This document shows positions 1 through 64,000 of a stretch of DNA of 64,000 bases, one piece after another (the stretch's first letter is position 1; every line of letters begins with the position of its first letter). A program made the translations under genes and the position numbers. The stretch is from Bacteroidales bacterium (GTDB taxonomy: Bacteria > Bacteroidota > Bacteroidia > Bacteroidales > UBA4417): the NCBI GenBank assembly GCA_038237165.1, contig JBBRYZ010000001.1, positions 30,199 to 94,198 of the forward strand, given 5' to 3'. The notes beneath the pieces are model-generated. The model was given only the letters and a program-made list of their open reading frames with translations, did not search any database and was not told the origin of the DNA.

Positions 1-204
1 AAATCATAAAGATAAAAAAGTCCTGACGAATATATTAACAGAGGAGGATGAGTTACACATACGAAAGGAATCTGGCATTGAGGTTTAGCCAAATGAGGAA
101 AAGCAATAATATAAGTCCGATTAAAATAATGACAGAGAAAAATGGCAGAGAAAAACACTACTTTAGCCATAAAATTTTATTTCATTACCTGACACAAATA
201 AAAT

Positions 205-1488
205 ATGGGAATAATTATTTCGGCAACTTTTATAATTGGGTATATATTTATTGCGCTGGAGCATAAAATAAACATTAACAAAGCAGCTGTTGCCTTGCTT
301 ACAGGAGTGCTTTGCTGGACATTATATATTTTAACTTCGAATGATTCATTACTTATTTCCGAACAATTAACCGAACACCTGGGCGAAATATCCGGTATTT
401 TATTTTTCCTGATGGGTGCAATGACTATCGTCGAACTGATTGACGCACACGATGGATTTGAAGTCATTACAAAGACGATCACAACCGTAAACAAGCGAAA
501 ACTGATATGGATTATCGGCTTTCTCACATTTTTCCTTTCAGCTGTGCTCGATAACCTTACAACCACTATAGTAATGGTTACTTTACTGCGAAAACTCATC
601 TGGGATAAAAATGAACGAATGCTTTTTATAGGGCTGGTTGTAATTGCCGCTAACTCCGGCGGGGCATGGTCGCCGATTGGTGATGTGTCAACAACCATGC
701 TATGGATTGGCGGACAAGTATCAACCGGAAATATTATTGTTAAACTGATAGTTCCAAGTTTAGTTTCGCTGATAGTTCCTTTAGCGGCATTTACCTTTGT
801 TCTTAAAGGAAACCTCAGCGGTACAAGCCCGTCTGCTGACGATGACAAACCTACTGCCTCCGATTTTGAACGTAAGCTGATTTTCTTTTCAGGAATTGGA
901 ACTCTTTTATTCGTTCCGGTTTTCAAAACCTTGACCCATTTACCTCCTTTTATGGGAATGATGTTCGGATTGGGTGTGTTATGGGTAATTTCAGAAATTA
1001 TTCATAAGGATAAGGATGAGAGAGAAAAAAGCGCCTACTCTGTTCTTCATGCATTGCGAAAAATTGATATGCCTAGTGTTCTGTTCTTTTTAGGAATTCT
1101 GATTTCAATTTCGGCGCTTCAATCGGCAGGACAGTTAGCTCACCTTGCTTCGTTTATGACCGAGAAAATCGGAAATATTACTATTGAGGTTCTTTCAATC
1201 GGACTTCTTTCGGCCATTGTAGATAATGTACCTTTAGTTGCCGCTGCAATTGGAATGTATGATCTGCAAACATATCCCACTGACCACTTTTTCTGGGAGT
1301 TTCTGGCGTATTGTGCCGGCACGGGCGGAAGCGCACTGATTATAGGCTCGGCGGCAGGAGTTGCCGCAATGGGAATGGAAAAGATCACATTTTTCTGGTA
1401 CATAAAAAAGATTTCTTTTATAGCCTTACTCGGTTACTTTGCCGGAGCTATAACCTATATACTACAGCATCAGTTATTGGGTTTATAA
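205..1488 (+). CDS. Na+/H+ antiporter, NhaD/ArsB permease superfamily
   Basis: 427-aa polytopic membrane ORF with ATG start. N-terminal region and AANSGGAWSPIGD / VDNVPLVAA-type segments are typical of NhaD-like antiporters. The antisense 249-aa ORF (177..926) is low quality. Confidence 0.7.
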   Translation: MGIIISATFIIGYIFIALEHKININKAAVALLTGVLCWTLYILTSNDSLLISEQLTEHLGEISGILFFLMGAMTIVELIDAHDGFEVITKTITTVNKRKLIWIIGFLTFFLSAVLDNLTTTIVMVTLLRKLIWDKNERMLFIGLVVIAANSGGAWSPIGDVSTTMLWIGGQVSTGNIIVKLIVPSLVSLIVPLAAFTFVLKGNLSGTSPSADDDKPTASDFERKLIFFSGIGTLLFVPVFKTLTHLPPFMGMMFGLGVLWVISEIIHKDKDEREKSAYSVLHALRKIDMPSVLFFLGILISISALQSAGQLAHLASFMTEKIGNITIEVLSIGLLSAIVDNVPLVAAAIGMYDLQTYPTDHFFWEFLAYCAGTGGSALIIGSAAGVAAMGMEKITFFWYIKKISFIALLGYFAGAITYILQHQLLGL

Positions 1489-1631
1489 TAATTTAATACT
1501 GGCAATGATAAAATAAATCCATATTCATCTTTTAATTAAAGTCTTATCTTTATATAAAGGTAAGGCTTAACACAGGGAACTTTTTTTTTACTGAAAATGT
1601 CGGAACAGCCTGCTCTATAAAAATAAAAAAA

Positions 1632-2954
1632 ATGAAAAGAGATACTGTGTTTACAAAAGCCATAAATTATATTGACCTGCTAAACGAGGTTGATGATTAT
1701 GAAATAATTCATGACAGTATTGATAAAGGAATAGTCTTCAAAGGCACCAACCTCTGGATTCTGGTATTTGCGGTTATTATTGCTTCTGTAGGTCTTAACA
1801 TGAATTCCACAGCAGTTATAATTGGCGCTATGTTAATCTCTCCACTCATGGGTCCGATTAATGGAATTGGGTACAGTATTGCTACGTATAATTTCCCTCT
1901 TTTCAGAAAAGCTATCAAAAACTTCAGTTTTGCTGTTATTGCCAGCCTATTTGCATCAACCGCCTACTTTGCAATAAGCCCGATTGGAACTGTACATTCG
2001 GAATTATTAGCCAGGACAAGCCCCACTATTTATGATGTAATTATCGCACTTTTCGGCGGGCTGGCAGGTATTATAGCTCTAAGCAGTAAGCAAAAGGGCA
2101 ATGTTATACCCGGAGTTGCAATTGCTACCGCTTTAATGCCTCCTTTATGTACGGCAGGATATGGGTTGGCTACGCTTCAGTCTAATTATTTCTTCGGAGC
2201 CTTTTATTTGTTCACCATTAACACTGTTTTCATTGCAATTTCGTCGGTGGTAGTATCCCAGATTCTAAAATTTCCGATACTGCGCAATATCGATATTAAT
2301 CAGAAGAAAAGAGTCAACAGATGGATTTCGATTGTCACAATATTGGTTCTTATTCCCAGCATATACTTTGGATATATATTGATTCAAAAAGATAAATTTA
2401 ATGAGCAGGCATCGAGTTATGTTAAAAGCATTGGTGTTGTAAAGGGAAATTACTTGTTAAAAAACGAAATTGATTTTAAGACCAAAACCATAAAATTGGT
2501 TTATGGCGGGACCTCATTAAGCGAAATTCAGAAAAAGGAAATCACTAAAAGAGCAGTTGACTTTTCTCTGCAAAACACAAAAATTGAATTTCTCCAGGGT
2601 CTTACGTTTAATGAAAGCATCAAGGAAAACACCGAGGTTGATGATCTGAAGGCTGAAATGAACCGCCTAAATTCAGTTATTCAGCAAAAGGACAGTTACC
2701 TGGATAGTTTGAACAAAAGGAACCTGTTGGGTAGCCAGATATTGAATGAGATAAAAAACCTGTATCCGCAAATAATAAAATGTGCTTATGCTGAATCGAA
2801 TACATTCGATGAAACTACATCCACCCCTGTAAAAGCACAAGTAATTATTTTTACACTCCAAAAAAAACGTCTCTTAAAGAGCGAGAAATCCAAAATTGAG
2901 ATGTGGTTGAAATCGAGGTTGAAATCAACCAACATCATGGTTTTTTATGAGTAA
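1632..2954 (+). CDS. DUF389-family membrane protein with C-terminal soluble extension
   Basis: 440-aa ORF. The N-terminal half is hydrophobic, with MLISPLMGPI and LMPPLC motifs characteristic of DUF389/TIGR00341 proteins. Confidence 0.65.
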   Translation: MKRDTVFTKAINYIDLLNEVDDYEIIHDSIDKGIVFKGTNLWILVFAVIIASVGLNMNSTAVIIGAMLISPLMGPINGIGYSIATYNFPLFRKAIKNFSFAVIASLFASTAYFAISPIGTVHSELLARTSPTIYDVIIALFGGLAGIIALSSKQKGNVIPGVAIATALMPPLCTAGYGLATLQSNYFFGAFYLFTINTVFIAISSVVVSQILKFPILRNIDINQKKRVNRWISIVTILVLIPSIYFGYILIQKDKFNEQASSYVKSIGVVKGNYLLKNEIDFKTKTIKLVYGGTSLSEIQKKEITKRAVDFSLQNTKIEFLQGLTFNESIKENTEVDDLKAEMNRLNSVIQQKDSYLDSLNKRNLLGSQILNEIKNLYPQIIKCAYAESNTFDETTSTPVKAQVIIFTLQKKRLLKSEKSKIEMWLKSRLKSTNIMVFYE

Positions 2955-3491
2955 ATCGGAATCAGGAAACCTTTAACCGGTTTTAATCCTGCGAAAACTA
3001 TTTAATCATTTGCTACAGGTTGAGAAGACATTTGCATGTTAAAAATCACCTGTAATTTTACAAGGTCAAATATAGCCCTGTTTGTATTTACAATGGATAA
3101 GAATTTCAAATTACTTACTACGGTAGTACTATTTAGAGCTTTACCAGCATAAAATCCATTTTAATATCCTGATCACAAAAGTGGATTGTTTCCTTACTAT
3201 CCACATACAGAAAGAACAGATGGAAAATATAAACAGATAGCTTCCGCCAGGAAAATATTTAGCTGTTTATTATCAAAGGATGTTTTACGTTAATCACAAA
3301 GTTTACAGACAATCCTGATAAATAAGACTTTCAGCAACTACCACCCATACTTCCTCTATATAAAGACCCATGCAGGTACAAACGCCAGGCCGCCCGTGAT
3401 GTAACCGGAATTGCCTTTAACATGTGAAATATGTAACTTATTTCAAAAATTCTGTAATACTTTCATTATTCCCATACAGTAATTTAGCATC

Positions 3492-4604
3492 ATGGATGTT
3501 CATACGCAGAATTTTAAAATCAGATTAGGATTATTTGTTGCAGGAGGGTTGGCACTGTTTGTAATAGCCATATTTGTTATCGGAAAACAAAAAAACTTAT
3601 TTAATCCCGTTTTTAAACTTACAGCCACTTTTTCGAATGTAAGTGGATTACAGGTTGGTAATAATATTCGCTTTTCAGGAATCGATATCGGTACAGTTGG
3701 CAATATTATAATTGTTAATGATACTACGGTAAAAGTCGATCTGATGATAAAAACAGACGTTTGGCAATTTATCAAATCGGACTGTAAAGTTACATTAGGT
3801 TCAGATGGGATAATCGGAGACAAACTTATTATTATCCTCCCAGGAAGCACTGACGCTCCGTTGGCAAAAGAAGGCCAACGTCTGGAATCAATACAAACAA
3901 TTGAAAAAAGCGCCATCATGGCACGATTGGATGCAACCACAGCTAATGTAGAGGATATATCGCAACAAATATCCGACATTACTGATCATATCAATACCGG
4001 AAAAGGAACACTTAACATGTTAATACGGGATTCAATCCTTGCCGCGAATTTTAAACAATCCATAACAAATCTGAACAGGTTTTCCCGTGGGTTGAGCGGG
4101 TCGGATGTTGTAATGGCAAGTTTGAAAGAAACAGCACATAATGCGGAAGATATATCGCAACAGCTTTCATCTATTATGCATAAAATCAACAAGGGAGATG
4201 GAACACTTGGCCGACTGATTCAGGATTCAACTATAGCTGAGAATTTAAGTCAGACTATATTGAATTTTAAAAAGAGTTCGCAAGGATTGACAGGTACAGA
4301 TTCCTTAATGGCCAAATTGAATATTACCGCCGGTAATGCGGAGATTGTGTCGGAACAGCTTACAAAAATGATGCATGATATTAACAAAGGAAATGGGACA
4401 CTTGGAAGGTTAATAAGAGATTCAACCTTTGCGGAGAATTTGAATCAGACCATGATAAACCTGAGAAAGAGTTCAAAAGGATTAGATGAAAACATGAATG
4501 CCGTTAAACATAATGTAATATTCAGAGGTTATTTTAAAAAGAAAGCAAAGGAAGCAGCTGAGAAAGAGGAAGAATTAAATAAGTCAAAGATAAAAAATGA
4601 TTGA
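3492..4604 (+). CDS. MlaD/MCE-family protein with three internal ~60-aa repeats
   Basis: N-terminal TM segment followed by an MCE-like beta domain (GLQVGNNIRFSGIDIGTV). The C-terminal half carries 3 tandem copies of an AEDISQQ...INKG.GTLGRLI.DS motif. Confidence 0.75.
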   Translation: MDVHTQNFKIRLGLFVAGGLALFVIAIFVIGKQKNLFNPVFKLTATFSNVSGLQVGNNIRFSGIDIGTVGNIIIVNDTTVKVDLMIKTDVWQFIKSDCKVTLGSDGIIGDKLIIILPGSTDAPLAKEGQRLESIQTIEKSAIMARLDATTANVEDISQQISDITDHINTGKGTLNMLIRDSILAANFKQSITNLNRFSRGLSGSDVVMASLKETAHNAEDISQQLSSIMHKINKGDGTLGRLIQDSTIAENLSQTILNFKKSSQGLTGTDSLMAKLNITAGNAEIVSEQLTKMMHDINKGNGTLGRLIRDSTFAENLNQTMINLRKSSKGLDENMNAVKHNVIFRGYFKKKAKEAAEKEEELNKSKIKND

Positions 4605-4653
4605 GACGGCATGCAACCTGCATAAATAAATTTAATAAATAAAGACAAAACCC

Positions 4654-4878
4654 ATGAATGAGGATAACAAAAGTAGCAGTAATCATGATCTGCAGGATCA
4701 TATTGAACCTGAACACAATAATTCACCAAAGTGGAAACGAGTACATCATACCTGGTGGTTCTGGATTTTCCTGATTTTAATGCTGGGTGGCATTCTCTAT
4801 TACGTAATAACTGTCGACTTTGCGTTTGCGCCTCACAAGCAAATGGAACAACCATCGGGTACTAACAGAACACCTTAG
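4654..4878 (+). CDS. Small single-TM membrane protein (paralog of 13865..14086)
   Basis: 74-aa ORF with one TM helix (WWFWIFLILMLGGILYYVI). About 60% identical to the 73-aa ORF at 13865..14086, which supports both being real genes. Confidence 0.6.
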   Translation: MNEDNKSSSNHDLQDHIEPEHNNSPKWKRVHHTWWFWIFLILMLGGILYYVITVDFAFAPHKQMEQPSGTNRTP

Positions 4879-5202
4879 ACCGACATACAGTAATTGAAGT
4901 TCCGATGATGAATACACAAGAACTCTAAAATCTGTTATTCCGATTGCCTTATGCAAAATGCGGCAAGAGCCTGGCTCAAAGCTGTCTGAGGTAGTACACG
5001 ATCGAATTCTCATAGAGGAATAATCAACAAATTCTGTTAATAATGTAGAATTTTTATGATTTTTTCACAGTAATATATTCTCAACAGGCAATGCTGTGTT
5101 TAACTTTGTATTTATCCGTAGTCCGTATTTCAAAAAGTTGAAATTTCACTTTAATTGAAGTGCGTTTAAGAACCTTAATTTAAAACTCAAATAATTAATT
5201 GT

Positions 5203-5493
5203 ATGAAAATTAAGAAAGCATTAACTATCCTTTCATTAATATTTTTTATTGTAGGGATTGAATCATGCCAGCAACAGGGTAAATCAACAACATGGAGTGA
5301 TGCACAGAAAACGAAATGGAAAACAGAATGTCAGCAGGCACTAATCAAAAGGGGAGTGAAAGCTAACCAGGCAAATGATGTTTGTGATTGTATGTTTAAA
5401 AAGACATCGGAAAAGTACACCCCTGAAGAAGCAATAAAAATAACCATTGAAGAAGAAAGAAAGCTGTGGGAAGATTGCAACTATCAATGGTAA
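5203..5493 (+). CDS. Hypothetical lipoprotein
   Basis: 96-aa ORF with a signal peptide and lipobox-like GIESC. No recognisable family. Confidence 0.45.
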   Translation: MKIKKALTILSLIFFIVGIESCQQQGKSTTWSDAQKTKWKTECQQALIKRGVKANQANDVCDCMFKKTSEKYTPEEAIKITIEEERKLWEDCNYQW

Positions 5494-5719
5494 TGAACAT
5501 ATTGATAATTGCGGGGAAAACTAGCTGAGTCATAAATAGTGGTGAAATACCCAAACTTGCCGGTTTCGATCTGATGACAATTACTACTGAAATTTTCAGA
5601 ACTGCTCGCGAATCCCGTGTACGCCAATGGCAGCTGCAAATATCCTTAAGACAATGAGGAAACATTCATCCAGCAATATGAGTAATATTTAGACTTTTGA
5701 ACAATCAGAATTAAAAAAA

Positions 5720-8263
5720 ATGGATAAGAAAACACCAATAAACAATCCCAATTACGATAATTTGCCAACTGATGTGGATGGGTTTGATTTGCTTGCCGAA
5801 CTTGCATTGGATATGCGCAGTTCATGGAATCATGCCGCTGATGAATTATGGCAACAACTCGATTCGGAACTATGGAAACTCACGCATAACCCCTGGATTG
5901 TCCTTCAATCAGTTTCGAGGGATCGCCTTGAAATGTTGCTGGCAGATTCAACTTTTCGTAAAAAATTGAATGAAAGAGTTCATACCCGGAAACATGCTAT
6001 TGAGAGTCCCGGATGGTTTCAGCAAAAGTACCCCAAATCGCCTCTTACCTGCATTGCTTATTTCAGCATGGAATATATGTTAAGCGAAGCCTTGCCTATT
6101 TATTCCGGTGGCCTGGGCAATGTAGCCGGTGATCAGCTTAAAGCCGCCGGCGACCTTGGTGTGCCGGTAATTGGCATCGGGTTGCTTTACCAGCAAGGCT
6201 ATTTCCGCCAGGTAATTGACAAGGATGGAAATCAATTAGAGCTTTATCCTTATAATGATCCCGGACAGTTGCCCATAACGCCGTTACGTCATAAAAACGG
6301 AGAGTGGCTACGACTCGAAATAGCATTGCCCGGATACTCAGTTTGGCTGCGTGCATGGCAGGTACAGGTAGGCAGGCTTAAGCTTTACCTGCTCGATAGT
6401 AATGATGCGGCTAACTTACCTGCCCATCGTGGTATTACAAGCGAACTATATGGTGGCGGCCATGAACTACGGCTTAAGCAGGAACTGGTTCTCGCACTGG
6501 GCGGATGGCGTTTGCTTGCTGCTCTGGGTATACGACCGGAAGTATGCCATTTAAATGAAGGACACGCAGCTTTTGCCGTCTTGGAACGGGCACGAACCTA
6601 TATGGAAGAAACCGGATTGTCCTTTAACGAAGCCCTGATGGTTACCCGTGCAGGAAATATTTTCACAACCCACACAGCCGTTGCTGCTGGTTTTGATCTT
6701 TTCTCGCCCTTCCTTATTGAACATTATCTTGGAGACTATGCTAAAAAGCTTGGCATTTCAATTTCCGATCTTTTAGCGTTAGGCCGCTTAAATCCTGATG
6801 ACCCGAATGAGAGTTTCAACATGGCCTACCTGGCAATCAGGGGCAGTGGAGCAGTAAATGGAGTAAGTCGTCTGCATGGAAAAGTAAGCCGGCACATTTT
6901 TTCGCCACTTTTTTCACGTTGGCCTGAAGATGAAGTACCGGTAGGTCATATTACAAACGGAGTACATATGTCATCATGGGATTCCGCAGAAACAGATGAT
7001 CTGTGGACGAAGGTTTGTGGAAAAGGCCGTTGGCTGGGAAAAGCCGAAACAGCAGAACAAGATATCCGCAGTGTTCCTGACGGCAAACTTTGGAAAGTCA
7101 GGACAAAAGCCAGCGCTTCTTTTGTAAAATACATTCGCGAGCGCCTCGCTCAGCAATTGTCTATTTCCGGTACATCAACCAATTTTTCAAACGATGTTGA
7201 ACAAATATTCAACCCGAATGCGTTAACACTGGGATTTGCGCGACGCTTTGCCAGTTATAAAAGGCCCAATCTGTTATTATACGACAAACAGAGGCTACAA
7301 CGCATATTAACAAATACACAATTTCCCGTTCAGCTTATTATTGCAGGCAAGGCTCATCCCGGCGATGGTGAAGGGCACGCAATGATTAAGGAATGGATAC
7401 AATTTATTCATCAGCCAGAGATCAGGCCTCATGTCATCTTTCTAAGTGACTATGATATGCTTTTAACGGAACATCTGGTGCAAGGTGTTGATGTATGGAT
7501 CAATACTCCCCGCCGACCATGGGAAGCCAGCGGAACGAGTGGCATGAAAGTGCTGGTAAACGGTGGACTCAATCTATCCGAACTGGATGGTTGGTGGTCC
7601 GAAGCCTATACGCCTGAAGTGGGCTGGGCGCTGGGAGATGGAAACGAACACGGTGACGATCCGGCCTGGGATGCCATGGAAGCGGAACAACTTTACAATT
7701 TACTCGAACAGCAGGTGGTGCCTGAATTTTACAAACGAAATGAAAAAGGAATCCCCGTTACCTGGATATCACGAATGAGGGAAAGCATGGCGCAATTGAC
7801 ACCGCGGTTCTCAGCCGACAGAGCCGTTCGCCAATATACCGAGCAACACTATCTGCCAGCAGCAAAAGCATTTATTGATCGCGCTGCCGGCAAAAGTGCA
7901 TTGGGGAAGCAAATGGTTAATTGGCAGCAAGTGTTGGAGCAGAAATGGAACACATTACATTTTGGAGAAGTGAAGGTTAACACGCAAGATGGTAAACATA
8001 TATTTGATGTCCAGGTATATACATCTGATATAGACCCAAATATGCTTAGTGTAGAACTTTACGCTGATGGAATTAACGGCAGCGAAAAGGTGGCCCAGAA
8101 AATGAAGCTGGGACTAAAGCTGGATGTATCCGTTAAAGGCTACCATTACAGTGTAATAATATTGGCAACCCGACCTGCCAAAGACTTTACGGCAAGAATA
8201 TTGCCAAATTTCCCGGGAGTATCAGTTCCACTCGAATTGGATCTTATTCTCTGGCAGCATTAG
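5720..8263 (+). CDS. glgP: Alpha-glucan (glycogen/maltodextrin) phosphorylase, GT35, long GlgP-type
   Basis: 847-aa ORF. It has motifs typical of alpha-glucan family phosphorylases: YFSMEYMLSEALPIYSGGLGNVAGD, NGVSRLHG, the EASGTSGMK PLP-lysine region and a C-terminal DUF3417-like tail. Confidence 0.9.
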   Translation: MDKKTPINNPNYDNLPTDVDGFDLLAELALDMRSSWNHAADELWQQLDSELWKLTHNPWIVLQSVSRDRLEMLLADSTFRKKLNERVHTRKHAIESPGWFQQKYPKSPLTCIAYFSMEYMLSEALPIYSGGLGNVAGDQLKAAGDLGVPVIGIGLLYQQGYFRQVIDKDGNQLELYPYNDPGQLPITPLRHKNGEWLRLEIALPGYSVWLRAWQVQVGRLKLYLLDSNDAANLPAHRGITSELYGGGHELRLKQELVLALGGWRLLAALGIRPEVCHLNEGHAAFAVLERARTYMEETGLSFNEALMVTRAGNIFTTHTAVAAGFDLFSPFLIEHYLGDYAKKLGISISDLLALGRLNPDDPNESFNMAYLAIRGSGAVNGVSRLHGKVSRHIFSPLFSRWPEDEVPVGHITNGVHMSSWDSAETDDLWTKVCGKGRWLGKAETAEQDIRSVPDGKLWKVRTKASASFVKYIRERLAQQLSISGTSTNFSNDVEQIFNPNALTLGFARRFASYKRPNLLLYDKQRLQRILTNTQFPVQLIIAGKAHPGDGEGHAMIKEWIQFIHQPEIRPHVIFLSDYDMLLTEHLVQGVDVWINTPRRPWEASGTSGMKVLVNGGLNLSELDGWWSEAYTPEVGWALGDGNEHGDDPAWDAMEAEQLYNLLEQQVVPEFYKRNEKGIPVTWISRMRESMAQLTPRFSADRAVRQYTEQHYLPAAKAFIDRAAGKSALGKQMVNWQQVLEQKWNTLHFGEVKVNTQDGKHIFDVQVYTSDIDPNMLSVELYADGINGSEKVAQKMKLGLKLDVSVKGYHYSVIILATRPAKDFTARILPNFPGVSVPLELDLILWQH

Positions 8264-8346
8264 TTTTTAAACAATGTGAAATATAAATCCAAATCAAGAT
8301 TATAAAATTGGAATGATGTGGTTTGTGTCGTATTAAGTTAATACCA

Positions 8347-8820
8347 ATGAAGACAACAAATTCAATCACTTGCCTGTTTCTGGATATCGGTGGCGTTCTG
8401 CTCTCCGACGGTTGGGATCATAATGCCCGCAAACGGGCTGCCACGAAATTCAATCTGGAAGTGTCCGAAATGGAGACCCGACATCATCTGATTTTCGATA
8501 CTTACGAGGAAGGAAAGGTCACGATGGATGAATATTTAGATATAGTGGTTTCGTACAAAGAAAGGTCTTTCACCAGGCCTGAATTTCGGAGTTTTTTGTT
8601 TGCACAAACGGAACCCCTCTCCGATATCGATATCTTTCGTTTGGCGCTTAACGCAGCTCATGTGCCCACAGAGCAGGCTGTTTATATCGATGACCTGCCA
8701 TTGTATGTGCAAGTTGCAGAAGGCTTGGGTATTCGCGGCATTCATCATACCGATTACAAGTCAACCCTCACACAGCTGACATCTTTCGGTTTACTCCATA
8801 ACGAGAGGGTCGTCCCATGA
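8347..8820 (+). CDS. HAD-family hydrolase, apparently carrying an internal in-frame deletion (possibly inactive)
   Basis: Motif I-like FLDIGGVLL and motif IV YIDD are present. Only ~30 aa lie between the cap region and motif IV, where motif II (S/T) and motif III (K) would be expected. The ATG at 8347 is preferred over the TTG at 8323. Confidence 0.6.
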   Translation: MKTTNSITCLFLDIGGVLLSDGWDHNARKRAATKFNLEVSEMETRHHLIFDTYEEGKVTMDEYLDIVVSYKERSFTRPEFRSFLFAQTEPLSDIDIFRLALNAAHVPTEQAVYIDDLPLYVQVAEGLGIRGIHHTDYKSTLTQLTSFGLLHNERVVP

Positions 8821-10007
8821 AACACATTAAGTCATATATTCTAACCATCAACGGCGGTTCGTCCAGCATCAAATTTGCGATTTACAAAGCAAGTAAGCCA
8901 CTAAAAAAAACACTTTACGGCAAAATTAACCGTATTGGTTCACCGGATACGACGCTGACTTTTAATGACCAAACTAAGAATAAACAGCAAAGCATAAATT
9001 TAGAAGCTTCGGATCATAAGGCAGCGGTAAATTTCCTGATTGACTGGCTTGAAGGGCAGCACGATTTTAATTCCATCAGCGCCATCGGACACAGAGTTGT
9101 TCATGGCATGAAACACATGGAGCCGGAGATTATCACCAAAAAATTGTTGGATGAACTGCATCGGTTTGAAATTTACGATCCGGATCATTTGCCTGCTGAG
9201 ATTGAACTGATCAAGGGATTTCTTCAGCGATATCCGAAACTAAAACAGGTTGCCTGCTTCGATACAGCGTTTCACAGCACCATGCCCCGAATTGCAAAAA
9301 TAGTGCCCATTCCGCGACATTACGAAAATAAAGGCGTTCAGCGATATGGCTTCCATGGTTTATCCTATGCTTATCTGATGGAAGAACTCGCTCGTTTGGA
9401 AGACACTAAGGTTGCGAATGGCCGTGTCATTCTTGCTCACCTTGGCAGTGGAGCAAGCATGGCAGCAGTACTTAACGGACAAAGTATCGATACAACAATG
9501 GCTTTTACCCCCGCTTCAGGTCTGATGATGAGCACCCGTTCCGGTGATGTTGATCCCGGTCTGATTTCTTTTTTAGCCCGAAGCGAGAATATGACCACCT
9601 TACAATTTGACAAAATGGTGAACCATAAATCTGGATTGTTGGGAGTATCAGAAGCCAGTTCCGACATGCACGACTTATTAAGAAAGGAAGAAGAAGATAT
9701 TAGAGCTGCTGAGGCTGTGGAATTGTTTTGTTACCAGGCAAAGAAACAGATTGGCGCTTATGCCGCTGCATTAGGTGGACTCGACATATTGATATTTGCC
9801 GGAGGTATTGGCGAAAATGCTCCGGAAATACGATCAAGGATTTGCAAAGGCTTGGAATTTCTTGGAATCGAACTTGAAGAAAAGCGAAATAGGACAAACT
9901 CCCCGATAATTTCTACAAATAAAGAAAAGGCTGTCGTTAGGGTCATTCATACTGATGAGGAATGGATGATTGCCAAAACAGTAAGTAAAATGTTAAAAAT
10001 TAATTAA
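8817..10007 (+). CDS. ackA: Acetate kinase
   Basis: 396-aa ORF with N-terminal ILTINGGSSSIKF, GHRVVHG, FDTAFH and YGFHGLSY motifs. Its start overlaps the upstream stop (ATGA). Confidence 0.92.
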   Translation: MKHIKSYILTINGGSSSIKFAIYKASKPLKKTLYGKINRIGSPDTTLTFNDQTKNKQQSINLEASDHKAAVNFLIDWLEGQHDFNSISAIGHRVVHGMKHMEPEIITKKLLDELHRFEIYDPDHLPAEIELIKGFLQRYPKLKQVACFDTAFHSTMPRIAKIVPIPRHYENKGVQRYGFHGLSYAYLMEELARLEDTKVANGRVILAHLGSGASMAAVLNGQSIDTTMAFTPASGLMMSTRSGDVDPGLISFLARSENMTTLQFDKMVNHKSGLLGVSEASSDMHDLLRKEEEDIRAAEAVELFCYQAKKQIGAYAAALGGLDILIFAGGIGENAPEIRSRICKGLEFLGIELEEKRNRTNSPIISTNKEKAVVRVIHTDEEWMIAKTVSKMLKIN

Positions 10008-10023
10008 TGAAAGGAAAACGATT

Positions 10024-10788
10024 ATGTTAATCAAAGCAAAAACATTAAAAGGCTATAAATTAGATACTGAAGATGGCGAAATAGGTAATGTTAAAGAATT
10101 CTATTTCGACGACAAGCACTGGGCAATTCGCTATCTGGTTGTCGACACAGCAAACTGGCTCACTGGCAGAAGAGTATTGATTTCACCCTATGCATTGGCT
10201 TCTGTAAATCAGGAAGCAAAAAACATCGGCATTAGTTTGAGTAAAAAACAGATCGAGGGCAGTCCATCTCTGGAAAGCGACAGACCCGTATCAAAACAAT
10301 TTGAAACGGCTTACAATGGGTATTATGGATGGCCGGAATATTGGAGCGGCGCATACATGTGGGGGCCTTATACTTTTTTAAAGCGCGACAGCAAAGAATG
10401 GAAGGAACTAAAACACCAAGAGGAATCATGGAATCCCCATTTGCGCAGCACCAATGATGTGATTGGCCACAATATTCAAGCTAGCAATGGCGAAATAGGT
10501 CATGTAGAGGACTTTATAATTGATGATGAAACCTGGGCAATTCGTTATCTGATTATAGATACTAAAAACTGGTGGGGCGGAAAGAAAGTCTTGGTTTCGC
10601 CTCAATGGATTGATCATGTTAGTTGGGAAGAAATGAAAGTGTTCGTGAATCTTTCCCGTGAGAGTATTAAGCAGTCACCGGAATATTCAGAGGAGTTTCT
10701 GCTAACCCGCGATTTTGAGACCGATTTGCATCAACATTACAATCGCAAGGGATATTGGGTCGATGAATCTGCTGCTCATAAGCTTTAA
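10024..10788 (+). CDS. Tandem PRC-barrel domain protein
   Basis: Two copies of the DGEIG.V.DF..DD..WAIRYL..DT motif typical of PRC-barrel domains. Confidence 0.7.
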   Translation: MLIKAKTLKGYKLDTEDGEIGNVKEFYFDDKHWAIRYLVVDTANWLTGRRVLISPYALASVNQEAKNIGISLSKKQIEGSPSLESDRPVSKQFETAYNGYYGWPEYWSGAYMWGPYTFLKRDSKEWKELKHQEESWNPHLRSTNDVIGHNIQASNGEIGHVEDFIIDDETWAIRYLIIDTKNWWGGKKVLVSPQWIDHVSWEEMKVFVNLSRESIKQSPEYSEEFLLTRDFETDLHQHYNRKGYWVDESAAHKL

Positions 10789-10872
10789 CTATGAAGCAAA
10801 TATGAGAAAGAGTTTTCTCACCCAATTGACTTATTAAAACCCAGCATAAAAATAACAAGAAAGGAATCAATC

Positions 10873-13257
10873 ATGAATAATATAGTATTGTCATCAGAAG
10901 AATTGAGGAAAACAAATGCATATTGGCGCGCTGCCAATTATCTGTCAGTCGGGCAGTTATACCTCTGTGAAAATCCTTTGCTTAAAGTAACCCTGAAACT
11001 TTCGCATGTAAAATCGATGTTACTCGGTCATTGGGGAACCACACCGGGACAGAACTTTATATATGTGCATCTGAATCGGGTGATTAAGAAGTATGATCTG
11101 AATATGTTTTACGTTGCCGGCCCAGGTCATGGTGGACCTGCAATTGTTGGTAATGTTTACCTCGAAGGAACCTGGAGCGAGGTTTATCCGGACATTACAC
11201 AGGATGAAGCCGGATTGAAAAAGTTGTTCAAGCAATTTTCGTTTCCGGGCGGTATTTCCAGTCATGTTGCGCCCACAACTCCGGGCTCTATCCATGAGGG
11301 CGGCGAGTTAGGATATTCGCTCAGCCATGCCTTTGGAGCAGCGTTCGATAATCCTGATTTGGTTGTTGCTTGCGTTGTTGGCGATGGCGAAGCCGAAACC
11401 GGCCCACTGGCAACTGCATGGCATTCCAACAAATTTCTTAGTCCGATTACTGACGGTGCCGTATTGCCAATTCTGCACCTGAATGGTTACAAAATAGCTA
11501 ACCCAACAATACTGGCACGTATCGAACCTGAAGAACTGGATCAATTTTTACGGGGATGTGGCTGGACACCGTATTATGTGGAAGGTGATGATCCCGAAAA
11601 AATGCATCAACTTATGGCTTCCGTAATGGAAAAAACCATCGAGGAAATCAAACGCATACAGAAGAAAGCGAGAAACAACAATGATACCACCCGCCCACGC
11701 TGGCCCATGATCGTATTGAAATCGCCCAAAGGATGGACAGGACCTAAAGTAATTGATGGATTACAAATTGAAGGTACTTTTCGTTCCCATCAGATTCCAC
11801 TGTCAGTAGATGCTGAACATCCCGAACATCTGAAACTTCTTGAAAACTGGATGAAAAGCTATAAGGCTGAAGAACTTTTTGATAATAACGGACGCCTAGT
11901 ACCCGAACTGGCTGAACTGGCACCAAAAGGAGAGCGAAGAATGGGTGCTAATCCAAATACCAACGGCGGGTTAATGTTGCATGATTTGATTATGCCGGAT
12001 TTTCGAAAATATTCAGTTGACGTACCCTCGCCAGGATCCGTTGAGGCCTCCGATACACATATGCTTGGGGAGTTCCTGAGGGATGTGGATAACCTCAATA
12101 AGGAACAGAGAAATTTCCGGATCTTTGGTCCTGATGAAACGCTGTCTAACCGGTTGAATTGTGTTTTTGAAACTACCAACCGGCAATGGGAAGCCCGTAC
12201 TCAAGAGTACGATGAGTTTCTTGCCACCGATGGCAGGGTAATGGAAATGTTGAGCGAACACCAATGCGAAGGCTGGCTCGAAGGATATCTGCTCACCGGA
12301 AGACACGGCTTGTTTAATTGCTACGAGGCTTTTATTCACATCGTCGATTCAATGTTCAACCAACATGCCAAATGGTTAAAAGTGACTGGCGAGTTGCCCT
12401 GGCGAAAAAAAATAGCATCGCTCAATTACCTGCTCGCTTCTCACGTTTGGCAGCAGGCACATAACGGATTCACCCATCAGGATCCTGGTTTCATTGGTCA
12501 TGTGGTAAACAAAAAGGCTTCTATTGTTCGCGTTTACCTGCCACCCGATGCCAATTGTTTGTTATCGGTTTGGGATCATTGCTTGAGGAGCCGTCATTAC
12601 GTCAACGTAGTGATTGCAGGCAAATATCAGGCTCCTCAATGGCTCACCATGGATGAAGCGATTGAACATTGTAAGCAGGGAATCGGCATATGGGAATGGG
12701 CTGGAACCGATAAAGGGATAGAACCGGATGTAGTAATGGCATGCTGTGGCGATGTGCCAACGCTCGAAACTCTGGCAGCTGTTTCCATTCTTCGTGAGCA
12801 TCTTCCAGATTTAAAAATCCGTGTGGTTAATGTGGTGGATTTGATGAAACTGGAACCCGATACGGAACACCCGCATGGGTTGAGCGAAAAAGATTTCGAT
12901 GCGTTATTCACGAAAGATAAACCAATTGTATTTGCTTTCCATGGCTACCCGTGGCTGATTCATCGCCTGACATACAGACGTACCAACCACGTAAACATGC
13001 ATGTAAGGGGTTATAAAGAAGAAGGTACCATTACAACTTACTTCGACATGACGGTTTTAAATGATCTGGATAGGTTTCACCTGGTGCAGGATGTAGTTGA
13101 TCGTTTGCCGCACTTGGGCGCAAGCGGTGCCAAACTGAAAAAGCTGGTTCAACAGAAACTCATCGAACACAAAAAGTATATAGACAAAAACGGTGAAGAT
13201 ATGCCGGAAATCCTGAATTGGAAATGGAGTAACCCAGAAATGAAAGTACATGTTTAA
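10873..13257 (+). CDS. xfp: Xylulose-5-P/fructose-6-P phosphoketolase
   Basis: 794-aa ORF. N-terminal [25 protein letters not shown], the [12 protein letters not shown] signature and [11 protein letters not shown] (TPP binding) are all phosphoketolase hallmarks. Confidence 0.95.
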
Positions 13258-13296
13258 TTCCGTCGTATCTTATTTAAAACAATTAAAATCAGTATA

Positions 13297-13725
13297 ATGA
13301 AAATTAATCTTAGAATTTTGATAAAGATTATAGCAATAATCATAGTTGGATTTTGGTTTGCCGGCTGTAAGGATAATTCAAAAATAGTGCCTGAGGCAGA
13401 ATATGCGACAAAAATCATCGGGCGCTGGCAAGGTACAATAGATTCTTCGAAAGAAACCATGTCTTTAAACCCTGATAGTACTTTCGTTTGTAAAATACAT
13501 CCTATGGGGTTTCTGGCCAATACTCTTTCTCAAAACCGACCAGGCTCGGTGAGTGGAAAATGGAAAATTGCAGATGCAATTATTTCCATGACAATCACTG
13601 ATTCGCAAAACGAACATTTGGGGAACAGCAATGCTTCAAGTACGATTATATCGTTCAGGGAAAACGAACTTACACTAAAATCCGAGCGTAATGAAATCTC
13701 TAAATTCAGACGATTGGCTAATTAG
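13297..13725 (+). CDS. Hypothetical lipoprotein
   Basis: 142-aa ORF with a signal peptide and FAGC lipobox. No family recognised. Confidence 0.5.
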   Translation: MKINLRILIKIIAIIIVGFWFAGCKDNSKIVPEAEYATKIIGRWQGTIDSSKETMSLNPDSTFVCKIHPMGFLANTLSQNRPGSVSGKWKIADAIISMTITDSQNEHLGNSNASSTIISFRENELTLKSERNEISKFRRLAN

Positions 13726-13864
13726 TACTTTGTAATCAGGAGTGATTAAACATAGCATTTCTTAAGTTTAAAAAAATAAAAAATGATTCAAATAAAAGTT
13801 GTAACAAATAAGAACACTGAAAAAGCAAAATCAACTCTGAATTTTAAAAGTAAAGACCCGCCTC

Positions 13865-14086
13865 ATGAATAAGAATAAACAAAGTAGCCGTAATCCTGAT
13901 CTTCAGGATCAGCCGGTTCAGCCGGAGCATTTACCCATGTGGAAACGGGTGCATCATAACTGGTTCTTCTGGATTTTTTTGATTTTAATGCTGGGTTGCA
14001 TCCTATTTTACATCATGAGTATTGATTTTGCAACTTCACCTCACAAACCATTAAAACAACCAACGGAAAACAGCAGAACGCCTTAA
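13865..14086 (+). CDS. Small single-TM membrane protein (paralog of 4654..4878)
   Basis: 73-aa ORF collinear with and ~60% identical to the 74-aa ORF at 4654. Both have the same KRVHH.W.FWIFLILMLG core and the same NxRTP C-terminus. Confidence 0.6.
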   Translation: MNKNKQSSRNPDLQDQPVQPEHLPMWKRVHHNWFFWIFLILMLGCILFYIMSIDFATSPHKPLKQPTENSRTP

Positions 14087-14113
14087 ACAATCAAAAGTAA
14101 ATAAACATACAAA

Positions 14114-15142
14114 ATGAACACAAAACAGCTTATAAACACAGCAAAGGCAATGGTTGCAGGCGATAAAGGCCTGTTGGCTATGGATGAAAGCAATCCCACC
14201 TGCAATAAAAGGTTTGCAGCCCTGGGAATACCGCAAACCGAAGACTTCCGGCGCGCGTACAGAGAGATGATTGTAACCACTCCCGGTCTCAGCGAGTGTA
14301 TTAGTGGAGCTATTCTTTATGATGAAACAATCCGCCAGCAACTAAAGGATGGAACTCCTTTTATTAAAGCCGTCACTGATGCCGGAATCATACCTGGCAT
14401 TAAAGTAGATGCAGGAGCAAAAGAAATGAAAAGTCATCCCGGTGAGAAACTAACCAAAGGTCTGGACGGATTGCGTGAACGCCTGGATGAATATGCTCAG
14501 ATGGGGCTCCGTTTTGCCAAGTGGCGGGCTGTGATAACTATAGGCGATGGCCTTCCAAGCATGGATTGTATTGAGGCAAACGCAGATGCGCTGGCAAGCT
14601 ATGCCAAACTCTGCCAGGAAGCCGGACTAGTTCCCATCGTTGAGCCGGAAGTGCTTATGGATGGAGAACATTCTCTTTCCGAATGCCGCAATGTAACAGA
14701 GGATGTTCTGCGGATTGTTTTTAATCATCTTTACACAAAAGGGGTGGTATTAGAAGGCATGATACTGAAGCCAAACATGGTGCTCCCTGGTTTGAACTGT
14801 AAAAAGCAGGAATCTGTTGAAGAGGTAGCTGATGCAACCGTAAATTGCCTGATGCGAATAGTACCCGCAGAAGTTACAGGGATTGCATTCCTATCCGGAG
14901 GCCAATCTGCGGAATTGGCTTCAGCCCGTTTAAATGCGATGAATATGAAGTTTAAGCCTCAACTGCCCTGGGCACTTTCGTTTTCTTTTGCCCGTGCTAT
15001 ACAGCAACCGGCTTTGGAAATCTGGAATGGTCAGGAAGCAAACGTATTAAAAGCACAGGAGGCACTGCTTCATCGTGCCAAATGCAATCAGTCTGCACGT
15101 CGTGGTGAATATAAAATAGAAATGGAAAGGAAAACAATATGA
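14114..15142 (+). CDS. fba: Class I fructose-bisphosphate aldolase
   Basis: 342-aa ORF. GLLAMDES, ILYDETI, GIKVD and the LEGMILKPNMV Schiff-base lysine region are typical of class I (eukaryote-like) FBA. Confidence 0.9.
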   Translation: MNTKQLINTAKAMVAGDKGLLAMDESNPTCNKRFAALGIPQTEDFRRAYREMIVTTPGLSECISGAILYDETIRQQLKDGTPFIKAVTDAGIIPGIKVDAGAKEMKSHPGEKLTKGLDGLRERLDEYAQMGLRFAKWRAVITIGDGLPSMDCIEANADALASYAKLCQEAGLVPIVEPEVLMDGEHSLSECRNVTEDVLRIVFNHLYTKGVVLEGMILKPNMVLPGLNCKKQESVEEVADATVNCLMRIVPAEVTGIAFLSGGQSAELASARLNAMNMKFKPQLPWALSFSFARAIQQPALEIWNGQEANVLKAQEALLHRAKCNQSARRGEYKIEMERKTI

Positions 15143-16167
15143 CAAACAAGGAACTAAACCCGGATCAAATAGCTTTATACCCTTTACTCTTCGAACCAAT
15201 TTATCAATATCGGCCCTGGGGTGGCCGACACTTGTCCAAATTGCTTAAAAAGCCATTGCCTGGAGAAGGGCCAATAGGCGAAGCATGGTTATTGAGTGAT
15301 CGCGATGACTTTCAGAGCAGTGTTGCGAATGGACCTTTAAAAGGGCAAACCATAAGGCAATTGCTCACGGAATCAAAGGAACATCTCCTGGGTAAATTTG
15401 TGAGAGATTTCGATCGTTTCCCGCTTTTACTGAAATTTCTTGATGCACGTGAAATGCTTTCGGTGCAGGTACATCCATCAGAATCAAATGCTGACCTGCT
15501 ACCAGCGGGAGAAACAGCCAAATCTGAAGCCTGGGTAGTGATTGAAGCGGGGAACAATAGCCGTATCTATGCCGGCTTGAAACCAGGTACTACAAAAGAA
15601 AACATAAAAATTGCACTTTCTGACGGTACAGTGGAGCAGCACCTTGCAAGCTTCATTCCCCAAAAGGGTGATGGCATCTTCATTCCGGCCGGCACGGTTC
15701 ACGCCCTGGGTGGTGATGTGGTAGTTTTCGAAATTCAACAGAACAGCGATGTAACTTTCCGCCTGTACGACTGGAACCATATTGACGCCAGGACAGGCCA
15801 TCCTAGGGAGCTTCAGATCGATAAAGCACTTGAATGCATTGATTTTAAACAAGGTCCAATTAGTCCTGTAATTCCGCAACTCGAAGATATGATGCCTGCC
15901 AGGCGGGAAATGCTTTTTAAATGCGAGCATTTTGGTTTGTGGCGGGTTGAGGCTGAATCAATGTTTATTGCCGGGGTTACAGAAACTCCCCGCATCCTGA
16001 TGTGCTTAACAGGCAAGGGTCAAGTTGAACATGAAGGGATCAGTTATCCAATCAGGAAAGGTGATGTTATGCTTTTGCCAGCCGTTGTCGGCGCCTGTTT
16101 CTGTAAACCGGAAGGTGCCATTAGTTTACTGGAGATTTCCTTGCCTGAAAACAAAAGTATCATGTAA
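15139..16167 (+). CDS. manA: Type I phosphomannose isomerase (mannose-6-phosphate isomerase)
   Basis: PWGG, GEAWLLSD, FPLLLKFLDA...LSVQVHP and GTVHALG cupin motifs. The start overlaps the fba stop. Confidence 0.85.
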   Translation: MTNKELNPDQIALYPLLFEPIYQYRPWGGRHLSKLLKKPLPGEGPIGEAWLLSDRDDFQSSVANGPLKGQTIRQLLTESKEHLLGKFVRDFDRFPLLLKFLDAREMLSVQVHPSESNADLLPAGETAKSEAWVVIEAGNNSRIYAGLKPGTTKENIKIALSDGTVEQHLASFIPQKGDGIFIPAGTVHALGGDVVVFEIQQNSDVTFRLYDWNHIDARTGHPRELQIDKALECIDFKQGPISPVIPQLEDMMPARREMLFKCEHFGLWRVEAESMFIAGVTETPRILMCLTGKGQVEHEGISYPIRKGDVMLLPAVVGACFCKPEGAISLLEISLPENKSIM

Positions 16168-16288
16168 TAGATATGATCGGTAATCACTAACCCATACCTG
16201 TTGCAGGCTGGGGAAAAGATAGTATAGAAACTAAAGTATCTGCAACAAAATTGCAGGGCTTTAACCATTAAACAGAAAATAATAACTC

Positions 16289-17071
16289 ATGAAAAGACTC
16301 ATCGTTTTTGATCTGGATGGCACACTTGCCGAAAGTAAATCATCTCTTGACAAGGAAATGGCATCATTGCTAAATAAACTTCTCTGTGTTGTAAAAGTAG
16401 CAGTTATTTCAGGTGGCGGTTGGCAACAGTTTGAAAAGCAACTACTCTCCAATCTCTCGCAAGACAATAGCTTGGAAAACCTATCCCTGCTACCTACCTG
16501 TGGGACTAAATTTTATAGGTACACAGGCAATTGGGAAAAAATATACTCGGAAGATTTCACCGATATGGAAAAAAAGAAAATCATTGATTCTCTTAAGAAA
16601 GTAATTGAAGAGGTAGGTTTCAAGATCGAAAAGGTTTGGGGAGAAGTTATTGAGGATCGTGGAAGCCAGATAACATTTTCAGCATTGGGCCAGCAAGCAC
16701 CTCTTGATGAAAAGAAAAAATGGGATCCTGATTTTACAAAACGAAAGAAGATGAAGGAGAGCCTTGATAAGCTTATTCCTGAATTTTCGGTGCGCCTGGG
16801 AGGTACCACCTCTGTTGACATCACCAAACCTGGCATTGACAAGGCTTATGGAATCAGAAAGCTCCGCGACACCCTTGGAATTGAAATAGATGAAATGATT
16901 TTTATCGGTGATGCAATATTTCCCGGAGGAAACGACTATCCTGCGAAAGAAGCAGGCGTTTTATCAATAAAAGTGAGAGATCCGAATGAATCGAAGCGGG
17001 TGATTGAAGCAATAGTGGCCTGTTTGGATGGAGTTTACAAACCAGAAGTTATAAAGGAGGTAAAACGATGA
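16289..17071 (+). CDS. HAD-IIB hydrolase, eukaryote-type phosphomannomutase-like
   Basis: FDLDGTLA motif I, a VISGG segment, and KxxG...GD...GGNDY motifs III/IV. Overall HAD-IIB (PMM/Cof-like) architecture. Confidence 0.7.
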   Translation: MKRLIVFDLDGTLAESKSSLDKEMASLLNKLLCVVKVAVISGGGWQQFEKQLLSNLSQDNSLENLSLLPTCGTKFYRYTGNWEKIYSEDFTDMEKKKIIDSLKKVIEEVGFKIEKVWGEVIEDRGSQITFSALGQQAPLDEKKKWDPDFTKRKKMKESLDKLIPEFSVRLGGTTSVDITKPGIDKAYGIRKLRDTLGIEIDEMIFIGDAIFPGGNDYPAKEAGVLSIKVRDPNESKRVIEAIVACLDGVYKPEVIKEVKR

Positions 17072-18180
17072 GTGGAATAAAATTACAGCGCCTGGGGCAA
17101 ATTATGGAGCCCGAGCCAGGTAACCCGATGGAAGTTGAAGGCGTATTAAACCCTGCTGCCGTTCGTGGTCCGGATGGTAATCTATACCTTTTTCCAAGGG
17201 ATGTGGCAAAAGGAAATTATTCGCGCATTGGCATTGCCCGTGTTAAATTTAATGAAGCAGGCGATCCTGTTGGAGTTGAAAGGCTTGGCATTGCCCTGGA
17301 GCCAAAGGAAGAATACGAAATGCGATCCGATGGCAGCGGAGGATGCGAGGATGCGCGGGTCACATTTTTTGAACCTCTGAAACGGTACATTATGACTTAT
17401 ACAGCCTTTTCGCCCAGAGGTCCACGAATAGCTTTTGCGATTTCAAAGGATTTGTTCCACTGGAAACGACTTGGGCTTGCGACTTTTGAGCCTTATAATG
17501 GTATTGATTTCGTAAATGTTGACAATAAGGACGCCGTTCTCTTTCCGGTTGCCATACCCAATCACGATGGGAAAATGGAAATGGCTATTCTGCACCGGCC
17601 ACTTTTTCAGGGAACCCGACCTGAAGAAACGGTATTCCAATCCAAATCAAGAGATGTGGATAAAGCCCATGAAAGCATCTGGATTTCCTATTGCCCAATG
17701 CCTTCAGATAGTCCTGAACCGGATCATTTAGGTATATTTAATTCACATCATCGGCTTGCTACTCCCGTGTCACCATGGGAAAGACTTAAAATAGGCGGAG
17801 GTACCCCGCCCATTCTTACCCGGTATGGCTGGCTGATCCTATACCACGGAGTAACTAAAATTGAAGGGGCTGAAAATGATAAACGCATGTTTTGTTATGC
17901 AGCCGGGATAATGATACTCTCAAAAGATCATCCCCAACACATCCACTTCCGCACAGTTGACCCTGTATTAGTACCTACCTTGCCAAATGAACGCAGTGGG
18001 ACTATCGCAAATGTTGTATTCCCTACCGGTATCGATCAAAGGTTAGATTTGGGATTACCGAATCGGTTCGACATTTATTACGGAATGGCTGATGACCGCA
18101 TTGGCGTGGCCCGGCTTGATTTGCCTGATGTGCTGCCAAAGAAAGGTGTCGCCGCCGATGCGCCTGATGCTAAAGTGTAA
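17068..18180 (+). CDS. GH130-like glycosidase/phosphorylase (DUF377-type beta-propeller)
   Basis: 370-aa ORF. N-terminal GVLNPAAV, CEDARV, YTAFS and WLILYHG motifs resemble GH130 mannoside-phosphorylase-like proteins. Translationally coupled to the upstream HAD-IIB gene. Confidence 0.6.
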   Translation: MSGIKLQRLGQIMEPEPGNPMEVEGVLNPAAVRGPDGNLYLFPRDVAKGNYSRIGIARVKFNEAGDPVGVERLGIALEPKEEYEMRSDGSGGCEDARVTFFEPLKRYIMTYTAFSPRGPRIAFAISKDLFHWKRLGLATFEPYNGIDFVNVDNKDAVLFPVAIPNHDGKMEMAILHRPLFQGTRPEETVFQSKSRDVDKAHESIWISYCPMPSDSPEPDHLGIFNSHHRLATPVSPWERLKIGGGTPPILTRYGWLILYHGVTKIEGAENDKRMFCYAAGIMILSKDHPQHIHFRTVDPVLVPTLPNERSGTIANVVFPTGIDQRLDLGLPNRFDIYYGMADDRIGVARLDLPDVLPKKGVAADAPDAKV

Positions 18181-18221
18181 TTGATCAAATTAAATATTCA
18201 CACAAGATTAAAAATAAGAAT

Positions 18222-18587
18222 ATGATAAAAGTAATTAATGATCTTCCGGATAATGTTCTGGGATTTTCTGCAATCGGAAAAATTACTGGAGCAGATTACG
18301 AATCAATTGTGATACCTGCTTTGGACGAAAAATTGAAAACACATAATAAAATCCGGATGCTATACCAATTGGGAACCGATTTTTCCGGTTTTGATATGGG
18401 AGCAATGCTGGACGACGCAAAAATGGGAATGAAGAATTTATCGGCATGGGACCGTATCGCATTGGTTTCGGATCATGAGATGATCAATTCTTTTGCAAAA
18501 TTCTTTGGTTACCTGATAACCTGTGAACTCCGGATTTATAAGAATTCTGAGCATGAACAGGCAAAAGAATGGATTTCGGAAAAATGA
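18222..18587 (+). CDS. STAS/SpoIIAA-like (DUF3478) domain protein
   Basis: 121-aa ORF with a pattern typical of SpoIIAA-like STAS/SEC14 small proteins (AIGKITGADYE..., RIALVSD). Confidence 0.55.
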   Translation: MIKVINDLPDNVLGFSAIGKITGADYESIVIPALDEKLKTHNKIRMLYQLGTDFSGFDMGAMLDDAKMGMKNLSAWDRIALVSDHEMINSFAKFFGYLITCELRIYKNSEHEQAKEWISEK

Positions 18588-18655
18588 GCTTAATTATTAC
18601 TTTGAGATCCTTGTGATACCTGGAAGGCTAAGTACATAACAATGAGCAATAAGGA

Positions 18656-21181
18656 ATGAAAATGAAAACAAATTCAAAGGTTGCGGAACCGGAACCCAAA
18701 GATAAGCCCAACGGGAAAGATGATTTAAAATCCTTACCACTGGCCGAATTGCAGAAAAAACTGGAATCGTCATCTGAAGGTCTTACTGAGGCAGAAGCAA
18801 AGAAAAGACTTACCCATTATGGTCCAAATGAGATTGAGGAAAAGAAAACCAATATGCTCCTGAAATTCCTCTCTTATTTCTGGGGTCCTATTCCCTGGAT
18901 GATCGAAGCGGCTGTAATCCTTTCGGCAGTTGCCAAGCATTGGCCCGATTTTTTCATCATCCTTGTTCTCCTCCTGGCTAACGCTATGGTTGGCTTTTTT
19001 GAAGAACGCGAAGCTGGAAATGCCATCGAGGCCCTCAAGGCACAACTGGCAGTGAAAGCACGTGTAAAACGCGATGGAAAGTGGATTACTCCCGAATCGT
19101 GTGAGCTTGTACCCGGCGATGTTATTCGCCTGAGGCTCGGCGATATTATACCTGCTGATGCCCGTCTGCTCGACGGTGATCCGGTTGAAGTGGATCAGTC
19201 GGCACTGACAGGTGAATCATTGCCTGCCGAACGCAAGTCAGGAGAAGCTGTATTTTCAGGTTCCATTATCCGACGCGGTGAAATAGACGCTTTTGTATAT
19301 GCCACAGGCACAAACACCTACTTCGGTAAAACAGCACAACTGGTTCAGGATGCAAAAACCGTCAGTCATTTTCAAAAAGCTGTTTTGAAGATCGGAAATT
19401 ACCTTATCATTCTGGCAGTGGCCTTAGTGGCGGTAATTATTACTGTCGCGATTATACGCGGAGATGCGATCCTCACAACTTTGCAATTCGCATTGGTACT
19501 CACTGTAGCCGCAATTCCTGTAGCGATGCCAACCGTGCTGTCGGTTACGATGGCTGTAGGAGCGCGCGTGCTGGCAAAGAAAAAGGCGATTGTAAGCAAG
19601 TTGGTGGCTATTGAGGAATTAGCCGGCGTGGACGTTCTGTGCGCCGACAAAACCGGGACCCTGACCCAGAACAAGTTAACGTTGGGTGATCCGTTCTGCA
19701 TAGAAAATATTTCGGCTGATCAGGTTATTCTTGATGGCGCTTTAGCTTCCCGCGCCGAAAATAACGATACCATCGACCTGGCTGTGTTGGATGGACTTAA
19801 AGATAAGGATGCCCTAAAGAAATATAAAATTCTTCATTTCCTGCCCTTCGATCCGGTGCATAAACGTACCGAAGCCACAGTTATGGGTGAGGACGGTAAA
19901 GAGTTCAAAGTAACTAAAGGCGCACCTCAGGTTATTTTGGAATTGTCGTCCAATTCCGGAAAGGTAAAAGCCGAAGTTGATAAAGCAGTTAACGAATTCG
20001 CATCACGCGGCTTTCGTTCGCTGGGAGTGGCAAAAGATGATGGAGATGGCAAATGGCAGTTTCTTGGTGTATTGCCTTTATTTGATCCACCAAGGGAAGA
20101 TGCAAAAGCAACCATTGCAACCGCACTTGCGATGGGAGTAAAAATTAAAATGGTTACGGGTGATGCACTCGCCATCGCGAAAGAAACTGCCAAAAAGCTT
20201 GACATGGGTTCAAATATACTCGATGCCGCCAGCCTCGGAGATTCAAAGAAGACGGAAACAGATGCTGTTGCCGATTCTATCGAAAAAGCCGATGGCTTCG
20301 CACAGGTTTTCCCTGAACACAAATTCCACATTGTGGATGTCTTGCAAAAACATGGCCACATCGTTGGAATGACTGGCGACGGAGTGAACGATGCCCCTGC
20401 CCTGAAAAAAGCTGACTGCGGTATCGCCGTTTCTGACGCTACAGATGCAGCCCGTGCCGCAGCATCCATCGTGCTGATGACTTCCGGTCTTTCGGTGATT
20501 ATTGACGCCATTAAGGAAAGTCGTCGTATTTTCCAAAGAATGAACAGCTATGCTATATACCGGATTGCAGAAACTTTGCGCGTGTTATTGTTTATGACTT
20601 TATCAATTCTCGTGTTTAATTTTTATCCGGTTACCGCTGTCATGATCGTGATGTTGGCATTACTGAATGATGGCGCCATACTGTCTATTGCGTATGATAA
20701 TGTTCATTATAAAAACCAGCCTGAAGCATGGAATATGCGAATGGTGCTGGGAATCTCGACAGTGTTGGGCGTAATTGGTGTAGTGGCCGCGTTTGGCTTG
20801 TTTTTTCTCGGCGAACGTGTCTTTCATATCGACCGCGCACATATACAGACACTGATGTATTTGAAACTTTCTGTTGCCGGCCATCTTACAATATTTCTTA
20901 CCCGCACACGCGGTCCTTTCTGGTCCATCAAACCAGCCAGGATTTTATGGATAGCCGTTCTCGGAACGCAAATCGTTGCAACGTTAATAGCAGTTTATGG
21001 TTTTTTTATGACGCCATTGGGCTGGGGTTGGGCAGGCTTCGTTTGGGGATATGCTTTAATTTGGTTTCTTTTGAACGACCGTATAAAATTACTGGCTTAT
21101 GAGCTTTTTGATCCTGTTAAAAAAAATTCTAACCCCGGAAATTTACCTGAGTCCAAATCTGAAGACAAAACACAGTCTTAA
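18656..21181 (+). CDS. P3-type (plasma-membrane-type) H+-translocating P-type ATPase
   Basis: 841-aa ORF with TGES, CADKTGTLTQN (phosphorylation site), MVTGD and GDGVNDAPALKKAD. Overall P3A organisation. It ends at a TAA (21179-21181) that lies inside a repeat unit (see findings). Confidence 0.88.
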   Translation: MKMKTNSKVAEPEPKDKPNGKDDLKSLPLAELQKKLESSSEGLTEAEAKKRLTHYGPNEIEEKKTNMLLKFLSYFWGPIPWMIEAAVILSAVAKHWPDFFIILVLLLANAMVGFFEEREAGNAIEALKAQLAVKARVKRDGKWITPESCELVPGDVIRLRLGDIIPADARLLDGDPVEVDQSALTGESLPAERKSGEAVFSGSIIRRGEIDAFVYATGTNTYFGKTAQLVQDAKTVSHFQKAVLKIGNYLIILAVALVAVIITVAIIRGDAILTTLQFALVLTVAAIPVAMPTVLSVTMAVGARVLAKKKAIVSKLVAIEELAGVDVLCADKTGTLTQNKLTLGDPFCIENISADQVILDGALASRAENNDTIDLAVLDGLKDKDALKKYKILHFLPFDPVHKRTEATVMGEDGKEFKVTKGAPQVILELSSNSGKVKAEVDKAVNEFASRGFRSLGVAKDDGDGKWQFLGVLPLFDPPREDAKATIATALAMGVKIKMVTGDALAIAKETAKKLDMGSNILDAASLGDSKKTETDAVADSIEKADGFAQVFPEHKFHIVDVLQKHGHIVGMTGDGVNDAPALKKADCGIAVSDATDAARAAASIVLMTSGLSVIIDAIKESRRIFQRMNSYAIYRIAETLRVLLFMTLSILVFNFYPVTAVMIVMLALLNDGAILSIAYDNVHYKNQPEAWNMRMVLGISTVLGVIGVVAAFGLFFLGERVFHIDRAHIQTLMYLKLSVAGHLTIFLTRTRGPFWSIKPARILWIAVLGTQIVATLIAVYGFFMTPLGWGWAGFVWGYALIWFLLNDRIKLLAYELFDPVKKNSNPGNLPESKSEDKTQS

Positions 21182-21892
21182 ACTGTAGATAAAGCAGATA
21201 TTAAGCCCGAAGCAAAATCTGAGACACCGCCTGATTCCGATAGCAAACCGGAAGATAAAACAGACAAGCCTGAGGGTAAAAAGGATGCTGAAACTAATGA
21301 TAAAAGAGAAACGAAACCTGAAACGAAATCTGAGACACCAGCTGATTCCGATAGCAAACCGGAATATAAAACAGACAAGCCTGAGGATAATAAGGATGCT
21401 GAAACTAATGATAAAAGAGAAACGAAACCTGAAACGAAATCTGAGACACCAGCTGATTCCGATAGCAAACCGGAAGATAAAACAGACAAGTCAGAGGATA
21501 AAAAGGATACTGAAACTAAAGATAAATCTGAAACGAAACCTGAAACGAAATCTGAGACACCATCTGATTTCGATATTAAACCTGGAGATAAAGCATACAA
21601 GTCTGAAGACAAAACAAAGAATAAAACTGAAGATAAAGCAGATACTAAGCCTGAAAGCAAACCCGAACCTTATACCAAAGTCAAAACTACAACAGATTTA
21701 ACCCCTGGTATGGTTAAGCGTGTCCATGAACTTTATGAGGAACTGGGGCGTAAGGATGTTCAGGCGGTTGAAGAATTGGAAAATGAGGAACGTGGTAATA
21801 GTGAAGATGAAGCCAAAACCGGACTTAAGCCTGATGCCAATGAAAAGCATGAAAAGGAAAAGGATATTCCGAAAGATAAGACTGATAAGTAA
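21182..21892 (+). other. Open in-frame continuation of the ATPase reading frame (237 codons, K/E/D/T/P-rich, then a helical acidic tail)
   Basis: I translated every codon from 21182 in the ATPase frame. There is no stop until the TAA at 21890-21892, and no ATG/GTG/TTG until the ATG at 21710. This is either a severed C-terminal tail, a read-through extension, or a small ORF 21710..21892. Confidence 0.6.
21206..21615 (+). repeat. 111-bp (37-codon) tandem repeat, ~3.7 copies
   Basis: Unit starts (ggatgctgaaactaat...) at 21283 and 21394, a diverged one at 21505, and a partial copy at 21206-21282. Copies 2 and 3 are nearly identical. Confidence 0.9.
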
Positions 21893-21947
21893 ATCCAATC
21901 AATTCATTGACAATTAATCATTCACACCAATAATATAACAACTGGTT

Positions 21948-22796
21948 ATGAACTACACGAAAAAATTCCTTATAAAACCAGAAAGCCATGTTCAGCTCAA
22001 GGATTTTGATCCGGGCTATGATGGCAAACACGAAAAGAAAAAATCAGCCATTCAGAAGTTGGAGAAACTTCAAAATCAGATGGTTGAACTGCAATACAAG
22101 CTTTTTGTTGAACATAAACAGTCATTGTTAATAATACTTCAGGCTCTTAATGCCGGTGGCAAGGATGGTGTCGTGCGGCATGTTATAAGCTCAATGAACC
22201 CGCAAGGTTGCCGCGTAATTAGCTTTAAGCAACCAATACCTGAGGAACTCGATCATGATTTTTTGTGGCGGATTGAAAGCCAGGTTCCAAAGCCCGGGGA
22301 AGTCGTTATTTTTAACCGGTCACAATACGAAGATGTACTTATTGCCCGTGTTCACAACCTTGTTCCTAAAGCAGTTTGGTCAAAGCGCTACGAAATGATC
22401 AATGAATTCGAGCAAAAGCTTGTGGCTAATGGCACCCATATTTTAAAATTCTTCCTTCACATCAGCAAGGAGGAACAGCTCGATCGCTTTAAAAAGCGAC
22501 TTGATGATCCGTCAAAACAGTGGAAAATAAGTGAAGCAGACTATTCGGAAAGGAAATATTGGGCTGAATATGAATCGGCATACGAGGATGTACTTAATAA
22601 ATGCAGCGCCAATGATTCTCCCTGGTTTATCATTCCCTCCGATCATAAATGGTTCCGCGACCTTGCAATAGCGCAAATCATTGTAAAAACAATGGAAAAA
22701 TTAAACATTGAGCTACCGGAACCGACCGTAAATATCGCCGACATCCGGAAAAAATATCATGAAACTGCCGTAAAGAATAAAAAAGCAAAAAAATAA
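21948..22796 (+). CDS. ppk2: Polyphosphate kinase 2 (PPK2) family protein
   Basis: 282-aa ORF with a Walker-A-like ALNAGGKDG, FNRSQYEDV and the lid region typical of single-domain PPK2. Confidence 0.85.
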   Translation: MNYTKKFLIKPESHVQLKDFDPGYDGKHEKKKSAIQKLEKLQNQMVELQYKLFVEHKQSLLIILQALNAGGKDGVVRHVISSMNPQGCRVISFKQPIPEELDHDFLWRIESQVPKPGEVVIFNRSQYEDVLIARVHNLVPKAVWSKRYEMINEFEQKLVANGTHILKFFLHISKEEQLDRFKKRLDDPSKQWKISEADYSERKYWAEYESAYEDVLNKCSANDSPWFIIPSDHKWFRDLAIAQIIVKTMEKLNIELPEPTVNIADIRKKYHETAVKNKKAKK

Positions 22797-22819
22797 GAAA
22801 TGTGAATATAAGAAGTGAA

Positions 22820-23293
22820 CTATTTATATCCCTTATTACTTTCAAGGATTGATTTAGCTTTACTTATATCCTCTTGATTTCCATGAACAATGACCTTAAA
22901 ACCTTTTTCCTCAATATGTTCACGGTATTTTAACACTGTCCTTGTTTTGATTAGGAAAATAGCAATGAGACTAATAATACCTCCACCTGCAATGCCAAAA
23001 GAAAACCCGGCTATTGCGCCTATCCCGGCACCTACTCCGAAAAGAAATCCCAGTCCGGGAATTTCAAATAGTTTCGCCCCGGTGAGCATTCCCATAATTG
23101 GTCCAAGGATAGCTCCAATAATTGCCGGAACATTCTTTATCCAACTATTACTTTTTGAACGCATCAAGTCATCAATGATAGCCGCTTTCCCAATAAGGGA
23201 AAGCTGTTGAACCGGGAAGCCAGCGCGTTTTAGCGCTTCAACTACTTCGATTGCTTTCTCGTGGGTATCGTATACCCCTATCGTTGCATTCAT
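22820..23293 (-). CDS. General-stress-type protein (GSP17M/YflT-like domain) with glycine-zipper membrane segment
   Basis: The N-terminal GVYDTHEKAIEVVEALKRAGF...LSLIGK resembles the YflT/GSP17M-like domain. The central G-rich hydrophobic region (GAILGPIMGMLTGA...GVGAGIGAIAG) looks like a glycine zipper. Confidence 0.55.
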   Translation of the reverse strand: MNATIGVYDTHEKAIEVVEALKRAGFPVQQLSLIGKAAIIDDLMRSKSNSWIKNVPAIIGAILGPIMGMLTGAKLFEIPGLGFLFGVGAGIGAIAGFSFGIAGGGIISLIAIFLIKTRTVLKYREHIEEKGFKVIVHGNQEDISKAKSILESNKGYK

Positions 23294-23990
23294 CTTGTCC
23301 GTTATTTAATTTATGTAAAGATAACCTATATTTTGGATGAACTTGTATCAACAAAATATAAAAATCCTCCTCACACTTTTAATAAATTTGCATTTGCATT
23401 CAGGACTGGAAATATATTTTCACTAAAACAAACTTAAATTAAATCTTACATTAGGGACATAAATATGACACTTGATTTAAGATTACATGAAATAACCTCC
23501 GCCACAGCGGGGCAAGCTATGATTAGTATAAACTTAGCAAATCAATCTCACGAACACTTTTTAAATAAGCAAATTGTGAATAATCACCAACTAAAAATGA
23601 TATTATGACCAATCTGGCGAACCTTTAGCTCACGAATACCCATAAAAAATAAGCAATGAATGAGTAACACCATCACAATAAATAGGGACAGGTGCTGACC
23701 CGTAAAAATAAATAATAACAGATGAAATATAATAAATGCCTGGCTATTATAGCACCTGGTTGTATTGCGGGTTTGCGTGAACGTTGAAACATGTGTCAGC
23801 TATGGATCTCAACGATTCCGGTATAATATAGTCAGCGAGACAGAATTTTCTATGCTTATCGATTGAAATAAGGTTCTAATCCTAAAACTAAGCTATACCA
23901 TTTTTTTGCTCTTTCGTGGTCGTCAGCGTAAAAGTTGATTGTTGAAAGTCCGCACAATTGTATTTTATTCATATTCAATCTGTTGGTTGT

Positions 23991-24455
23991 TTATCCTCGC
24001 GAAAACATTTTAGTCAGTCTTGTTTGCATTTCCTCTGCACTTACATCTTCTATATGGGTTGTAATCATCCATTTATATCCGAAAGGATCCATCACTTGTC
24101 CAACGCGGTCGCCATAAAATTCATCTTTCACAGGCGTTATTATTTTTGCTCCTGCTTCAATTGCTTTCTGAAATGATTTGTCAACATCTGCTACATATAA
24201 TCCAAAAGTCATAGGATTACCACCAAGTGTTTGAGGACTTTTCGTTCCCCAATCAGGATTTTCCTCAGCCATCATCAATAATGAACCTTCGATTTCCAGT
24301 TCTGCGTGTCCAATAGTTCCATTGGGCATAAGTAACCGGAGTTTTTCTTTTGCATCAAATGCTTTTTTGTAAAATTCAATTGCTTCGCTACAACCTTTAA
24401 TATTTATGTAAGCATTTAAGGTATTTGCTCCCTGGTAAATGTGTGCAGTTTTCAT
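23991..24455 (-). CDS. VOC (glyoxalase/bleomycin-resistance, PhnB-like) family protein
   Basis: 154-aa ORF. AIEFYKKAF, the HAELEI segment and FYGDR.G...DPFG..W are typical of PhnB-like VOC proteins. Confidence 0.75.
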   Translation of the reverse strand: MKTAHIYQGANTLNAYINIKGCSEAIEFYKKAFDAKEKLRLLMPNGTIGHAELEIEGSLLMMAEENPDWGTKSPQTLGGNPMTFGLYVADVDKSFQKAIEAGAKIITPVKDEFYGDRVGQVMDPFGYKWMITTHIEDVSAEEMQTRLTKMFSRG

Positions 24456-24620
24456 ATTTGTGTTTTTAAAATTATTTGCCTGAATTTACAATTAGTGTGA
24501 TTAGTCGTGAACACTATGTTTTGGTATCGGAACTATTTTAGCAACTAAAAATACTGCCGGTAACAGAATCACTAAAGCGCCATTTTGCCAAACTGATGTC
24601 AGGCGTTCGTTGTTTTCTGC

Positions 24621-25058
24621 TTATACTTTTCCGTTATATTTTGGGTCAAAATCCACAATCCATTCGATACCGTATTTGTCTCTGAACATCCCGAAATAGG
24701 AACCCCAGGGACTGTCGCCAATAGGCGCTTCAATTGTACCGCCTGCTGAAAGTCCTTTAAATAACTTGTCGGCTTCTTCACGACTTTCTGCGCTAACAGA
24801 TATTTTAGATCTGTTTTCATTTTCATTTACTACACCCATACTTTCCGGAACATCATTGCCCATTAAAACATTTTTGCCAATAGGCAAAGCAATGTGCATT
24901 ATTTTATTTGCATCATTTTTTGCTACCGGAAATTCAGGACTTGACATTTCTTTGAAACGTATAATCAGTGCGAACTCTCCGCCAAATACTGATTTGTAAA
25001 AATTGAATGCTTCTTCAGCATTTCCGTTAAAGTTAATGTAAGGATTGATGAGTGCCAT
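24621..25058 (-). CDS. VOC family protein (PhnB/YjdN-like)
   Basis: 145-aa ORF with PYINFNGNAEEAFNFYKSVFGG and a C-terminal F.DKYGI.W pattern. Confidence 0.75.
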   Translation of the reverse strand: MALINPYINFNGNAEEAFNFYKSVFGGEFALIIRFKEMSSPEFPVAKNDANKIMHIALPIGKNVLMGNDVPESMGVVNENENRSKISVSAESREEADKLFKGLSAGGTIEAPIGDSPWGSYFGMFRDKYGIEWIVDFDPKYNGKV

Positions 25059-25069
25059 AATTTTTGTTT

Positions 25070-25360
25070 TTAAGTTGTTTTTGTTAGTCTATATTTTTCA
25101 GGTTTGGATTTGGTTCGCTCAATAATCATTCTTGCTTCCAAATCAAGTTTTACGGTTTCGCCATACCATTGAACTCCTCCGTCAAAGCTGTCTTTTACTT
25201 TGGCATACAATTCTTCCATAAGTTCAATATGAGTTGGCTCAAGATAAGTTAAGATGAACAAAATGTTTTCTTTAATTACTTCATATTTTTTCAATAATAT
25301 CCGCTTATTCGTTTTGTCCGAAATTGGATGCATCGTTTGTATATATTCACTTTTCTTCAT
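25070..25360 (-). CDS. Hypothetical protein
   Basis: 96-aa ORF, tightly spaced with the VOC gene. No family recognised. Confidence 0.45.
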   Translation of the reverse strand: MKKSEYIQTMHPISDKTNKRILLKKYEVIKENILFILTYLEPTHIELMEELYAKVKDSFDGGVQWYGETVKLDLEARMIIERTKSKPEKYRLTKTT

Positions 25361-25648
25361 TTTTCTTAATCTTTATTTTTTAAGTTGTTTTGTTATTTCT
25401 TATTCCAAATATCTGAGTGCAGGTTGCGCACTACAATTTCGCATAACATCAGTATACAATAAGAATAAAGAGTTAATTTCAGCAGAAAAGCAGAAAGCAT
25501 ATATCAATTGACCGTACAGAGTTTTTAAAAGTCTGTAGAGTTAAGCTTAATCGTTTGATAATGAGAAAAAACATCGGATAATTTAAAATGTTCATCCTTA
25601 ACATAAAAATAACAATAAATTTTATTAAACCCAACAATCCTTCTTTAT

Positions 25649-25885
25649 TTACACTATTTCAGTCTCCAGCAGCATTAATGATTCTTCCATACCTTCATCA
25701 ACCAAATGTCCGATAACACTGATTTCGGTTTTTTCGATTAGCAATTCTTCGCACGACGGACTTTTAAAAATAACTATTATCGCTCTTGCGCTTCCTTTAT
25801 AATTAGTGATGGCCGAAATATAATACTGATCCTCACCTACCCCGGTTGATACTACTTTATAATCTGTAAGTAAAAATGTATTCAT
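25649..25885 (-). CDS. Hypothetical small protein
   Basis: 78-aa ORF immediately downstream of the RM pseudogene. No recognisable motif. Confidence 0.3.
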   Translation of the reverse strand: MNTFLLTDYKVVSTGVGEDQYYISAITNYKGSARAIIVIFKSPSCEELLIEKTEISVIGHLVDEGMEESLMLLETEIV

Positions 25886-27576
25886 CGGTTAAGTGTTAGA
25901 ATTGTATATCTGTGTAGCTCCTTTTTTCTTATTAATTTCCGAAACCTACTGTTATATTATTTTACTTTTCAATTTCAATAAGCCTCAAGAGCTGTGCACC
26001 GACTGGAGCTCCAACGACTCCAGATGCATTATTGCCATCCACTATCTTTATCTCTTCCTCCGTTAACTCATATAACTCATAAACCATCTTGTCAATTTCC
26101 TTATCCGTATTATCAATCTGTGCCTTTATTTGCTGAGCTATGGCACATTCCTGCATAAAGTAAACTTCCCATTCCGCTTCCTCGCTAAAGCTGAGTTTTA
26201 CTTTCTTTTTGGTGAGCACTGTTATAAATTCTTTATAGGTAAGCAGGTACCAGTTTTGCAGTTTATTTTGCAATGGCAATGGAGCCAGCGGGGCATGCTC
26301 CGCTGTCTCCATTGTCGAAAAGAATTTGCGCTGGATGGTGCGCTGGAATTTGCCTGATACTTCCTGCAGTTGTTTGTTGAGGGAAAGCATTAGGTCGGCT
26401 TTTCCAATAAAAGGTTGTTGATTAAAAAGTGAAATTTCCTTGATAGGAAATTTCCTTAGATCAACTAAAATAATCTTCGGAAACAACTTTCTAACAGATT
26501 TAGCAGTATTTTTCATGAAATAGTATGATAGTAGGCTACTATTAATGATTGTTAGAATATATTTTAAAGATATATCTGAATTTTCCTTTTCCAATATTGC
26601 AATATTACTTCTGTTATATAAATACAATTCATCAGTGTAGGTGGAAATTAAACATTTTGGGTAATTCCTTGTGATCTCCTTAACTATAATTTTCTTTCCA
26701 TCAAAAAGATTAAATGTTCTTGGTTCTGCTAGGTTATTGCCATACTTCAAATACAAACCCGGCCAATTTGTAAAATAGCGACCGACATCCTTGCCATCTA
26801 AATAATTGTGTGTATTTTTCATCTAATTTAAAATTAGAATCATAAGGTCTATTAATTACATCTTCAGCTGTATGTATTGGATCACCTTTGCCTTTTTCAT
26901 ATGCTTGTAACCCTGCTTTTATTTCTACAAGATTATTTAAGAACTCAGAATTAACTGCTATTTTGTAATTCAATTCATCTGCTTCATCATCTAAAAATAC
27001 TTTAAATTCAAAACCTTGATTATTGCGGAATTCTTGCTGATTCTTAGAGTGCGAAAGGTAAAATTCATAACCATTATTCATAAATATATCAACCTTGTTA
27101 TCAATTTTAATGTTTTCATTTTCGGCTGTAAGAATCACAGTTTCCACATTAACACCTTCAAAAGAGAATCCTTTCAGATTTATAATTTGATTCAACTTAC
27201 AATTCTCAAGAAGAAAACTTCTTAAGTCTTCTCCTGAATAAACCATCAGCCAAGCATTCGGTATTATTAATCCAAATTTTCCTTTCACTTTTAGTAGATG
27301 CACTTTTAGTAGATGCACGGCCTTTTCTATGAATAATAAATATGTATTTAGTTGATATTTAGCAGATTCATAATTATCTATAAAAAACCTTTTTTCTACC
27401 ATATTAAAATTGTCTCTTGCAAAAACATACGGCGGATTTCCAACCACCACATCAAAGCCACCCTTATATTCAGTGCGGAAAGCATGCTCAACAGTGCAGT
27501 AGAAGTCTGCGATAAAGGAGCTTGCTCCTTTGAAAACGGAATCGGGCACATTGGCACTAGTACTCCTGTGCCCGAG

Positions 27577-28071
27577 TTCCGGCAAACCGTGCTTTATCCT
27601 GTTATTCTGTATGTAATTTATAGTATTGTTCAGTTGCTCTTCGGTGGTAATTTTTTTTTGTCCGAATTTCTGTGTCCACAGGTGATTTTGAGTAGCTCCT
27701 CTTCCATGCGCAGGAGCATGCTCCTGCTCCTGCATGTGCGCTGCCGAGGGAGCATGCTCCCTCGTTCCGCTCGTAGCGACGGGGATAGTCCTGCCCATGG
27801 CGATATTGCAGGCACGGGCGCTCATACTTTTTATCTTCTGCACTATAGGTACCAATTCCACATCTACGCATACCAACGCAAGGTGCATATGGTCGCTACA
27901 AATATTGTAGGCAAGTATATTCAGATTATCCTTTTTAACAATATCAGCAACAACAGTGGTTACTATTTCCTCCTCTTCGGCCGACAACCACACGGGTACT
28001 TCTAACTTCACGAAATTATCGAACATACGCTGCGAATACCTCGAATTATGTGTTGCAGTAGTAATATGCCA
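27577..28071 (-). mobile_element. IS200/RAYT-like HUH (Y1) transposase domain embedded in-frame in the RM ORF
   Basis: Residues WHITT...(HUH = H-M-H, codons 27883-27891)...HLWTQKF...NYIQNNRIKHGL (Tyr codon 27613-27615). The domain lies between the MTase segments EFPQVF and GGFDVVVGNPPY, with no stop codons and in the same frame. Confidence 0.7.
27710..27763. repeat. Pair of perfect 18-bp GC-rich palindromes (GCAGGAGCATGCTCCTGC and GAGGGAGCATGCTCCCTC)
   Basis: Read directly at 27710-27727 and 27746-27763. Related imperfect copies are at 27514-27531 and 26288-26303. Local GC is far above the surrounding AT-rich gene. Confidence 0.9.
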
Positions 28072-30337
28072 TGTCTTTTTTGCTTTTTCGACAAACACCT
28101 GTGGAAATTCCTTTTGCCAATTAAATGCTTTATAGCCGGACACAGAAGGATCGTCAATCAGCGAGTTGCCACATTTAATATTGTTATTCAGGTCGTTCAG
28201 CTTGCGGTTGGGCTGGGCGGTGCTTAGCCAGTGGGAGAGCTTGGCTATTTCGACACTTTCCTCGTTTATATCAACGCCAAACAAATTGTTTTCGAGTATG
28301 CTCTTTTCTGTATCGGTCAGCACCATGGCATCGCCGAAAAGTTTGGCCTGCAGTTCGTCAATAGTGCGGTGTTCGGTAATAAGGTAATCGAGCGCCTGGT
28401 TCATGAATGCCCCCGATCCGCTGGCCGGGGTCGCAGATGGTAAGCCACAAAAGCCAGTTGCGGTAAGTAGTAAGCTTATCGAATAAAGGCTGTATGGTTT
28501 TCTTTGTTCGTTTGCGATCGGTTATATAGTCTTCCTCATTCAGCTGCAGCTCTGCTTTTTTATCAGCACAAAGTTTGCCAACAGTATTATCAACAATATA
28601 CTTGGTAATGTATTTGGGCGTGTAAAACACACCGTCCTTTTTGCGCTTGGTCTTGGTTTTGTCAATTTCCTGCCCTTCGAGCTGTGCTTTTATTTCATCC
28701 AGTTCATTCAGCGAGTTTTCGAAAATATGTCCCAGGATATTTACATCTACTTCGATGTCGAAATCATATTCCGAAAGCTTCAGCGTATAACGGTAAAGCA
28801 ATTCGTCATCAATTTTCAAAGCATCCAACAATTCATCCGATTTAAACAAACCTCCGTTGTACGCGAATACATCGTAGCGTTTGCCTTTAAAGCCGGTATT
28901 AAGGTATTCGAAATACTTTTTAAAGCGGGCATAAAGCGCAATATCAACATCCTTGTCCTGCAAGTCGCGCCAATCGTTAAGTATCAGCCTTACCGAGTTA
29001 GGCGGCAACAGTTGCCTGTCCTCGGCAAAAAACAGGAAAAGAAAACGATCAAGTAATTTCTGCGATTTCTTGAATAGTGTCAGCGCATCGTTCTGAGTGT
29101 TAAGGGCCACCAGGTTCCGGTGCAGCTCGCGCTTGAAAAGCGAATAATCGTTGTAAAGATTTTTGGTAATGGCATCTTCGTGGCTTATAGATTCGTCCTT
29201 GATGCGCTTTGGAAGACCTTTGGCAATACTGTCGTACGACAGGCACAGCCACAGCAATTCAAAATCCTTTTCGTTAAGAGTAAACAGGTTAAATTCGAGA
29301 TGCTCGATGGCATTATCGATATAAAAACGGAGCTTCTCGAAATTGGAAGTTATAACATACACACAATCGGACTGGTTGTTCTTATAGCCGAAAGCCTGAT
29401 TTTCAATCTTGCTGAGATCGGTAGTTTCAGTTCCTTTCAGCTCTATAACTGCTATAACCACAGGAGCAATTGCCAATGCATGCTACTTTGCCAGTAGTAT
29501 TGCACCATCCGCCTTTTTACTGTCCTTTACATTTTTGTATTCAGTAGTAATGTTAAATCCAGGTGTCGGATTTTTAGTATAGCCCAGCACCGTAACAAAC
29601 AAGTCGATAAGGAATTCGCCCTGGTATTGCTCCTCCTTGCTATTGCGTATGTTTTCCTGTATGGCGAGATTATGAAAATGAGCCTTGAATTTAGCATAGG
29701 CAGCCGCAACCGTCTGCTTATCCATCGTTTTCTGATACTTACTGATTACTGAATTTTGAAAAAAGGACATATAGTTTGCCGGTTCGGAAAGTGCGTGAAT
29801 TAATGGGGATAAATTTAAGGGATATTTGGACTATAGTATACGGAATTTAGAATTGTTTTTATTTTTCCCGTTGTTAACCAACACCAATGCTTGTAAGGGT
29901 TACGATCCCGATAGCAAACGGGGCAAGCATCGCAAAGTTTAAAAAATTGACTCCTTCAGGATTTCTGAACTTATACCCTCTGGTAGGTATCGGCTTCAAA
30001 TTGACAACAAGCAAATATACAAACTTGTTGCATTTAATTACCTGTTATAAGTTTCTTAATCGATTTCCATAATCGCAGCCTAAGGATACCATTTATAGTC
30101 CGGAACACTCAGGACAGCAGTAGGCAATTCAATTCCAGCAAACTTAATTTTTAACGTATCACTAAGAATTCCATTTTCGAAACACAGTTTTGCACAAGGA
30201 TGTCATATTATCTGATGCCTTTTCAGATGCTGGTTCCAAAATAAGCAGCCTGATAAATCCGATGAACGAAAAATCTTTTTTTTACTTAAACCAACAGTAG
30301 AATTATCATTGTTGATTGGTATTACTGTATTCTCATT

Positions 30338-32281
30338 TTACCCACGCTCTTTGAACTTCTTTATCCCTTCATTCAGGAATTTTATATATCCCTCTATGCT
30401 TGAATCATAACCCTTTGGGGGTGTAAGAAGGTTTCCATCATGGTCGGTTAAAGCATAAAATGGTTGTGAATTGGTTTTGAAATGTGTGGTTTCAAAATCG
30501 CTCCATTTATTACCTATGGTTTTCACTTTGTTGTTAGTAATTTTAGAAGTGTATTGTTCGTTAACAGGCAATTCAGTTTTGTCATCAACATAGAGTGAAA
30601 TCAACACATAGTCATTGCTGAGCAATCCCAGTACTGTTTTATCGCTCCACACATTGTCTTCCATTTTGCGGCAATTAACGCAACTCCAGCCTGTGAAATC
30701 CAGTATTACCGGTCTATTTACTTTTATAGCGTAGGCTATCCCTTTATCATAATCGTGGAAACAATTCAGGTTATGAGGACAGTGAAATTCATTATCCGAA
30801 GTGGTTGCCACAGCAATTGTATTGTCAGAGGCAGGCGCACTTTGCAGATTCCAGCCTTCGGTATAAAACGAAGGAGGAGGAAAGCCGCTGATGAGTTTCA
30901 ATGGCGCTCCAAACATGCCGGGAATCAGGTACACAACAAAACCCAGTACTAAAATGCCTGACAACAAGCCGGGGATAGAGGTGTTTTTCTGTTCGCCATC
31001 GTGCGGAAGCCTTAATTTACCGAGCAGATAAAAGCCGAGTAATCCGAAAATTACAATCCATAAAGCTATAAATACTTCCCTGGTCAATATGCCCCAATGG
31101 TAAGCCAGATCGACGGAAGATAAGAATTTCAGCGCAAAGGCAAGTTCAATAAATCCAAGCACAACTTTTACCGAATTGAGCCATCCTCCAGATTTTGGAA
31201 GCGAATTGAGCCATCCCGGGAATGCAGCGAAAAGTGCAAATGGAAGTGCCAACGCCAGCGCAAAACCAAACATACCTATGGCAGGTCCAGCGACATCGCC
31301 GTTAACAGCTGCCTGAACCAAAAGACTTCCGATGATAGGTCCTGTACATGAGAATGATACCAGTGAAAGCGTGAATGCCATGAAAAAAATCCCGATCAAT
31401 CCACCTTTATCAGCTGCTTTATCCGAGGCATCCAGCCATTTGTGGGGAAGCGTAATTTCGAAAGCACCAAAAAATGAAACTGCGAAAACGACGAATATGA
31501 CGAAAAATGCCAGGTTCATAACGCCGTTGCTTGCCAGCGCATTTAAGGCATCAGGTCCAAGTGAAAGGGAAATGGCTAATCCGAGTGTAACATAAATTAC
31601 AATGATAGAAACGGCGTAGATTATCGCATTTCGTATGCCTTTGGCTTTCGTTTTGCTTTGTTTGGTAAAGTAACTTACCGTAAGCGGGAGCATAGGGAAT
31701 ACGCAGGGTGTGAGCAGCGCCAGAAGTCCACCAACAAAACCGGCAATAAAAATAGCCCATGAAGTTAAGCCCGCGCCCGCAGGTACTATAACCACGGGAG
31801 CAGAACTGATTTGTGCCAACTCCGGAGAGGCTTTTACGTTAATTGTAAATTCATTGGTTTCCGGAGGCAAGCACATTTCGTCGTTACAAACCATAAAAGT
31901 TACTTCGGCATTAACGGCAAAACTGTTATTATCTGAAACAGCTATTTTCTGAACAAATAAAGCCTCTTTTTCAAAATAGGAAACAGGCATATTCTGGTAG
32001 GCAGGTTCGGGATGGGTAAATGGTTTATCCTCCCGGGTACTGCCAACGATTTGGTATGATTGATTTGGTTTAAAGCTGAAAGCAGTTGCAACAGGTCCGT
32101 TTTTTATATTCTGCGTCTGGCTGTAAATGTGCCATCCTTTCTCGATATTTGCCCTGAAAGTAATAAGGGCGGTATCGGGCGAAGGTCGGGTAACCGATGT
32201 CTGCCATTTTACCGGTTCGTGTACCTGCGAATATGCAAGTACCGAAAACAGTAATAGAATTGATGTGATGAGTGCTTTCAT
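30338..32281 (-). CDS. dsbD: Thiol:disulfide interchange protein DsbD (CcdA-type membrane core + C-terminal thioredoxin domain)
   Basis: 647-aa ORF: signal peptide, N-terminal DsbD-alpha-like domain, a polytopic core with LTPCVFPMLP and SCTGPI motifs, and a C-terminal WCVNC thioredoxin fold. Confidence 0.88.
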   Translation of the reverse strand: MKALITSILLLFSVLAYSQVHEPVKWQTSVTRPSPDTALITFRANIEKGWHIYSQTQNIKNGPVATAFSFKPNQSYQIVGSTREDKPFTHPEPAYQNMPVSYFEKEALFVQKIAVSDNNSFAVNAEVTFMVCNDEMCLPPETNEFTINVKASPELAQISSAPVVIVPAGAGLTSWAIFIAGFVGGLLALLTPCVFPMLPLTVSYFTKQSKTKAKGIRNAIIYAVSIIVIYVTLGLAISLSLGPDALNALASNGVMNLAFFVIFVVFAVSFFGAFEITLPHKWLDASDKAADKGGLIGIFFMAFTLSLVSFSCTGPIIGSLLVQAAVNGDVAGPAIGMFGFALALALPFALFAAFPGWLNSLPKSGGWLNSVKVVLGFIELAFALKFLSSVDLAYHWGILTREVFIALWIVIFGLLGFYLLGKLRLPHDGEQKNTSIPGLLSGILVLGFVVYLIPGMFGAPLKLISGFPPPSFYTEGWNLQSAPASDNTIAVATTSDNEFHCPHNLNCFHDYDKGIAYAIKVNRPVILDFTGWSCVNCRKMEDNVWSDKTVLGLLSNDYVLISLYVDDKTELPVNEQYTSKITNNKVKTIGNKWSDFETTHFKTNSQPFYALTDHDGNLLTPPKGYDSSIEGYIKFLNEGIKKFKERG

Positions 32282-32304
32282 TTGTGATTTTTTTGCAAAG
32301 ATTT

Positions 32305-32438
32305 GAGGTAGGAAGTCGGGAGACCGAAGACGGAAGCCGGGAGACGGCAGATAAGAGAAGGAGTTGGTTGCAAAACAAAAATCTAAGTATCATTTGTGAT
32401 TTTCAAATTCCGGTCTTCCCTCTCCGGTCTTCCAGCCC
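32305..32438. repeat. Period-9 repeat element with inverted arms (array A)
   Basis: The left arm ggaagtcgg gagaccgaa gacggaagc cgggagacg (32311-32346) and the right arm ccggtcttc cctctccgg tcttccagc (32410-32436) are imperfectly complementary. The element fills the dsbD-trxA intergenic gap. Confidence 0.7.
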
Positions 32439-32756
32439 CTATATTAATTTGTTCAATTTGTTCTGAAATTCTTTTTTGGGAGCTGCACCGGTTATTTTAT
32501 CGACTATCTCCCCGTTTTTGAAGAAAAGTATGGTAGGGATATTCCGGATTCCAAACCTGGCTGCAAGTTCCTGTTCTTTATCCACATCCACTTTTCCAAC
32601 TATTGCCCTACCCTCGTAATCAATATGAATTTCATCCAGAATAGGTCCGACGATTTTACAAGGGCCACACCATTGTGCCCAGAAATCGATAATTACAGGT
32701 TGATTTGATTGCAGTACCACTTCATCGAAGTTGCCTGCAGTTAATTCTTTTGCCAT
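32439..32756 (-). CDS. trxA: Thioredoxin
   Basis: 105-aa ORF with the canonical WAQWCGPCK active site. Confidence 0.93.
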   Translation of the reverse strand: MAKELTAGNFDEVVLQSNQPVIIDFWAQWCGPCKIVGPILDEIHIDYEGRAIVGKVDVDKEQELAARFGIRNIPTILFFKNGEIVDKITGAAPKKEFQNKLNKLI

Positions 32757-32770
32757 GATTTCCTTATTTT

Positions 32771-32800
32771 AAAAAGGCGAAACACATTGTTTCGCCTTTT
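32771..32800 (-). terminator. Rho-independent terminator after the 134-aa thioredoxin-like gene
   Basis: Hairpin ggcgaaac-acatt-gtttcgcc (32776-32796) flanked by an A-run and a T-run. On the minus strand it is followed by tttttaaaa. Confidence 0.7.
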
Positions 32801-32828
32801 GATTAAACTTACCAATGTATTGTTACTA

Positions 32829-33233
32829 TTACAATCCTTTTTTTGCAGATTTCAAGGCGGAAGCAAGTTCCTGGTCGGATTTAGCTAAACTGGCCTGGCT
32901 GATGAATGCTTTGGTTTTGGCATTAAAAAAATACACAACGCCAGTAGCCTTGTAACGTTGAATTGCCTGATCTAAGCCGTATTTCTTCAGTTCTTCAGCC
33001 GATTTCTTAGTTGTATTGGCATCGGTAACATCGTTAGCCACAAATTGAAAGGCCATGTCTTTGTTGTTTTCCATCAAAGCTCCCATAGCCCGCTGACCAT
33101 TCTGCTGACAAACGGGACACCAGTCAGCTTTGTTGATAACTGCAATTACTTTAGGCCCCGACTGAGCGAATGCTGAAACTGAGACTAACAGTACGAGAAC
33201 TGCACTTACGATAATTGATTTTACTGTTTTCAT
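32829..33233 (-). CDS. Secreted thioredoxin-like protein (CPVC motif)
   Basis: 134-aa ORF with a signal peptide and a WCPVC redox-type motif. Confidence 0.5.
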   Translation of the reverse strand: MKTVKSIIVSAVLVLLVSVSAFAQSGPKVIAVINKADWCPVCQQNGQRAMGALMENNKDMAFQFVANDVTDANTTKKSAEELKKYGLDQAIQRYKATGVVYFFNAKTKAFISQASLAKSDQELASALKSAKKGL

Positions 33234-33387
33234 GATTTTAGTTTTTTGAAATTGTTAAATGATTGCTGATTAATTACAATCATATTGTCGCAGAAAAAAC
33301 AATTCCTGACAAAAAAGATAATTTTATTTCAGATATTTTTCAAAAAAATTAATTATCATACAGTTGCATACGGATCATAGTAAAATA

Positions 33388-33419
33388 AAACAGGCATTAG
33401 TGGGTACTAATGCCTGTTT
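33388..33419 (-). terminator. Rho-independent terminator after the DsrE-like gene
   Basis: Stem aacaggcattag / ctaatgcctgtt (12 bp). On the minus strand it is followed by ttttatttta. Confidence 0.7.
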
Positions 33420-33440
33420 GTTATTGAAATAAAAATTATT

Positions 33441-33869
33441 CTAAAACGTCAGTACTTTTGCCCCGCTTTTCAGGTAATCCGTCAATGGTTTCCCCATTCC
33501 TTTAACATCAAAGCCTAATTTTCGTAGATCATCAGCAATTCCATAGGCATTGGCGCATGCAACGCAAGCTTCAATCACTACACCATCATCTTGCATGGCT
33601 TTCAGTTTTTCCTGAATTTTTATGTTTTCAGAAGTCAGTTTTGCGGAAGGCCCCCAGATTATCAGGGTCACATCTTTAAACCATCCCTGGGTTTTTGCTG
33701 CGTGCGTGTACATCAGAGCCACGCGTTCGGCAACATAAGGGTCATCACTTGCCCATAGTACAACAAGTTTATCGGAAGGATCTGACGTGGGCACTGCCTG
33801 TGCCTGCAAACCTGAGTGACTAAGCATCAAAAGACAAATTAATATAATTAATGACAGTTTTGCTTTCAT
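33441..33869 (-). CDS. Secreted DsrE/DsrF-like family protein
   Basis: 142-aa ORF with a signal peptide and a DsrE-like pattern (LVVLWASDDP...IIWGPS...IEACVACANAYG). Confidence 0.6.
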   Translation of the reverse strand: MKAKLSLIILICLLMLSHSGLQAQAVPTSDPSDKLVVLWASDDPYVAERVALMYTHAAKTQGWFKDVTLIIWGPSAKLTSENIKIQEKLKAMQDDGVVIEACVACANAYGIADDLRKLGFDVKGMGKPLTDYLKSGAKVLTF

Positions 33870-33935
33870 ATCACGTTGTTTTGACTGATTTAATAATTTG
33901 GTTAATTATGAGAAGATAATCAATTTTGAAAGGAT

Positions 33936-34664
33936 TCACAGTGTAATGAAATCCTTAATCCAACCCGAGGCAGGATTTGCTTTAATAAATTCAGGCTCGG
34001 CGAATTGTTCTATTTTCCCTTCGTTCATTATCGCTATATGCGTGCCAAGAGTAAAAGCCTCGTGTAAATCATGCGTAACCATTATAAAGGTAAGACCCAA
34101 TTCACTATGCATTTGTTTGATTTCATTTTGCAGGTTTCGGCGCGTAATGTTATCAAGTGCACCAAACGGTTCGTCCATCAGCACAATTTTCGGGTTGGCG
34201 GCCAAAGCCCTTGCTACGCCGACGCGCTGCTGTTGCCCTCCGCTTAGCTGATCAGGATAATTGTCGAGTTGTTGCTCATCAAATCCCATCATTGTAGCCA
34301 GCTCGGATACCCGCTGATTTTGTGCCTCTTTTTGATTCTCCGAAATACTCAGAACAAATTCCATATTTTGCTTTACCGAAAGGTGCGGAAAAAGGCCGCC
34401 TTGCTGTATTACGTAACCTATATTCCGCCGGAGCTGTATTTTATCCCAATGCCGGATGTCAGTTCCCATTACTTTTACTTGTCCTGAATCAAAATCGGTC
34501 ATGCCATTGATCAGTCGCAGCAAAGTTGTTTTGCCGCAACCGCTTGGACCGATGATTGTGATAAAAGCGCCTTCCGGAATAGTTAACGAAACAGAACGCA
34601 GTACCGGGTTTCCGGCCTGGTACGATTTTGTTACGCCTGATATTTCGATGATCGGATTAACCAT
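33936..34664 (-). CDS. ABC transporter ATP-binding protein, OpuC/EgtV-like (quaternary amine family)
   Basis: Walker A GPSGCGKTT, signature LSGGQQQR and Walker B LMDEPFGALD. Adjacent to the fused permease-SBP gene. Confidence 0.85.
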   Translation of the reverse strand: MVNPIIEISGVTKSYQAGNPVLRSVSLTIPEGAFITIIGPSGCGKTTLLRLINGMTDFDSGQVKVMGTDIRHWDKIQLRRNIGYVIQQGGLFPHLSVKQNMEFVLSISENQKEAQNQRVSELATMMGFDEQQLDNYPDQLSGGQQQRVGVARALAANPKIVLMDEPFGALDNITRRNLQNEIKQMHSELGLTFIMVTHDLHEAFTLGTHIAIMNEGKIEQFAEPEFIKANPASGWIKDFITL

Positions 34665-34673
34665 TTTGCATTT

Positions 34674-36212
34674 TTAATTCAGTAAGTTATTTGACTTTAA
34701 AAACGAAGCGGCTACTTCCTCAGGTGTTTTATTGGCTATCTCCACTTCATAATTTAGTTCCAACATCTTTGCATCATCAATTGTGCCGTTCAAACGACTG
34801 AGCAAATCAACCAGTTCAGGATAGTGCAATAGTATTTCATTCCTCACTACAATGCCTGCCTGGTATGCCGGGAAGAAATTCTTATCGTCGCGAAGCACAC
34901 GCAACTTCATTTGCCGGATACGCGAATCGGTTGAAAATGCATTAATAACATCCACAGTGTGGTTTTCGAGAGCCTGGAATTTCAGGTTCACATCAAGTTC
35001 AACTTTGTTTTTAAAATTGAAAGGATACACTGCCGAAAGTCCTTTAAAGCCATCTTCGCGTTCGTAAAAATCAAATTCAGCGCCAAATATAAACTGATTA
35101 CTTTTTGATGCCAGGTCCGAAAATGTTTTGATGTTTTCCTTGTTGGCTATGTCTTCGGGCAAAGCCAGCGTAAAGGTGTTGTTGAAACCAAAACGGCAGG
35201 CCCAGCTGAGTCCGAATTTTTCAGTATATGCCGTTTTTAACTCTGAATATAAGCTGTCGGGATTGCGGATTTGTGGTTTCTTCAGTACAAACAACCATGC
35301 GGTGCCGGTATATTCGGGATAAATATCAATTTCGCCCGACAATAACGCCGGTTGAATATTGGAAGTGCCCCCACCGATTCCAAACATTCGTTTTACAGGT
35401 ATATCCGTATTCTTTTCAATCATTTGCGAAATAATTTCACCCAGGATATACTGTTCGGCTGTTGGTTTTGAAGCAACAACAATTGTTCTTTTGGTGGTAA
35501 CAGCTGATTTTGACAGAATGGTGAAACCAATTGCCAGTGTTACTATTGCCAAACCGGCATAGGCAAGCCAGCGACGGTATCTGGATGAATGATGTTTGCT
35601 GTTTTTTAATGACTTCTCGAAAAATCCGATTGTAAGATCGGTAACTAGTGCCAGCAAAGCCACGGAAATTGAGCCTGCAAGAATAAGTGAGGAATTGTTG
35701 GTGTTAATACCCCTGTAAATTGCCTGACCCAAACCACCGGCACCAATAAAGGATGCAAGTCCGGCAAGAGCAATGGTCATAACAACCATAGTGCGGAACC
35801 CGCTCAGGATAGTTGGAAAAGCAAGAGGCCAGCGAATCCTTAGGAATATCTGCATTGGAGTAGCACCCATGCCTTTTGCAGCATCCAACAAACGCGGGTC
35901 CACTTCAATTAACCCGGTATAGGTATTCCGGATCATAGGAAGCAGGCCGTAAATAACAAGAACCACCAGTGCATTTAAAAAACCTATTCCTATTAAAGGG
36001 ATGAAGAGGCCAAACATGGCTATCGAAGGAATGGTATAGAGAAAATTTACCACTCCCAATACCAGGTTCCGGATTCGATTATACCGGACCAGCGCAATAC
36101 CCGAACTTACTCCAATAACAACAATTATCAATATGGCTGTAAGCGACAGCACAATATGCTGGAGGAGCAGTTCAAACAAATAATCCTTTCGCTGGAGTAA
36201 AAATGACCACAT
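34674..36212 (-). CDS. ABC transporter permease fused to substrate-binding domain, OpuB/OpuC/EgtU-like
   Basis: 512-aa ORF. The N-terminal ~210 aa form a BPD-type permease (EAA loop LDAAKGMGATPMQIF). The C-terminal ~290 aa form a glycine-betaine/choline-type SBP (IYPEYTGTAW). Confidence 0.8.
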   Translation of the reverse strand: MWSFLLQRKDYLFELLLQHIVLSLTAILIIVVIGVSSGIALVRYNRIRNLVLGVVNFLYTIPSIAMFGLFIPLIGIGFLNALVVLVIYGLLPMIRNTYTGLIEVDPRLLDAAKGMGATPMQIFLRIRWPLAFPTILSGFRTMVVMTIALAGLASFIGAGGLGQAIYRGINTNNSSLILAGSISVALLALVTDLTIGFFEKSLKNSKHHSSRYRRWLAYAGLAIVTLAIGFTILSKSAVTTKRTIVVASKPTAEQYILGEIISQMIEKNTDIPVKRMFGIGGGTSNIQPALLSGEIDIYPEYTGTAWLFVLKKPQIRNPDSLYSELKTAYTEKFGLSWACRFGFNNTFTLALPEDIANKENIKTFSDLASKSNQFIFGAEFDFYEREDGFKGLSAVYPFNFKNKVELDVNLKFQALENHTVDVINAFSTDSRIRQMKLRVLRDDKNFFPAYQAGIVVRNEILLHYPELVDLLSRLNGTIDDAKMLELNYEVEIANKTPEEVAASFLKSNNLLN

Positions 36213-36232
36213 ACAGAATATCCTGATTTAAA

Positions 36233-37198
36233 CTATCTTTCTTTCACCCAAAGCGAATCTGTAAAATAATTCCGGCTATCGGAAAAATGTTGTTCTACCC
36301 CGAATCCATTGCTTGTCGCTAATGTTTCAATCTTTTTCAAATCAAATTTACGCGAAAGTTCCATATAAACTGTTTCCCATTGGTTAAAGCGGAAATTTTT
36401 TGCCAGGGATTCAATATGCACAGTCTGATCTTTTGTTGAAACCAAAAAGCTTTTAACCGCGCCTGTTTGAGGATTGTAATCTATATGATGTTTAAAATTG
36501 CTGATGTCAAAATCGGCACCCAGTTCCCTGTTCAGGCGGATAAGATGATTGAGGTTAAATCGCTGGGTGTGGCCATGTGGATCATCATAAGCTTTCAAAA
36601 TTACATCAGGCGATTTTTTGAGGTCGAAACCAATCATAACTTTATCGCCTTTGTGTGCAAATTCGGAAAGCTGGCTTAAAAACAAATTCAATTCTTCATC
36701 CGGGAAATTGCCAATATTGGAACCCAGGAATAAAATTACTTTCCGTAGTCCGGAATAACCGTTAAGTTGTTTCATAACCCGGAAAAAATCGCCGGTCTGG
36801 GCATTCACTTTTAGTGAAGGGATTTCCTTTGCAAGGCTTTCAACCAGTTCGTTGTTGGCTTTCGGGCTTATATCGATAGGTATATATTTGAGGCCTGAAG
36901 ATCGGCTAATCATCGCATTCAGCAATATTTTCGTTTTCAATCCATCGCCCGAACCCAGTTCAATTACCTCGAAGCCTGAAGTACCTTTTATAAATGCATC
37001 AATAATCTGCTCTTTACGGGTTGAAAATATTTCATATTCGCAATTGGTGAGATAATATTCAGGCATGTTCATAATGTCCTGGAAAATGCTGCTGCCGATA
37101 TCATCGTAAAAATATTTCGACAATAGAAATTTTGGATTGGATGACAGACCGCTCAATGTATCGGTAGCCAGTTCGGAAAGAATTGTTAGTTGTTCCAT
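36233..37198 (-). CDS. eanA: L-histidine N-alpha-methyltransferase (EgtD/EanA family; hercynine synthase)
   Basis: 321-aa ORF with KYFYDDIGSSIFQDIMNMPEYYLTNCE, IELGSGDG and FLGSNIGNF, typical of EgtD-family methyltransferases. Confidence 0.85.
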   Translation of the reverse strand: MEQLTILSELATDTLSGLSSNPKFLLSKYFYDDIGSSIFQDIMNMPEYYLTNCEYEIFSTRKEQIIDAFIKGTSGFEVIELGSGDGLKTKILLNAMISRSSGLKYIPIDISPKANNELVESLAKEIPSLKVNAQTGDFFRVMKQLNGYSGLRKVILFLGSNIGNFPDEELNLFLSQLSEFAHKGDKVMIGFDLKKSPDVILKAYDDPHGHTQRFNLNHLIRLNRELGADFDISNFKHHIDYNPQTGAVKSFLVSTKDQTVHIESLAKNFRFNQWETVYMELSRKFDLKKIETLATSNGFGVEQHFSDSRNYFTDSLWVKER

Positions 37199-37202
37199 GG
37201 TT

Positions 37203-38510
37203 TTACTTTTCTACTTTGTAATGTTCCGGTATGCCTGTTTCATAAGGATTGCCAGGATCGTTGCTCCATTCGAACCAACCGCCGTCGTAAACTGAAACTT
37301 TGGGCCAGCCCATCAGCCAGGCGTTGAACCAAGCTTCACTGCCACGCCAACCGGTACCACAATAGAAAGCTAAATGCTTGTCGGGCGTGATACCGTTTTT
37401 TATCCAGGTGTCGGCTATCTCGTGAAACTCGCGTGTGGTGTTATCCACATTGCGGTAGTTTTCCATGTGATAAGCGTCGCTTCCGCAATCGGCAAAAACA
37501 GCACCTGGAATTCGTCCTTTTGCTTTGATGTAATTGTACCCGCTTACCTCGCCAATATATTCAGGCCAGCTTCGTACACAAACAAGTTCTGCATTATTCG
37601 CTTTCAATATTTCTTTGGCTTCGGGCGTATCAACTGCAAGTTCAGGATGAGCCGGAATTACAGCGCCGAAACTATCCACAGGCCTCTTTGGTTCATCGGC
37701 ATAATCTGTTTCAAATCCGTCATCCAGCCACGATTGAAAACCACCGTTAAGAATTCTGACATCTTTCACCCCGGCATACATCATGATAAATGCATTGCGG
37801 ATGGCCCCGATATCGCCGGCTGCACTGCCCGGAAATTCATCGGCATTATCAGGATGCATAAATTTACCATACAGCACAACGGTAGTGTCAGCGGTGATGC
37901 CATGATCTGTTAGGGCTTTCCTAAGTTCTTCCGGACTTCGCCGGTTCCAGGTTTCGGGTGCTTCGAGAGCCAGCGTATCCATGTCGATAGCCCCTGGAAT
38001 ATGGCCACTCAGGTAAGCATCGCGGTTGCGATAATGGGCATGTATAACCACGAATTTATTATTGCTGTAATTTTGAGGTTCACCACCTTTAATCAACGAA
38101 TTTACCCATTCAGCAGAAACAAGATGTTGAAACCGTTCCAGTTTTTGCATGGGTAAATCCGGATTATTAGTCCATTCAGTGGCGAAATCATTGTAACTGA
38201 AAACCTTGTTGTATCCCGAAGCGATAAACCTCGATGCTACTTTTTCCGTTTCCTCCTGCCGGTATCCGTAAACTACAATTGTATGTTCCGGTAATAGTTG
38301 CTTTTGCCTCACAACTTCTATCCAGTCGATATATTTCGTCCATTTTTCAGGAAGGCTGCGTGCGCCGGTAATATGTCCTCCGCTAGCTTCATTTTGAAGT
38401 GGCCAGCCATTGTAGGCTTCAACAGGCCGGACATCAACGATTTGAACATTGGATTCTGCAAGCAAAGCCTCTAATTCGGAGGTGGAAATTGATTGAACGG
38501 TGTTTTTCAA
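37203..38510 (-). CDS. eanB: Multi-rhodanese sulfurtransferase, EanB-like (anaerobic ergothioneine synthase)
   Basis: 435-aa ORF with several rhodanese modules and a C-terminal active-site loop YCGTGWRGSE. It lies 4 bp upstream of the EgtD-like gene, the arrangement that defines the EanA/EanB pathway. Confidence 0.7.
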   Translation of the reverse strand: MKNTVQSISTSELEALLAESNVQIVDVRPVEAYNGWPLQNEASGGHITGARSLPEKWTKYIDWIEVVRQKQLLPEHTIVVYGYRQEETEKVASRFIASGYNKVFSYNDFATEWTNNPDLPMQKLERFQHLVSAEWVNSLIKGGEPQNYSNNKFVVIHAHYRNRDAYLSGHIPGAIDMDTLALEAPETWNRRSPEELRKALTDHGITADTTVVLYGKFMHPDNADEFPGSAAGDIGAIRNAFIMMYAGVKDVRILNGGFQSWLDDGFETDYADEPKRPVDSFGAVIPAHPELAVDTPEAKEILKANNAELVCVRSWPEYIGEVSGYNYIKAKGRIPGAVFADCGSDAYHMENYRNVDNTTREFHEIADTWIKNGITPDKHLAFYCGTGWRGSEAWFNAWLMGWPKVSVYDGGWFEWSNDPGNPYETGIPEHYKVEK

Positions 38511-38547
38511 AGTAAACAGGATTTTTTAGATTGATAAAAAGCAAGTA

Positions 38548-38832
38548 TTAGTCTTTAGTGATCTCAACGCCTTTCCAGAAAGCTACGCGGTCCTTGATAC
38601 CCTTTGCCAAGTAGCTCGGATCGGGATAATACCATACCGCATCCTCGTTTTTCTTGCCGTCAACATCAAGGGTGTAATACGATGCGGTGCCTTTCCAATG
38701 GCAAACAGTGTGTGTGTCGCTGTTTTTAAGATAGGATTTGTTTACTGATTCAACCGGGAAATATTGATTTCCCTCCACATTAACTGTGTCATTGCTCTCG
38801 GCTATGATTTTGCCGTTCCAAATTGCTTTCAT
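38548..38832 (-). CDS. DUF427 domain protein
   Basis: 94-aa ORF. The pattern A.WNG..IAES......EGN.YFP...V......S...T.C.WKG.A.YY is typical of DUF427. Confidence 0.7.
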   Translation of the reverse strand: MKAIWNGKIIAESNDTVNVEGNQYFPVESVNKSYLKNSDTHTVCHWKGTASYYTLDVDGKKNEDAVWYYPDPSYLAKGIKDRVAFWKGVEITKD

Positions 38833-38863
38833 AATAGTGTGTTTTAAAATTGTGTATTAGTTA

Positions 38864-39442
38864 TTAGTAAGGAACTCCGTTTTCACGTTGTTTTTTGAAT
38901 GCCTCAGTGTACCAAACAAATTCATCGATGAACCGCTTGGCTGAAGATTCAGTTCTTTCATTTTTCGGGGTTAAATCATCACTAAATATACTGCCTATCA
39001 ATGGGAAAGGCAAACTTGATGAAATAGAAGGCATTCCAAGTTCGGCTAGTACTGACCTCAGATGTTCTGCCGCTCTTACTCCGCCGAAAGAACCGGAGGA
39101 ATAGGATGCGATGGCAGAAGGCTTGAAATAATATTCCCGCTGAAAATGGTCTAAAGTGTTTTTTAATGCAGGCGGAAGACTATGGTTGTATTCGCCGGTC
39201 ACCACCAGAAAACCATCAGAATGTTTGAAATAATCCGATATGATCTGCATGTTTTCAGGAGCTGTACCGGGAGCATACTCTTTGTGCATTTTATCCAACA
39301 ATGGAAGTTTATAAACCAGGGGATCGATGAAATGAACAGTGATTCCACGTTCAAGCAATTTTTTCTCCAGGTATTTTCCCGCTAAAATCCCTTGGCGATC
39401 ACTCCGGACTGAGCCATAAATTATGCTGATAGTAAGTTCCAT
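38864..39442 (-). CDS. NAD(P)H-dependent FMN reductase family oxidoreductase
   Basis: 192-aa flavodoxin-like ORF (GSVRSDRQG, TGEYNHSLPPALKN). Confidence 0.75.
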   Translation of the reverse strand: MELTISIIYGSVRSDRQGILAGKYLEKKLLERGITVHFIDPLVYKLPLLDKMHKEYAPGTAPENMQIISDYFKHSDGFLVVTGEYNHSLPPALKNTLDHFQREYYFKPSAIASYSSGSFGGVRAAEHLRSVLAELGMPSISSSLPFPLIGSIFSDDLTPKNERTESSAKRFIDEFVWYTEAFKKQRENGVPY

Positions 39443-39513
39443 TTCTAATTTGATTGTTAAGATTAGTCGGAGAAAATCAAAAACCTGACAACCGTTTTAT
39501 GCAAATTTCCATT

Positions 39514-40113
39514 TTAATGATGAACGACTATTTTGCCTTTTAATTCAGTTGGTTTACCCGTTTTAGATATAGTAAAGATATAGATTCCTGCCTGAAGATT
39601 GCTTGCATCAAAATCAAAATTGTCATCATTTGTATATGAATTAGAAACAAATGAACCGCTTTGGCTGAAAAGTTTCAGTTGATGGTTTTCATAGTTTTTA
39701 TTTTTAAAATATATCTTCGCCTGGCTGGTAACTGGATTAGGGCGAACCTGGTATCCACCATTTTGGAGATCTGTTATTTCGAGGGAAACTACTTTTGAAT
39801 AGCCATTGTTACCCAGGTCGAGCCGGTAATGGTTTTTTAGGTTGTTAACCGGACTTTCATCGATAAAATCATAAGGCCTGGCGAAGGAAGAGCTTCCGCA
39901 AACACCAGATATTTCACCAATTTGTGTAAAAGACAAATTATCAGTTGACCGGAATATTTTGGTTCCTTCACAGGTACTTCCTGATGCAATAACCCAACGA
40001 AGGAATATTTTTCCATTGTATTCATTGGCCGTAAAATTGTCGAGAATGGTGGCTTCCTGGGCAAAAAGACCGGTTCCTGCATACAAAGCCACTAAGAAGA
40101 TTGAAAATTTCAT
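39514..40113 (-). CDS. Secreted protein with T9SS type A C-terminal sorting domain
   Basis: A signal peptide starts at MKFSIFLVALYAG (ATG 40113; the ORF stays open to 40164). The C-terminal ~70 aa (YQVRPNP...LQAGIYIFTISK...KGKIVV) match the Por secretion tail pattern. Confidence 0.7.
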   Translation of the reverse strand: MKFSIFLVALYAGTGLFAQEATILDNFTANEYNGKIFLRWVIASGSTCEGTKIFRSTDNLSFTQIGEISGVCGSSSFARPYDFIDESPVNNLKNHYRLDLGNNGYSKVVSLEITDLQNGGYQVRPNPVTSQAKIYFKNKNYENHQLKLFSQSGSFVSNSYTNDDNFDFDASNLQAGIYIFTISKTGKPTELKGKIVVHH

Positions 40114-40475
40114 TCCTCTATTGATAGCACCAGGATAAATATATTTTGAGGATATGTTTTCCATAATAGGAATTTTCTATGCATTAAAACATTTATTGAG
40201 TAGAATAGGTTCATTTATAACACAATCGTAGTATTAATACGATTAGTCGCCAGATTCTTACTTCCTGACAAAGAAATCTGAGTAATTATCAAAAAAAAGT
40301 TCCAAAAGAAAAATAAAACACCGGCAAACATACTTGGCGCACTGTTGCCGGTGAAACTATAATTATGGTATAAAAACGGAATTAACGCTTGAGCTTATTA
40401 AAATTTACAATTAAAGCGCAAGAAAAAAGGGTTTAAGATTTATTGTTGTGATCACACTAATTGAAGTTTACTCAA

Positions 40476-40745
40476 TTATTTTGATACACTCTCTAATTTA
40501 TCAGCTATCTTTTTCTTTAATAATTCAAGATCTATTTCAGGATTGTTAGGTTTGTGAATAGCCGCAATACCTTTTTCTAAAAAATAACTTTGTTTTTCGT
40601 ACCTGGTGCAGGCGTTACACATGGATTTGTGCATCTTCAGCTGAAGCTTTTCAGAAAAGGATAATTTGAAATGAATCTTCTTCTCAATAAGTTCGGTGGC
40701 TTTGAGGCAGGACAGAAATAAGAAATGCATTATTTGTTTTACCAT
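40476..40745 (-). CDS. Putative zinc-binding (ZAS-type) anti-sigma factor
   Basis: 89-aa ORF 4 bp downstream of the ECF sigma gene. It contains the H-x3-C-x2-C motif (HKSMCNAC). Confidence 0.5.
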   Translation of the reverse strand: MVKQIMHFLFLSCLKATELIEKKIHFKLSFSEKLQLKMHKSMCNACTRYEKQSYFLEKGIAAIHKPNNPEIDLELLKKKIADKLESVSK

Positions 40746-40749
40746 GATT

Positions 40750-41301
40750 TTAAATTTTAAACCAATTATTTTCTACACAATCTCTTAACTGTAATTTTGC
40801 CCTATGTATAATCTGCCACAGGTTAGTCGGAGCAATTTCCAATTCCTGACAAATATCCTCACCATTTTTATCCGTGAGGTATTTTAAACGTACACAAGTA
40901 TTCCATTTTTCAGGTAACGCATCCAGGCATTTCTTCATAACTTCCTGAAATCCTGGATTATCCAACAATTGTTCATCTTCATTAATCCAGCTAACAGGTT
41001 TTTTATCAGAACGCCAATCGCCATCTGAATTAAAGAAATTTGAAAAAGATTGACTTTCGATATTTAACGGTTGATTTACCTTTTTGCGGTAGTAATCAAT
41101 AATCTTATGATTCAGGATTGAGAACAACCAGGTTTTGGGTGAACTTTCCGCTTTAAATGATTCTATCTTTTCGGCAGCAGCCATAAAAGTGTCCTGTACA
41201 AGGTCTTTTGCCTGGTCCGGATTGGAGACTTTGAAGTATGCCCAGTTAAAGAGTTCAGTGGCATATGTTTCGACCCATTCTGAAAGTTGTTTGTTTTTCA
41301 T
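40750..41301 (-). CDS. ECF-subfamily RNA polymerase sigma-70 factor
   Basis: 183-aa ORF with region 2 (DLVQDTFMAA, TWLFSILNHKIIDYYRKK) and region 4 (NLWQIIHRAKLQLR). Confidence 0.85.
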   Translation of the reverse strand: MKNKQLSEWVETYATELFNWAYFKVSNPDQAKDLVQDTFMAAAEKIESFKAESSPKTWLFSILNHKIIDYYRKKVNQPLNIESQSFSNFFNSDGDWRSDKKPVSWINEDEQLLDNPGFQEVMKKCLDALPEKWNTCVRLKYLTDKNGEDICQELEIAPTNLWQIIHRAKLQLRDCVENNWFKI

Positions 41302-41674
41302 ATTAACCTCATTAATACAGATCTTCGACTTTGAAGCAAAGATAAACTTTATACCAACTAATTATTTTCAATTTAGTTTGAGTTTTCTATAGGATCAAAT
41401 TACAATTAAATAATTGATGATGTGGCGTAAATGGCCAGGTTTAAGTTGAAAGTGAAATTGAGTTTTTTGTTTTGGCAGCAAACACCGAAGATTAAAGCGA
41501 AACTAAAAACGGAACTAAATAATTCAGGGCAATCCTCCAATAAACAATATGCTTAAAGTCGAACGAAATAATTGGCTGGAACTGGTTGAAAAGATTCAAC
41601 GCAATGCCAACCAACTGGGCAACTTCTAATGTGGTGATGAAACTTTTTCTCAGTATTAAATCTCTTTGATCCGT

Positions 41675-42097
41675 TTATTCTTTTACGAATAATGCCACAA
41701 CTATTCCGAAGATGATATGCCCCATGATACCACCAACCATGATAAGCGCCAAACTACCTTCAATTGGTGGCATTCCACCAAACATTGAGCCCATAATTGC
41801 CATCGCTATCTGGGCAAAGATGAAAGCGGCAAATCCAAAAATGACTCCTTTTAAAAGGTTATTACTTACTTTTTTCAATACATTGATAAAAACGAGGGCG
41901 TAGGTAAGCGCGAAAATTATACCAATCATAAAATGCATTATCCAGCCGATAGCGATTGGAAAGCCCATCGCCATTGATAGCATGGCAGGCAGGTTCATTT
42001 TGGGGATTCCCATCATTGGGGCAATCATCATTACCATTGTCATTACTGCTGTAGCAACTATGCCACCGATTAACGATTGTGTGATCTTGTTTGACAT
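41675..42097 (-). CDS. Hypothetical 4-TM membrane protein
   Basis: 140-aa strongly hydrophobic ORF. No family assigned with confidence. Confidence 0.5.
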   Translation of the reverse strand: MSNKITQSLIGGIVATAVMTMVMMIAPMMGIPKMNLPAMLSMAMGFPIAIGWIMHFMIGIIFALTYALVFINVLKKVSNNLLKGVIFGFAAFIFAQIAMAIMGSMFGGMPPIEGSLALIMVGGIMGHIIFGIVVALFVKE

Positions 42098-42216
42098 TGT
42101 TTTTGTTTTTTGGGTTAAAAAAATCCGGGAGCTAACAATTACCCCCGGAAGACTAATAAATTGTAGTAAATGAAATTAATGCAGGAATTTGCAATAACAC
42201 TGCAAGCCAGGGAGGG

Positions 42217-42558
42217 TTACATTTTTTTCTGACATTCAGCAGTACATACATGCCCTTTTTCTCCGTGTGCATATACATGGTTGCCATCTTTACAGGCAGC
42301 AGTACAAACATGATCTTTCATCTCCATTGAAGTTGCCGAAGTTGAATTCATAGTTTTACAAGCTGCGGCACAAACGTGTCCTTTTTCGCCATGAGCGTAA
42401 ACATGATTGCCGTTGGCACATGCGCTTGTACATACATGGTCTTTGAGTTGAACTGTTTCAGTCTTTGTTTGCTTCTTTTCTGTTTTGGTTGAGGATTGAG
42501 CATTTGCTGCAAACGAAAGGCCAGCGATAATCGCGATTAAAAAGAACAATTTTCTCAT
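42217..42558 (-). CDS. Secreted Cys/His-rich protein with two ~30-aa HVCxxxC repeats (putative metal-binding)
   Basis: Signal peptide followed by a duplicated module KDHVCT.AC..GNHVYAHGEKGHVC.A.C, giving 8 Cys and 8 His in ~75 aa. Confidence 0.6.
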   Translation of the reverse strand: MRKLFFLIAIIAGLSFAANAQSSTKTEKKQTKTETVQLKDHVCTSACANGNHVYAHGEKGHVCAAACKTMNSTSATSMEMKDHVCTAACKDGNHVYAHGEKGHVCTAECQKKM

Positions 42559-43035
42559 TTTAGTTTAAATTAAGGGTTAGAATTAATGATTTACAAAAGA
42601 AGAGTCGCAGGTTTATACGAAACCTGACAGTAGAAGTAAAAAAAGATGAAATGAATGGATTTCTATCAATGAACAATAGTTGTTGGGTAATAAGACTGGA
42701 CAGTTCAATAAATCAGAGCTATTGGAAACAAAGCACTTCTCCCGGTCCTTTTGGAAACTGATTCTTTGGTTCCATACTTTTATTGCCATCATCCCATCTA
42801 ATGTTTAACTTTATGAGATACTCACCTCCCTGTTAGCCTTGATTCCTTTTTTACAAAGCCTACTGCTCCATTATTTTCTATTAAAAATTGATGAGGGGAA
42901 TGCTTCCACAAGTTCCAGAAGTTTTTTCTGAAACTTCTTTTGATTTTATACTATCCCTCACATTATAAAATAATTTCTCTCATTCCCTCCTTACTGTTAT
43001 CTTTGCCTGATCAACCTTAAAAAAAATACATTTAC

Positions 43036-45393
43036 TTGAATACAAGAAGGACTTATAGCATTTTAATGATACTGATAGTGTTATCACTGGCTTCGTGCAA
43101 GCCTACGCTCAAAGTGCAGCATCGCGGCGGCTACCTTCTGGTGCAAAATACTATCAAAAATAAAAACTCTTATCTGCCAACCGACGAACTTGAAGGGTTT
43201 ATACAGCAAAGTTCGATAGAAGGAAGCATTGCACCTTATTTCAGACCGGGAATATATTTTTATGAAAGAAGTCAGAGAGGAAAAGAAAACAAATTTAAGT
43301 TATGGGTTCGCAGGACATTCGGCACAAAACCGGTGATCCTGGATACTATGCAAATTCTGATCACTAATGACAAATTGCAGCAATACCTAAAAAACAAAGG
43401 ATTTTATCATTCATCAGTAGCCAGTTCAGTAAAATACGGGCGTAAAACAGCCGATGTAACCTACACTATCAGCTCCGGCCCACCATGCATAGTAAAGAAA
43501 TTTGATTATTTCGTTCCTGATCCGATGATGAATAATTATATAATGGCCGACTCAGCCAATGGAAAGCTACATGCGGGTATGATTTACGATACTTATGTTC
43601 TGGATGATGAACGCGAAAGGATAGCCAATCATCTCCGTAATAACAGCTATTACAGTTTTTCGCTTAGCGACATTTATTACATTGCAGATACTACCAATGC
43701 AGGTCTGTCGGCCGAGATTGAATTGCATATCAAGAAAATAAAACTAAACATTCCCGGCACTTCCGACTCAACTGTTGAAATAACACATCCCCGCTTTTAC
43801 ATCCACAATATTTATATAAATCCTGATATTAAATCTAGTACTCAGGAAAGTAAACCCGATACGCTTGTATATAAATATAATTTGAACAAATCGGATACCG
43901 CGGGCAGAAAAATTTATGTACTTACGGATTCAAAAAGCTCGCTAAAACCTTCATTCCTGGCATCAAGTTTATCTTTCGCGCAGGGCGATGCCTATAGTCA
44001 GGCGGCGACAAATCTCACCTATAAAAAACTGATCAGTCAGCCAATTATTGGATCTGCCAATATAAATATGGAAATTCAGAATCCAGGTATATTAAGTTCA
44101 TCCGGAAAACAATTGCTCGATTGTAACATACGATTAAAAAGGAATATGCTCAATACCTTTAGTGTAGGTACCGAAGGCACAAACTCGGGAGGACGCTTGG
44201 GGATTGGTGTGAACTCAGCCATACAGAACAGGAATATTTTCAGGGGTGCCGAAGTACTTTCGTTGAAAATAAAACTGAGCGGCGAAATACAGGGAAGTCT
44301 CAACAACCGCAATATCCAGAATTATTTCCTATTTTTCAATACAGTTGAAGGGGGAGCTGAAGTTAGCATTGATTTTCCCAGGCTTCTTATTCCATATCGG
44401 TCAAAATACAGGCAGGATATGTTACAGGGACGCACCTCGCTGAGTGCGGGCGCCGGGTTTGAATTTCAGAAAGAATACAACCGCAATATTTCATCACTCG
44501 CCTGGTCGTATAAGTGGAACGGGAATGATAGAGTTAAGCATATTTTCACTCCTTTGGAACTGAACTATATAAAAATTTCCAGGCTCGACACGGCATTCCG
44601 GCTGTATCTCGCCTCCCTCACCGATCCTGTGTATAAATCGCAGTACACGGATCACCTGCTTACTATGATACGGTATAGTATTATTATAAGCAACCTCGCA
44701 AGCACCAAACTAACCAGCCAATACTTTTTCCGCATAAATGCCGAAACTTCGGGAAATATCCCTTATTTGATTGATAAAAACAGTAATAATACGGATACAA
44801 TTGCCGGATCATACAAACGTTTAGGAGTCCGATATTCAGAATATGTAAGAATTGATTTTGATTTCCGTAAATTCTGGAAAATAAGGAATAGAAACACACT
44901 GGCTTTCCGGTTTATGGGAGGATCGGCGATACCATATGGCAATTCGGATGCGGTGCCCTTCGAAAAAAGTTTCTGGCTTGGAGGTGCCAACGACATGAGA
45001 GGATGGCGTTTAAGGTCGCTGGGGCCGGGAGCTTATGTTTCCACAAATTCAAACTATAATAAAACCGGTGATATTATGGTCCAGGCCAGTATCGAAAACA
45101 GATTTCCGATCTATAGTTTTTTACTCGGAAGCTTTTTTATTGATGCCGGTAATGTATGGTTACGAAAACCAAGCTATGATTTCCCTGGCGGAGAATTCAA
45201 TCTCAATACATTTTACAAGCAAATAGCCATGGATTTGGGATTTGGTCTTCGGTTTGATTTTTCATTCTTCATCCTGAGGCTGGATGCTGCAGTTCCTTTT
45301 CATGATCCTGCTACACCCGGTGAATGGTTCAGCCCGCAAGAGTTCAACTTTAAACATGCTATCCTTCATTTTGGAATCGGGTACCCGTTTTAA
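43036..45393 (+). CDS. BamA/TamA (Omp85, surface antigen D15) family outer-membrane protein
   Basis: 785-aa ORF with a lipoprotein-like signal (LSLASC), POTRA-like N-terminal part and a C-terminal beta-barrel ending in an aromatic residue (GIGYPF). TTG start at 43036; an alternative ATG is at 43066. Confidence 0.7.
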   Translation: MNTRRTYSILMILIVLSLASCKPTLKVQHRGGYLLVQNTIKNKNSYLPTDELEGFIQQSSIEGSIAPYFRPGIYFYERSQRGKENKFKLWVRRTFGTKPVILDTMQILITNDKLQQYLKNKGFYHSSVASSVKYGRKTADVTYTISSGPPCIVKKFDYFVPDPMMNNYIMADSANGKLHAGMIYDTYVLDDERERIANHLRNNSYYSFSLSDIYYIADTTNAGLSAEIELHIKKIKLNIPGTSDSTVEITHPRFYIHNIYINPDIKSSTQESKPDTLVYKYNLNKSDTAGRKIYVLTDSKSSLKPSFLASSLSFAQGDAYSQAATNLTYKKLISQPIIGSANINMEIQNPGILSSSGKQLLDCNIRLKRNMLNTFSVGTEGTNSGGRLGIGVNSAIQNRNIFRGAEVLSLKIKLSGEIQGSLNNRNIQNYFLFFNTVEGGAEVSIDFPRLLIPYRSKYRQDMLQGRTSLSAGAGFEFQKEYNRNISSLAWSYKWNGNDRVKHIFTPLELNYIKISRLDTAFRLYLASLTDPVYKSQYTDHLLTMIRYSIIISNLASTKLTSQYFFRINAETSGNIPYLIDKNSNNTDTIAGSYKRLGVRYSEYVRIDFDFRKFWKIRNRNTLAFRFMGGSAIPYGNSDAVPFEKSFWLGGANDMRGWRLRSLGPGAYVSTNSNYNKTGDIMVQASIENRFPIYSFLLGSFFIDAGNVWLRKPSYDFPGGEFNLNTFYKQIAMDLGFGLRFDFSFFILRLDAAVPFHDPATPGEWFSPQEFNFKHAILHFGIGYPF

Positions 45394-45682
45394 GTGTTGC
45401 GTATTTTACAGATTTTGCGAAACGAAAGTGGAAAGTTGTAGTCGACGACCTGTTTTGGCTAAGCTCATCAGTTTCACTCAACAACTCATCGCTTAAAGTC
45501 AGCGGTTTAGTGCTGGCTTTGTGTAAGTAGTTTCTGATCTTTTTATAGACTTTCGGCTTCCTGGATAGCTGACATTAATCAGCTGAAAGTAATTTTAACT
45601 TCGGATTCAAGGTATCTATAACATTTATTGTTCATAACTGTTTAAATATCAAGTGGATTCCAGATTTATCAAAAATAAAATT

Positions 45683-46216
45683 ATGGAGCGATATATAGCA
45701 TTCCTGCGTGGAATAAATGTTTCGGGTCAGAAACTTATAAAAATGGAGGCTTTGCGCACAGCATTTACCGAAGCAGGTTTTGCGCATGTGCAAACCTATA
45801 TCCAAAGCGGAAATGTGATTTTTGATTCTGATGAAACTGACACAAAGAAACTGAGCAAGCTTCTGGAAGATCTGATTGAGAAATCTTTTGGATTTCGGAC
45901 GGATGTGATACTTCGCAGACATACTGCAATAGAATCAATTCTGAACTCTTTGCATATAAGTAGCGCAGAATCCGGTGAAGAGATAAAATACTATATTACA
46001 TTCCTGAAAGAAGCATACTCCGAGCCCTTCACTATTCCTTTGTTTTCGAAAAACAAAGATGTTGAGGTCATTTATCATAACATGATGGAATTTGTTTCCA
46101 TCTCAAATTTCTATAAAGGCAGTTATGGCTTTCCAAATGCCTATATCGAAAAGCTAACCGGAATTCCTGCTACCACTCGAAATCCGATAACACTTGGAAA
46201 GATCCTGGAACTCTGA
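45683..46216 (+). CDS. DUF1697 domain protein
   Basis: The N-terminus MERYIAFLRGINVSGQKLIKM is the characteristic DUF1697 start. The ORF extends upstream to 45653, but 45683 fits the family. Confidence 0.7.
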   Translation: MERYIAFLRGINVSGQKLIKMEALRTAFTEAGFAHVQTYIQSGNVIFDSDETDTKKLSKLLEDLIEKSFGFRTDVILRRHTAIESILNSLHISSAESGEEIKYYITFLKEAYSEPFTIPLFSKNKDVEVIYHNMMEFVSISNFYKGSYGFPNAYIEKLTGIPATTRNPITLGKILEL

Positions 46217-46255
46217 CGCTTGAATTTATAAATATTAGAAACTATTTTCCATTAA

Positions 46256-47008
46256 CTATTTTTTCTTTCTCGTCAGATCAAGCAATCCATTTATAATGGT
46301 CAAAGGATGCGTGGGGTTACCCGGAATATAAAGATCCACGTGATAGTTATCCAGGAAACTGCGATTCAGAGCCGAGCTTCCTGCAAAAATACCTCCGCTT
46401 ATGGCATCCGTTCCTACCAGTACAATAATTTTTGGTTCAGGAATAGCATCATAACAAATCTGAAGCGGTTCGGCCATGCTTTCAGTAATCGGGCCGGTAA
46501 TAACAATCCCGTCAGCATGACGCGGAGAAGCTACAAACTCAATTCCGAAACGCCCCATATCGAACTGTACATTGTTGGCGGCTCCCAGTTCCCACTCACA
46601 ACTATTGTCGCCACCGGCTGAAACCTGGCGCAACTTCAATGAGCGACCAAACAGGCTGTGAATTTCTTTTCTCACTTTTGCGGGGTTAACGGTTATCGGA
46701 TTTTCATCTCCTTCTTTAATTATAAGGCTTTCACGCTCGTTGACTGATATCTTATAGTCGGTTGTAAATTGAATTTTTTCAGGAAACCGCAAAGCACATT
46801 CGCCGCAAAAGGTACATTTACCCAAGTCTATGCTTACCGGATTTATAGAAATCGCGTTAACAGGGCAAATATCCAGCAACTCTTTTTCATCCACTTTTAC
46901 AGAAGTAATCAAAGGCCTGCCCCTGAAAATCCCGGGAACTTTGGCTGTAGTTACATCAGGAATAAACTGTTGGCCTTGATGGTAGAGGATTTTGAGGTTA
47001 TTGTACAT
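46256..47008 (-). CDS. NuoB/HycG-like small subunit with N-terminal ferredoxin-like domain; cluster ligands degenerate
   Basis: The C-terminal part (ASPRHADGIVITGP...EPKIIVLVGTDAISGG...IPGNPTHP) aligns to the NuoB/HycG pattern, but only one of the four canonical Cys positions remains. The N-terminal region has C-P plus CTFCGEC. Confidence 0.75.
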   Translation of the reverse strand: MYNNLKILYHQGQQFIPDVTTAKVPGIFRGRPLITSVKVDEKELLDICPVNAISINPVSIDLGKCTFCGECALRFPEKIQFTTDYKISVNERESLIIKEGDENPITVNPAKVRKEIHSLFGRSLKLRQVSAGGDNSCEWELGAANNVQFDMGRFGIEFVASPRHADGIVITGPITESMAEPLQICYDAIPEPKIIVLVGTDAISGGIFAGSSALNRSFLDNYHVDLYIPGNPTHPLTIINGLLDLTRKKK

Positions 47009-47043
47009 GGGTGGGTTAGTTATAAGTTAATGGTCATTCTATT

Positions 47044-47223
47044 GTTTCAGAGTTTCAATGTTTCATTGCGCTTCGCGCGTTTCAGGTTCCAAGGGCCAAG
47101 TTTAAATTCATAGTCATGTAGTTGTTTGGTCATCCGGTTTTCGATCTAGAGTTCTTTGCAATTCTGAAACATGAAACCTGAAACTATCCAATCCATAACC
47201 CATAGAACCTAACCCCCAATCCC
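47044..47223. repeat. Period-9 repeat element with inverted arms (array B), intercistronic
   Basis: Left arm gtttcagag tttcaatgt ttcattgcg cttcgcgcg tttcaggtt (47044-47088). Right arm ctgaaacat gaaacctga aac... (from 47164), followed by ccaatccat aacccatag... up to 47223. Confidence 0.75.
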
Positions 47224-48729
47224 TTACAAATCATGCCCGCTATACGACAAGTTAAAACTCTTGTTGCAAATCGGAAAATCTGAAATTTCATTGTTCCTTA
47301 CCGAAAGTGCAAGCGCCAGCCAGTTGTGGAACGAAGGATCTTTTATTTTATAGATTATCAATTCACCGTTTGCACCGGTAATGGCACAATGGCAGATTTC
47401 ACCGCGCCATCCTTCTACCAGCGAAAGTGTAAATAATCCGGCTCGCGGACTGTTCAATACAGGTTTTTCTTTTGATGTTTCAGCCAGAGGAATTTCAGCC
47501 ATCAGGGCACGCAGGTATTTCATGGATTGAAAAACTTCTTTTTTTCGAATCTGAACCCTGGAATACACATCGCCATGATGCTTTATTACAGGCTCGTGAT
47601 TGAGTTCAGCATACAAGCAATGCGGATGTGATAAGCGGGTATCTCTCATCACGCCCGAAGCCTTGGCGGCCATCCCGACCGCACCAATCTTCGCAGCATC
47701 TTCAAAAGAGACCACCCCGGTGCGTTCGAAACGCGACAATGCGCTTGGCAGATTGGAAAGTTCCTTGTTCATCTCGGTAAAGTCAGGTTCAAAGGTGTCG
47801 AGAACCTGCAAAAGCCTGTCAGCCAGAGCCTGGGAAAATGGAAACTTATTCTCCATTGGTCTGATCAACCCTTTCGACAAGCGGTTACCGCACCATTCCT
47901 GCAGAAAATTAACGATGGGTGTGCGAAGTCTGCCAAAAACGGAACTGCCAAGCTGGTAAGCGATATCGGTGCAAACCGCACTCAGATCGCCGGTGTGTAT
48001 GGCTATCCTTTCAAGTTCAAGCGCAACAGTGCGGGAAAAGTTGATATCGCGCGTTGTTTCGAAGCCACACAAGCTTTCCCACACATGGGCAAAAGCCGTT
48101 GATTGACCAACAGCAGTATCACCAGTGATACCTTCGGCTAAGGTAGCCAACTGGTTAAGATGTTTCTTTTCCAGGAATAATTTTTCAATTCCTCTATGCT
48201 GATAGCCCAGTTGAATTTCGAGATGCAGAATCTGTTCGCCATTACATATAAACCTGAAATGACCCGGTTCAATAATTCCGGCATGTATTGGCCCCACTCC
48301 TACTTCGTGAAGTTCCTCACTGTCGATCGAATAAAACGGATAATTGGCAATAGTCTGACTTTTATCAAAACGATCATAAGAATACCGCACCGGTTTCAGC
48401 CAGGGATGATCCGAATATTTTATCCCAAAGTTCTCATGGATTTCGCGCTCAAACTTTTCGAAACAGAGATTCTTTGCCGTAAAAGAAGGATGCTCCTCTT
48501 TATCATCAATCAAACAAGAAGAAACATAAATCAGATGATCAGCATCATCGGCTATACAGCAGATCAACTTAGTTGAATCACCTTCCTGATACCCGAAATA
48601 ATTCACACAATGCCTTTCGGGCTTCTCAGCCACCATTCCCGTATTCAGTATAAGGAAAGCGCTATACGAAATCTCAGGAATATCTGAAACGGGGACGGAC
48701 TGATTGTTTTTTATCGATAGATAGTGCAT
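47224..48729 (-). CDS. Group-4 [NiFe]-hydrogenase-like large subunit fused to NuoC-like domain (HycE/HyfG/NuoCD-like), lacking NiFe cysteines
   Basis: GPIHAGIIEPGHFRF and LGYQHRGIEK are typical of HycE/NuoD. Where the N-terminal CxxC would sit the sequence is GITGDTAVGQS, and the C-terminus is SFNLSYSGHDL in place of DPCxxCxxR. The ORF is open to 48807, but that extension reads through repeat array C, so the ATG at 48729 is preferred. Confidence 0.8.
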   Translation of the reverse strand: MHYLSIKNNQSVPVSDIPEISYSAFLILNTGMVAEKPERHCVNYFGYQEGDSTKLICCIADDADHLIYVSSCLIDDKEEHPSFTAKNLCFEKFEREIHENFGIKYSDHPWLKPVRYSYDRFDKSQTIANYPFYSIDSEELHEVGVGPIHAGIIEPGHFRFICNGEQILHLEIQLGYQHRGIEKLFLEKKHLNQLATLAEGITGDTAVGQSTAFAHVWESLCGFETTRDINFSRTVALELERIAIHTGDLSAVCTDIAYQLGSSVFGRLRTPIVNFLQEWCGNRLSKGLIRPMENKFPFSQALADRLLQVLDTFEPDFTEMNKELSNLPSALSRFERTGVVSFEDAAKIGAVGMAAKASGVMRDTRLSHPHCLYAELNHEPVIKHHGDVYSRVQIRKKEVFQSMKYLRALMAEIPLAETSKEKPVLNSPRAGLFTLSLVEGWRGEICHCAITGANGELIIYKIKDPSFHNWLALALSVRNNEISDFPICNKSFNLSYSGHDL

Positions 48730-48758
48730 GGAAATTTTAATGGTTAATAAATTGTTTC

Positions 48759-48967
48759 GGGTTTGAAGAGTTTGAAGAGTTTCTATTGTCAAATAGTGGT
48801 CATACAATTGTCATACGGTTGTCATACGGTTGCAGCTCTGACATTGAAAATCTTAAACTCTTCAAACATTTCAAACTCTTCAAACATTTCAAACCCTTCA
48901 AACATTTCAAACTCTTCAAACTCTTCAAACATTTCAAACTCTTCAAACATTTCGAACTCTTCAACTT
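48759..48967. repeat. Period-9 repeat element with inverted arms (array C), intercistronic
   Basis: Left arm gggtttgaagagtttgaagagtttc (48759-48783). The spacer contains 3x an 11-mer gtcatac(a/g)(a/g)tt (48799-48831). The right arm has ~12 nonamers aaac(t/a)(c/t)ttc (48855-48967), complementary to the left arm. Confidence 0.9.
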
Positions 48968-50394
48968 CACATCGGCAACAAAGCCACACTCTCCTTAAGC
49001 ATTTGCACAAAAATTGCAGGCGGATTTAATCCAAGATAAACTGCCGTTGCAAGTAAAATAAACTGCGAAAGTGATTCCCAAGGACTTATTTTTACCACCT
49101 GCGAATCATCAAATCCAACTGCCGGAACAAAAAGCACTTTGAACATATTTTTTCCAAAAGCCCATATTATCATGGTTAACAGTAAAAGAACTGCAATCAA
49201 CAGGAGAAATTGTCTTGCATCGAAAATGGATTTAAAGATCAGAAACTCACTCACAAACAATCCGGAGGGAGGCATAGCTGTGGCGCTCATAAATCCCAGA
49301 AGCAATACCATGGCGCCTGTCGGGTTGTATTTAAAGTAATTACCGATGTGGTAAATGCTCTTGTTTTGAAAAACAGTGTAAAGTTGGTTAAACTGGAAGA
49401 ACAGGCTGGATTTCACAAATGCATGCAGTATAATATGCAGAATGGCAGCGTAATAGCCAATCCCGCCGGCAGCCACGCCAAGCATAACAATACCCATATG
49501 CTCTATACTGGAATAGGCAAACATACGCTTGATATTTTTTACTTTCAGCATATACACCGTGGACACAAAAATAGAAAGGAATGCTGCCGAACCGATTACC
49601 AGTTGAGCCCAATGCAGAACCGGAGTATTTGCCAGAACAATGTAGAAGCGAAAAATACCGACAAAGCCAAGGTTCATTAATATTGTGGAAAACAATGCGC
49701 CAGCAGGTGCAGGAGCCTTATCCTTGGCATCAATGCCGGCAGTAAACATGGGAACCAATCCGAGTTTGGCGGTAAATCCTGTAAAAATGAACAGGAAAGC
49801 CATCCTTAGCCAGACCGGGTTAAGCTCAGCTCTGCGGGCCAAAAGGTTACTGAATGAAAGGTCATCGGAACCCGCGTGTTGTAGTGAAAGACTCAGAAAA
49901 AGAATCCCTATAAAAATAAAAGTAATGCTGATGGCACAGATGAAAACATATTTCCAGGTACCTTCGAGCGCCAGTTTATTGCGGTGATGATAAATAAGGG
50001 CAGAAGCGCTAAGAGTGGTAATTTCGGTAAAAATCCATGTCACGGCAATATGGTTGGAGAGGTAACCCGCGCTGATAGCCATGATCAGCAATACTATTGC
50101 CGTTAGGTAAATGGCCCTTGTGTGCGGGCTTTCATGATGGTTTTCAATATAAATGTAACTGTGGATCATAGCAGGCACGGCTATAATACTAGCGGTTATC
50201 AGCAATATGACACCAAGAGAGTCGAAAGTAAAATAGATAAGTTCCGTACTTCGGTAATGCAGGCAGGCGTATATGGTTATGAGCCATTGCAGCACCAGGA
50301 ACAAGCCTGCCAGCGCATATACAAGCAATTTGTTCCTGCTGAAAAACAGGATTATGGCAATGGCAATTGAGCCCAACAGATAAATTCCAATCAT
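48967..50394 (-). CDS. NuoN/NuoM/HyfF-like proton-conducting antiporter-type subunit
   Basis: 475-aa polytopic ORF with Mrp/NuoN-type motifs (the FTGFTAKLGLVPMF region and SSIEHMG). Confidence 0.8.
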   Translation of the reverse strand: MIGIYLLGSIAIAIILFFSRNKLLVYALAGLFLVLQWLITIYACLHYRSTELIYFTFDSLGVILLITASIIAVPAMIHSYIYIENHHESPHTRAIYLTAIVLLIMAISAGYLSNHIAVTWIFTEITTLSASALIYHHRNKLALEGTWKYVFICAISITFIFIGILFLSLSLQHAGSDDLSFSNLLARRAELNPVWLRMAFLFIFTGFTAKLGLVPMFTAGIDAKDKAPAPAGALFSTILMNLGFVGIFRFYIVLANTPVLHWAQLVIGSAAFLSIFVSTVYMLKVKNIKRMFAYSSIEHMGIVMLGVAAGGIGYYAAILHIILHAFVKSSLFFQFNQLYTVFQNKSIYHIGNYFKYNPTGAMVLLLGFMSATAMPPSGLFVSEFLIFKSIFDARQFLLLIAVLLLLTMIIWAFGKNMFKVLFVPAVGFDDSQVVKISPWESLSQFILLATAVYLGLNPPAIFVQMLKESVALLPM

Positions 50395-50412
50395 CAGTTT
50401 CCTTTTTCCCGG

Positions 50413-51045
50413 TTAATAATCTTTTAAGTTACTCAGCTGATCCACATCCACATCTTTAAACACATCACCTATCTTATTCAGGAATATTCCAAGGATAAGC
50501 ACACTGGCGAATATATCGAGCATTATTCCCAGGTTGACAAGCATTGGCATTTCGTTGCCTATAGCCAGTGAAAGCACGAAAACGCCGTTCTCAATCACCA
50601 TATAACCCATAACGTGAGTGATAATCTTTCGCCGTGTTGCAATCAGATAAAGCCCAAAAAACAAGGTTGACAGCGCCACTACAAAAAATATCTTATCGAG
50701 GTGGTCATCCTTTATGGTATTGGATATCAGTATGGTGATTACAACGATGAATGTGGTGATTACAAGCGATACAAAATTCGGAAGGAACGGCTCTGCTTCG
50801 CGGGTAATGTTATTCCGCTTAAGCAGATAACCAAGAAAAATTGGTACCGCCAGCGATTTAAACACAATGGTTTCGAGAAGGATAAGCACCAGGTTGAGAG
50901 TGTTGATTTCACTGAGCTGAAGAAAGACCACGAAAAACAGAATAACTCCCTGGAGTGCCAGCACTTTTATATAGGTCATCATCCGATTGGCAATGGCCAT
51001 ATAAAAAAGAGTTATTATGAAAGTGATTAAAAGAACATGTATCAT
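50413..51045 (-). CDS. HyfE/NuoK-like membrane subunit
   Basis: 210-aa hydrophobic ORF, in the position and of the size of hydrogenase-4 component E. Confidence 0.65.
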   Translation of the reverse strand: MIHVLLITFIITLFYMAIANRMMTYIKVLALQGVILFFVVFLQLSEINTLNLVLILLETIVFKSLAVPIFLGYLLKRNNITREAEPFLPNFVSLVITTFIVVITILISNTIKDDHLDKIFFVVALSTLFFGLYLIATRRKIITHVMGYMVIENGVFVLSLAIGNEMPMLVNLGIMLDIFASVLILGIFLNKIGDVFKDVDVDQLSNLKDY

Positions 51046-51069
51046 TGTATCAAACGGTTTTTAAACATT

Positions 51070-51975
51070 TTACATGAATTTCTGAAGTATCAGCAATACG
51101 CCGAAAAAGATCAGCAGGCTCACGGAGGTGAGCGCCACTATAAACTGCGGATTGTGGCTCATACGGAACCTCGCCATAAAGGATTCGATTATTCCGATAG
51201 CCACTGCCATCGAGAACTGTATCGCAAAAAACGAAGGAATTGCATATTGGATTGGTATTACGCCTATAAAAAGATTTACAATCAAAGCGCCGTAAATAGC
51301 AAACTTAAGGTAACCTGCGGTGAATATGAGCCCAAGGTCGAAACCACTGTTATCCAGAATCATAACCTCATGGATCATAGTAAGCTCGAGATGAGTTTTT
51401 GGATCATCAATCGGCATGCGGCTGCTCTCGATCATGGCAATCATAAGCAATACAAATGTGGCTAAAGCCGCCAGCGCATAACTTATCTGGGAACCGATAT
51501 GGAGCGCTGCAAATATTTCCTGGAACGAGGTATGCCCCGATAGCAATGCCAGCGAACCCATCAGAATAAAAAACGCAGGCTCGGCAAACATGGAATATAA
51601 AGCTTCGCGGCTGGCACCCATTCCTTCGAAACTGCTGCCGGTATCCATGGCTGCAATAATCGAGAAAAACTTACCAAGTGCCAAAACATAAGCGAAAAAG
51701 ATAAAGTCGCCGTTAAAACTCAGCACACCACGCGATTCGCCGAAAGGCACTACCAGCATAGCCATCACTACCGACGCAAAGTAAATGGTAGGCGCAATCT
51801 GAAACACAAAACTGGTGGTTTCGCTGTACACTACGCCTTTGCGGAACAAACGCACCACATCGCGCACAGGCTGCAGTATTCCCGGGCCTTTACGACCCGA
51901 TGCCAGGCTTTTGGTACGGATAATTATCCCCGTAAAAAAGATGGCAGCTATAACAATCAACAGTACACTCAGCAT
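51070..51975 (-). CDS. NuoH/HyfC/HycD-like membrane subunit
   Basis: 301-aa ORF. An N-terminal R.KGPG..QP..D..K motif (GRKGPGILQPVRDVVRLFRKG) and later FAEPAFF are typical of the NuoH/HycD family. Confidence 0.8.
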   Translation of the reverse strand: MLSVLLIVIAAIFFTGIIIRTKSLASGRKGPGILQPVRDVVRLFRKGVVYSETTSFVFQIAPTIYFASVVMAMLVVPFGESRGVLSFNGDFIFFAYVLALGKFFSIIAAMDTGSSFEGMGASREALYSMFAEPAFFILMGSLALLSGHTSFQEIFAALHIGSQISYALAALATFVLLMIAMIESSRMPIDDPKTHLELTMIHEVMILDNSGFDLGLIFTAGYLKFAIYGALIVNLFIGVIPIQYAIPSFFAIQFSMAVAIGIIESFMARFRMSHNPQFIVALTSVSLLIFFGVLLILQKFM

Positions 51976-51976
51976 G

Positions 51977-54004
51977 TTATAATTGGTTTAAAAATTCGAT
52001 GAATGATTGTATGTTCTGATAGATAATCGGTATACTCATAACGGCAAGGATAAAAAGTACGCCGTACAGGATATACATCTGAAGTTTCCCGTTGTTCAGA
52101 AATGTAAAGCGCCCCATAAAATGCTTATCGAGCTTCAGAGGACTGTCAATCAGCCATTTTTCAAGTTTATCGTAAGGATGTGTATGGTAATTAGCTCCGG
52201 AAGGAAATATACCTTTAACCTCCTCTTCATGTTTCCCGATTAAAAGAAATGTTCCAAATAATTTGCTGTATGTCCTAACAAAGGAACCGGCAGTATATTG
52301 TATTTTGGATGTTGGCGCAATATAGCCGCAACCCCAGGTTGGACCTGTTTCAATTTTGCGATGACTTAGAGCGAATTTTCTAACAGCAAACATACCGGCA
52401 ACAAGTAAAATCATCATCCAGGCAGCCCAACTAATAGGTTGCAGCGCACTGAAAGCATTAAGTTGAACCTCATTTAAAGGCAAAGTAAGGGTGCCTGTAA
52501 GCAAACTGACCGGTTTTCCTAAAAGGTTAATAAATGCCATAGGGAAAAGCCCGATCAGCATAATAATTGCTGTCAGCAGATACATGGGCAGCAGTTGCAG
52601 GAAAGGAACTTCCCTGCACGATTCGGGCAAAGGAGACCTTTCAGTCCCAAGAAAAACTACACCAAAAGCTTTTGTGAAGCAAAGCATAGCCAATCCTCCT
52701 ATCATCACCAGCGCCATGATGGCAAAAATTGCGGCTATCAGCGAAACAAGTGTAGTATCACTCAGCCAGTTGTAGAAACCGGTGTATATGATGAATTCTG
52801 AAATAAAGCCGTTAAACGGGGGGATTCCGCAGATAGCAATAGCTGCGATAAGAAACAGCAACGCAGTCTGTGGCATTTTTTTGATTATCCCTCCAAGTTT
52901 TTCGATATCCATGGTATGCGTGGACTGGTAAACATTGCCGGCTGCATAAAACAACAGCGATTTGAAAAGCGAATGATTCAGCGTGTGCAACAAGGCGCCG
53001 GCAAATCCCAGCGTTGCCAGCACATGGTTCCCTGTACCAATCCCAACACATCCAAGTCCAATACCCATTCCGATAATACCAATATTTTCGATGCTGTGAT
53101 AGGCAAGCAGTTTTTTCAGGTTATGCTGAACAATAGCCAGCATTACACCATACAGTCCGGAAATGGTTGAAATCAGCAATATAATGTAACCCACTGTTAT
53201 AAAATCAGTTTTAATAAGGAGCAACATCCGCAGTATTCCAAAGATTCCTATTTTGATAATGACTCCCGACATAATTCCCGACACATGCGATGGTGAGGCA
53301 GGGTGCGCGTATGGCAGCCAGGTATGAAATGGAACAAAACCGGCTTTTATAGCAAAGCCAATAAAAAAGAAGAGGAAAAGCATTAATGATGCTGAAGCGG
53401 GAATCGATTCAGTATATGCTTTGATTGCCATGAAATCATAACTTCCTGTTTTCGATGCTACCCAGATAAAACCTATCATCAGGAATAATATGGAAAAATG
53501 AGCCTGTATCAGAAAATTGATGCCAGCTTTAATGGTTGAAATATGCTCGTGCTCGAAAATAATAACTATAAAGGACGAAAGCGCCATTATTTCCCAGGCA
53601 ATTAGAAATGCAAAACTATTCTGTATCACACATATACTTATCATTGCTGAATACTGCAACAGAAATGAAATGCTGTGAAGTGAAAGATTATTCTTCTGCT
53701 CTCGGTAGGCTTTCATGTAAAACAATCCATAAAAACCTCCTGTAACAAAAACCAGGTTAATGATCAGTATAAACCATCCCGACAAGGAATCGATGCGGAT
53801 TGGAATAGGACCGGTGATATAACTCCCTGGTAAGATAAAACTTACCGTATCGCCAAGCAGGCTATGCACGGCAAAATATCCGGAAATCAATGCATTGATC
53901 AATAGCAAGGCAAAAGTCAATATCCCTTTCGCATTCACTTTTAAAAAAGGAATGAGAAGCATACCTGCAAAAGGTATAAGGACAAATGCAATCACCAGGT
54001 TCAT
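51977..54004 (-). CDS. NuoL/HyfB-like antiporter-type subunit (copy 2)
   Basis: 675-aa polytopic ORF with WLPYAHPASPSHVSG, HSIENIG and the C-terminal GPTWGCGY extension seen in HyfB/HycC-type subunits. Confidence 0.8.
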   Translation of the reverse strand: MNLVIAFVLIPFAGMLLIPFLKVNAKGILTFALLLINALISGYFAVHSLLGDTVSFILPGSYITGPIPIRIDSLSGWFILIINLVFVTGGFYGLFYMKAYREQKNNLSLHSISFLLQYSAMISICVIQNSFAFLIAWEIMALSSFIVIIFEHEHISTIKAGINFLIQAHFSILFLMIGFIWVASKTGSYDFMAIKAYTESIPASASLMLFLFFFIGFAIKAGFVPFHTWLPYAHPASPSHVSGIMSGVIIKIGIFGILRMLLLIKTDFITVGYIILLISTISGLYGVMLAIVQHNLKKLLAYHSIENIGIIGMGIGLGCVGIGTGNHVLATLGFAGALLHTLNHSLFKSLLFYAAGNVYQSTHTMDIEKLGGIIKKMPQTALLFLIAAIAICGIPPFNGFISEFIIYTGFYNWLSDTTLVSLIAAIFAIMALVMIGGLAMLCFTKAFGVVFLGTERSPLPESCREVPFLQLLPMYLLTAIIMLIGLFPMAFINLLGKPVSLLTGTLTLPLNEVQLNAFSALQPISWAAWMMILLVAGMFAVRKFALSHRKIETGPTWGCGYIAPTSKIQYTAGSFVRTYSKLFGTFLLIGKHEEEVKGIFPSGANYHTHPYDKLEKWLIDSPLKLDKHFMGRFTFLNNGKLQMYILYGVLFILAVMSIPIIYQNIQSFIEFLNQL

Positions 54005-55992
54005 GATAAAATATTAAAAACGGTGAGGATAAACATGGCCAGGATAAAAACGATGCCGTATAAAACGTACGACTGTATTTTGCCATTTGTAACAAAACTG
54101 AAATAGTTGGCCGAATAGTTCAGTCTGTGCGTTATTGGGTTAATCAGTTTGCGTTCAATAATATCATGGTAATGTGATACATAAGAACGTTTTTCGGGAA
54201 AGATTTCCCCGGGTTTCAACTCTACATAATGCTTACTTTCTATCAGCATGAAGTTAAGTATTTTCCCAAGAGGTTTTGAAAATGATTTGGCAGTGTATTG
54301 TATCCGGCTTGTTCCTGCCACATAACCGCATCCCCAGGTAGGACCGTAACTTTCAACCCGATTCTTCATTACTTTTGATCTGACGAGCCAGGTCAGTGCT
54401 ATGATTCCGATAAGCAACAGCGAATACAAACTGACGTTAGTAACAGTTACAGCATATCCTGCAACAATGTCTGAGTTTGAACCAAGCGGATTTATATTTG
54501 TAAGCGCATTCCCAATAATTCCAAGATAAAACTGAGGAATAAAAGCCACGCTGAGCATAATTACAATAATCACATATTGAGGCACAAGCATTATTTTCGA
54601 AACCTCGTGAGGCTTATGTTGTAATTCAGTACGGGGCTGACCGAGAAAAATGGTTCCGAATGTTTTTGTAAAAGTAAGTACCGATAAACCACCAATAACA
54701 CTTAATCCGGCCAACGAAAGAATAAACAGCAAAATCTGGCTTAGGCTGTTGGCATGAATCCCTTCTATCAGACCATTATAAATAATAAATTCCGAAATAA
54801 AACCATTAAACGGTGGAAGCCCGCCTATAGCAACGGCTCCGATAAGGAATATGGCTGCTGTCCGGGGCATTGATTTTATCAGGCCACCCAGATGCTCCAT
54901 ATCGCGGGTATGGCATTGCTGGTAAACTGATCCCGCCGAATAAAACAGCAAGGATTTGAAAAGTGAATGATTAAGTACATGAAGCAACGCGCCGCCAAAT
55001 CCCAGGAAGTACATCACCGGCGAACCGTTTCCGATTCCTATCAGCCCGATTCCAATCCCTATTCCGATGATCCCGATATTTTCGATAGTACAATAGGCCA
55101 GCATCTTTTTAAAATCGCGGTGAACCGAGGCATTGAGTATGCCATATATTCCGGTAAGTACTGAAAGTGAAAGAATTATCTCACCCAGCAAAACATAATC
55201 TTTACTCAGAAATGTGATCATCCTGAATATCCCGTAAATACCCAGTTTTACAATTACGCCCGACATTACGCCCGAAATATGCGAAGGCGCCGCCGGGTGT
55301 GCATGTGGCAGCCAGCTGTGCAGCGGAATGAATCCTGCCTTCAATCCGAAACCGGCGAAAAACACAAGAAACAGCCAGATATTGTTATTTGATTGAAAAA
55401 AGCTGCGGATGGCTTCGAAACTGAATGAGCCGGTTGAGCTGTAAACCCATACAAAACCAATGGTCAGGAAAACAACGCTGATATGCATTTGCACCAGATA
55501 GTTAATTCCGGCTTTCAGGTTTTGTGTGTTATGTGAATCAAATATCACCAACAGCATCGAGGTTAGCGACATCACTTCCCAGGCAAGCAGAAAAGCGAAA
55601 CCGTTTTGCAACATGCAAACCCAAACCATAGCCAGATGAAACATAATGAAAAGTGCCCAGTGGAGAGTAAGCTTAGGTGCCGGATTCGTGTAAGCTCTGA
55701 GGTAACCGGTACCATAAAATACGCCTGTGAGTGAGGTGAAGTTGATAATCAGGATAAACCATGCCGATAACCCATCGATCCTGACAATGGTATCGCCCAT
55801 AAAATTACCGGTGAATATCGAAAATTCAACAACCTGTCCGCTCAGCGCGGGGAAAGCCAGCCAGGATGATATCAGTGCGTTAATCAGAACCGTGAGCGCA
55901 GCTGTATATGCTTTATAGGTCGAAGGGATAAAATAGAGCACAACTATGGCAAGCAGTGTAACTATCCAACTCACATTAACCATCTCAATCAT
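54001..55992 (-). CDS. NuoL/HyfB-like antiporter-type subunit (copy 1)
   Basis: 663-aa paralog of the downstream gene (WLPHAHPAAPSHISG, CTIENIG, GPTWGCGY). It overlaps that gene by 4 bp. Confidence 0.8.
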   Translation of the reverse strand: MIEMVNVSWIVTLLAIVVLYFIPSTYKAYTAALTVLINALISSWLAFPALSGQVVEFSIFTGNFMGDTIVRIDGLSAWFILIINFTSLTGVFYGTGYLRAYTNPAPKLTLHWALFIMFHLAMVWVCMLQNGFAFLLAWEVMSLTSMLLVIFDSHNTQNLKAGINYLVQMHISVVFLTIGFVWVYSSTGSFSFEAIRSFFQSNNNIWLFLVFFAGFGLKAGFIPLHSWLPHAHPAAPSHISGVMSGVIVKLGIYGIFRMITFLSKDYVLLGEIILSLSVLTGIYGILNASVHRDFKKMLAYCTIENIGIIGIGIGIGLIGIGNGSPVMYFLGFGGALLHVLNHSLFKSLLFYSAGSVYQQCHTRDMEHLGGLIKSMPRTAAIFLIGAVAIGGLPPFNGFISEFIIYNGLIEGIHANSLSQILLFILSLAGLSVIGGLSVLTFTKTFGTIFLGQPRTELQHKPHEVSKIMLVPQYVIIVIMLSVAFIPQFYLGIIGNALTNINPLGSNSDIVAGYAVTVTNVSLYSLLLIGIIALTWLVRSKVMKNRVESYGPTWGCGYVAGTSRIQYTAKSFSKPLGKILNFMLIESKHYVELKPGEIFPEKRSYVSHYHDIIERKLINPITHRLNYSANYFSFVTNGKIQSYVLYGIVFILAMFILTVFNILS

Positions 55993-56479
55993 AACAAGAA
56001 TTCTATGATCTTTTTTTGAAAGATGGCAAATTTAGGAAAAATATGCGGTTTGTTGCATCCTTAAGTTCCATTGATAGCTTAGGACAGTTGAAATGGTTTA
56101 GAAAAAATATTTTCCATGACACTCATTAACAGCCAACTAACATATACATTGCCGGCAATATGATAAATGCAACAGAAGTAAAAAATATTGATTCCAGATA
56201 CTGTATTCACATATCCGGTTAGTGTATGCATACTGGCAGGTTGTCTGATACCAACAATAAGAAAATTTGAAAATATGATGCATTATTATAGACTATTCAC
56301 TTTCAACTAACTAAAAATAGCCTGCTGTATATAAACCTATTACAAAGTCCATTTTTCTTCACTTCCAAGCTTTATCTTTACTCCGGTTAGTTCCAATTAG
56401 CGCGATAATTACCGTGTAAGTCTATTCACTTTTCATGCGAATCACGAATCCAAATCAAGCTTTATCTATCGGGGGAATT

Positions 56480-56512
56480 AACTTTTCCAGAGTATTAAAC
56501 TCTGGAAAAGTT
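56480..56512. promoter_or_regulatory. Perfect 14-bp inverted repeat (aacttttccagagt-attaa-actctggaaaagtt) in a divergent promoter region
   Basis: Read directly. It lies 64 bp upstream of the tcdA ATG and ~490 bp upstream of the Ehr-like operon start. No T-run follows on either side, so it is more operator-like than terminator-like. Confidence 0.45.
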
Positions 56513-56575
56513 CGGCTGGCACTATTCATTATTCACTATTCACTACCTTCGTCAGGTTTTAATAAAGCACTTTAT

Positions 56576-57307
56576 ATGCCCGCACAACAATGGCTTAGTC
56601 GCACCGAATTGCTTATTGGTACGGAGAAACTTAACATACTTCGTGATAAACATGTGCTTATTGCCGGACTAGGCGGCGTTGGCGCCATTGCGGCCGAGCA
56701 GATATGCCGCGCCGGTATAGGCATTATGACCATTATTGATGGAGATACCGTTCATGCGAGCAACCGCAACCGCCAGCTTCCTGCACTTAAAAGCACCGAA
56801 GGCATTGCGAAAACAGAGGTAATGGCAAAACGGCTGCTTGATATCAATCCCAACCTGAAACTCACCGTACTCAATGAATATATAAAAGATGAACGAACCC
56901 TCGAAATCCTGTCGCAAGGCTATGATTATGTGGTAGATGCCATAGATACGCTTTCGCCTAAAGTTTTCCTGATCTACAATTGCGTTCAACTTGGATTGCC
57001 GGTAGTGAGTTCGATGGGAGCCGGAGGAAAATTTGATCCTGCGCAGGTTCAGGTAGTTGATATTGCTGATTCCTATAACTGCAAACTGGCATATTACATG
57101 CGCAAACGACTTCACAAAATGGGTGTGTGGAAAGGTATAAAAGTGGTTTTCTCACCCGAAATAGTAGAGCGCAGTTCTGTAATTCTGCAGGAAGGCGAAT
57201 CCAATAAAAAATCGAATGTTGGAACTATTTCGTATATGCCGGCGATATTTGGATGCTACTGTGCTTCTGTGGTTATAAGGGAACTTTTGGAAGAGAGGGA
57301 AGGCTGA
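56576..57307 (+). CDS. tcdA: tRNA threonylcarbamoyladenosine dehydratase (ThiF/MoeB-type E1-like)
   Basis: R.ELLIG..KL..L....VLIAGLGGVGA Rossmann motif, DGD.V..SN.NRQ and VDAID. The ATG at 56576 gives the ~243-aa length typical of the family. The upstream part of the ORF (from 56435) is unlikely to be coding. Confidence 0.8.
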   Translation: MPAQQWLSRTELLIGTEKLNILRDKHVLIAGLGGVGAIAAEQICRAGIGIMTIIDGDTVHASNRNRQLPALKSTEGIAKTEVMAKRLLDINPNLKLTVLNEYIKDERTLEILSQGYDYVVDAIDTLSPKVFLIYNCVQLGLPVVSSMGAGGKFDPAQVQVVDIADSYNCKLAYYMRKRLHKMGVWKGIKVVFSPEIVERSSVILQEGESNKKSNVGTISYMPAIFGCYCASVVIRELLEEREG

Positions 57308-57566
57308 GTTGTTGAAGGGTTTAAGGTTTAAGGGTTTAAGGGTTTCAAGGTTCAAATGCTTCGCGTTCAAATTGTTCAAATGTTCTATTGTTCAATTGTT
57401 CAATTATTCTATTGTTCTATTGTTCAATTGTTCAAATGATCAAATGTTCTATTGTTCAAATATTCAAATATTAAAATGTTCAATTGTTCAAGGTTCAAGG
57501 TTCAAATGCTTGCAAAGTTCAATGCTTCGCGTTCAAATGCTTCGCGTTCAAACGTTCAATTGTTAC
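57308..57566. repeat. Period-9 repeat array D (gggtttaag-type, core aatgcttcgcgttcaaat, then gttcaaatg/ttctattgt-type nonamers)
   Basis: Read directly. The gcttcgcgttcaaa core occurs three times (about 57357, 57525 and 57539). About 28 nonamer periods in total. Confidence 0.9.
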
Positions 57567-57665
57567 CTCCAAAATCCTGCAAACAGTTAATCCTTTTAAT
57601 TATTTTCAAGGCTCTCTGCCGACCTACTCTGGCAATGCGTTCAGCAAAGCAATCTTAACATTCAC

Positions 57666-57842
57666 AATTACACGAATCCTTTCACTAAACTACACGAATC
57701 CTTTTGCTCAATTGCACGAATCCTTTTACACAATTGCACGAAGCCTTTTGCTGAACTACACCAATCCTTTTCATAAATTACACGAACCTTTTAATAAACT
57801 ACCCGAAGCCTTTTATTCAAAAGCCCGAAGACTTTTCCCTTA
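57666..57842 (+). repeat. Eight tandem 22-bp (one 21-bp) iteron-like repeats, consensus a(a/c)t(t/a)(a/g)CACGAA(t/g)CCTTTTnnnna
   Basis: Core CACGAA/CCCGAA starts at 57671, 57693, 57715, 57737, 57759, 57781, 57802 and 57824. Confidence 0.9.
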
Positions 57843-58132
57843 GTGATACATACCTTTTTTAAAATCTTATCCAAACTGCCTTTCGAAAAGCTAAGAGCGA
57901 GTATTTAATCAGAATTAAGATGTTACACAATAAAGTATTTATGATTTGATTGATTCCGGAATGGCTGGTTGCAGGATGCTTTCTTCTGGACGTCTCACAT
58001 CATAGTCAAAAATAAAGGCTTTATTTGCAACAGCGCCTGGTTAGGAATAATTTTGTATTTTTGGGATGTACATATGATTTAAAACTACCCGTTTATTATC
58101 ATTCTGATACAAACCACTAACGCAATTTGAAC

Positions 58133-58858
58133 ATGAGAATATCAACCACCTTCTTTTCCCTCATCATTGCCGGACTGTTTATTTCGGACACAGTAACAGC
58201 ACAGAAGCCTAATACGCTAACCCCAAAAGAGAAAAAGCAAGACTGGCAACTACTTTTCGATGGAAAAACCTTAAATGGGTGGAAAGGCTATAACAGCGAA
58301 AAAATGTTTAGCTGCTGGAGTGTGCAGAACGGCGAACTGGTTTGCCAGGGCGAAGGCGGAAGCGTTACTGCCGGTGATATTATCACCGCAGCGGATTTCG
58401 ACAACTTCGAGTTGGATCTCGACTGGAGCATCAGCAAGGCCGGCAACAGCGGCATTTTTTATCATGTGCTGGAAGGACCACAATACCACGCAGCCTACGA
58501 AACAGCTCCCGAATACCAGCTGATTGACGAATTGGGATGGCCCGAAAAGCTGGAAGAATGGCAAAAAACCGGCGCCGATTATGCCATGACACCAGCCCTG
58601 GCAAATAAAAAGCTTATGCCCGTCGGCGAATGGAACCATACCCGGATTATTTATAACAAAGGCCATGTGGAACACTGGCTCAACGGGTTGAAAGTTGTTG
58701 AATTCCAGGCTTATTCACCAGAATGGAAACAGGAGAAAGAAACGGGCAAATGGAAGGATTACCCGGGCTATGCTATTTCGCAAACAGGCCGTATCGGTCT
58801 GCAAAACCATGGCAGCGGGGTTAAATTCAGGAATGTAAAAATACGGAGGTTGGATTAA
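58133..58858 (+). CDS. Secreted DUF1080 (3-keto-disaccharide hydrolase-like, LamG-fold) protein
   Basis: Signal peptide followed by W..LFDGK.L.GWKGY, NSGIFY, EYQLID, NGLKVVEF and GRIGLQNHGSGVKFRN.KI, all typical of DUF1080. ATG at 58133 (TTG at 58127 is possible). Confidence 0.85.
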   Translation: MRISTTFFSLIIAGLFISDTVTAQKPNTLTPKEKKQDWQLLFDGKTLNGWKGYNSEKMFSCWSVQNGELVCQGEGGSVTAGDIITAADFDNFELDLDWSISKAGNSGIFYHVLEGPQYHAAYETAPEYQLIDELGWPEKLEEWQKTGADYAMTPALANKKLMPVGEWNHTRIIYNKGHVEHWLNGLKVVEFQAYSPEWKQEKETGKWKDYPGYAISQTGRIGLQNHGSGVKFRNVKIRRLD

Positions 58859-58960
58859 AAGGGTTGAAAGGGTTTGAAGAGTTTGAGGCACTTCAACTTC
58901 GCTCACTGTGACAAGTTTGAAGAGTTGTTGAATTCCAATTGTTTGCCAATTGAAAAATCC
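58859..58960. repeat. Period-9 repeat array E (gggttgaaa gggtttgaa gagtttgag ...)
   Basis: It begins directly after the DUF1080 stop codon. It has the same orientation and nonamer type as the start of array D. Confidence 0.75.
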
Positions 58961-58999
58961 AGAACGCCCCATTTCTTGGTAAAAAGCATGAGTTTGTTT

Positions 59000-59068
59000 C
59001 CTTCTCCTTGAGGAGAAGGTGCCGAAGGCGGATGAGGTGAAAAGGTGCCCAACGGGCGGATGAGGTCA
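59000..59068. repeat. REP-like element: 8-bp hairpin ccttctcc-ttga-ggagaagg followed by two ~26-bp direct repeats (aaggtgcc.aa.ggcggatgaggt.a)
   Basis: Read directly. The opposite-strand translation gives the SPHPPSAPSPQGEG-type pseudo-peptide typical of intergenic palindromic repeats. Confidence 0.7.
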
Positions 59069-59075
59069 AACAAAT

Positions 59076-59217
59076 GAACATTTGAACAATAGAACATATG
59101 AATAAATGAACATTTGAACGCGAAGCATTAAATCCCATCAATCCCTTCAATCCTTTCAATCCTTTCAATCCCTTCTATCCCATCAATCCCACCAATCCCA
59201 TCAATCCCATCAATCCC
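59076..59217. repeat. Period-9 repeat array F, an inverted copy of array D architecture
   Basis: Segment 59076-59129 (aacatttgaacaatagaacat...gaacatttgaacgcgaagcatt) is the reverse complement of the array D core region. It is followed by ~10 nonamers atccc(a/t)tca up to the ProX-like start codon. Confidence 0.85.
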
Positions 59218-59724
59218 ATGAACGGCGATCCCAACCTTTACAAACTCCTCTCCGACCTCAATATTCCTTTCGAATATCATGAGCATCCTCCTGCTCCAAC
59301 TATCGAAGAAGCTATGAAATACTGGAGGGACCTGGATGCAACGCATTGCAAAAATTTGTTTTTCCGCAATCATAAAGGGAACAAACATTACCTTGTGATA
59401 TTGAAACATACGCAGCAAATGGGAATTCATGAATTGGAAAAACAGTTGAAGCAGGGCAAACTTTCGTTCGCTTCGGACGAACGAATGATGAAATACCTCG
59501 GAGTTACTCCAGGATCGGTAACCCCGTTCGGGCTTATAAACGACATTGGGCACCATGTTCATGTTTTCCTCGATCACAACCTGCTGAAAAGTAAAATGAT
59601 AAGTTTTCATCCCTGTATCAATACCGCTTCCATCATTTTGAAATGGGAAGACTTTCTAAAATTCATGGAGTGGTCAACAAATACTTTCGAATACATCACG
59701 TTATACGATCATCCGGCTGAATAA
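59218..59724 (+). CDS. Prolyl-tRNA synthetase-associated (YbaK/ProX-type) editing domain protein
   Basis: 168-aa ORF. L..L.IPFEYHEH.P..TIEEA, CKNLFFRN.KG and LGV.PGSVTPFGL are typical of ProX-like trans-editing proteins. Confidence 0.75.
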   Translation: MNGDPNLYKLLSDLNIPFEYHEHPPAPTIEEAMKYWRDLDATHCKNLFFRNHKGNKHYLVILKHTQQMGIHELEKQLKQGKLSFASDERMMKYLGVTPGSVTPFGLINDIGHHVHVFLDHNLLKSKMISFHPCINTASIILKWEDFLKFMEWSTNTFEYITLYDHPAE

Positions 59725-59761
59725 ATTATTTGCCTTTCCGGCTATTACTTCAAAAAAAAAT

Positions 59762-60880
59762 ATGAAAAACAGCATCAGATTTAAAACAATTTCGCTTGCA
59801 CTCATCATAACTGCTTTGCTTGCAACTCATCCTGCATTTTGTCAGAAAAAAGAAAAACCAATGGCCATTATAGCCTACTATATGGGCGATGGCAGTGATA
59901 TTGCCAATTATAAAACGAAGGAGTTAACTCATATTATTTATAGCTTTCTTCATCTCAAAGGGAATAACCTGACAGTGGATAGCCCGGAAGACAGCCTGGC
60001 GATTACCCGCCTGGTGGCGCTTAAAAAGTTGAATCCTGAACTGAAAATAATTCTTTCCCTAGGCGGCTGGGGCGGATGCAAAACATGCAGCAAAGTTTTC
60101 AATACCGAAACAGGTCGTGGCGAATTTGCACAATCTACGTTAAATCTGTTTAAAACATATCATGCTGATGGCCTCGATCTCGACTGGGAATATCCTTCGC
60201 TCGAATCGGTATCCGGTCATCAGTATTTGCCCGAGGACAAGCAGAATTTCACATACCTGGTCAAAACACTTCGCGAAACAGTTGGCCCTGACTACGAATT
60301 AAGCTTTGCTGCCGGAGGTTTCAACGATTACCTCTCAAAATCTATTGAGTGGGAAAAGGTGATGCCATTTGTGAATTATGTAAATATGATGACATACGAT
60401 TTTGTGAATGGATACAGCAAATCTACTGGGCACCTTACATCTTTGTATTCCACACCTGACCAACAGGAATCGGCCGACCATGCGGTAATGTTTCTGGATT
60501 CTATTGGTATTCCAATGAATAAGGTAGTAATTGGTATAGCTTTTTATGCCCGTACTTTCAGCAAAGTTGATAATGTAAATCACGGACTTTACCAAAAAGG
60601 GAAATTCAGCGAGTACATTAATTATAAAGATATTGATAACAAACTGGGTAAGTCTGCGGGTTTTGAGCAGCATTGGGATAATAAGGCCAGAGCGCCCTTT
60701 GCTTACAACAGTACTACAAAAACATTTGCCACTTACGATAATATGCAATCCGTTTATTATAAAACAAAATATGCGAAAGAGCATAAACTCGGAGGCGTGA
60801 TGTTCTGGGAACTCAGTGGGGATAAAATGAACGGAGGATTGCTGGATATGATTTATGAAACAAGTAGGAACGGAAAGTAA
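59762..60880 (+). CDS. Glycoside hydrolase family 18 (chitinase-like), secreted
   Basis: Signal peptide, SLGGWGG, the catalytic DGLDLDWEYP motif, MTYDF and GGVMFWELSGD. Confidence 0.88.
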   Translation: MKNSIRFKTISLALIITALLATHPAFCQKKEKPMAIIAYYMGDGSDIANYKTKELTHIIYSFLHLKGNNLTVDSPEDSLAITRLVALKKLNPELKIILSLGGWGGCKTCSKVFNTETGRGEFAQSTLNLFKTYHADGLDLDWEYPSLESVSGHQYLPEDKQNFTYLVKTLRETVGPDYELSFAAGGFNDYLSKSIEWEKVMPFVNYVNMMTYDFVNGYSKSTGHLTSLYSTPDQQESADHAVMFLDSIGIPMNKVVIGIAFYARTFSKVDNVNHGLYQKGKFSEYINYKDIDNKLGKSAGFEQHWDNKARAPFAYNSTTKTFATYDNMQSVYYKTKYAKEHKLGGVMFWELSGDKMNGGLLDMIYETSRNGK

Positions 60881-60958
60881 AGAAAGAATTGCTGGAGCAG
60901 CGATTTCCAATCGCTGAACTAGTTATAAATGTTAATTATTAGTAACAAAACAATTATT

Positions 60959-61873
60959 CTAAATCTCAAAAACACACCCATCCACAGCCAGTTCCGTTTC
61001 CGGAAATACCGCCCGTGCTTCTTCCAGCAAAGGCTGCAAATTATCATACCTGGCGGAATAATGACCGATCAGCAATTTCTTCACACCTGCTTTTAACGCA
61101 ATTGTTGCCGCCTGCCCGGTGGTGGAATGAAACTTATCCGTAGCGTTCGCAATACGGTCATTCATAAATGTAGTTTCGTGGTAAAGAAGACTAGCGTCCT
61201 GCACAATAGGAATTATTTCTTCAAAATAGGCAGTATCCGAACAAAAAGCATACGTGCGCGGCAAGGGCGATTCCATTGTAATACTCTGGCTTGCATAAAC
61301 AGTGCCATCCGGCGCGGTATAATCCTCGCCAGCCCTTAATTTCGGTATCAGGTGTACCGGAATTTTAAGCAATTCCAGCATATCTTTCCGCATCCTGCGC
61401 TCGTAGGGTTTTTCCTTAAATAGAAACCCGGTGGTGGCAATCCGGTGCAACAACGGGAAACTGCTAATGGCTAAATGTTCGTCTTCAAAAATCACCTCGG
61501 GCTTATCAGCCTGTGTTGGATGAAATTCCAATGAATATATCAGTGTTGTTTGTGAAGCAAGCAGTTGCAGATCCAGTATTTCCTTCAGCATGGGCGGACC
61601 GTAAACATAAAGTGGCTTTGTCCTTCCAAGCAGGTGCATCGACGAAATAAGTCCGATCAAACCGTAAAAATGATCCCCGTGCAAATGACTGATAAATATA
61701 TGCTTAATCCTTTGAAAATGAATATGCATCCGCCTGAGCGACACTTGTGTGCCTTCGCCGCAATCGATCAGACAAAGCTTATCTCCATGGCTGAGAAGCT
61801 GTGCTGTAGGATTTCGCTCAGAGGTAGGTGTTGCTGAACTGCAACCGAGTATAGTGAGGGTGAATGGAAGCAT
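60959..61873 (-). CDS. rnz: Ribonuclease Z
   Basis: 304-aa MBL-fold ORF with LGCSSATPT, LIDCGEGTQ, ISHLHGDH and a C-terminal HYS motif. Confidence 0.9.
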   Translation of the reverse strand: MLPFTLTILGCSSATPTSERNPTAQLLSHGDKLCLIDCGEGTQVSLRRMHIHFQRIKHIFISHLHGDHFYGLIGLISSMHLLGRTKPLYVYGPPMLKEILDLQLLASQTTLIYSLEFHPTQADKPEVIFEDEHLAISSFPLLHRIATTGFLFKEKPYERRMRKDMLELLKIPVHLIPKLRAGEDYTAPDGTVYASQSITMESPLPRTYAFCSDTAYFEEIIPIVQDASLLYHETTFMNDRIANATDKFHSTTGQAATIALKAGVKKLLIGHYSARYDNLQPLLEEARAVFPETELAVDGCVFEI

Positions 61874-61984
61874 ATTTAAATTTCGAATTTTTGAATGCGG
61901 ATTGCTGAATTAAGTGTTTGGGGAGCAGATTTAGACAAAAACATTGGCAAACGTCATCAATATTTGAAGCATCAAATAGAATTC

Positions 61985-62353
61985 CTATCTTGTTAATTGA
62001 TAATCACTAATCAGGATTTCCGGTGACAAGTTGAGCCGCGTTGTTAAGTTCCTGATCATTTCCAGTGTCAATTTACGTTTACGGTTTAATATTTCTGAAA
62101 CTCTGCTTTTGCCGCCGATTTCATTAATTAAGTCGCTCTGCTTCAGATGCATTTCTTCCATCCTTATTTTGATGGTTTCAATCGGGTCTGGTGACTCAAT
62201 AGGATAATGCTTCTTCTCGAATTCGTCGATTATCAATCCAAGAATATCCGCTTCATCACTTTCAACAGTTCCCATCGGAGCATCAAATATTACTACCAGC
62301 CTGTTTAATGCGTCATGATAATCCGAGTCTGTTTTTATGGGCTTGAGGTTCAT
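61985..62353 (-). CDS. HigA-like HTH antitoxin/transcriptional regulator (COG5499-type)
   Basis: 122-aa ORF. An N-terminal I.TD.DY..AL..L segment and a C-terminal HTH (GGKSRVSEILN.KR.LTLEMIR.L). It overlaps the toxin gene by 4 bp. Confidence 0.65.
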   Translation of the reverse strand: MNLKPIKTDSDYHDALNRLVVIFDAPMGTVESDEADILGLIIDEFEKKHYPIESPDPIETIKIRMEEMHLKQSDLINEIGGKSRVSEILNRKRKLTLEMIRNLTTRLNLSPEILISDYQLTR

Positions 62354-62661
62354 TTTTTCCTTGTATCAATTATTTTATCGCCAGGATCTCTTCTGCAATC
62401 CCAGATCATTATTATTAATATCAGTTTGTCAAATATCTCGTAAATTATCTGATAATCACCTGTAATCAATGCTCTGATTGCAGGATCATCCGTTTGTTTT
62501 CCAAGTAGAGGGTTTCTGGCTATCAGTTTAATACTTTTATATATCCCGGAAAATAACTTCTTACTATAATTGGCATTCCCGTTACGCAGAATATAAAAAT
62601 CCAAAATATCAAGTAAATCTGATCTCGCTTCTACCGACCATTCTATTTTGATATCAGCCAT
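62350..62661 (-). CDS. RelE/ParE-family type II toxin
   Basis: 103-aa ORF with a pattern typical of ParE/RelE plasmid-stabilisation toxins (I.WS..A..DL..I.DY...N...A.K......I..L...P..G...). Confidence 0.75.
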   Translation of the reverse strand: MADIKIEWSVEARSDLLDILDFYILRNGNANYSKKLFSGIYKSIKLIARNPLLGKQTDDPAIRALITGDYQIIYEIFDKLILIIMIWDCRRDPGDKIIDTRKK

Positions 62662-62879
62662 TGGTCTATTTCTTTTTGGATTTCTTCATGCGAAATCGTT
62701 TGCCCTCTGCTTAGTTGTTCCCGGCCCAAATAAATTCGCTCCTTCTGAAAATCCGAAAGTTTATAAACTTCATCCTGAACCTTTGAGTCAACTAATGTCT
62801 TGATAGCTTCAAGGAATGAAGCATCATTAATATGTGCCAGCTGATTGATTATCTTTTCCCTAAGTTCAATGGTACTCAT
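62643..62879 (-). CDS. Putative antitoxin (small helical addiction-module component)
   Basis: 78-aa ORF overlapping the toxin start by 19 nt. The upstream position and size fit an antitoxin. No strong family motif. Confidence 0.5.
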   Translation of the reverse strand: MSTIELREKIINQLAHINDASFLEAIKTLVDSKVQDEVYKLSDFQKERIYLGREQLSRGQTISHEEIQKEIDQWLISK

Positions 62880-63077
62880 ATCATTAAGTTTTGTACAAAG
62901 TTACTAAATAATTCAGCATTCAGTAAACTATCAATCAATCATCAACAAGTAAAACTTATAAATATAAGATCCTTTGATTTCGCAAAATTCCCTATTTACT
63001 TTCAGGTGAATAATAAATCATATAATTGCATAATAATCTGATTAATAAGTTTCAATCATTGAATTACCTATTTTAAC

Positions 63078-63118
63078 AAAAAAACAAGCCGGAAAGTTTA
63101 AAAACTATTCCGGCTTGG
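63078..63118 (-). terminator. Rho-independent terminator after rpsA
   Basis: Stem caagccggaa / ttccggcttg (63085-63094 and 63108-63117). On the minus strand it is followed by gtttttttg. Confidence 0.7.
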
Positions 63119-63141
63119 TAAATATGTAAGAATTCAGAAAG

Positions 63142-64000
63142 CTATTTCTTTGCTTTGTCTTTAGCTTCTTCTTCTTTTTTCTCCATTGCTGCTTTCAGGT
63201 TCGAAAGAGCGTCGAGGTCACCGAGGGTGGTTTTTTCAAGGTTGTCCTTGATTTTCTTCACGGCGCGTTTGGTAGTCATTTCAGCGCTTTCCTCTTTCTT
63301 GTCTTCTTTTACTCTATCAGCTGTCTTAGCATCCTGGTGCATTTTGGCGTGCGAAAGGATGATTTTCTTGTTCTCTTTCGAGAATTCGATTACCTTGAAA
63401 TCCTCTGCTTCATCAACCTGCAGGTTTGTGCCGTCTTCCTTCTGTGCGTGACGTGTAGGTGCAAAACCTTCAACTCCGTATGGCAGCGATACAACAACAC
63501 CCTTATCGGATGAGCTTACAACTGTACCTTTATGAACTGAACCTGTGGTGAAAATGCTTTCGAATACATCCCATGGGTTTTCTTCGAGTTGTTTGTGGCC
63601 TAAGCTCAAACGACGATTTTCAACATCAACATCAAGAACAACAACTTCAATAGTTTCGCCGATCTTGGTGAATTCAGCAGGATGTTTGATTTTCTTACTC
63701 CACGAAAGATCGCTGATGTGGATAAGTCCGTCAACACCTTCTTCTAGTTCAACAAAAATACCGAAATTGGTAAAGTTACGAACGGTAGCGGTGTGGCGTG
63801 AGTTAACAGGATATTTCGAAACAATGTCAGTCCATGGATCAGGAATGAGCTGTTTGATGCCAAGCGACATTTTGCGGTCTTCGCGGTCGAGGGTAAGAAC
63901 AACTGCTTCAACTTCGTCGTTAACGCGGAGGAAATCCTGAGCGGTACGAAGATGCTGGCTCCACGACATTTCTGAAACGTGAATCAAACCTTCAACACCA
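63142..64000 (-). CDS. rpsA: 30S ribosomal protein S1, C-terminal part (gene continues beyond the window end)
   Basis: Repeated S1 domains (G.V...T.FG.FVEL..GV.GL.H.S..SW) and a K/E-rich tail. The reading frame is open to position 64000. Confidence 0.92.
   Translation of the reverse strand, partial: GVEGLIHVSEMSWSQHLRTAQDFLRVNDEVEAVVLTLDREDRKMSLGIKQLIPDPWTDIVSKYPVNSRHTATVRNFTNFGIFVELEEGVDGLIHISDLSWSKKIKHPAEFTKIGETIEVVVLDVDVENRRLSLGHKQLEENPWDVFESIFTTGSVHKGTVVSSSDKGVVVSLPYGVEGFAPTRHAQKEDGTNLQVDEAEDFKVIEFSKENKKIILSHAKMHQDAKTADRVKEDKKEESAEMTTKRAVKKIKDNLEKTTLGDLDALSNLKAAMEKKEEEAKDKAKK

Follow-up and report, generated by a model that had tools for sequence, protein, structure and literature searches.

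Short tandem-repeat arrays beside stop and start codons in a Lentimicrobiaceae-like clade of Bacteroidota

Tandem arrays in the intergenic spacers

What are the short repeats that fill several spacers between genes in this 64,000-nt stretch of a Bacteroidales genome (contig JBBRYZ010000001.1; hereafter the window), and how did they come to lie against stop and start codons? The original prediction had named six intergenic sites, A to F, as a related set, and both TRF and reading of the sequence found a tandem array at each of them. When arrays with a period of 6–12 and at least three copies were counted, the window contained 8 (512 nt in total), against 0–1 in 20 block shuffles; 15 other large intergenic gaps read in the window held no array. 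The predicted constant period of 9 bp was not borne out. By autocorrelation and TRF, A has a period of 7 and B a weak one of 7–8; C combines 9, 11 and 18, and D combines 8, 15 and 22; E has a weak period of 9, and F has 8 and 16 in its left and 9 in its right part. Super-periods of 18, 27 and 32 nt occur within window arrays. Among 113 arrays of close relatives, the commonest period was 7. The coordinates bore out that each of A–F meets a stop or start codon at an edge.

Sites A, B and C lie between minus-strand genes. The start-side arm of A (32305–32352), on the sense strand a C-rich, GTCTTCC-like repeat of about 7 nt (period 7/21), ends approximately 24 nt upstream of a DsbD-like start at 32281 and pairs with the stop-side arm (32409–32438; sense strand G-rich, GGAAGACCGG-like), which adjoins the thioredoxin stop (32439–32441), in an RNA fold with an MFE of -42.8 kcal/mol (z = -2.46). 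At B, the start-side arm (47036–47096) combines GTTTCAR/CTGAAAC-type units of 7–8 nt with the core GCGCGAAGCGC, a GAA-triloop hairpin (47068–47078), about 28–35 nt upstream of the NuoB-like start at 47008, and the stop-side arm (47156–47223) reads in the sense direction GGGATTGGGGGTTAGG..., then GTTTCAG units, and adjoins the NuoCD-like stop (47224–47226); six relatives carry a TTAGGG-like G-rich tract at this place after the NuoCD stop. Site C consists of a start-side arm (48759–48784; sense strand AAACTCTTC, 2.4 copies) about 30 nt upstream of the NuoCD-like ATG at 48729, a centre (48786–48832) of 3–4 copies of the 11-mer GTCATACGGTT, and a stop-side arm (48855–48966; sense strand GAAGAGTTT/GAAATGTTT, 12 copies, period 9, super-period 18) adjoining an antiporter-like stop (48967–48969). 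The 11-mer family was also found in the relatives' loci L007 (14 copies, 16737–16889) and L020 (975–1015).

Sites D, E and F accompany plus-strand genes, as does a small G-poor array absent from the original prediction (CACTATT, 3.7 copies, 56520–56545), which lies 30 nt upstream of ATG 56576, probably the true start of a ThiF-like gene because matches in relatives begin at residue 47–48; a related unit, TTTTCAC, occupies the same location in L003 and L022. Site D (57308–57566) directly follows the ThiF-like stop (TGA, 57305–57307) and has three parts, in order G-rich GGGTTTAAG/GGTTTAAG (5 copies), GTTCAAWT (16 copies, period 8) and the 15-mer GTTCAAATGCTTCGC, and L025 has a D-type array at this position. 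The same spacer holds a G-poor array of the 22-mer TACACGAATCCTTTTACTAAAC (6.7 copies, 57663–57815), upstream of two promoter-like TAnnTTTG motifs located 69–77 nt before the start at 58133. Site E (58859–58945), a degenerate G-rich 9-mer tract (GGGTTGAAA/GAGTTTGAA), directly follows the stop (TAA, 58856–58858) of a 3-keto-disaccharide-hydrolase-like gene; in L038, L041, L045 and L069 this spacer is filled by GTTTGAAGAG arms. At F, the left part (59069–59128; TGAACATT, 5.6 copies, with the core GAACGCGAAGCATT at its end) is kept in L024, L040 and L043, while the G-free right part (59129–59219; AATCCCATC, 10 copies) runs into the ATG at 59218 of a tRNA-editing-domain gene and is not expanded in L043, which is here the nearest relative.

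The left part of F repeats the D composite in reverse complement; in the alignment of D with the reverse complement of F, a G-rich 9-mer array is followed by AATGCTTCGCGTTCAAAT and then by a GTTCAWWT array. The predicted common core of B, D and F was recovered: GCTTCGCG occurs 9 times (1.1 expected), and 5 of the 9 occurrences lie in B, D (57358, 57524 and 57539) and F (minus strand). This core contains GCGAAGC/GCTTCGC, GCGAAGC being an extraordinarily stable mini-hairpin motif (PMC13037366).

Arrays in related genomes

As originally predicted, the arrays form a related set. They are not unique to the window, as syntenic Lentimicrobiaceae/Bacteroidales genomes carry arrays in the corresponding spacers. 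Loci of close relatives contained 80 arrays in 395 kb, 74 of them outside called ORFs, compared with 2 in 109 kb of Chitinophagaceae and other outgroup loci. Array density was 3.0 per 10 kb in close loci (tRNA-editing-domain protein at least 82% identical to that of the window) and about 0.4, or some 8-fold lower, in more distant ones, and approximately one quarter of the spacers of at least 40 nt held an array. The arrays are thus characteristic of a Lentimicrobiaceae-like clade of Bacteroidota.

In orthologous spacers (between NuoB and NuoCD, between NuoCD and the antiporter, after ThiF and before the tRNA-editing-domain gene), unit and length of the arrays vary between relatives. Loci 83–85% identical in DNA differ in their number of AACGAAT units: L004 has about 3, L003 has 23 and L022 has 66, with a block pattern in the last that indicates higher-order duplication. 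At corresponding sites, L004 and L014 have spacers of 73–79 nt with two to three seed copies or none; short spacers hence suffice in some relatives, and the arrays are dispensable. Several unit families (GTTTGAAGA, GTTCAATT, AATAGTG and a CCCTAA-like one) recur at non-orthologous sites across genomes, and a CCCTAA-like leader precedes the ATG of several genes in many relatives. Instead of the mobility signature hinted at in the original prediction, we found arrays in the same spacers across species, turning over in place, and no signs of mobility, CRISPR or phase variation were found in the arrays.

Polarity, folding and possible origins

On the sense strand, G exceeded C in 17 of 20 arrays lying within 30 nt of a stop, and C exceeded G in 15 of 17 lying within 30 nt of a start, where the tracts consist mostly of C, A and T and are nearly free of G. 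With units de-duplicated, the Mann-Whitney p was about 1e-5, although arrays taken from related genomes count only partly as independent observations. In the window the polarity flips with gene strand between A–C and D–F. The baseline upstream of all starts is already G-poor (G = 0.11). Start regions (-50 to +20) with an array folded at -1.6 kcal/mol, compared with -6.1 kcal/mol for the others, despite their higher GC (p = 6e-5, n = 11 vs 164; gene starts were set crudely at each ORF's first ATG).

Inverted arms had been predicted for most arrays. They are clear at A, B and C, where RNA folds gave z = -2.5, -2.3 and -3.3 (-3.28), respectively, weak at D and E–F (z about -1), and not general in the class: in 25 array-bearing spacers arms paired with their own partner no better than with the arm of another spacer (p = 0.51), and only 9 of 87 arrays had, no more than 500 nt away, another array that repeats their unit in reverse complement. 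Array spacers showed no extra structure (mean z -1.0, compared with -1.5 and -2.3 in ordinary spacers), and several folded more weakly than shuffles. The TAnnTTTG promoter motif was not found in spacers A, B, C and E–F, which fits co-transcription.

The arrays are very probably simple-sequence arrays of the STRR or LSSR(5-11) type with 7–11-nt units. We infer that they would arise and change as short seeds inside spacers undergo slippage or unequal recombination, with no insertion of a mobile unit, and that the transcript would filter which array survives where; the polarity pattern is observed, and the chances that it arises at the transcript level are about even. A G-free tract before a start may create an almost structure-free ribosome loading zone, which would matter in a phylum whose translation starts independently of Shine-Dalgarno pairing; Shine-Dalgarno use is absent in Bacteroidetes and initiation is tuned by mRNA structure (PMC3155529, PMC6847099, PMC7797042). 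In spacers that hold both a G-rich arm beside the stop and its complement beside the start (A, B, C and weakly E–F), a long imperfect hairpin could bridge the two codons and might make the operon mRNA more stable or link the translation of neighbouring genes. Such a loading-pad or coupling function is proposed tentatively and, taken by itself, is less likely than not. Site D and its 22-mers, which lie upstream of a likely promoter and not in a start-adjacent leader, count against this explanation, as do the small number of array-bearing starts (11), the finding that hairpins are not general, the dispensability of the arrays in L004 and L014, and the G-rich bias after stops, to which no separate benefit is assigned. 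For the whole reading, comprising class, in-place origin, transcript-level filter and loading or coupling function, we estimate a probability of roughly 0.5.

A lineage-specific replication or repair quirk might instead yield 7–11-nt slippage arrays as neutral by-products without function, the polarity reflecting only tolerance (for example, tracts lacking G that bring neither ATG/GTG/TTG nor structure to the region before starts) or else a mutational bias coupled to transcription. The variation of unit and length at one site between species, the near absence of arrays there in some relatives, the higher-order duplications (the L022 blocks and the super-periods of the window) and the constraint that pre-exists upstream of all starts all speak for this; however, tolerance alone leaves the G-rich bias after stops unexplained, and the recurrence of the four unit families in different genomes, together with the CCCTAA-like leaders, also argues against this account, which we consider unlikely. 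It is quite unlikely that the arrays work through non-B DNA or RNA structure, as proposed for GGGNATC repeats of Xanthomonas and Nostoc (PMC4692102), with G-quadruplexes in the G-rich tracts and a mini-hairpin at the GCGAAGC core influencing transcription, replication pausing or local genome stability. Polarity and aligned-ORF preference are the same as in those repeats (PMC4692102), 14 of 16 canonical G4 motifs in ingroup loci are intergenic and 8 of these lie on the antisense strand beside starts (the right part of F among them), compared with none in outgroup loci, TTAGGG-like tracts follow the NuoCD stop in the six relatives, and orthologous arrays in L024 and L025 also contain the mini-hairpin core. 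Yet G4 is possible for a minority of arrays only and impossible for GTTCAAAT, CACTCTT, AACGAAT and GTTTGAAGA, copy numbers range from 3 to 66 with four units not favoured, and GCGAAGC/GCTTCGC has only about twice the density in intergenic DNA that it has in coding DNA (3.4 vs 1.8 per 10 kb).

If the arrays were multi-site platforms for an abundant nucleic-acid-binding protein, the candidates would be ribosomal protein S1, a cold-shock protein, a nucleoid protein or Rho, whose loading sites the unstructured C-rich and G-poor tracts may resemble. The small unit vocabulary shared across sites and genomes fits such a platform, as do the one-orientation arrays adjoining start codons, as seen in the TAACTGA repeats of Beggiatoaceae, for which a similar role has been suggested (PMC4679880), but the wide unit differences at one orthologous site are hard to fit with a sequence-specific binder and no candidate protein was identified in this analysis, making this decidedly unlikely. 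MITE-like or REP-like mobile hairpin elements inserting between genes are highly improbable: the inverted arms at A, B and C and the homologous inverted composites D and F, which flank a gene present in some relatives and absent from others, would suit them, but there are no common termini, no target-site duplications were seen on reading the flanks of A–F, differing units fill the same spacers across species, a gradation leads from short seed to long array (3, 23 and 66 copies), an Rfam search returned no matches, and L010 and L011 lack the inserted gene yet have arrays. Just as remote are contingency loci, in which frequent copy-number change would toggle neighbouring genes (phase variation). 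Tandem repeats do lie beside start codons and vary in copy number between species, but no array indel separates L036 from L037 (99.75% identical over 10.9 kb) or L068 from L010 (99.4% over 10.2 kb), units are imperfect, and the neighbours are housekeeping genes (respiratory complex, thioredoxin/DsbD, tRNA-editing-domain gene).

Comparison with known repeat classes

Like REP/BIME, MITE and CRISPR, the arrays are intergenic, repetitive and sometimes hairpin-forming. In agreement with the original prediction they are none of these, having no conserved 20–40-nt palindrome unit (REP/BIME), no terminal inverted repeats with target duplications (MITE) and no unique spacers between repeats (CRISPR). 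The original prediction did not recognise them as a named repeat class, but they belong to a class already catalogued in other phyla: they match cyanobacterial STRR (PMC2670836), LSSR(5-11) (PMC4679880) and the heptamers of Xanthomonas and Nostoc (PMC4692102).

STRR (short tandemly repeated repetitive sequences) likewise consist of short tandem units, as a rule of 7 bp, scattered through non-coding DNA, and can form hairpins between genes of one operon, as between the hydrogenase genes hupS and hupL, where transcript stability or translational coupling was proposed (PMC2670836); they differ in unit sequence and phylum, and in the window units are mostly 8–9 nt and the hairpin is optional. The long simple sequence repeats LSSR(5-11) of Mrazek et al. 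2007, as summarised in PMC4679880, are tandem 5–11-nt units beyond chance length, most frequently heptamers, in free-living bacteria with large genomes; the category is purely descriptive and leaves polarity and arms unaddressed. TAACTGA direct repeats (MacGregor 2015) of Beggiatoaceae, Cyanobacteria and some Bacteroidetes also form one-orientation heptamer arrays directly upstream of starts without Shine-Dalgarno, and long arrays in some Bacteroidetes are absent from the corresponding spacer of close relatives (PMC4679880). There the unit is one and here there are many, with no tandem TAACTGA in the window or relatives. The G-rich heptamers GGGAATC and GGGGA(C/T)T of Xanthomonas and Nostoc (Rehm et al. 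2015, PMC4692102) share the intergenic tandem arrangement of units of about 7 nt, mostly between co-oriented genes, the G-rich coding strand within 50 bp after stops and non-coding strand within 50 bp before starts, inverted copies able to form stem-loops, and no tie to mobile elements or surface genes; positional conservation has been published for them too (PMC4692102). In contrast, the arrays described here have no single unit but draw on several, of 7, 8, 9 and 11 nt, the majority of which are G4-incapable; they do not favour four copies and reside in Bacteroidota. The kind of element has therefore already been described, and what is new is the host lineage, a Lentimicrobiaceae-like clade of this phylum.

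Short-unit arrays of the window

Eight arrays of short tandem units (period 6–12, at least three copies; 512 nt in total) were found in the window, compared with 0–1 in 20 block shuffles. Tandem Repeats Finder (TRF) and direct reading showed short-unit arrays to be dense at all six intergenic sites of the original prediction, namely A (32305–32438), B (47044–47223), C (48759–48967), D (57308–57566), E (58859–58960) and F (59076–59217), and the arrays are thus real; none were present in the 15 other large intergenic gaps of the window that were read. The flanking genes are ordinary and code for thioredoxin, DsbD, a Nuo/Mrp-type membrane complex, ThiF, a tRNA-editing-domain protein and GH18. The abutment of the arrays on gene ends was borne out by the coordinates; D, for example, directly follows the stop of the ThiF-like gene and F runs into the ATG of the tRNA-editing-domain gene. 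The proposed constant period of 9 bp was not upheld: TRF called periods of 7, 8, 9 and 11 among the window arrays, and by TRF and autocorrelation the sites show 7, 7–8, 8, 9, 11, 15 and 22. Site A has a period of 7 (GGAAGAC) and site B a weak period of 7–8 (GTTTCAR), both arms of site C have a period of 9 with an 18-nt super-period and its centre a period of 11 (GTCATACGGTT), site D has a period of 8 (GGTTTAAG, GTTCAAWT ×16) followed by a 15-mer and then a 22-mer (×6.7), site E has a weak period of 9, and site F consists of a left part with period 8 and a right part with period 9 (AATCCCATC ×10). An 11-mer family, GTCATAC(G/A)GTT, is common to three genomes, with 3–4 copies in the window (48786–48832) and in the homologous locus L020 of a relative (975–1015) and 14 copies in another such locus, L007 (16737–16889), and other arrays always adjoin it; its conservation, unusual next to that of the other units, could mark a protein-binding site.

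A seventh, small array (CACTATT ×3.7, 56520–56545) lies 30 nt 5' of the position where the ThiF-like gene probably starts. The longest ORF of this gene begins at 56435; relatives match from residue 47–48 only, which makes the ATG at 56576 the probable real start. A perfect 13-bp hairpin (56480–56492/56500–56512) lies in the leader (56435–56578), ahead of the CACTATT array. Between sites E and F, an 8-bp hairpin (ccttctcc-ttga-ggagaagg, 59000–59019) is followed by two copies of a 28-bp direct repeat (AAGGTGCC..GGCGGATGAGGT; 59000–59070 in all), and the relative's locus L043 keeps the hairpin and the first repeat copy beside its orthologous array. Rfam covariance models gave no match at E ≤ 1 over window positions 30000–62000, and none for this hairpin/repeat element. 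A 111-bp (37-codon) tandem repeat of about four copies, rich in Lys, Glu, Asp, Thr and Pro codons, was also noted at 21154–21661, at and past the 3' end of the ORF 18656–21181; it looks like a coding low-complexity repeat unconnected with the intergenic arrays. Two paralogous ORFs of about 75 codons lie inside seemingly intergenic gaps (~4654–4880 and ~13861–14085), each 5' of a large plus-strand gene cluster, and share a conserved (K/M)WKRVHH..W.FWIF followed by a hydrophobic segment.

Spread among relatives and turnover in place

A search of reference genomes with the ThiF-like protein gave 35 loci, the closest 27 of which belong to Lentimicrobiaceae or Bacteroidales MAGs, encode a ThiF-like protein 75–93% identical to that of the window and keep the gene order; a metagenome scan added 55 further loci (best 93–95% identical). 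An exact-protein look-up gave no match for the window's ThiF-like protein, the best relatives being 89–95% identical at the protein level. The close relatives contain 80 arrays in 395 kb, compared with 2 in 109 kb of Chitinophagaceae and other outgroup loci. Outside called ORFs lie 74 of these 80, and their periods are mostly 7 (52 arrays), followed by 8 (12), 9 (10) and 11 (3); in the larger set of 113 arrays from the window and close relatives, heptamers are again the commonest class (68), with periods 8 and 9 dominating inside the window itself. Overall, the sampled loci of close relatives carry 2–3 arrays per 10 kb, and arrays occupy about a quarter of the spacers of at least 40 nt (co-directional 26%, convergent 31%, divergent 17%). 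Array density declines with distance from the window lineage: in the metagenome set it is 3.0 per 10 kb for loci whose tRNA-editing-domain protein shares 82% identity or more with that of the window, and about 0.4 for more distant loci. Independent assemblies, complete chromosomes among them, contain arrays, which rules out an assembly artefact. Among the MAG and metagenome contigs, four end within an array (L001, 6083–6232; L009, 1824–1917; L023, 1–48; L042, 6241–6316), and arrays thus appear to break short-read assemblies, so that draft genomes probably under-count them; in practice they also generate spurious low-complexity ORFs.

When orthologous spacers were compared, the same spacers proved to be occupied in most relatives, with differing units and lengths. 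The spacer of site C, between an antiporter-like and a NuoCD-like gene, holds GAAGAGTTT ×12 in the window, about three copies of AACGAAT in L004, 23 copies in L003 and 66 copies with block structure in L022 (these three loci share 83–85% DNA identity), TGGAATG and AAACACT arrays in L019, AGTGAAA ×10 in L034, CTCAATCCC ×13 in L023, and in L014 a 73-nt spacer without a TRF-called array. Copy number shifts between species and the unit shifts at greater distances. No array indels were seen in the two strain-level pairs that were compared as consensus assemblies (L036/L037, 99.75% identity over 10.9 kb; L068/L010, 99.4% over 10.2 kb), which indicates that the arrays are stable between strains. Unit families, judged by exact recurrence of canonical units (single-linkage 7-mer clustering chained into one uninformative cluster), recur at non-orthologous sites: the site C unit of the window is also found after ThiF in L009 and in the E–F spacer of L038, L041, L045 and L069, GTTCAATT is found in the window, L007, L017 and L036/L037, the F unit of the window is similar to the site C array of L023, and arrays with GCTTCGC cores take the place of D in L025 and that of F in L024.

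Repeats of other kinds were also noted in these loci. Five distant relatives (L058, L062, L063, L064 and L088; tRNA-editing-domain protein 45–63% identical) carry a short TAGTTGA array (×3.6–4.4) at a common position ~80–120 nt 5' of the tRNA-editing-domain gene, possibly a small conserved repeat of another kind. L015 (4557–5945) contains, within a 1.4-kb non-coding stretch, a ~373-bp higher-order repeat in which AATGCAA and ACTTTGC heptamer arrays, almost reverse-complementary to one another, alternate. A palindromic element of ~21 nt (AGAGACGCGA-NGC-TCGCGTCTCT and variants), similar to a small REP-type element, adjoins arrays at different spacers in several relatives (L003, 2480–2505; L022, 2568–2587; L044, 3435–3454; L039 and L036, just 5' of the tRNA-editing-domain gene); the 21-nt palindrome AGACGCGA..TCGCGTCT of the relatives is absent from the window.

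Polarity, predicted folds and possible function

After each array had been oriented by its nearest gene, G exceeded C in 21 of the 24 arrays within 30 nt after a stop (17 of 20 after identical units were collapsed), and C exceeded G in 20 of the 22 arrays within 30 nt before a start (15 of 17), the latter having a composition of about 0.08 G and 0.38 C; the two groups differ with Mann-Whitney p-values of about 1e-5 to 2.5e-7. Within the window the polarity flips with gene strand, sites A–C serving minus-strand and D–F plus-strand genes, which argues against a replication-strand effect. TTAGGG-like tracts follow the NuoCD stop in six relatives, and in many relatives CCCTAA/CCCCAA-like tracts stand immediately before the ATG at NuoCD and at the tRNA-editing-domain gene. 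The predicted folding energy of start regions (−50 to +20) was −1.6 kcal/mol with an array, compared with −6.1 kcal/mol for the others (p = 6e-5, n = 11 vs 164), so that array-containing starts are predicted to have little structure despite their higher GC content. The Bacteroidetes promoter motif TAnnTTTG was absent from the A, B, C and E–F spacers in a crude motif scan.

Inverted arms had been predicted for most arrays. At A, B and C reverse-complementary units do build an arm next to the upstream stop (stop-side) and one next to the downstream start (start-side), and long hairpins with imperfect stems are predicted for the sense-strand RNAs, at −42.8 kcal/mol (z −2.46) for A, −50.6 kcal/mol (z −2.28) for B and −56.1 kcal/mol (z −3.28) for C. 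As a general feature this was overstated: the D and E–F folds are unremarkable (z about −1.1 against dinucleotide shuffles), a reverse-complement array of the same unit lies within 500 nt for only 9 of 87 arrays, and some array spacers are predicted to be nearly structure-free (e.g. L034, −1.9 kcal/mol over 111 nt). Whole-spacer mean z-scores, somewhat generous because they derive from mononucleotide shuffles, were −1.0 for array spacers, −1.5 for array-less and −2.3 for outgroup spacers. Across 25 array-bearing co-directional spacers, arms did not pair more strongly with their own partner than with the arm of another spacer (−14.85 vs −14.93 kcal/mol, p = 0.51), nor did spacer halves differ significantly in pairing from a control with the 3' half reversed (p = 0.22), and the hairpin was therefore dropped as a defining feature. 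Pairing across different array-less spacers was weaker (−9.85 kcal/mol), indicating that the complementarity is generic to the G-rich/C-rich vocabulary and not site-specific.

The core said to be common to B, D and F is real and holds GCGAAGC/GCTTCGC, known as a very stable GNA-triloop mini-hairpin motif (PMC13037366); GCTTCGCG occurs 9 times in the window (1.1 expected), five of them inside B, D and F, and on the sense strand the B core reads GCGC-GAA-GCGC. Site D and the reverse-complemented site F align as a single composite that runs from a G-rich 9-mer array through AATGCTTCGCGTTCAAAT to a GTTCAWWT array, which marks the two as homologous arrays in inverted orientation. Over 57308–59217 they bracket a 3-keto-disaccharide-hydrolase-like gene located between the ThiF-like and tRNA-editing-domain genes, and the presence of this gene varies among relatives (L008, L010, L011 and L012 compared with L004, L015, L018 and L024). 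An older single spacer may have been split by insertion of the hydrolase-like gene, D and F then being its two arms.

The arrays occur throughout the lineage, between genes and at recurring positions; they turn over in place and are polar to genes. They may have originated by slippage or unequal recombination, and their polarity would be the result of selection on the transcript. The G-free tract before a start may act as a structure-free ribosome loading zone, which would matter in Bacteroidota, where mRNA structure tunes initiation and Shine-Dalgarno pairing is not used (PMC3155529, PMC6847099, PMC7797042). In spacers with both complementary arms, their hairpin could make the mRNA more stable or link translation of the two genes; the stop-side arm, starting 0–3 nt after the stop, is thus within reach of a terminating ribosome. 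We assign a probability of about 0.15 to a reading in which the polar arrays would form a lineage-wide expression device in these bacteria without Shine-Dalgarno initiation, made of a G-free, structure-free loading pad before the start and a generic complementary G-rich tract 0–3 nt after the upstream stop; this tract would clamp the spacer shut until a ribosome terminating upstream frees the next start, the sole way of opening it, and if true this would amount to repeat-built translational coupling. As the arms are drawn from a common vocabulary (TTAGGG-like vs CCCTAA-like, GTTTGAAGA vs TCTTCAAAC), stop-side and start-side arms could pair in any combination, and this would explain the equal pairing with own and foreign partners.

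Several rivals compete with selection on the transcript and a loading or coupling role. The arrays may be a neutral by-product. They may matter as non-B DNA structures; the G-quadruplex (G4) is ruled out as a unifying feature, as only a minority of arrays qualify, with 16 canonical G4 motifs in 395 kb of ingroup sequence and, within the window, only the one in the right part of F, on the antisense strand. They may also provide a protein-binding platform. Mobility is poorly supported. A MITE-like element would bring conserved terminal inverted repeats, target-site duplications and near-identical copies at unrelated sites; the sites here have no common termini, no target-site duplications were seen in the flanks read, and orthologous spacers contain different units. 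Phase variation by contingency repeats is likewise poorly supported, given that no array differed by an indel in the two pairs 99.4–99.75% identical, a small sample of consensus assemblies.

Comparison with known repeat classes

The original prediction did not recognise the arrays as a named repeat class; they belong to a known bacterial repeat class of unexplained function, of the STRR, LSSR(5-11) or G-rich heptamer kind, which is here extended to a new lineage. Their non-CRISPR nature holds, as the units are head-to-tail 7–22-mers without spacers, compared with the 23–55-nt repeats and unique spacers of CRISPRs, and as direct repeats of 7–11-mers they also differ from REP/BIME elements (20–40-nt imperfect palindromes). 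STRRs have family-specific consensus units and are known only from filamentous cyanobacteria, whereas the present units appear to differ from these and the hosts are Lentimicrobiaceae/Bacteroidales MAGs. Shared with cyanobacterial STRRs are tandem heptanucleotides dispersed in non-coding DNA (74 of 80 arrays outside ORFs in the sampled loci); STRRs typically have a 7-bp unit and fold into hairpins in the hupS–hupL spacer, for which a part in transcript stability or in translational coupling has been suggested (PMC2670836). The arrays also agree with the LSSR(5-11) class (Mrazek 2007; summarised by MacGregor, PMC4679880) in having tandem units of 5–11 nt beyond chance (8 arrays vs 0–1 in shuffles) and heptamers as the commonest unit (68/113). 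MacGregor further described oriented TAACTGA repeats just 5' of start codons and, for some Bacteroidetes, long arrays of heptamers (PMC4679880); tandem TAACTGA was found in neither the window, which has four single copies, nor the ingroup loci. A literature search for Lentimicrobium and tandem repeats found no paper describing such arrays in Lentimicrobiaceae.

The same pattern is shown by the GGGNATC-type heptamer repeats of Xanthomonas and Nostoc described by Rehm et al., which are non-coding and lie mostly between aligned ORFs. In the 50 bp that follow a stop their G-rich strand coincides with the coding strand, and in the 50 bp that precede a start with the non-coding one; their positions are shared between related species, with "extensive length and sequence variation", and they have no tie to mobile elements or surface genes (PMC4692102). 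Both the strand polarity (stop-side G>C 17/20, start-side C>G 15/17) and the shared intergenic positions with variable length and sequence were found in our arrays, whereas the G3+ tract in each unit, by which four units can form a G4, and the preference for four units were not, copy numbers ranging from 3 to 66. The function of short intergenic repeats was stated as unknown in 2009 (PMC2670836) and again in 2015 (PMC4692102). Since Bacteroidota initiate without Shine-Dalgarno pairing, they offer a good setting to test G-free repeat leaders and translation efficiency. Intergenic repeats of 7–11 nt are frequent in a small number of scattered bacterial lineages, to which an anaerobic Lentimicrobiaceae-like Bacteroidota clade with arrays in about a quarter of the sampled spacers is now added; these arrays differ from the known classes in their mixed 7–11-mer vocabulary, their mostly absent G4 capacity and their host lineage, and the reproduction of the Xanthomonas/Nostoc polarity with quite different units points to a general transcript-level cause rather than a sequence-specific one.

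Follow-up and report, generated by a model that had tools for sequence, protein, structure and literature searches.

A 64,000-nucleotide stretch of the genome of an uncultured Bacteroidales bacterium (the window) carries genes predicted to make ergothioneine without oxygen directly beside genes for a putative ergothioneine importer, and this linkage of the transporter to eanBA recurs in other anaerobes. The synthesis-plus-uptake arrangement is thus a recurrent minority architecture and not a peculiarity of this genome; in the literature that we searched, we found no description of ergothioneine synthesis and an importer in one operon.

We consider it probable that the locus is a stress-inducible ergothioneine module of an anaerobic Bacteroidales bacterium, one that both makes and imports the thiol. 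In this model, EanA would trimethylate histidine to hercynine, and EanB would convert hercynine to ergothioneine without oxygen, with a persulfide on Cys384 delivering sulfur into imidazole C2. EgtU and EgtV would form a type I ABC importer, with the pocket of Helicobacter pylori EgtU in its periplasmic binding domain, and the ergothioneine taken up would come from neighbouring cells or from the cell's own leakage. Seven genes would be expressed as one unit, from an ECF-sigma-type promoter to a strong terminator. The promoter motif also stands at the head of neighbouring thiol and redox genes, and the adjacent ECF sigma factor, kept in check by an RsrA-like zinc anti-sigma, would be the likely regulator. 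Under such sigma/anti-sigma control, thiol demand (oxidative or disulfide stress) would turn on synthesis and uptake together.

The ergothioneine genes and their neighbours

The core of the locus consists of four minus-strand ORFs between positions 33936 and 38510, and the ORF list confirmed the coordinates given in the initial annotation. In order of transcription, these are eanB (37203..38510; 435 aa, TTG start), eanA (36233..37198; 321 aa), an egtU-like gene encoding a permease fused to a periplasmic solute-binding domain (34674..36212; 512 aa), and an egtV-like ABC ATPase gene (33936..34664; 242 aa), with intergenic gaps of 4, 20 and 9 bp. Homology matches of the cluster and neighbouring genes were strong (E-values of 1e-24 to 1e-207), which excludes chance ORFs, and the identity of the four proteins is established at both the family and the residue level.

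The 435-aa protein, with three Pfam Rhodanese stretches, had been annotated as an EanB-like sulfurtransferase, and comparison with Chlorobium limicola EanB (6KTV) bore this out: the two align with 693 bits and 68.8% identity over 423 ungapped residues, and the catalytic Cys and Tyr are kept, C384 and Y325 aligning with Cys412 and Tyr353. C384 is the Cys of the CGTGWRG loop. The protein stands apart from generic thiosulfate and 3-mercaptopyruvate sulfurtransferases, with YnjE scoring 294 bits and the rest no more than 82. Judged by its sequence, it is a true EanB, a predicted oxygen-independent ergothioneine synthase. The assignment of its neighbour as EanA-like likewise held, as it matches Pfam Methyltransf_33 with 323 bits and keeps 9 of the 10 histidine-site residues of Mycobacterium tuberculosis EgtD; its score against NCBIfam TIGR03438 (egtD), 280.9, is slightly under the cut-off of 290.9. 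It is predicted to be an EgtD-family histidine N-alpha-trimethyltransferase producing hercynine.

The same two-enzyme logic is found in C. limicola EanA/EanB (6KTV, 6H98), where the genes are also adjacent; the EanB catalytic residues are shared, and the window EanA is likewise an EgtD-family protein with a conserved histidine site. However, the eanB-adjacent EanA of Chlorobium-type loci belongs to another EgtD subclade (~31-33% identical to the window EanA), and a Chlorobium sp. MAG locus (L079) has no importer, DUF427 or FMN reductase beside eanB, whereas the window pair lies in a predicted seven-gene operon. Another locus (L016) encodes a natural EanB-EanA fusion protein.

The further neighbours initially named, DsbD, Trx, a DsrE-like protein, a DUF427 protein and an FMN reductase, were all recovered by Pfam, and all are on the minus strand. 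Upstream of eanB are genes for the 94-aa DUF427 protein (38548..38832; PF04248, 110 bits) and a 192-aa NADPH-dependent FMN reductase family protein (38864..39442; FMN_red, 102 bits). Downstream of egtV lie genes for a 142-aa secreted DsrE-like protein with an N-terminal signal peptide (33441..33869; DsrE, 38 bits), a 134-aa secreted protein with a WCPVC motif (32829..33233, minus strand), Trx (32439-32756) and a DsbD-type thiol:disulfide reductase (30338-32281), the last two identified by Pfam/NCBIfam. The WCPVC protein appears thioredoxin-like by eye and has orthologues in L003, L023, L041 and L077; a Pfam search with it gave no match.

Recurrence of the linkage

Colinear eanB-eanA-egtU-egtV is present in about 10 of 80 related eanB loci. 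Among the 52 eanB loci with enough downstream sequence, seven have the transporter, and all seven have a window-type EanA; no transporter adjoins eanB in the majority of loci (about 85-90%). Where the arrangement occurs, gene order and spacing are kept in many genomes at 52-89% protein identity, and egtV always follows egtU in related loci. Of the eight EgtU homologues sampled, five adjoin full-length eanB and eanA, among them those of the cultured Prolixibacter sp. NT017 and of a Marinimicrobia genome; a sixth (P0086) adjoins eanA and an 80-aa rhodanese fragment, and the remaining two stand alone, without ean genes. Locus L088 retains eanA and egtUV, with eanB down to a fragment. In the Marinimicrobia genome the order is egtU-egtV-x-eanB-eanA, followed by genes for a cysteine desulfurase and SufE, so that the linkage spans two phyla and two gene orders.

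No accessory gene pairs with eanB as often as DUF427, which is commoner than the transporter: 35 of 80 loci have it no more than 5 kb from eanB, and in 23 of 77 it is the same-strand gene directly upstream. Its sole PDB relative is the uncharacterised 3DJM. An FMN reductase gene is near eanB in 13 of 80 loci, and the structures nearest to the window protein are generic FMN, quinone and chromate reductases. Either protein may have a role in the ergothioneine module.

The transporter and its probable substrate

The permease fusion (Pfam BPD_transp_1 and OpuAC) has as its best PDB match H. pylori EgtUC (8DP6/8DP7), which scores 296 bits and is 50.6% identical across the binding domain (approximately residues 240-510 of 512); OpuCC, ProX and SpEgtUC score 165-168 bits. 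The initial reading as an ergothioneine importer turned on the pocket, which matches that of ergothioneine-bound H. pylori EgtU and not those of choline or glycine-betaine binders: 13 of 16 mapped positions are identical, and the other three are conservative changes. The pocket signature is the same in each of 118 homologues; the sites that do vary switch between the residues of the window protein and those of H. pylori, and the H. pylori pocket falls within the natural variation of the window clade. The thione-sulfur contacts of H. pylori EgtU, P296 and G327 (with I451 nearby), are kept as P250, G282 and V408, positions that are nearly invariant across this clade.

The two systems also share the pairing of a permease-binding-domain fusion with a separate ATPase. 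H. pylori is not known to make ergothioneine and scavenges it from the diet of its host; in contrast, the window importer and most of those sampled from its clade are encoded inside a producer's biosynthetic operon. Importers that recapture self-made compatible solutes include TeaABC (ectoine, Halomonas elongata) and OpuE (proline, Bacillus subtilis), and a producer with a high-affinity importer for its own product is the logic of salvage; in those cases, however, the importer is not known to be part of the biosynthetic operon, and the systems respond to osmotic rather than redox conditions.

The initial EgtUV-like assignment therefore stands for the H. pylori type of EgtU, but not for the pneumococcal type. 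The window protein shares with Streptococcus pneumoniae EgtU (SPD_1642-1643) and the Firmicutes subcluster (7TXK/7TXL; BilEB 4Z7E) the architecture, the logic of an aromatic cage and Lys/Arg clamp, and the Glu/Asp contact to the imidazole. Yet several pneumococcal-type residues are missing from it: G244 is replaced by Thr, the Tyr-to-Phe switch is absent, and I243 and T274 are, as in H. pylori, Pro and Gly. At about 160-166 bits, it is no closer to pneumococcal EgtU than to OpuCC or AfProX, and it does not belong to the Firmicutes EgtU subcluster. H. pylori EgtUC is only a moderate binder of ergothioneine (PMC12922746 gives a Ka of about 5e5 per M), and Zhang et al. noted that absence of the pneumococcal-type specificity determinants may mean relaxed specificity (PMC9732360). 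Among salvage, precursor uptake and transport of another substrate, we favour ergothioneine uptake as the predicted activity.

Hercynine (trimethylhistidine), as precursor or oxidation product, could be the transported substrate instead. Since EanB uses hercynine, an importer in the same operon could provide it, in which case EanB would be fed directly, three SAM would be saved per molecule, and hercynine from oxidised ergothioneine would be re-sulfurised. External trimethylhistidine efficiently feeds ergothioneine synthesis in synthase-expressing Escherichia coli (PMC9516567), hercynine has been described as an ergothioneine oxidation marker (PMC12922746), and the H. pylori-type pocket lacks the determinants of high ergothioneine selectivity. 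We nevertheless regard hercynine import as unlikely: the thione-sulfur contacts are conserved, the only characterised relatives bind ergothioneine, pneumococcal EgtU discriminates against hercynine ~10,000-fold, and L088, with its eanB fragment, fits poorly with a transporter that feeds EanB.

Another reading is that the transporter, an ordinary OpuB/OpuC-type importer of compatible solutes (glycine betaine, choline or carnitine) or else a betaine importer of broad specificity, simply happens to adjoin eanBA. Its homologues carry the database name 'osmoprotectant transport system permease', NCBIfam returned only sub-threshold OsmF, ProW and ChoW matches, the aromatic cage and Lys/Arg carboxylate clamp are common to glycine-betaine binders (the clamp is found in AfProX), and two sampled homologues have no ean genes nearby. 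Such a role is quite unlikely, however, given that the ergothioneine-bound H. pylori protein leads OpuCC, OpuBC and ProX by ~130 bits, and that the one OpuBC-derived sequence aligned differs at the Lys-Pro-Thr site of the window protein, with Phe for Thr and Ile for Lys. CBS domains are typical of osmoregulated OpuA/OpuC ATPases; the window ATPase is a nucleotide-binding domain only (Pfam ABC_tran), with no CBS domain in the Pfam search. The other operon genes are redox genes rather than osmotic-stress genes, and chance adjacency does not account for a linkage seen in two phyla and in two gene orders.

Predicted operon limits and a candidate ECF sigma regulon

The genes, order and gaps of the four-gene operon described initially were upheld, but the unit appears to be larger, with FMN reductase and DUF427 genes upstream and the DsrE-like gene at the end. 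We infer co-transcription of FMN reductase-DUF427-eanB-eanA-egtU-egtV-DsrE-like, with gaps of 4 to 66 bp. The DsrE-like gene, 66 bp after egtV, is probably the last, as it is followed by a strong intrinsic terminator (33388..33419, minus strand; 14-bp stem, then a T-run); no comparable minus-strand terminator was found between 39442 and 33441. It is highly improbable that eanBA and egtUV are adjacent yet uncoupled, transcribed and used independently. A consensus promoter scan did find many sigma-70-like sites within the genes, and most eanB loci lack the transporter, but scans of the sigma-70 type are uninformative for Bacteroidota promoters, no credible terminators were found in the 4-, 20- and 9-bp gaps, and order and spacing are retained in diverged genomes.

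The operon is headed by an ECF-type promoter motif whose consensus, TGTCAGG-N14/15-CGAC(T/A)A, was derived in this analysis. An exact copy, TGTCAGG-N14-CGACTAATC, lies at 39464..39489, 21 nt before the ATG of the FMN reductase gene, and another (TGTCAGG-N14-CGACTAATC, 40244..40269) lies 79 nt upstream of a gene for a 216-aa secreted protein with a type IX secretion C-terminal sorting domain (39514..40164, minus strand; Por_Secre_tail). Two further copies, also on the minus strand, are GTCAGG-N14-CGACAA (33285..33310), 51 nt before the 134-aa ORF and heading the next unit, to which Trx and DsbD possibly belong, and GTCAGG-N15-CGACTA (40824..40850), discussed below. The motif is strongly enriched: GTCAGG-N14/15-CGAC(T/A)A was found 38 times, against 0.3 expected from shuffled sequence, and almost every instance stands 16-120 nt ahead of an ORF on its own strand. 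Three loci have it before DUF427-eanB and one before eanB itself, and across genomes it also heads peroxiredoxin, thioredoxin-domain, glucose-6-phosphate dehydrogenase and DsrE-like genes. ECF control of ean loci is not universal, as the motif is missing at the closest relative, L089, and at four other ean-linked loci.

A candidate regulator is encoded nearby on the minus strand: an ECF-type sigma factor (40750..41301; 183 aa, Pfam Sigma70_r2 and Sigma70_r4_2 only) and a small cytoplasmic anti-sigma factor (40476..40745; 89 aa). The latter has the zinc-ligand pattern of ZAS/RsrA-like proteins (C13, H39-x3-C43-x2-C46), nearly at the spacing of RsrA (C11, H37, C41, C44), and these ligands are invariant in orthologues covering them; Pfam, zf-HC2 included, gave no match. 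The pair resembles SigR-RsrA of Streptomyces and EcfO-Reo of Bacteroides fragilis, both in combining an ECF sigma with a small cytoplasmic anti-sigma and in a putative regulon rich in thioredoxins, peroxiredoxin, an NADPH supply enzyme and low-molecular-weight-thiol synthesis. It differs from them in that the anti-sigma has no sequence-level family match and the sigma gene has no upstream autoregulatory motif, none having been found upstream of the sigma genes themselves. The 40824..40850 copy falls within the 3' end of the sigma coding sequence, with 78 nt between it and the anti-sigma gene, a placement repeated in L009. Co-localisation is what links sigma and motif, and suggests this pair as regulator of the cluster; which sigma reads the motif, and the signal sensed, are likewise inferred. 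In 9 of 80 related loci, a sigma and anti-sigma pair is encoded no more than 10 kb from eanB.

Genes for oxygen-independent ergothioneine synthesis

The four minus-strand open reading frames (ORFs) described in the initial annotation were found exactly where it placed them: eanB (37203-38510; 435 aa, TTG start), eanA (36233-37198; 321 aa), an egtU-like permease-binding-domain fusion (34674-36212; 512 aa) and an egtV-like ATPase gene (33936-34664; 242 aa), with intergenic gaps of 4, 20 and 9 bp. The neighbors it had named, encoding DsbD, Trx, a DsrE-like protein, a DUF427 protein and an FMN reductase, were also confirmed, all on the same strand.

EanB contains three Rhodanese stretches (Pfam). 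When searched against all PDB sequences, it scored 693 bits to Chlorobium limicola EanB (6KTV, 6H98), 294 bits to Escherichia coli YnjE and at most 82 bits to thiosulfate/mercaptopyruvate sulfurtransferases. The alignment to C. limicola EanB covers 423 residues at 68.8% identity with zero gaps. C384, in the CGTGWRG loop, is the catalytic cysteine (equivalent to Cys412), and Y325 is the essential tyrosine (equivalent to Tyr353). Both lie at the 6KTV chain index minus 3, in agreement with the published numbering of Cys412 and Tyr353, and the Y353F variant entry 6KW0 falls at the same alignment column as Y325. The earlier reading of this rhodanese protein as EanB-like, which noted its CGTGWRG loop, is therefore borne out by the bit scores and by retention of both catalytic residues. 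Grouping with generic sulfurtransferases, the outcome that would have spoken against it, was not seen, since the protein scores far below the EanB level against those enzymes. In addition, eanA begins 4 bp past eanB, and eanB is paired with an EgtD-family gene in 41 of 52 related loci. Collectively, the family, residue and neighborhood evidence points to an oxygen-independent ergothioneine synthase, EanB.

EanA matches Methyltransf_33 (PF10017) over its full length (323.5 bits, residues 11-317) and scores 161 bits to Mycobacterium tuberculosis EgtD (7SCF). The histidine site of the M. tuberculosis enzyme comprises Y39, F47, Y56, T163, N166, A205, Y206, T213, E282 and S284 (PMC8593015). Nine of these ten residues are kept in the window protein (Y31, F39, Y48, N164, A203, Y204, T211, E280 and S282), the only change being T163 to N161, consistent with its initial annotation as an EanA-like histidine methyltransferase of the EgtD family. 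EanA scored below the cutoff of the NCBIfam egtD equivalog model TIGR03438 (280.9 versus 290.9 bits). As this was a near miss against a model built mainly from aerobic-pathway EgtD, we did not treat histidine methyltransferase function as excluded; instead, we read the score as probable divergence of the anaerobic-pathway EanA clade from that model.

Transporter type and ligand pocket

The window EgtU consists of a BPD_transp_1 domain (residues 31-203) and an OpuAC domain (residues 243-506), and the ATPase gene lies 9 bp downstream, so the EgtUV-like architecture noted earlier, a permease-binding-protein fusion plus an ATPase, holds. This architecture, a type I ABC system to which the solute-binding domain is tethered, is that of an importer and not an exporter.

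We placed the transporter by bit scores and pocket residues. The top PDB match of the binding domain was 8DP6/8DP7 (296 bits), 8DP7 being Helicobacter pylori EgtUC with ergothioneine bound (PMC12922746). Engineered sensors derived from a Thermoanaerobacter OpuBC scored ~200 bits, the next natural proteins were OpuCC (168), Listeria BilEB (167) and AfProX (165), and pneumococcal EgtUC scored 158-166 bits. With the other matches well below the 296-bit one, the window protein is an H. pylori-type EgtU; pneumococcal EgtU is no nearer to it than generic betaine binders are.

Sixteen ligand-site positions were mapped through the pneumococcal pocket (PMC9732360) and three Streptococcus pneumoniae-to-H. 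pylori equivalences (I243/P296, T274/G327 and P401/I451; PMC12922746), with mapping beyond those three following motif register and partly inferred. The H. pylori residues were taken from PMC12922746 and the 8DP6 alignment. Thirteen of the 16 positions are identical between the window and H. pylori proteins: the imidazole positions T283 and D381; the carboxylate-clamp positions T304, R385 and D387; the thione and carboxylate positions K249, P250 and G282; the cage positions Y301, N345, F426 and Y450; and F343. The other three are conservative changes from H. pylori to the window (S297 to T251, Y390 to F347 and I451 to V408). The comparison with EgtU and OpuCC structures proposed in the initial annotation thus came out on the side of H. 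pylori EgtUC, with OpuCC at 168 versus 296 bits. Among 118 homologues (52-94% identical to the window EgtU), 11 pocket positions are invariant, one further position has a single exception, and T283 shows a few other substitutions. The three differing sites alternate between the window and H. pylori states, which places the H. pylori pocket within the natural variation of this clade.

The determinants of the pneumococcal type (G244, the F293/Y337 Tyr-to-Phe switch, I243 and T274) are absent from the window EgtU, which carries T251, Y301/F343, P250 and G282 at those positions, the same departures as in H. pylori. Absence of these determinants may accompany lower affinity or relaxed specificity (Zhang et al., PMC9732360); the Ka of H. 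pylori EgtU for ergothioneine is ~5e5 per M (PMC12922746).

The main alternative to ergothioneine as the substrate is hercynine, which EgtUV would then take up as such. We disfavor this reading because the residues that contact the thione are conserved in the window EgtU. We likewise disfavor a generic osmoprotectant role for the transporter. OpuB/OpuC osmoprotectant importers are defined by ATPases with C-terminal CBS domains, whereas the 242-aa window ATPase consists of the nucleotide-binding domain alone, matching ABC_tran only, with no CBS domains found by Pfam. The lysine clamp residue K249, which is Ile in OpuBC-derived sequences in the PDB alignments, is present, unlike in a choline/carnitine-type pocket. 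The ranking of H. pylori EgtUC first in the PDB, the redox context of the operon and a linkage to ean genes that spans phyla also argue against osmoprotection.

The window EgtU has an apparent 98% identity to that of one related eanB locus (L001), versus 82-84% for EanB and EanA, which raised the possibility of recent transfer. Nucleotide identity between the two is a uniform 84% over 4.4 kb, so transfer was rejected; the permease domain is simply very conserved.

Recurrence of the ean-egtUV linkage

A scan of one genome per species gave 589 or more genomes encoding an EanB relative, of which the best 80 (67-82% identity) were used. These 80 were mostly Bacteroidales, Marinilabiliales, Prolixibacteraceae and Lentimicrobium metagenome-assembled genomes (MAGs), with a few Chlorobiota and Ignavibacteria, and nearly all were uncultured and from anoxic or low-oxygen habitats. 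By tblastn with the window proteins, eanB-eanA-egtU-egtV was colinear in 10 of the 80 loci. The transporter was present in 7 of the 52 loci having at least 4.5 kb downstream of eanB, all 7 with a window-type EanA, and in 7 of the 26 loci with that type of EanA. Two EanA classes adjoin eanB in the 80 loci, the window type (44-84% identity, 26 loci) and a distant EgtD clade (28-33%, 15 loci), and the transporter is confined to loci with the former; six Salinimicrobium loci have eanB without an adjacent EanA.

Full-length eanB and eanA adjoin egtUV in five of eight EgtU-homologue contigs examined. Such arrangements were seen in the cultured Prolixibacter sp. NT017 (GCA_009617875.1, contig BLAV01000001.1, ~927-943 kb; DUF427-eanB-eanA-egtU-egtV); in the closest NCBI relative (the same five-gene core with identical gene lengths but different flanks); in a JGI contig; in a Logan contig (MarR-AhpC-DUF427-x-eanB-FMN_red-eanA-egtU-egtV-FMN_red); and in a Marinimicrobia MAG (L082, 7001-15554; egtU-egtV-x-eanB-eanA, then a cysteine desulfurase [Aminotran_5] and SufE). 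As the linkage survives rearrangement and crosses phyla, it argues for a shared substrate, not inherited synteny. A sixth contig (L088, 5720-9320) has eanA-egtU-egtV intact and only an 80-aa rhodanese fragment of eanB, and may represent a locus where synthesis has decayed and uptake has been retained. The remaining two EgtU homologues stand alone, one (69% identity) with OsmC and the other (53%, from Sebaldella) with NmrA and MarR. Linkage of ean genes to egtUV is therefore recurrent, yet it is a minority architecture among eanB genomes. In the Marinimicrobia locus, the gene between egtV and eanB is zf-CDGSH/Glu_synthase-like, and the cysteine desulfurase and SufE could plausibly donate the sulfur of the EanB persulfide in vivo.

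Bacterial ergothioneine has so far been two subjects, a few producers on one hand and nonproducers scavenging through EgtU on the other, and the operon joins both. The literature we examined does treat producers and EgtU-bearing scavengers separately, as the initial annotation held. Searches on EanB with EgtU, transporters and gene clusters did not find the linkage or operon, although paywalled works lay outside reach and a prior mention is possible. Each part belongs to a known family; as far as the searchable literature goes, the novelty lies in the combination. The operon provides independent genomic support for the H. pylori-type EgtU clade handling ergothioneine or a very close relative, and it suggests that members of anoxic communities, in sediments, sludge or biofilms for instance, exchange and leak ergothioneine and take it up again.

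Operon extent, promoter motif and accessory genes

The only strong minus-strand intrinsic terminator (a 14-bp stem plus T-run, 33419-33388) lies right after the DsrE-like gene, and no comparable minus-strand terminator was found between 39442 and 33441. We predict that the four genes do share a single operon, as had been proposed, but the extent first given to it was too small: it would run from the FMN reductase gene through the DsrE-like gene. A sigma-70 consensus scan run with the terminator search gave 47 sites versus ~30 expected, scattered within genes; that consensus is uninformative for a Bacteroidota genome, and we used the terminator result alone. An Rfam scan of the whole window matched no RNA family, riboswitches included, and thus gave no sign of regulation by RNA.

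Reading of the intergenic DNA revealed that an exact TGTCAGG-N14-CGACTAATC precedes two window genes. On the minus strand, the extracytoplasmic function (ECF)-type motif, TGTCAGG-N14/15-CGAC(T/A)A, lies 21 nt before the FMN reductase ATG (39461-39490; motif at 39464-39489), 77 nt before a gene for a T9SS-sorted protein (40241-40270; motif at 40244-40269), before a gene for a 134-aa CxxC protein (33285-33310) and inside an ECF sigma gene, before an anti-sigma gene (40824-40850). Across the window and the 80 loci, the core GTCAGG-N13-16-CGAC(T/A)A occurs 38 times (4 in the window and 34 in L003-L077) versus 0.3 in shuffles. The two blocks are always 14 or 15 nt apart, 35 of the 38 copies have a T just before the first block, and nearly all copies share the strand of eanB and lie 16-120 nt ahead of an ORF. 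The motif precedes DUF427-eanB in three loci and eanB directly in L016, as well as FMN reductase genes in other Bacteroidales-type genomes. Genes for thioredoxin-domain proteins and for a 118-aa DsrE-like protein follow it in five loci each, and genes for a secreted AhpC/TSA peroxiredoxin in four; elsewhere it stands before genes for glucose-6-phosphate dehydrogenase and a cysteine-dioxygenase-like protein. In Prolixibacter sp. NT017, it lies (L081, 2098-2124) before a LysE-family gene heading lysE-ndh2-like-DUF427-eanB-eanA-egtU-egtV. This layout and gene content are those of an ECF-sigma thiol/oxidative-stress regulon. Neither the closest relative nor four other ean-linked loci have the motif. 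Pfam found no match for the 134-aa CxxC protein or the 118-aa DsrE-like protein. In L016, EanB and an EanA-like methyltransferase domain are joined in one 749-aa ORF (10001-12250), with the motif 26 nt upstream.

The candidate regulator is a pair encoded just upstream on the minus strand, an ECF sigma factor (40750-41301; Sigma70_r2 and r4_2 only by Pfam) and an 89-aa anti-sigma factor (40476-40745). This same sigma/anti-sigma pair lies within 10 kb of eanB in 9 of the 80 loci. The anti-sigma residues C13, H39, C43 and C46 (H39-x3-C43-x2-C46) are invariant in orthologues, a pattern expected of zinc-binding (ZAS) anti-sigma factors, and their spacing is nearly that of the zinc ligands C11, H37, C41 and C44 of Streptomyces RsrA. 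The protein matched neither zf-HC2 nor any other Pfam profile at an E value of ≤0.01. Autoregulation of the sigma gene through the motif was considered and rejected: within 350 bp upstream of the nine sigma genes examined, the motif was not found, save for one relaxed match in L049. Co-localization and gene content suggest that the sigma factor may read TGTCAGG-N14/15-CGAC(T/A)A, with thiol oxidation as the putative signal; the missing zf-HC2 match, the lack of the motif at the sigma genes and its absence from some loci keep this assignment tentative.

The analysis itself establishes the identities of EanB, EanA and H. pylori-type EgtUV by family and residues, their recurrent linkage, the terminator and the enriched motif; the model we propose goes beyond these. 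In it, stress would free the ECF sigma factor from its zinc anti-sigma factor, and one transcript would then span all genes between those for the FMN reductase and the DsrE-like protein, these two included. EanA would then produce hercynine, which EanB would sulfurize, and EgtUV would take periplasmic ergothioneine, whether foreign or leaked, into the cell.

In a census of the 80 loci by unbiased ORF clustering, from 4 kb upstream to 6 kb downstream of eanB, the partners were almost all on the eanB strand. They comprised EanA (51 loci), DUF427 (29), secreted AhpC/TSA (15), FMN reductase (13), a 537-aa Rieske/Glu_synthase-like flavoenzyme (12), a 286-aa protein of no family (12), EgtU (9), EgtV (9) and a LysE-like protein (7), making the transporter one of several recurrent accessories. 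DUF427 (PF04248; 38548-38832 in the window) is the commonest accessory partner of eanB and accompanies it more constantly than the transporter does: it is found no more than 5 kb from eanB in 35 of the 80 loci and, in 23 of 77, as the gene directly upstream with the same orientation, and it also occurs in the differently ordered Logan and Prolixibacter loci. Its sole solved relative, 3DJM, is uncharacterized; it has a single conserved cysteine, and PDB searches gave no functional handle on DUF427 or the FMN reductase. This long-standing domain of unknown function may be an unrecognized component of anaerobic ergothioneine synthesis or recycling, and the recurrent FMN reductase may belong there with it.

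A LysE-family membrane protein of the amino-acid exporter type recurs near eanB (L081, 2145-2756; L006, 6433-7044; seven loci in the census). This protein is a candidate exporter of ergothioneine, as a counterpart to the importer. The ~537-aa Rieske/Glu_synthase/FMN_dh-like flavoenzyme and the 286-aa protein recur downstream of ean genes (L081, 9914-12497; L082, 9455-11288), and a Rieske-TPP enzyme is present in four loci.

A broader reading, which we offer tentatively and consider rather improbable as a whole, is that a larger, hitherto undescribed module runs ergothioneine as an inducible redox buffer in anaerobic Bacteroidota and their relatives. Synthesis by EanA/EanB and re-uptake by EgtUV would both be switched on through an RsrA-like ECF system, in some genomes together with a LysE-type exporter; DUF427 and FMN reductase would be the missing accessory enzymes, delivering sulfur to EanB, for instance, or reducing oxidized ergothioneine; and the H. 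pylori importer would be an independent branch of a transporter clade that originated within the biosynthetic operons of producers. The finding is useful because it offers a cultured organism for experiments (Prolixibacter sp. NT017, which has the same operon), a substrate hypothesis for the transporter clade, a sharply defined ECF promoter motif that may be the first regulatory handle on the anaerobic pathway, and candidate accessory genes. For production strains, the accessory genes, the importer (to delete) and the LysE-type exporter (to add) are practical leads.

Elsewhere in the window, a secreted 113-aa protein (42217-42558) has two near-identical Cys/His-rich repeats (HVCT..C..GNHVYAHGEKGHVC) and no Pfam match. 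It adjoins a DUF6789 membrane protein (41675-42097); DUF6789 also occurs after egtV in Prolixibacter, and in L051 the ECF motif lies upstream of it. Finally, ORFs at 26734-29476 resemble a DNA methyltransferase/restriction-type enzyme (NPPY motif) with split reading frames, and a segment within them is like an IS200-type transposase (SDHMHLAL motif), which could reflect an insertion or domain acquisition.

Follow-up and report, generated by a model that had tools for sequence, protein, structure and literature searches.

What kind of complex is encoded by a hydrogenase-like operon whose large subunit has none of the Ni-Fe cysteines, and what could drive it? We addressed this for a seven-gene locus, conserved among uncultured Bacteroidales, in a 64,000-nucleotide stretch of a Bacteroidales contig, hereafter the window.

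A seven-gene operon related to hydrogenase-4 and complex I

An ORF check of positions 46256–55992 recovered seven co-oriented ORFs on the minus strand with exactly the coordinates of the initial annotation, and Pfam and NCBIfam searches bore out its description of a hydrogenase-4/complex-I-like operon together with the subunit identities. In the direction of transcription these are:

54001–55992, minus strand: EhrA-1, HyfB/NuoL-like antiporter-type subunit, 663 aa (PF00361 at 2e-55)
51977–54004, minus strand: EhrA-2, second HyfB-like antiporter-type subunit, 675 aa (PF00361 at 7e-55)
51070–51975, minus strand: EhrB, NuoH/HyfC-like subunit, 301 aa (PF00146 at 1e-36)
50413–51045, minus strand: EhrC, HyfE-like subunit, 210 aa (NCBIfam hydrogenase 4 membrane subunit at 1e-19)
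48967–50394, minus strand: EhrD, HyfF/NuoN-like antiporter-type subunit, 475 aa (PF00361 at 4e-41; top NCBIfam models HyfF-type)
47224–48729, minus strand: EhrL, NuoC+NuoD/HycE-like large subunit, 501 aa (PF00346, Complex1_49kDa, and PF00329, Complex1_30kDa)
46256–47008, minus strand: EhrS, HycF/HyfH/NuoI-like half-ferredoxin fused to a HycG/HyfI/NuoB-like domain, 250 aa (PF01058, Oxidored_q6, at 4e-20; weak Fer4)

Pfam placed Proton_antipo_M in three subunits (best NCBIfam models HyfB, HyfB and HyfF) and also matched NADHdh and HyfE. All NCBIfam matches of the operon subunits lay under the curated cut-offs, EhrA-1 scoring 493 bits with its best model (hydrogenase 4 subunit B, cut-off 667) and EhrA-2 498 bits with the HyfB model. 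The two HyfB-like subunits are 46% identical, and the start of ehrA-2 overlaps the stop of ehrA-1 by 4 nt. EhrB is the E-channel subunit joining the two arms, and the C-terminal half of EhrC is NuoK-like (PF00420 across residues 120–208). The ehrL frame is open to an earliest TTG at 48807 (47224–48807); because homologues are 498–501 aa long, translation is predicted to begin 78 nt after this TTG, with the ATG at 48729, giving 501 residues. This start had been missed before, as had the half-ferredoxin with an intact four-Cys site in EhrS and the published H2 claim for the Hyq complex.

Loss of the Ni-Fe site in the large subunit

The closest solved structure to EhrL is E. coli HycE (7z0s_E; HMMER E = 4.5e-34; structural TM 0.89), and its AlphaFold model reached a pLDDT of 96.3. 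The HMMER alignment paired HycE ‘sdRvCgiCgfaHs’ with EhrL ‘aeGiTgdTavgQs’ and ‘slDPCySC’ with ‘sfNLSySG’, which placed T202, T205, S495 and G498 (501-aa numbering) at the four Ni-Fe Cys positions and confirmed the earlier reading that all four ligands are replaced (T, T, S, G). The same alignment showed no displaced CxxC pairs, and no alternative conserved Cys set was found among 86 distant members of the EhrL family. The two former motif positions are:

48103–48135, minus strand: EhrL residues 199–209, EGITGDTAVGQ, at the RxCGxCxxxH motif (from the translation)
47227–47265, minus strand: EhrL residues 489–501, NKSFNLSYSGHDL, at the DPCxxCxxH/R motif and the C-terminus (from the translation)

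E199, G203 and D204 were present in 80/80 clade members and H209 in 79/80, the window sequence alone having Q at this position. S495 and G498 were invariant within the clade and present in 83/86 distant Ehr representatives. The EhrL chain stops 3 residues after the C-terminal motif, without a cleavable C-terminal extension, whereas that of E. coli HycE runs well beyond it. The quinone-ligating residues of NuoD are also gone, with I153 at the His of ‘th’ and G203 at the Tyr of ‘drmdY’ in an alignment with Aquifex NuoCD. The second-sphere hydrogenase residues E154 and R442 (‘WRGE’ = ‘PRGE’ motif) are invariant, as is the β1–β2 coupling loop within the clade. EhrL shares the replacement motifs ‘GD[ST]’ and ‘NLSY.G.DL’ with Cys-less sequences that number in the hundreds and span many phyla, and the former active-site loops are the most conserved parts of the peripheral arm.

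A single complete Fe-S site in the small subunit

Alignment to E. coli HyfH, NuoI, HyfI and NuoB divided EhrS into a half-ferredoxin (~residues 1–100) and a NuoB-like domain (~115–250). Among solved structures it is closest to MbhJ and HycG, and its AlphaFold model is poor (pLDDT 62). Four sites bear on its clusters:

46796–46867, minus strand: C48(P)...C65xxC68xxC71, the one [4Fe-4S] site of the complex that still has all four Cys (from the translation)
46598–46609, minus strand: D134-N-S-C137, at the CxxC position of the proximal (N2-type) cluster (MbhJ ‘gsCngC’ = ‘ggDnsC’)
46391–46414, minus strand: GTD201AISGG, Asp at the third N2 ligand (MbhJ ‘gaCptgg’ = ‘gtDaisgg’)
46304–46324, minus strand: PGN231PTHP, Asn at the fourth N2 ligand (MbhJ ‘pgCpp’ = ‘pgNpt’)

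Cysteines were assigned to clusters by the standard 2×[4Fe-4S] ferredoxin rule. Motif 1 (CxxCxxCxxxCP) retains its last Cys alone, and in motif 2 the first three Cys remain and F stands at the fourth position; by this rule the remaining Cys make up one whole cluster site, and the second cluster is stripped of all four ligands. C48, C65, C68 and C71 were each found in 77–78 of 78 relatives. The proximal cluster has lost three of its four ligands, and the residues now in place are nearly fixed (D134 and H234 in 78/78 relatives, D201 and N231 in 77/78, the remaining C137 in 74/78). The peripheral arm had been described as cofactor-poor, and these losses make the case even stronger. The EhrS fusion and its cluster-ligand losses are new findings of the present analysis.

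A membrane arm with all ion-translocation residues

The TM5 Glu, TM7 Lys, TM8 His/Lys and TM12 Glu were 100% conserved in all three antiporter modules. In EhrA-1, E139 (TM5), K218 (TM7), K249, H338/H342/K346 (TM8) and E401 (TM12) were invariant among 53 relatives; the same held for E138, K220, K251, H340/H344/K348 and E403 of EhrA-2 among 65, and for E124, K210, H320/H324/K328 and E383 of EhrD among 76. N241 of EhrD has its counterpart in an Asn at the same position in HyfF. The membrane carboxylates E152 and D177 of EhrC correspond to E159 and D184 of HyfE and are invariant. EhrB carries the residues of E. coli NuoH (R123=R148, E132=E157, D190=D213, E197=E220, R269/R271=R291/R293), all invariant in the clade together with its TM5–6 loop. 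Judged from sequence, the membrane arm looks functional, with every canonical ion-translocation residue kept.

Selection, gene neighbourhood and intergenic regions

The five comparable genes (EhrB, EhrC, EhrD, EhrL and EhrS) are under strong purifying selection, with dN/dS of 0.018–0.075 against the closest relative (0.019 for EhrB and 0.018 for EhrC). The two HyfB-like genes gave equally low values against more distant relatives, but at near-saturated dS. Invariant positions make up 38–47% of EhrL, EhrS and EhrB; EhrB (47%) ranks among the top two subunits in conservation. Relatives of EhrL were detected in 573 or more species-level genomes. Gene order was the same in the loci retained from other genomes whose contigs span the operon, which excluded a chance arrangement. 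Taken together, low dN/dS, invariant positions, conserved order and wide occurrence indicated an operon without signs of decay.

The statement that the window contains no hyp genes, formate dehydrogenase or NuoE/F/G module held in a Pfam scan that covered, outside the operon, nearly all ORFs of ≥110 aa and two below that length; small hyp genes such as hypA or hypC may still lie on short ORFs. No flanking gene was conserved across 80 loci, and no FDH, NuoEF or hyp gene lay near 12 more distant loci sampled. Some of these had ion-related or regulatory neighbours (PTS-EIIA of Ntr type, twice; CBS, CitMHS transporter and ATP synthase; chromate transporters; β-carbonic anhydrase), and the remainder had unrelated neighbours or contigs too short for any.

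The non-coding parts of the locus are:

55993–56434, minus strand: intergenic region upstream of ehrA-1, bordered on its other side by a divergent ThiF-family gene
56027–56034, within that region: candidate Bacteroidetes-type −7 box, TAAATTTG
48855–48964, no strand: tandem repeat of 9 nt, ~12 copies, filling the ehrD–ehrL spacer (TRF score 129–143)
47009–47223, no strand: non-coding ehrL–ehrS spacer of 215 nt with short 7–8-nt repeats

The published −7 consensus of Bacteroides promoters is TAnnTTTG, and by comparison with it the box at 56027–56034 is a candidate promoter element; a σ70 scan of the upstream region gave no signal above chance. In most relatives ehrD and ehrL almost abut, in contrast to the repeat-filled spacer found here. 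A search of the ehrL–ehrS spacer for a credible ORF found none.

Relationship to Ehr and other characterised complexes

The earlier assignment to the energy-converting-hydrogenase-related (Ehr) class was supported. A group-4-type EhrL devoid of Ni-Fe Cys, the family motifs, its grouping with Cys-less sequences, and NuoB-, NuoH-, HyfE- and antiporter-like partners without maturation genes make us highly confident that the operon encodes an Ehr-class complex (Hyq-like branch of the group-4 hydrogenase/complex I superfamily) in a Bacteroidales-specific variant. Ehr complexes likewise combine a Cys-less group-4-like large subunit with NuoB-, NuoH-, HyfE- and NuoL/M/N-like subunits and have no maturation genes. 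The class has been described with its function stated as unknown (PMC6349859, PMC10284858, PMC4378227, PMC7894505), and HydDB leaves it out of the hydrogenases (PMC5037454). The name was first applied to Geobacter sulfurreducens GSU0739–0745 (EhrA-1, EhrC, EhrL, EhrS and others), and the class was defined by Marreiros et al. 2013 (as cited in PMC6349859, PMC7894505 and PMC4758237).

Among ten small subunits of other Ehr lineages, a comparison set without the Geobacter sequences themselves, all four N2-type Cys were kept in four (Rhodoferax ferrireducens, a deltaproteobacterial MAG, L081 and L093), three in two, and one or none in four, compared to one of four and a single ferredoxin cluster in the clade of the window. 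Most distant Ehr loci have one HyfB-like gene rather than two. Ehr ligand sets ranged from three clusters down to none: L081 and L095 have the full three-cluster chain, the closest non-clade relatives L083 and L091 have also lost the C137 equivalent, and L086 has no Cys ligands. Mucinivorans L092 has an EhrL homologue with a HyfF-like subunit alone and L090 a solitary one, both without an S subunit, and P0446 is an apparent HyfF-like + L fusion protein.

Among characterised and solved complexes, E. coli Hyf and Hyc (7Z0S, PMC9474812) provide the nearest relative of every subunit (HyfB, HyfC, HyfE, HyfF, HycE/HyfG, HyfH+HyfI). Hyf has a three-antiporter-module membrane arm as well, the place of HyfD being taken here by the second HyfB-like subunit, and EhrS keeps the N-terminal loop and helix of HycF/HyfH, although HyfH and HyfI are separate in E. 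coli. Relative to Hyf/Hyc, the complex is missing the Ni-Fe site and the proximal cluster, of the two HycF-type clusters it has a single one, and HyfA/HycB, FdhF, HycI and the hyp genes are absent. Hyq of Azorhizobium caulinodans (hyqRBCEFGI) has the same structural gene order, B-C-E-F-G-I, and its HyqG is a NuoC::NuoD fusion of ~504 aa that lacks both CxxC motifs, like EhrL; it was proposed as an H2:quinone oxidoreductase under NifA control, with hyqR as regulator gene (PMC2650096, PMC3357923). Neither system has NuoEFG-type subunits. Unlike Hyq, the operon described here has lost the N2 ligands, has a fused half-ferredoxin and a duplicated B gene, and has no adjacent regulator.

The complex probably has the L-shaped module layout of complex I and the Ni-free MBS/Mbx. 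It conserves the coupling loops of complex I and the residues of the NuoH-type E-channel, and NuoD and MbsL have no Ni-Fe site, as in EhrL (its similarity to MbsL being weak; 6u8y_L, E = 2.7e-12). In contrast to complex I, the quinone-ligating His and Tyr, the N2 cluster and the NADH module are absent. The PF00361 subunits with their Glu/Lys/His set and the NuoK-like small subunit are Mrp-like, but Mrp has no NuoH-, NuoB- or NuoD-like subunits, and MrpB/E/F/G were not found here. Thus, the resemblance to Mrp is one of mechanism alone (proposed gradient-driven operation with no redox input), not of membership.

Function of the complex

The loss of the Ni-Fe Cys, the quinone residues, the N2-type ligands and the ligands of one ferredoxin cluster leaves electrons without an unbroken route to the former active site. 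This rules out a [NiFe] hydrogenase as well as a conventional oxidoreductase driven by ferredoxin or NADH. Production or use of hydrogen is very unlikely. Each hop of the FHL electron relay is <14 Å (PMC9474812), and removal of the N2-type cluster breaks a relay of this style.

Our preferred reading, held tentatively and at somewhat less than even odds, is a cation/proton translocator that runs on a gradient, independently of redox chemistry, and in which the NuoH-type channel is gated by the peripheral arm. Such a complex may act as an Mrp-like antiporter or convert between Na+ and H+ gradients, with the peripheral arm kept as a cap and gate on the cytoplasmic end of the E-channel. Conserved polar residues (E154, D204, R442 and S495 of EhrL; D134 and D201 of EhrS) could form a protonatable or ion-binding gate, and the lone Fe-S cluster would have a structural role or sense redox state or O2. 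Several observations count against this translocator. An Mrp-type antiporter needs no peripheral arm, yet the arm is conserved to the same degree as the membrane subunits, and the peak of its conservation in the former active-site loops hints at chemistry or ligand binding beyond gating. The invariant four-Cys site is also compatible with electron transfer, and the full cluster chain of L081 and L095 suggests that the ancestral function was probably redox-linked. In addition, the abundance of Geobacter Ehr subunits goes up on formate (PMC7894505), and the Cys-less Hyq complex was reported as H2-recycling (PMC2650096, PMC3357923).

A redox-driven ion pump with its partner encoded elsewhere is rather unlikely but deserves weight. 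The lone EhrS [4Fe-4S] cluster would take single electrons from reduced ferredoxin, flavodoxin or a docking dehydrogenase and deliver them to its substrate, menaquinone or polysulfide for example, at the vacated N2-type pocket (D134, C137, D201, N231) or the remodelled EhrL site, by analogy with MBS, where the proximal cluster region is the catalytic site. The near-universal four EhrS Cys, the invariant coupling loops (EhrL β1–β2, EhrB TM5–6) and second-sphere E154 and R442, the complete cluster chains of related Ehr complexes and the formate-linked rise in Geobacter (PMC7894505) are consistent with such a pump, as is the precedent of Ni-free chemistry at the same site in MBS (PMC7684303). The retention of C137 also fits, but this Cys is lost in L083 and L091, and some Ehr (L086) lack Cys ligands altogether. 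Moreover, the clusters on both sides of the remaining one are gone, which makes a conventional relay impossible under the <14 Å rule (PMC9474812), neither NuoD quinone ligand is present, and a donor or acceptor gene was linked at none of the 80 close loci or the distant contigs exceeding the operon.

We consider it improbable that the ion gradient is coupled to a non-redox reaction, or that a small ligand drives or gates translocation, at the remodelled EhrL site. Antiporter-type subunits are coupled to vectorial CO2 hydration in CupA/NDH-1 and DabAB, and by analogy EhrL might host a comparable reaction. The ‘GD[ST]’ and ‘NLSY.G.DL’ signature is family-wide and better conserved than the Fe-S ligands, and L homologues exist without S (L092, L090) or apparently fused to a HyfF-like subunit (P0446), although these reduced forms may be decaying remnants. 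A β-carbonic anhydrase lies two genes downstream at the distant locus L085, but this neighbour was seen once. EhrL showed no candidate catalytic metal site and no conserved His/Cys triad, and where the old motif has its single conserved His the window sequence itself carries Gln.

Far less probable still is a true hydrogenase with its Ni-Fe centre held or replaced otherwise, as proposed for Hyq. That complex has the same gene order (hyqBCEFGI), both CxxC motifs are missing from its large subunit, and its deletion impaired diazotrophic growth, read as lost H2 recycling (PMC2650096, PMC3357923). The four Ni-Fe ligands of EhrL are gone with no substitute conserved Cys set, the window lacks hyp and maturation protease genes, and EhrL has no cleavable extension. 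HyqI has four N2-type Cys (PMC3357923) and EhrS one, so even the proposed Hyq route from H2 through the N2 cluster to quinone cannot run here, and the Hyq authors themselves rate a Ni-Fe site in HyqG as ‘uncertain, if not unlikely’. A non-functional remnant of a hydrogenase-4 operon, which the lost cofactor ligands, the unusually long repeat-filled spacers ahead of ehrL and ehrS and the H209Q change unique to the window might suggest, is the least credible, being contradicted by seven intact ORFs, the low dN/dS of five genes, the invariant functional residues and the same operon in spanning loci of a family with EhrL relatives in so many genomes.

Returning to the gradient-driven translocator, the N2 ligands kept in other Ehr lineages mark the operon as a Bacteroidales variant whose electron wire is broken, and the variable Fe-S content across Ehr argues that the function shared by these complexes needs no fixed electron wire.

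Organization of the ehr operon

Seven minus-strand open reading frames (ORFs) run head to tail across 46256-55992, and Pfam and NCBIfam matches identified their products, in the order of transcription, as two HyfB-like subunits, a NuoH/HyfC-like subunit, a HyfE-like subunit with a NuoK-like C-terminal half, a HyfF-like subunit, the NuoC+NuoD/HycE-like large subunit EhrL and the NuoB-like small subunit EhrS. The two HyfB-like paralogues (663 and 675 aa) share 46% identity. All NCBIfam matches of the operon proteins scored well under the curated cut-off of each model, and those to NuoB, NuoD and NuoH far under it, indicating that no operon protein is orthologous to a named Hyf, Hyc or Nuo subunit. 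The first and second genes overlap by 4 nt, the second and third are 1 nt apart, the next spacers measure 18-24 nt, and each of the last two genes, ehrL and ehrS, is preceded by an unusually long spacer.

46256-55992, minus strand: seven-gene ehr operon
46256-47008, minus strand: ehrS (250 aa)
47009-47223: 215-nt spacer before ehrS, with short 7-8-nt repeats
48729, minus strand: ATG start of ehrL (501 aa)
48855-48964: spacer before ehrL, with about 12 copies of a 9-nt tandem repeat (GAAGAGTTT/GAAATGTTT), then 11-nt and 22-nt repeats

The length of the EhrL homologues (498-501 aa) placed the start of EhrL at the ATG rather than at the first in-frame TTG (48807). The ehrD-ehrL and ehrL-ehrS pairs nearly abut in most relatives, and gaps of 100-470 nt were found in the closest relatives of the window operon. 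No extra ORFs were found in the spacers, and the operon consists of seven genes only. No matches were obtained when the window was scanned for Rfam families and tRNAs, and a scan for σ70 promoters and terminators gave no signal above chance.

EhrL has a predicted hydrogenase-like fold and lacks the Ni-Fe and quinone ligands

EhrL matched PF00346 (4.5e-30) and, by HMMER, the large subunit HycE of E. coli formate hydrogenlyase (FHL; 7z0s_E, E = 4.5e-34). Its AlphaFold model was very confident (pLDDT 96.3) and had HycE as the best solved match (Foldseek TM 0.89), with no Ehr-type structure among the Foldseek matches. Alignment to HycE paired 'sdRvCgiCgfaHs' with 'aeGiTgdTavgQs' and 'slDPCySC' with 'sfNLSySG' of EhrL, which bore out the initial annotation in its reading that all four Ni-Fe cysteines are replaced (T, T, S, G) and assigned the replacements to T202, T205, S495 and G498. 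Both the RxCGxCxxxH and DPCxxCxxH/R positions are thus Cys-less, as in most of the family. The finding named at the outset as one that would speak against this reading, CxxC pairs that are present and displaced, was ruled out by tabulating every Cys column across 86 distant Ehr sequences and six true hydrogenases: no other conserved Cys column was found, C162 and C488 being only ~50-60% conserved. The C-terminus of EhrL lies only 3 residues past the DPCxxC-position motif.

The most conserved stretches of EhrL are the former active-site elements, namely the beta1-beta2 loop (GPIHAGIIEPGHFRF), E199-x-I-x-G-D204-T, a WRGE sequence that is the counterpart of the hydrogenase PRGE motif, and the C-terminal NKSFNLSYxGHDL. 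At residue 209 (48103-48105) EhrL of the window carries Gln, and the His of the old RxCGxCxxxH motif is kept there in 79/80 members of its clade and in the majority of the family at large. Alignment to Aquifex NuoCD (7q5y_B) placed I153 and G203 of EhrL at the positions of the quinone-ligating His and Tyr, respectively. We take these two NuoD residues, the His lying in the beta1-beta2 loop, from the T. thermophilus Nqo4 literature.

EhrS is a fused and cluster-poor small subunit

Alignment of EhrS to MbhJ/HycG paired 'gsCngC' with 'ggDnsC', 'gaCptgg' with 'gtDaisgg' and 'pgCpp' with 'pgNpt', leaving the N2-type (proximal) [4Fe-4S] cluster short of three of its four ligands: C137 is the sole N2-type Cys left, the others now being D134, D201 and N231. 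Residues 1-100 share homology with the N-terminal region of HyfH/HycF/NuoI, including the conserved N-terminal loop, which in the HycF/NuoI-type subunits of FHL and complex I tracks the membrane surface (PMC9474812). The operon has no separate HycF/NuoI gene, which identified EhrS as a fusion. Of its two CxxCxxCxxxCP motifs, the first has only the final Cys left (C48-P), and the second keeps the first three (C65, C68, C71) with Phe at the fourth position. By the ligation rule of standard 2x[4Fe-4S] ferredoxins, C48, C65, C68 and C71 provide one cluster with its complete ligand set and leave the other with no ligands. The retained cluster is presumably the NuoI-type cluster (of N6a/N6b) that adjoins N2. 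The half-ferredoxin Cys pattern and the D134, D201 and N231 replacements are invariant in 77-78 of 78 relatives. The AlphaFold model of EhrS reached a pLDDT of 62, with the ex-cluster loops below 50.

A candidate new mononuclear metal site formed by D134, C137, D201, N231 and H234 found no support as a family feature, since this set is clade-invariant but differs in the nearest outgroups, where locus L083 has A at position 137 and the Rikenellaceae locus L091 has V, E and A at the candidate site.

Taken together, the ligand patterns of EhrL and EhrS predict a peripheral arm that can hold at most one [4Fe-4S] cluster and has no Ni-Fe site, N2-type cluster or NuoD quinone ligands. The electron relay of FHL functions because each hop is shorter than 14 Å (PMC9474812), and the missing neighbouring clusters interrupt such a relay on both sides of the cluster remaining in EhrS.

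The membrane arm is intact and under purifying selection

In all three antiporter-type subunits, the TM5 Glu, TM7 Lys, TM8 His/His/Lys and NuoM-type TM12 Glu are retained and 100% conserved. Residues aligned with R148, E157, D213, E220, R291 and R293 of E. coli NuoH are retained in the NuoH-like subunit, as are both membrane carboxylates in the HyfE-like subunit. Comparison with the closest relative gave dN/dS values of 0.019 (NuoH-like), 0.018 (HyfE-like), 0.042 (HyfF-like), 0.075 (EhrL) and 0.067 (EhrS). The contig of that relative is without both HyfB-like genes, which were therefore compared with more distant relatives, giving 0.055-0.081 at near-saturated dS. By these conservation and substitution patterns, the operon is shown to be functional, with its predicted ion-translocating and coupling parts intact and under selection.

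The Ehr family spans a range of Fe-S ligand sets

A search of 1.8 billion cluster representatives yielded 510 EhrL family matches at E < 1e-30. Among the 116 full-length representatives, 110 were Cys-less, most of them with the 'xGD[ST]' and 'KSFNLSY[CSA]GxDL' signature, and true CGxC/CxxC motifs were present in only six (~35% identity). The relatives came, by source name, from Bacteroidota, Acidobacteriota, Gemmatimonadota, Nitrospirota, Cloacimonadota, and Beta- and Deltaproteobacteria. A rough neighbour-joining tree of 107 sequences, built without bootstrap and without named Ehr reference sequences, grouped the Cys-less and the six Cys-bearing sequences in a clade that excludes E. coli HycE/HyfG and NuoCD, with EhrL of the window as a derived tip of the Cys-less radiation. 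The earlier assignment to the energy-converting-hydrogenase-related (Ehr) class was upheld by the group-4-type Cys-less large subunit, by this grouping, and by the co-encoded NuoB-, NuoH- and NuoL/M/N-like subunits. The name 'Ech-hydrogenase-related complex' comes from Geobacter sulfurreducens GSU0739-45 (PMC7894505); the class was generalised by Marreiros et al. 2013, as cited in PMC6349859 and PMC4758237, its function is described as unknown (PMC10284858, PMC4378227, PMC10432482, PMC7304191), and HydDB excludes it as non-hydrogenase (PMC5037454).

At least 573 species-level genomes contained EhrL relatives, the best matches being mostly anaerobic Bacteroidales. The best 80 of these came nearly all from Bacteroidales metagenome-assembled genomes (MAGs; Prolixibacteraceae, Lentimicrobiaceae, Paludibacter, Draconibacterium, Salinivirgaceae). 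The gene order of the window operon, B1-B2-C-E-F-L-S, was found in every retained locus with an operon-spanning contig, with minor exceptions: the first HyfB-like gene fell under the reporting filter in five loci, and the small-subunit gene lay elsewhere on the opposite strand in one. Additional membrane-arm gene copies were observed as a second B2-C-E-F set right after ehrS in a Draconibacterium MAG (L066:12398-17395), as three HyfB-like genes in a Paludibacter MAG (L042:726-6738) and as an inverted B2/C pair upstream in another MAG (L079:7-2821).

Alignment of the small subunits from ten more distant Ehr loci showed that the Fe-S ligand sets of Ehr complexes span three clusters to none.

Table. 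Fe-S ligands of Ehr small subunits (locus; N2-type Cys; ferredoxin motifs)
Rhodoferax ferrireducens (L095); 4/4; both
L081; 4/4; both
Deltaproteobacterial MAG (L094); 4/4; most ligands
L093; 4/4; no ferredoxin domain
L084, L085; 3/4; both
Clade of the window operon; 1/4; one cluster only
L083 and Rikenellaceae version (L091); 0/4; one cluster only
L086; 0/4; no ferredoxin domain

The version found in Rikenellaceae (Bacteroidales) is reduced to six genes. Smaller versions were also observed within Bacteroidales, each being either a functional minimal unit or a remnant: a two-gene module of a HyfF-like subunit and EhrL in Mucinivorans (L092:6538-9400), and an orphan EhrL homologue (48% identical) that immediately follows mutS and is accompanied by neither membrane nor small-subunit genes (L090:10001-11503). 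A 982-aa protein, P0446, in the cluster of the Longimicrobiales-type Ehr protein P0141, appears to fuse the HyfF-like and large subunits and gathers F subunits of 474 aa and L subunits of 506 aa in a single 90% cluster; the fusion may be genuine or may reflect a frameshift or a gene-calling error where stop and start overlap.

No conserved redox partner adjoins the operon

The flanks of the window operon are unrelated to it, consisting of a divergent ThiF-family gene and of DUF1697 and Omp85 genes on the other strand. A Pfam scan of the 64-kb window, covering nearly all ORFs of at least 110 aa and two smaller ones, agreed with the initial annotation that no hyp, formate dehydrogenase or NuoEFG-type gene is present among the scanned ORFs; neither was a hycI-like endopeptidase gene. 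Clustering of 955 flanking ORFs from 80 loci revealed no conserved partner gene, with no real flanking cluster occurring in more than 8 of the 80. Those of the larger recurrent clusters that were inspected proved to be antisense artefacts lying within the operon. In 12 more distant loci, several on contigs that were short or had only unrelated housekeeping genes beside the operon, no formate dehydrogenase, NuoEF or hyp genes adjoined it, the nearest approach to a redox neighbour being an unrelated Ech-like cluster 3 kb off in one Acidobacteria contig.

The suggestive neighbours in the remaining distant loci were ion-related or regulatory: a CBS protein, a CitMHS-type transporter and an ATP synthase operon at L086, chromate transporters at L091, and an ArsR-type regulator and a beta-carbonic anhydrase at L085. 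A PTS-EIIA_2 (EIIA-Ntr-type) protein lies directly upstream on the same strand in two unrelated loci (L081:4432-5118 and L094:4346-4987); regulators of this type are tied to K+ homeostasis in proteobacteria. The beta-carbonic anhydrase (L085:13096-13782) is encoded two genes downstream of the Ehr operon and is a single case. The CupA and DabAB systems couple antiporter-type subunits to CO2 hydration.

Other loci in the window

Three further blocks were observed.

8817-18180, plus strand: fermentative/carbohydrate block with acetate kinase, PRC-barrel protein, phosphoketolase (XFP), class-I aldolase, phosphomannose isomerase, phosphomannomutase-like protein and GH130 mannoside phosphorylase, then P-type cation ATPase and PPK2
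25962-29476, minus strand: MmeI/Eco57I-type restriction-modification enzyme, apparently split into three ORFs (MmeI_hel, Eco57I+N6_Mtase, TaqI_C), with an IS200-type Y1 transposase-like match within the middle ORF and low G+C (0.34-0.37)
33936-38510, minus strand: four adjacent genes for a rhodanese-domain protein (435 aa), an EgtD-like histidine methyltransferase (PF10017), a fused permease/OpuAC-type binding protein and an ABC ATPase

We take the last block to resemble anaerobic ergothioneine synthesis of the EanB/EanA type beside an EgtUV-type transporter.

Discussion

Comparison with characterized systems rules out both a [NiFe] hydrogenase and a conventional oxidoreductase of the complex I type. 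Unlike the group 4 [NiFe]-hydrogenases (Hyc/Hyf, Ech, Mbh), it has neither the four Ni-Fe cysteines nor the four-Cys proximal cluster; their Hyp machinery was not found among the scanned ORFs of the window, and the 80 loci have no conserved neighbour. The C-terminal extension of the Hyc/Hyf large subunits is also absent, and no gene for its endopeptidase was found among the scanned ORFs. Complex I (Nuo/Ndh/Fpo) differs by its quinone-ligating His/Tyr of NuoD, absent in EhrL, and by its N2 cluster, separate two-cluster NuoI and NuoA/J/K, which are not matched here. Membership in the MBS/Mbx group was rejected, the similarity being weak.

The reading that we tentatively favour, while holding it somewhat short of probable, is that the complex would move cations and protons without redox input, in an Mrp-like manner. 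The TM5 Glu, TM7 Lys and TM12 Lys/Glu of MrpA/MrpD-type subunits are matched in the operon; MrpB, E, F and G are absent, and the complex has a peripheral arm where Mrp has none. The arm may have been kept as a cap and gate of the NuoH-type channel, in which L-D204, L-E154, L-R442, S-D134 and S-D201 would form a protonatable or ion-binding gate and the lone [4Fe-4S] cluster would serve a structural role or sense redox state. The chief weakness of this explanation is that an antiporter should have no need of so conserved a peripheral arm. It is likewise possible, if a little more doubtful, that the complex is a gradient-driven ion translocator, driven or gated by non-redox means such as protonation, or the binding of an ion or ligand, in the remodelled Ni-Fe and N2 pockets.

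Alternatively, electrons from an unlinked donor could enter at the lone cluster and reduce a substrate in the vacated N2 pocket, which we consider rather unlikely. Redox input to this clade is either dispensable or enters by an unprecedented route. By analogy with CupA/DabAB, the remodelled site of EhrL might host a non-redox reaction or bind a ligand that is coupled to the gradient; the two-gene module with a HyfF-like subunit, the orphan EhrL homologue and the apparent fusion P0446 hint at such a role, to which we give only a slim chance. The one functional claim for a Cys-less relative is that of the Hyq 'endo-hydrogenase' of Azorhizobium caulinodans, which was credited with H2 recycling on genetic grounds (PMC2650096, PMC3357923). 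The hyqB-C-E-F-G-I order and the Cys-less, NuoC::D-like HyqG are matched in the window, where the B gene is duplicated (PMC3357923). However, HyqI has four conserved N2-type cysteines (PMC3357923) and EhrS one of four; with the N2 cluster missing, Hyq-type hydrogenase activity is harder to sustain here and appears very improbable, and no regulator gene lies beside the window operon, Hyq being under NifA/HyqR control. That the operon is a mere relic is contradicted by the selection data and scarcely deserves credence.

The Ehr class is already known, and the window operon is not categorically new. The combination of N2-ligand loss, a fused single-cluster half-ferredoxin and duplicated HyfB-like subunits is undescribed in the accessible literature, taken as exclusive of the founding papers (Coppi 2005, Marreiros 2013). 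Public names of these genes include 'Ni,Fe-hydrogenase III large/small subunit', 'NADH dehydrogenase subunit' and 'hydrogenase'. EhrL relatives occur in at least 573 species-level genomes, and for the clade of the window operon metagenome counts of these genes as H2 or NADH metabolism are therefore wrong; our analysis corrects these widespread 'hydrogenase' and 'NADH dehydrogenase' annotations.

The question of Ehr function dates from 2005-2013 and is sharpened by this clade, which sets a broken electron wire against invariant coupling loops, E-channel and three antiporter modules, and so offers a system for asking if Ehr complexes require electrons. If the reading as a translocator driven or gated by non-redox means is true, it would make the Bacteroidales Ehr the first 'redox-dead' coupling device of the complex I type, a natural experiment parting the conformational coupling mechanism from electron transfer. 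The range from three clusters to none across Ehr complexes shows stepwise cofactor loss from a hydrogenase-derived module, which bears on models of the origin of complex I.
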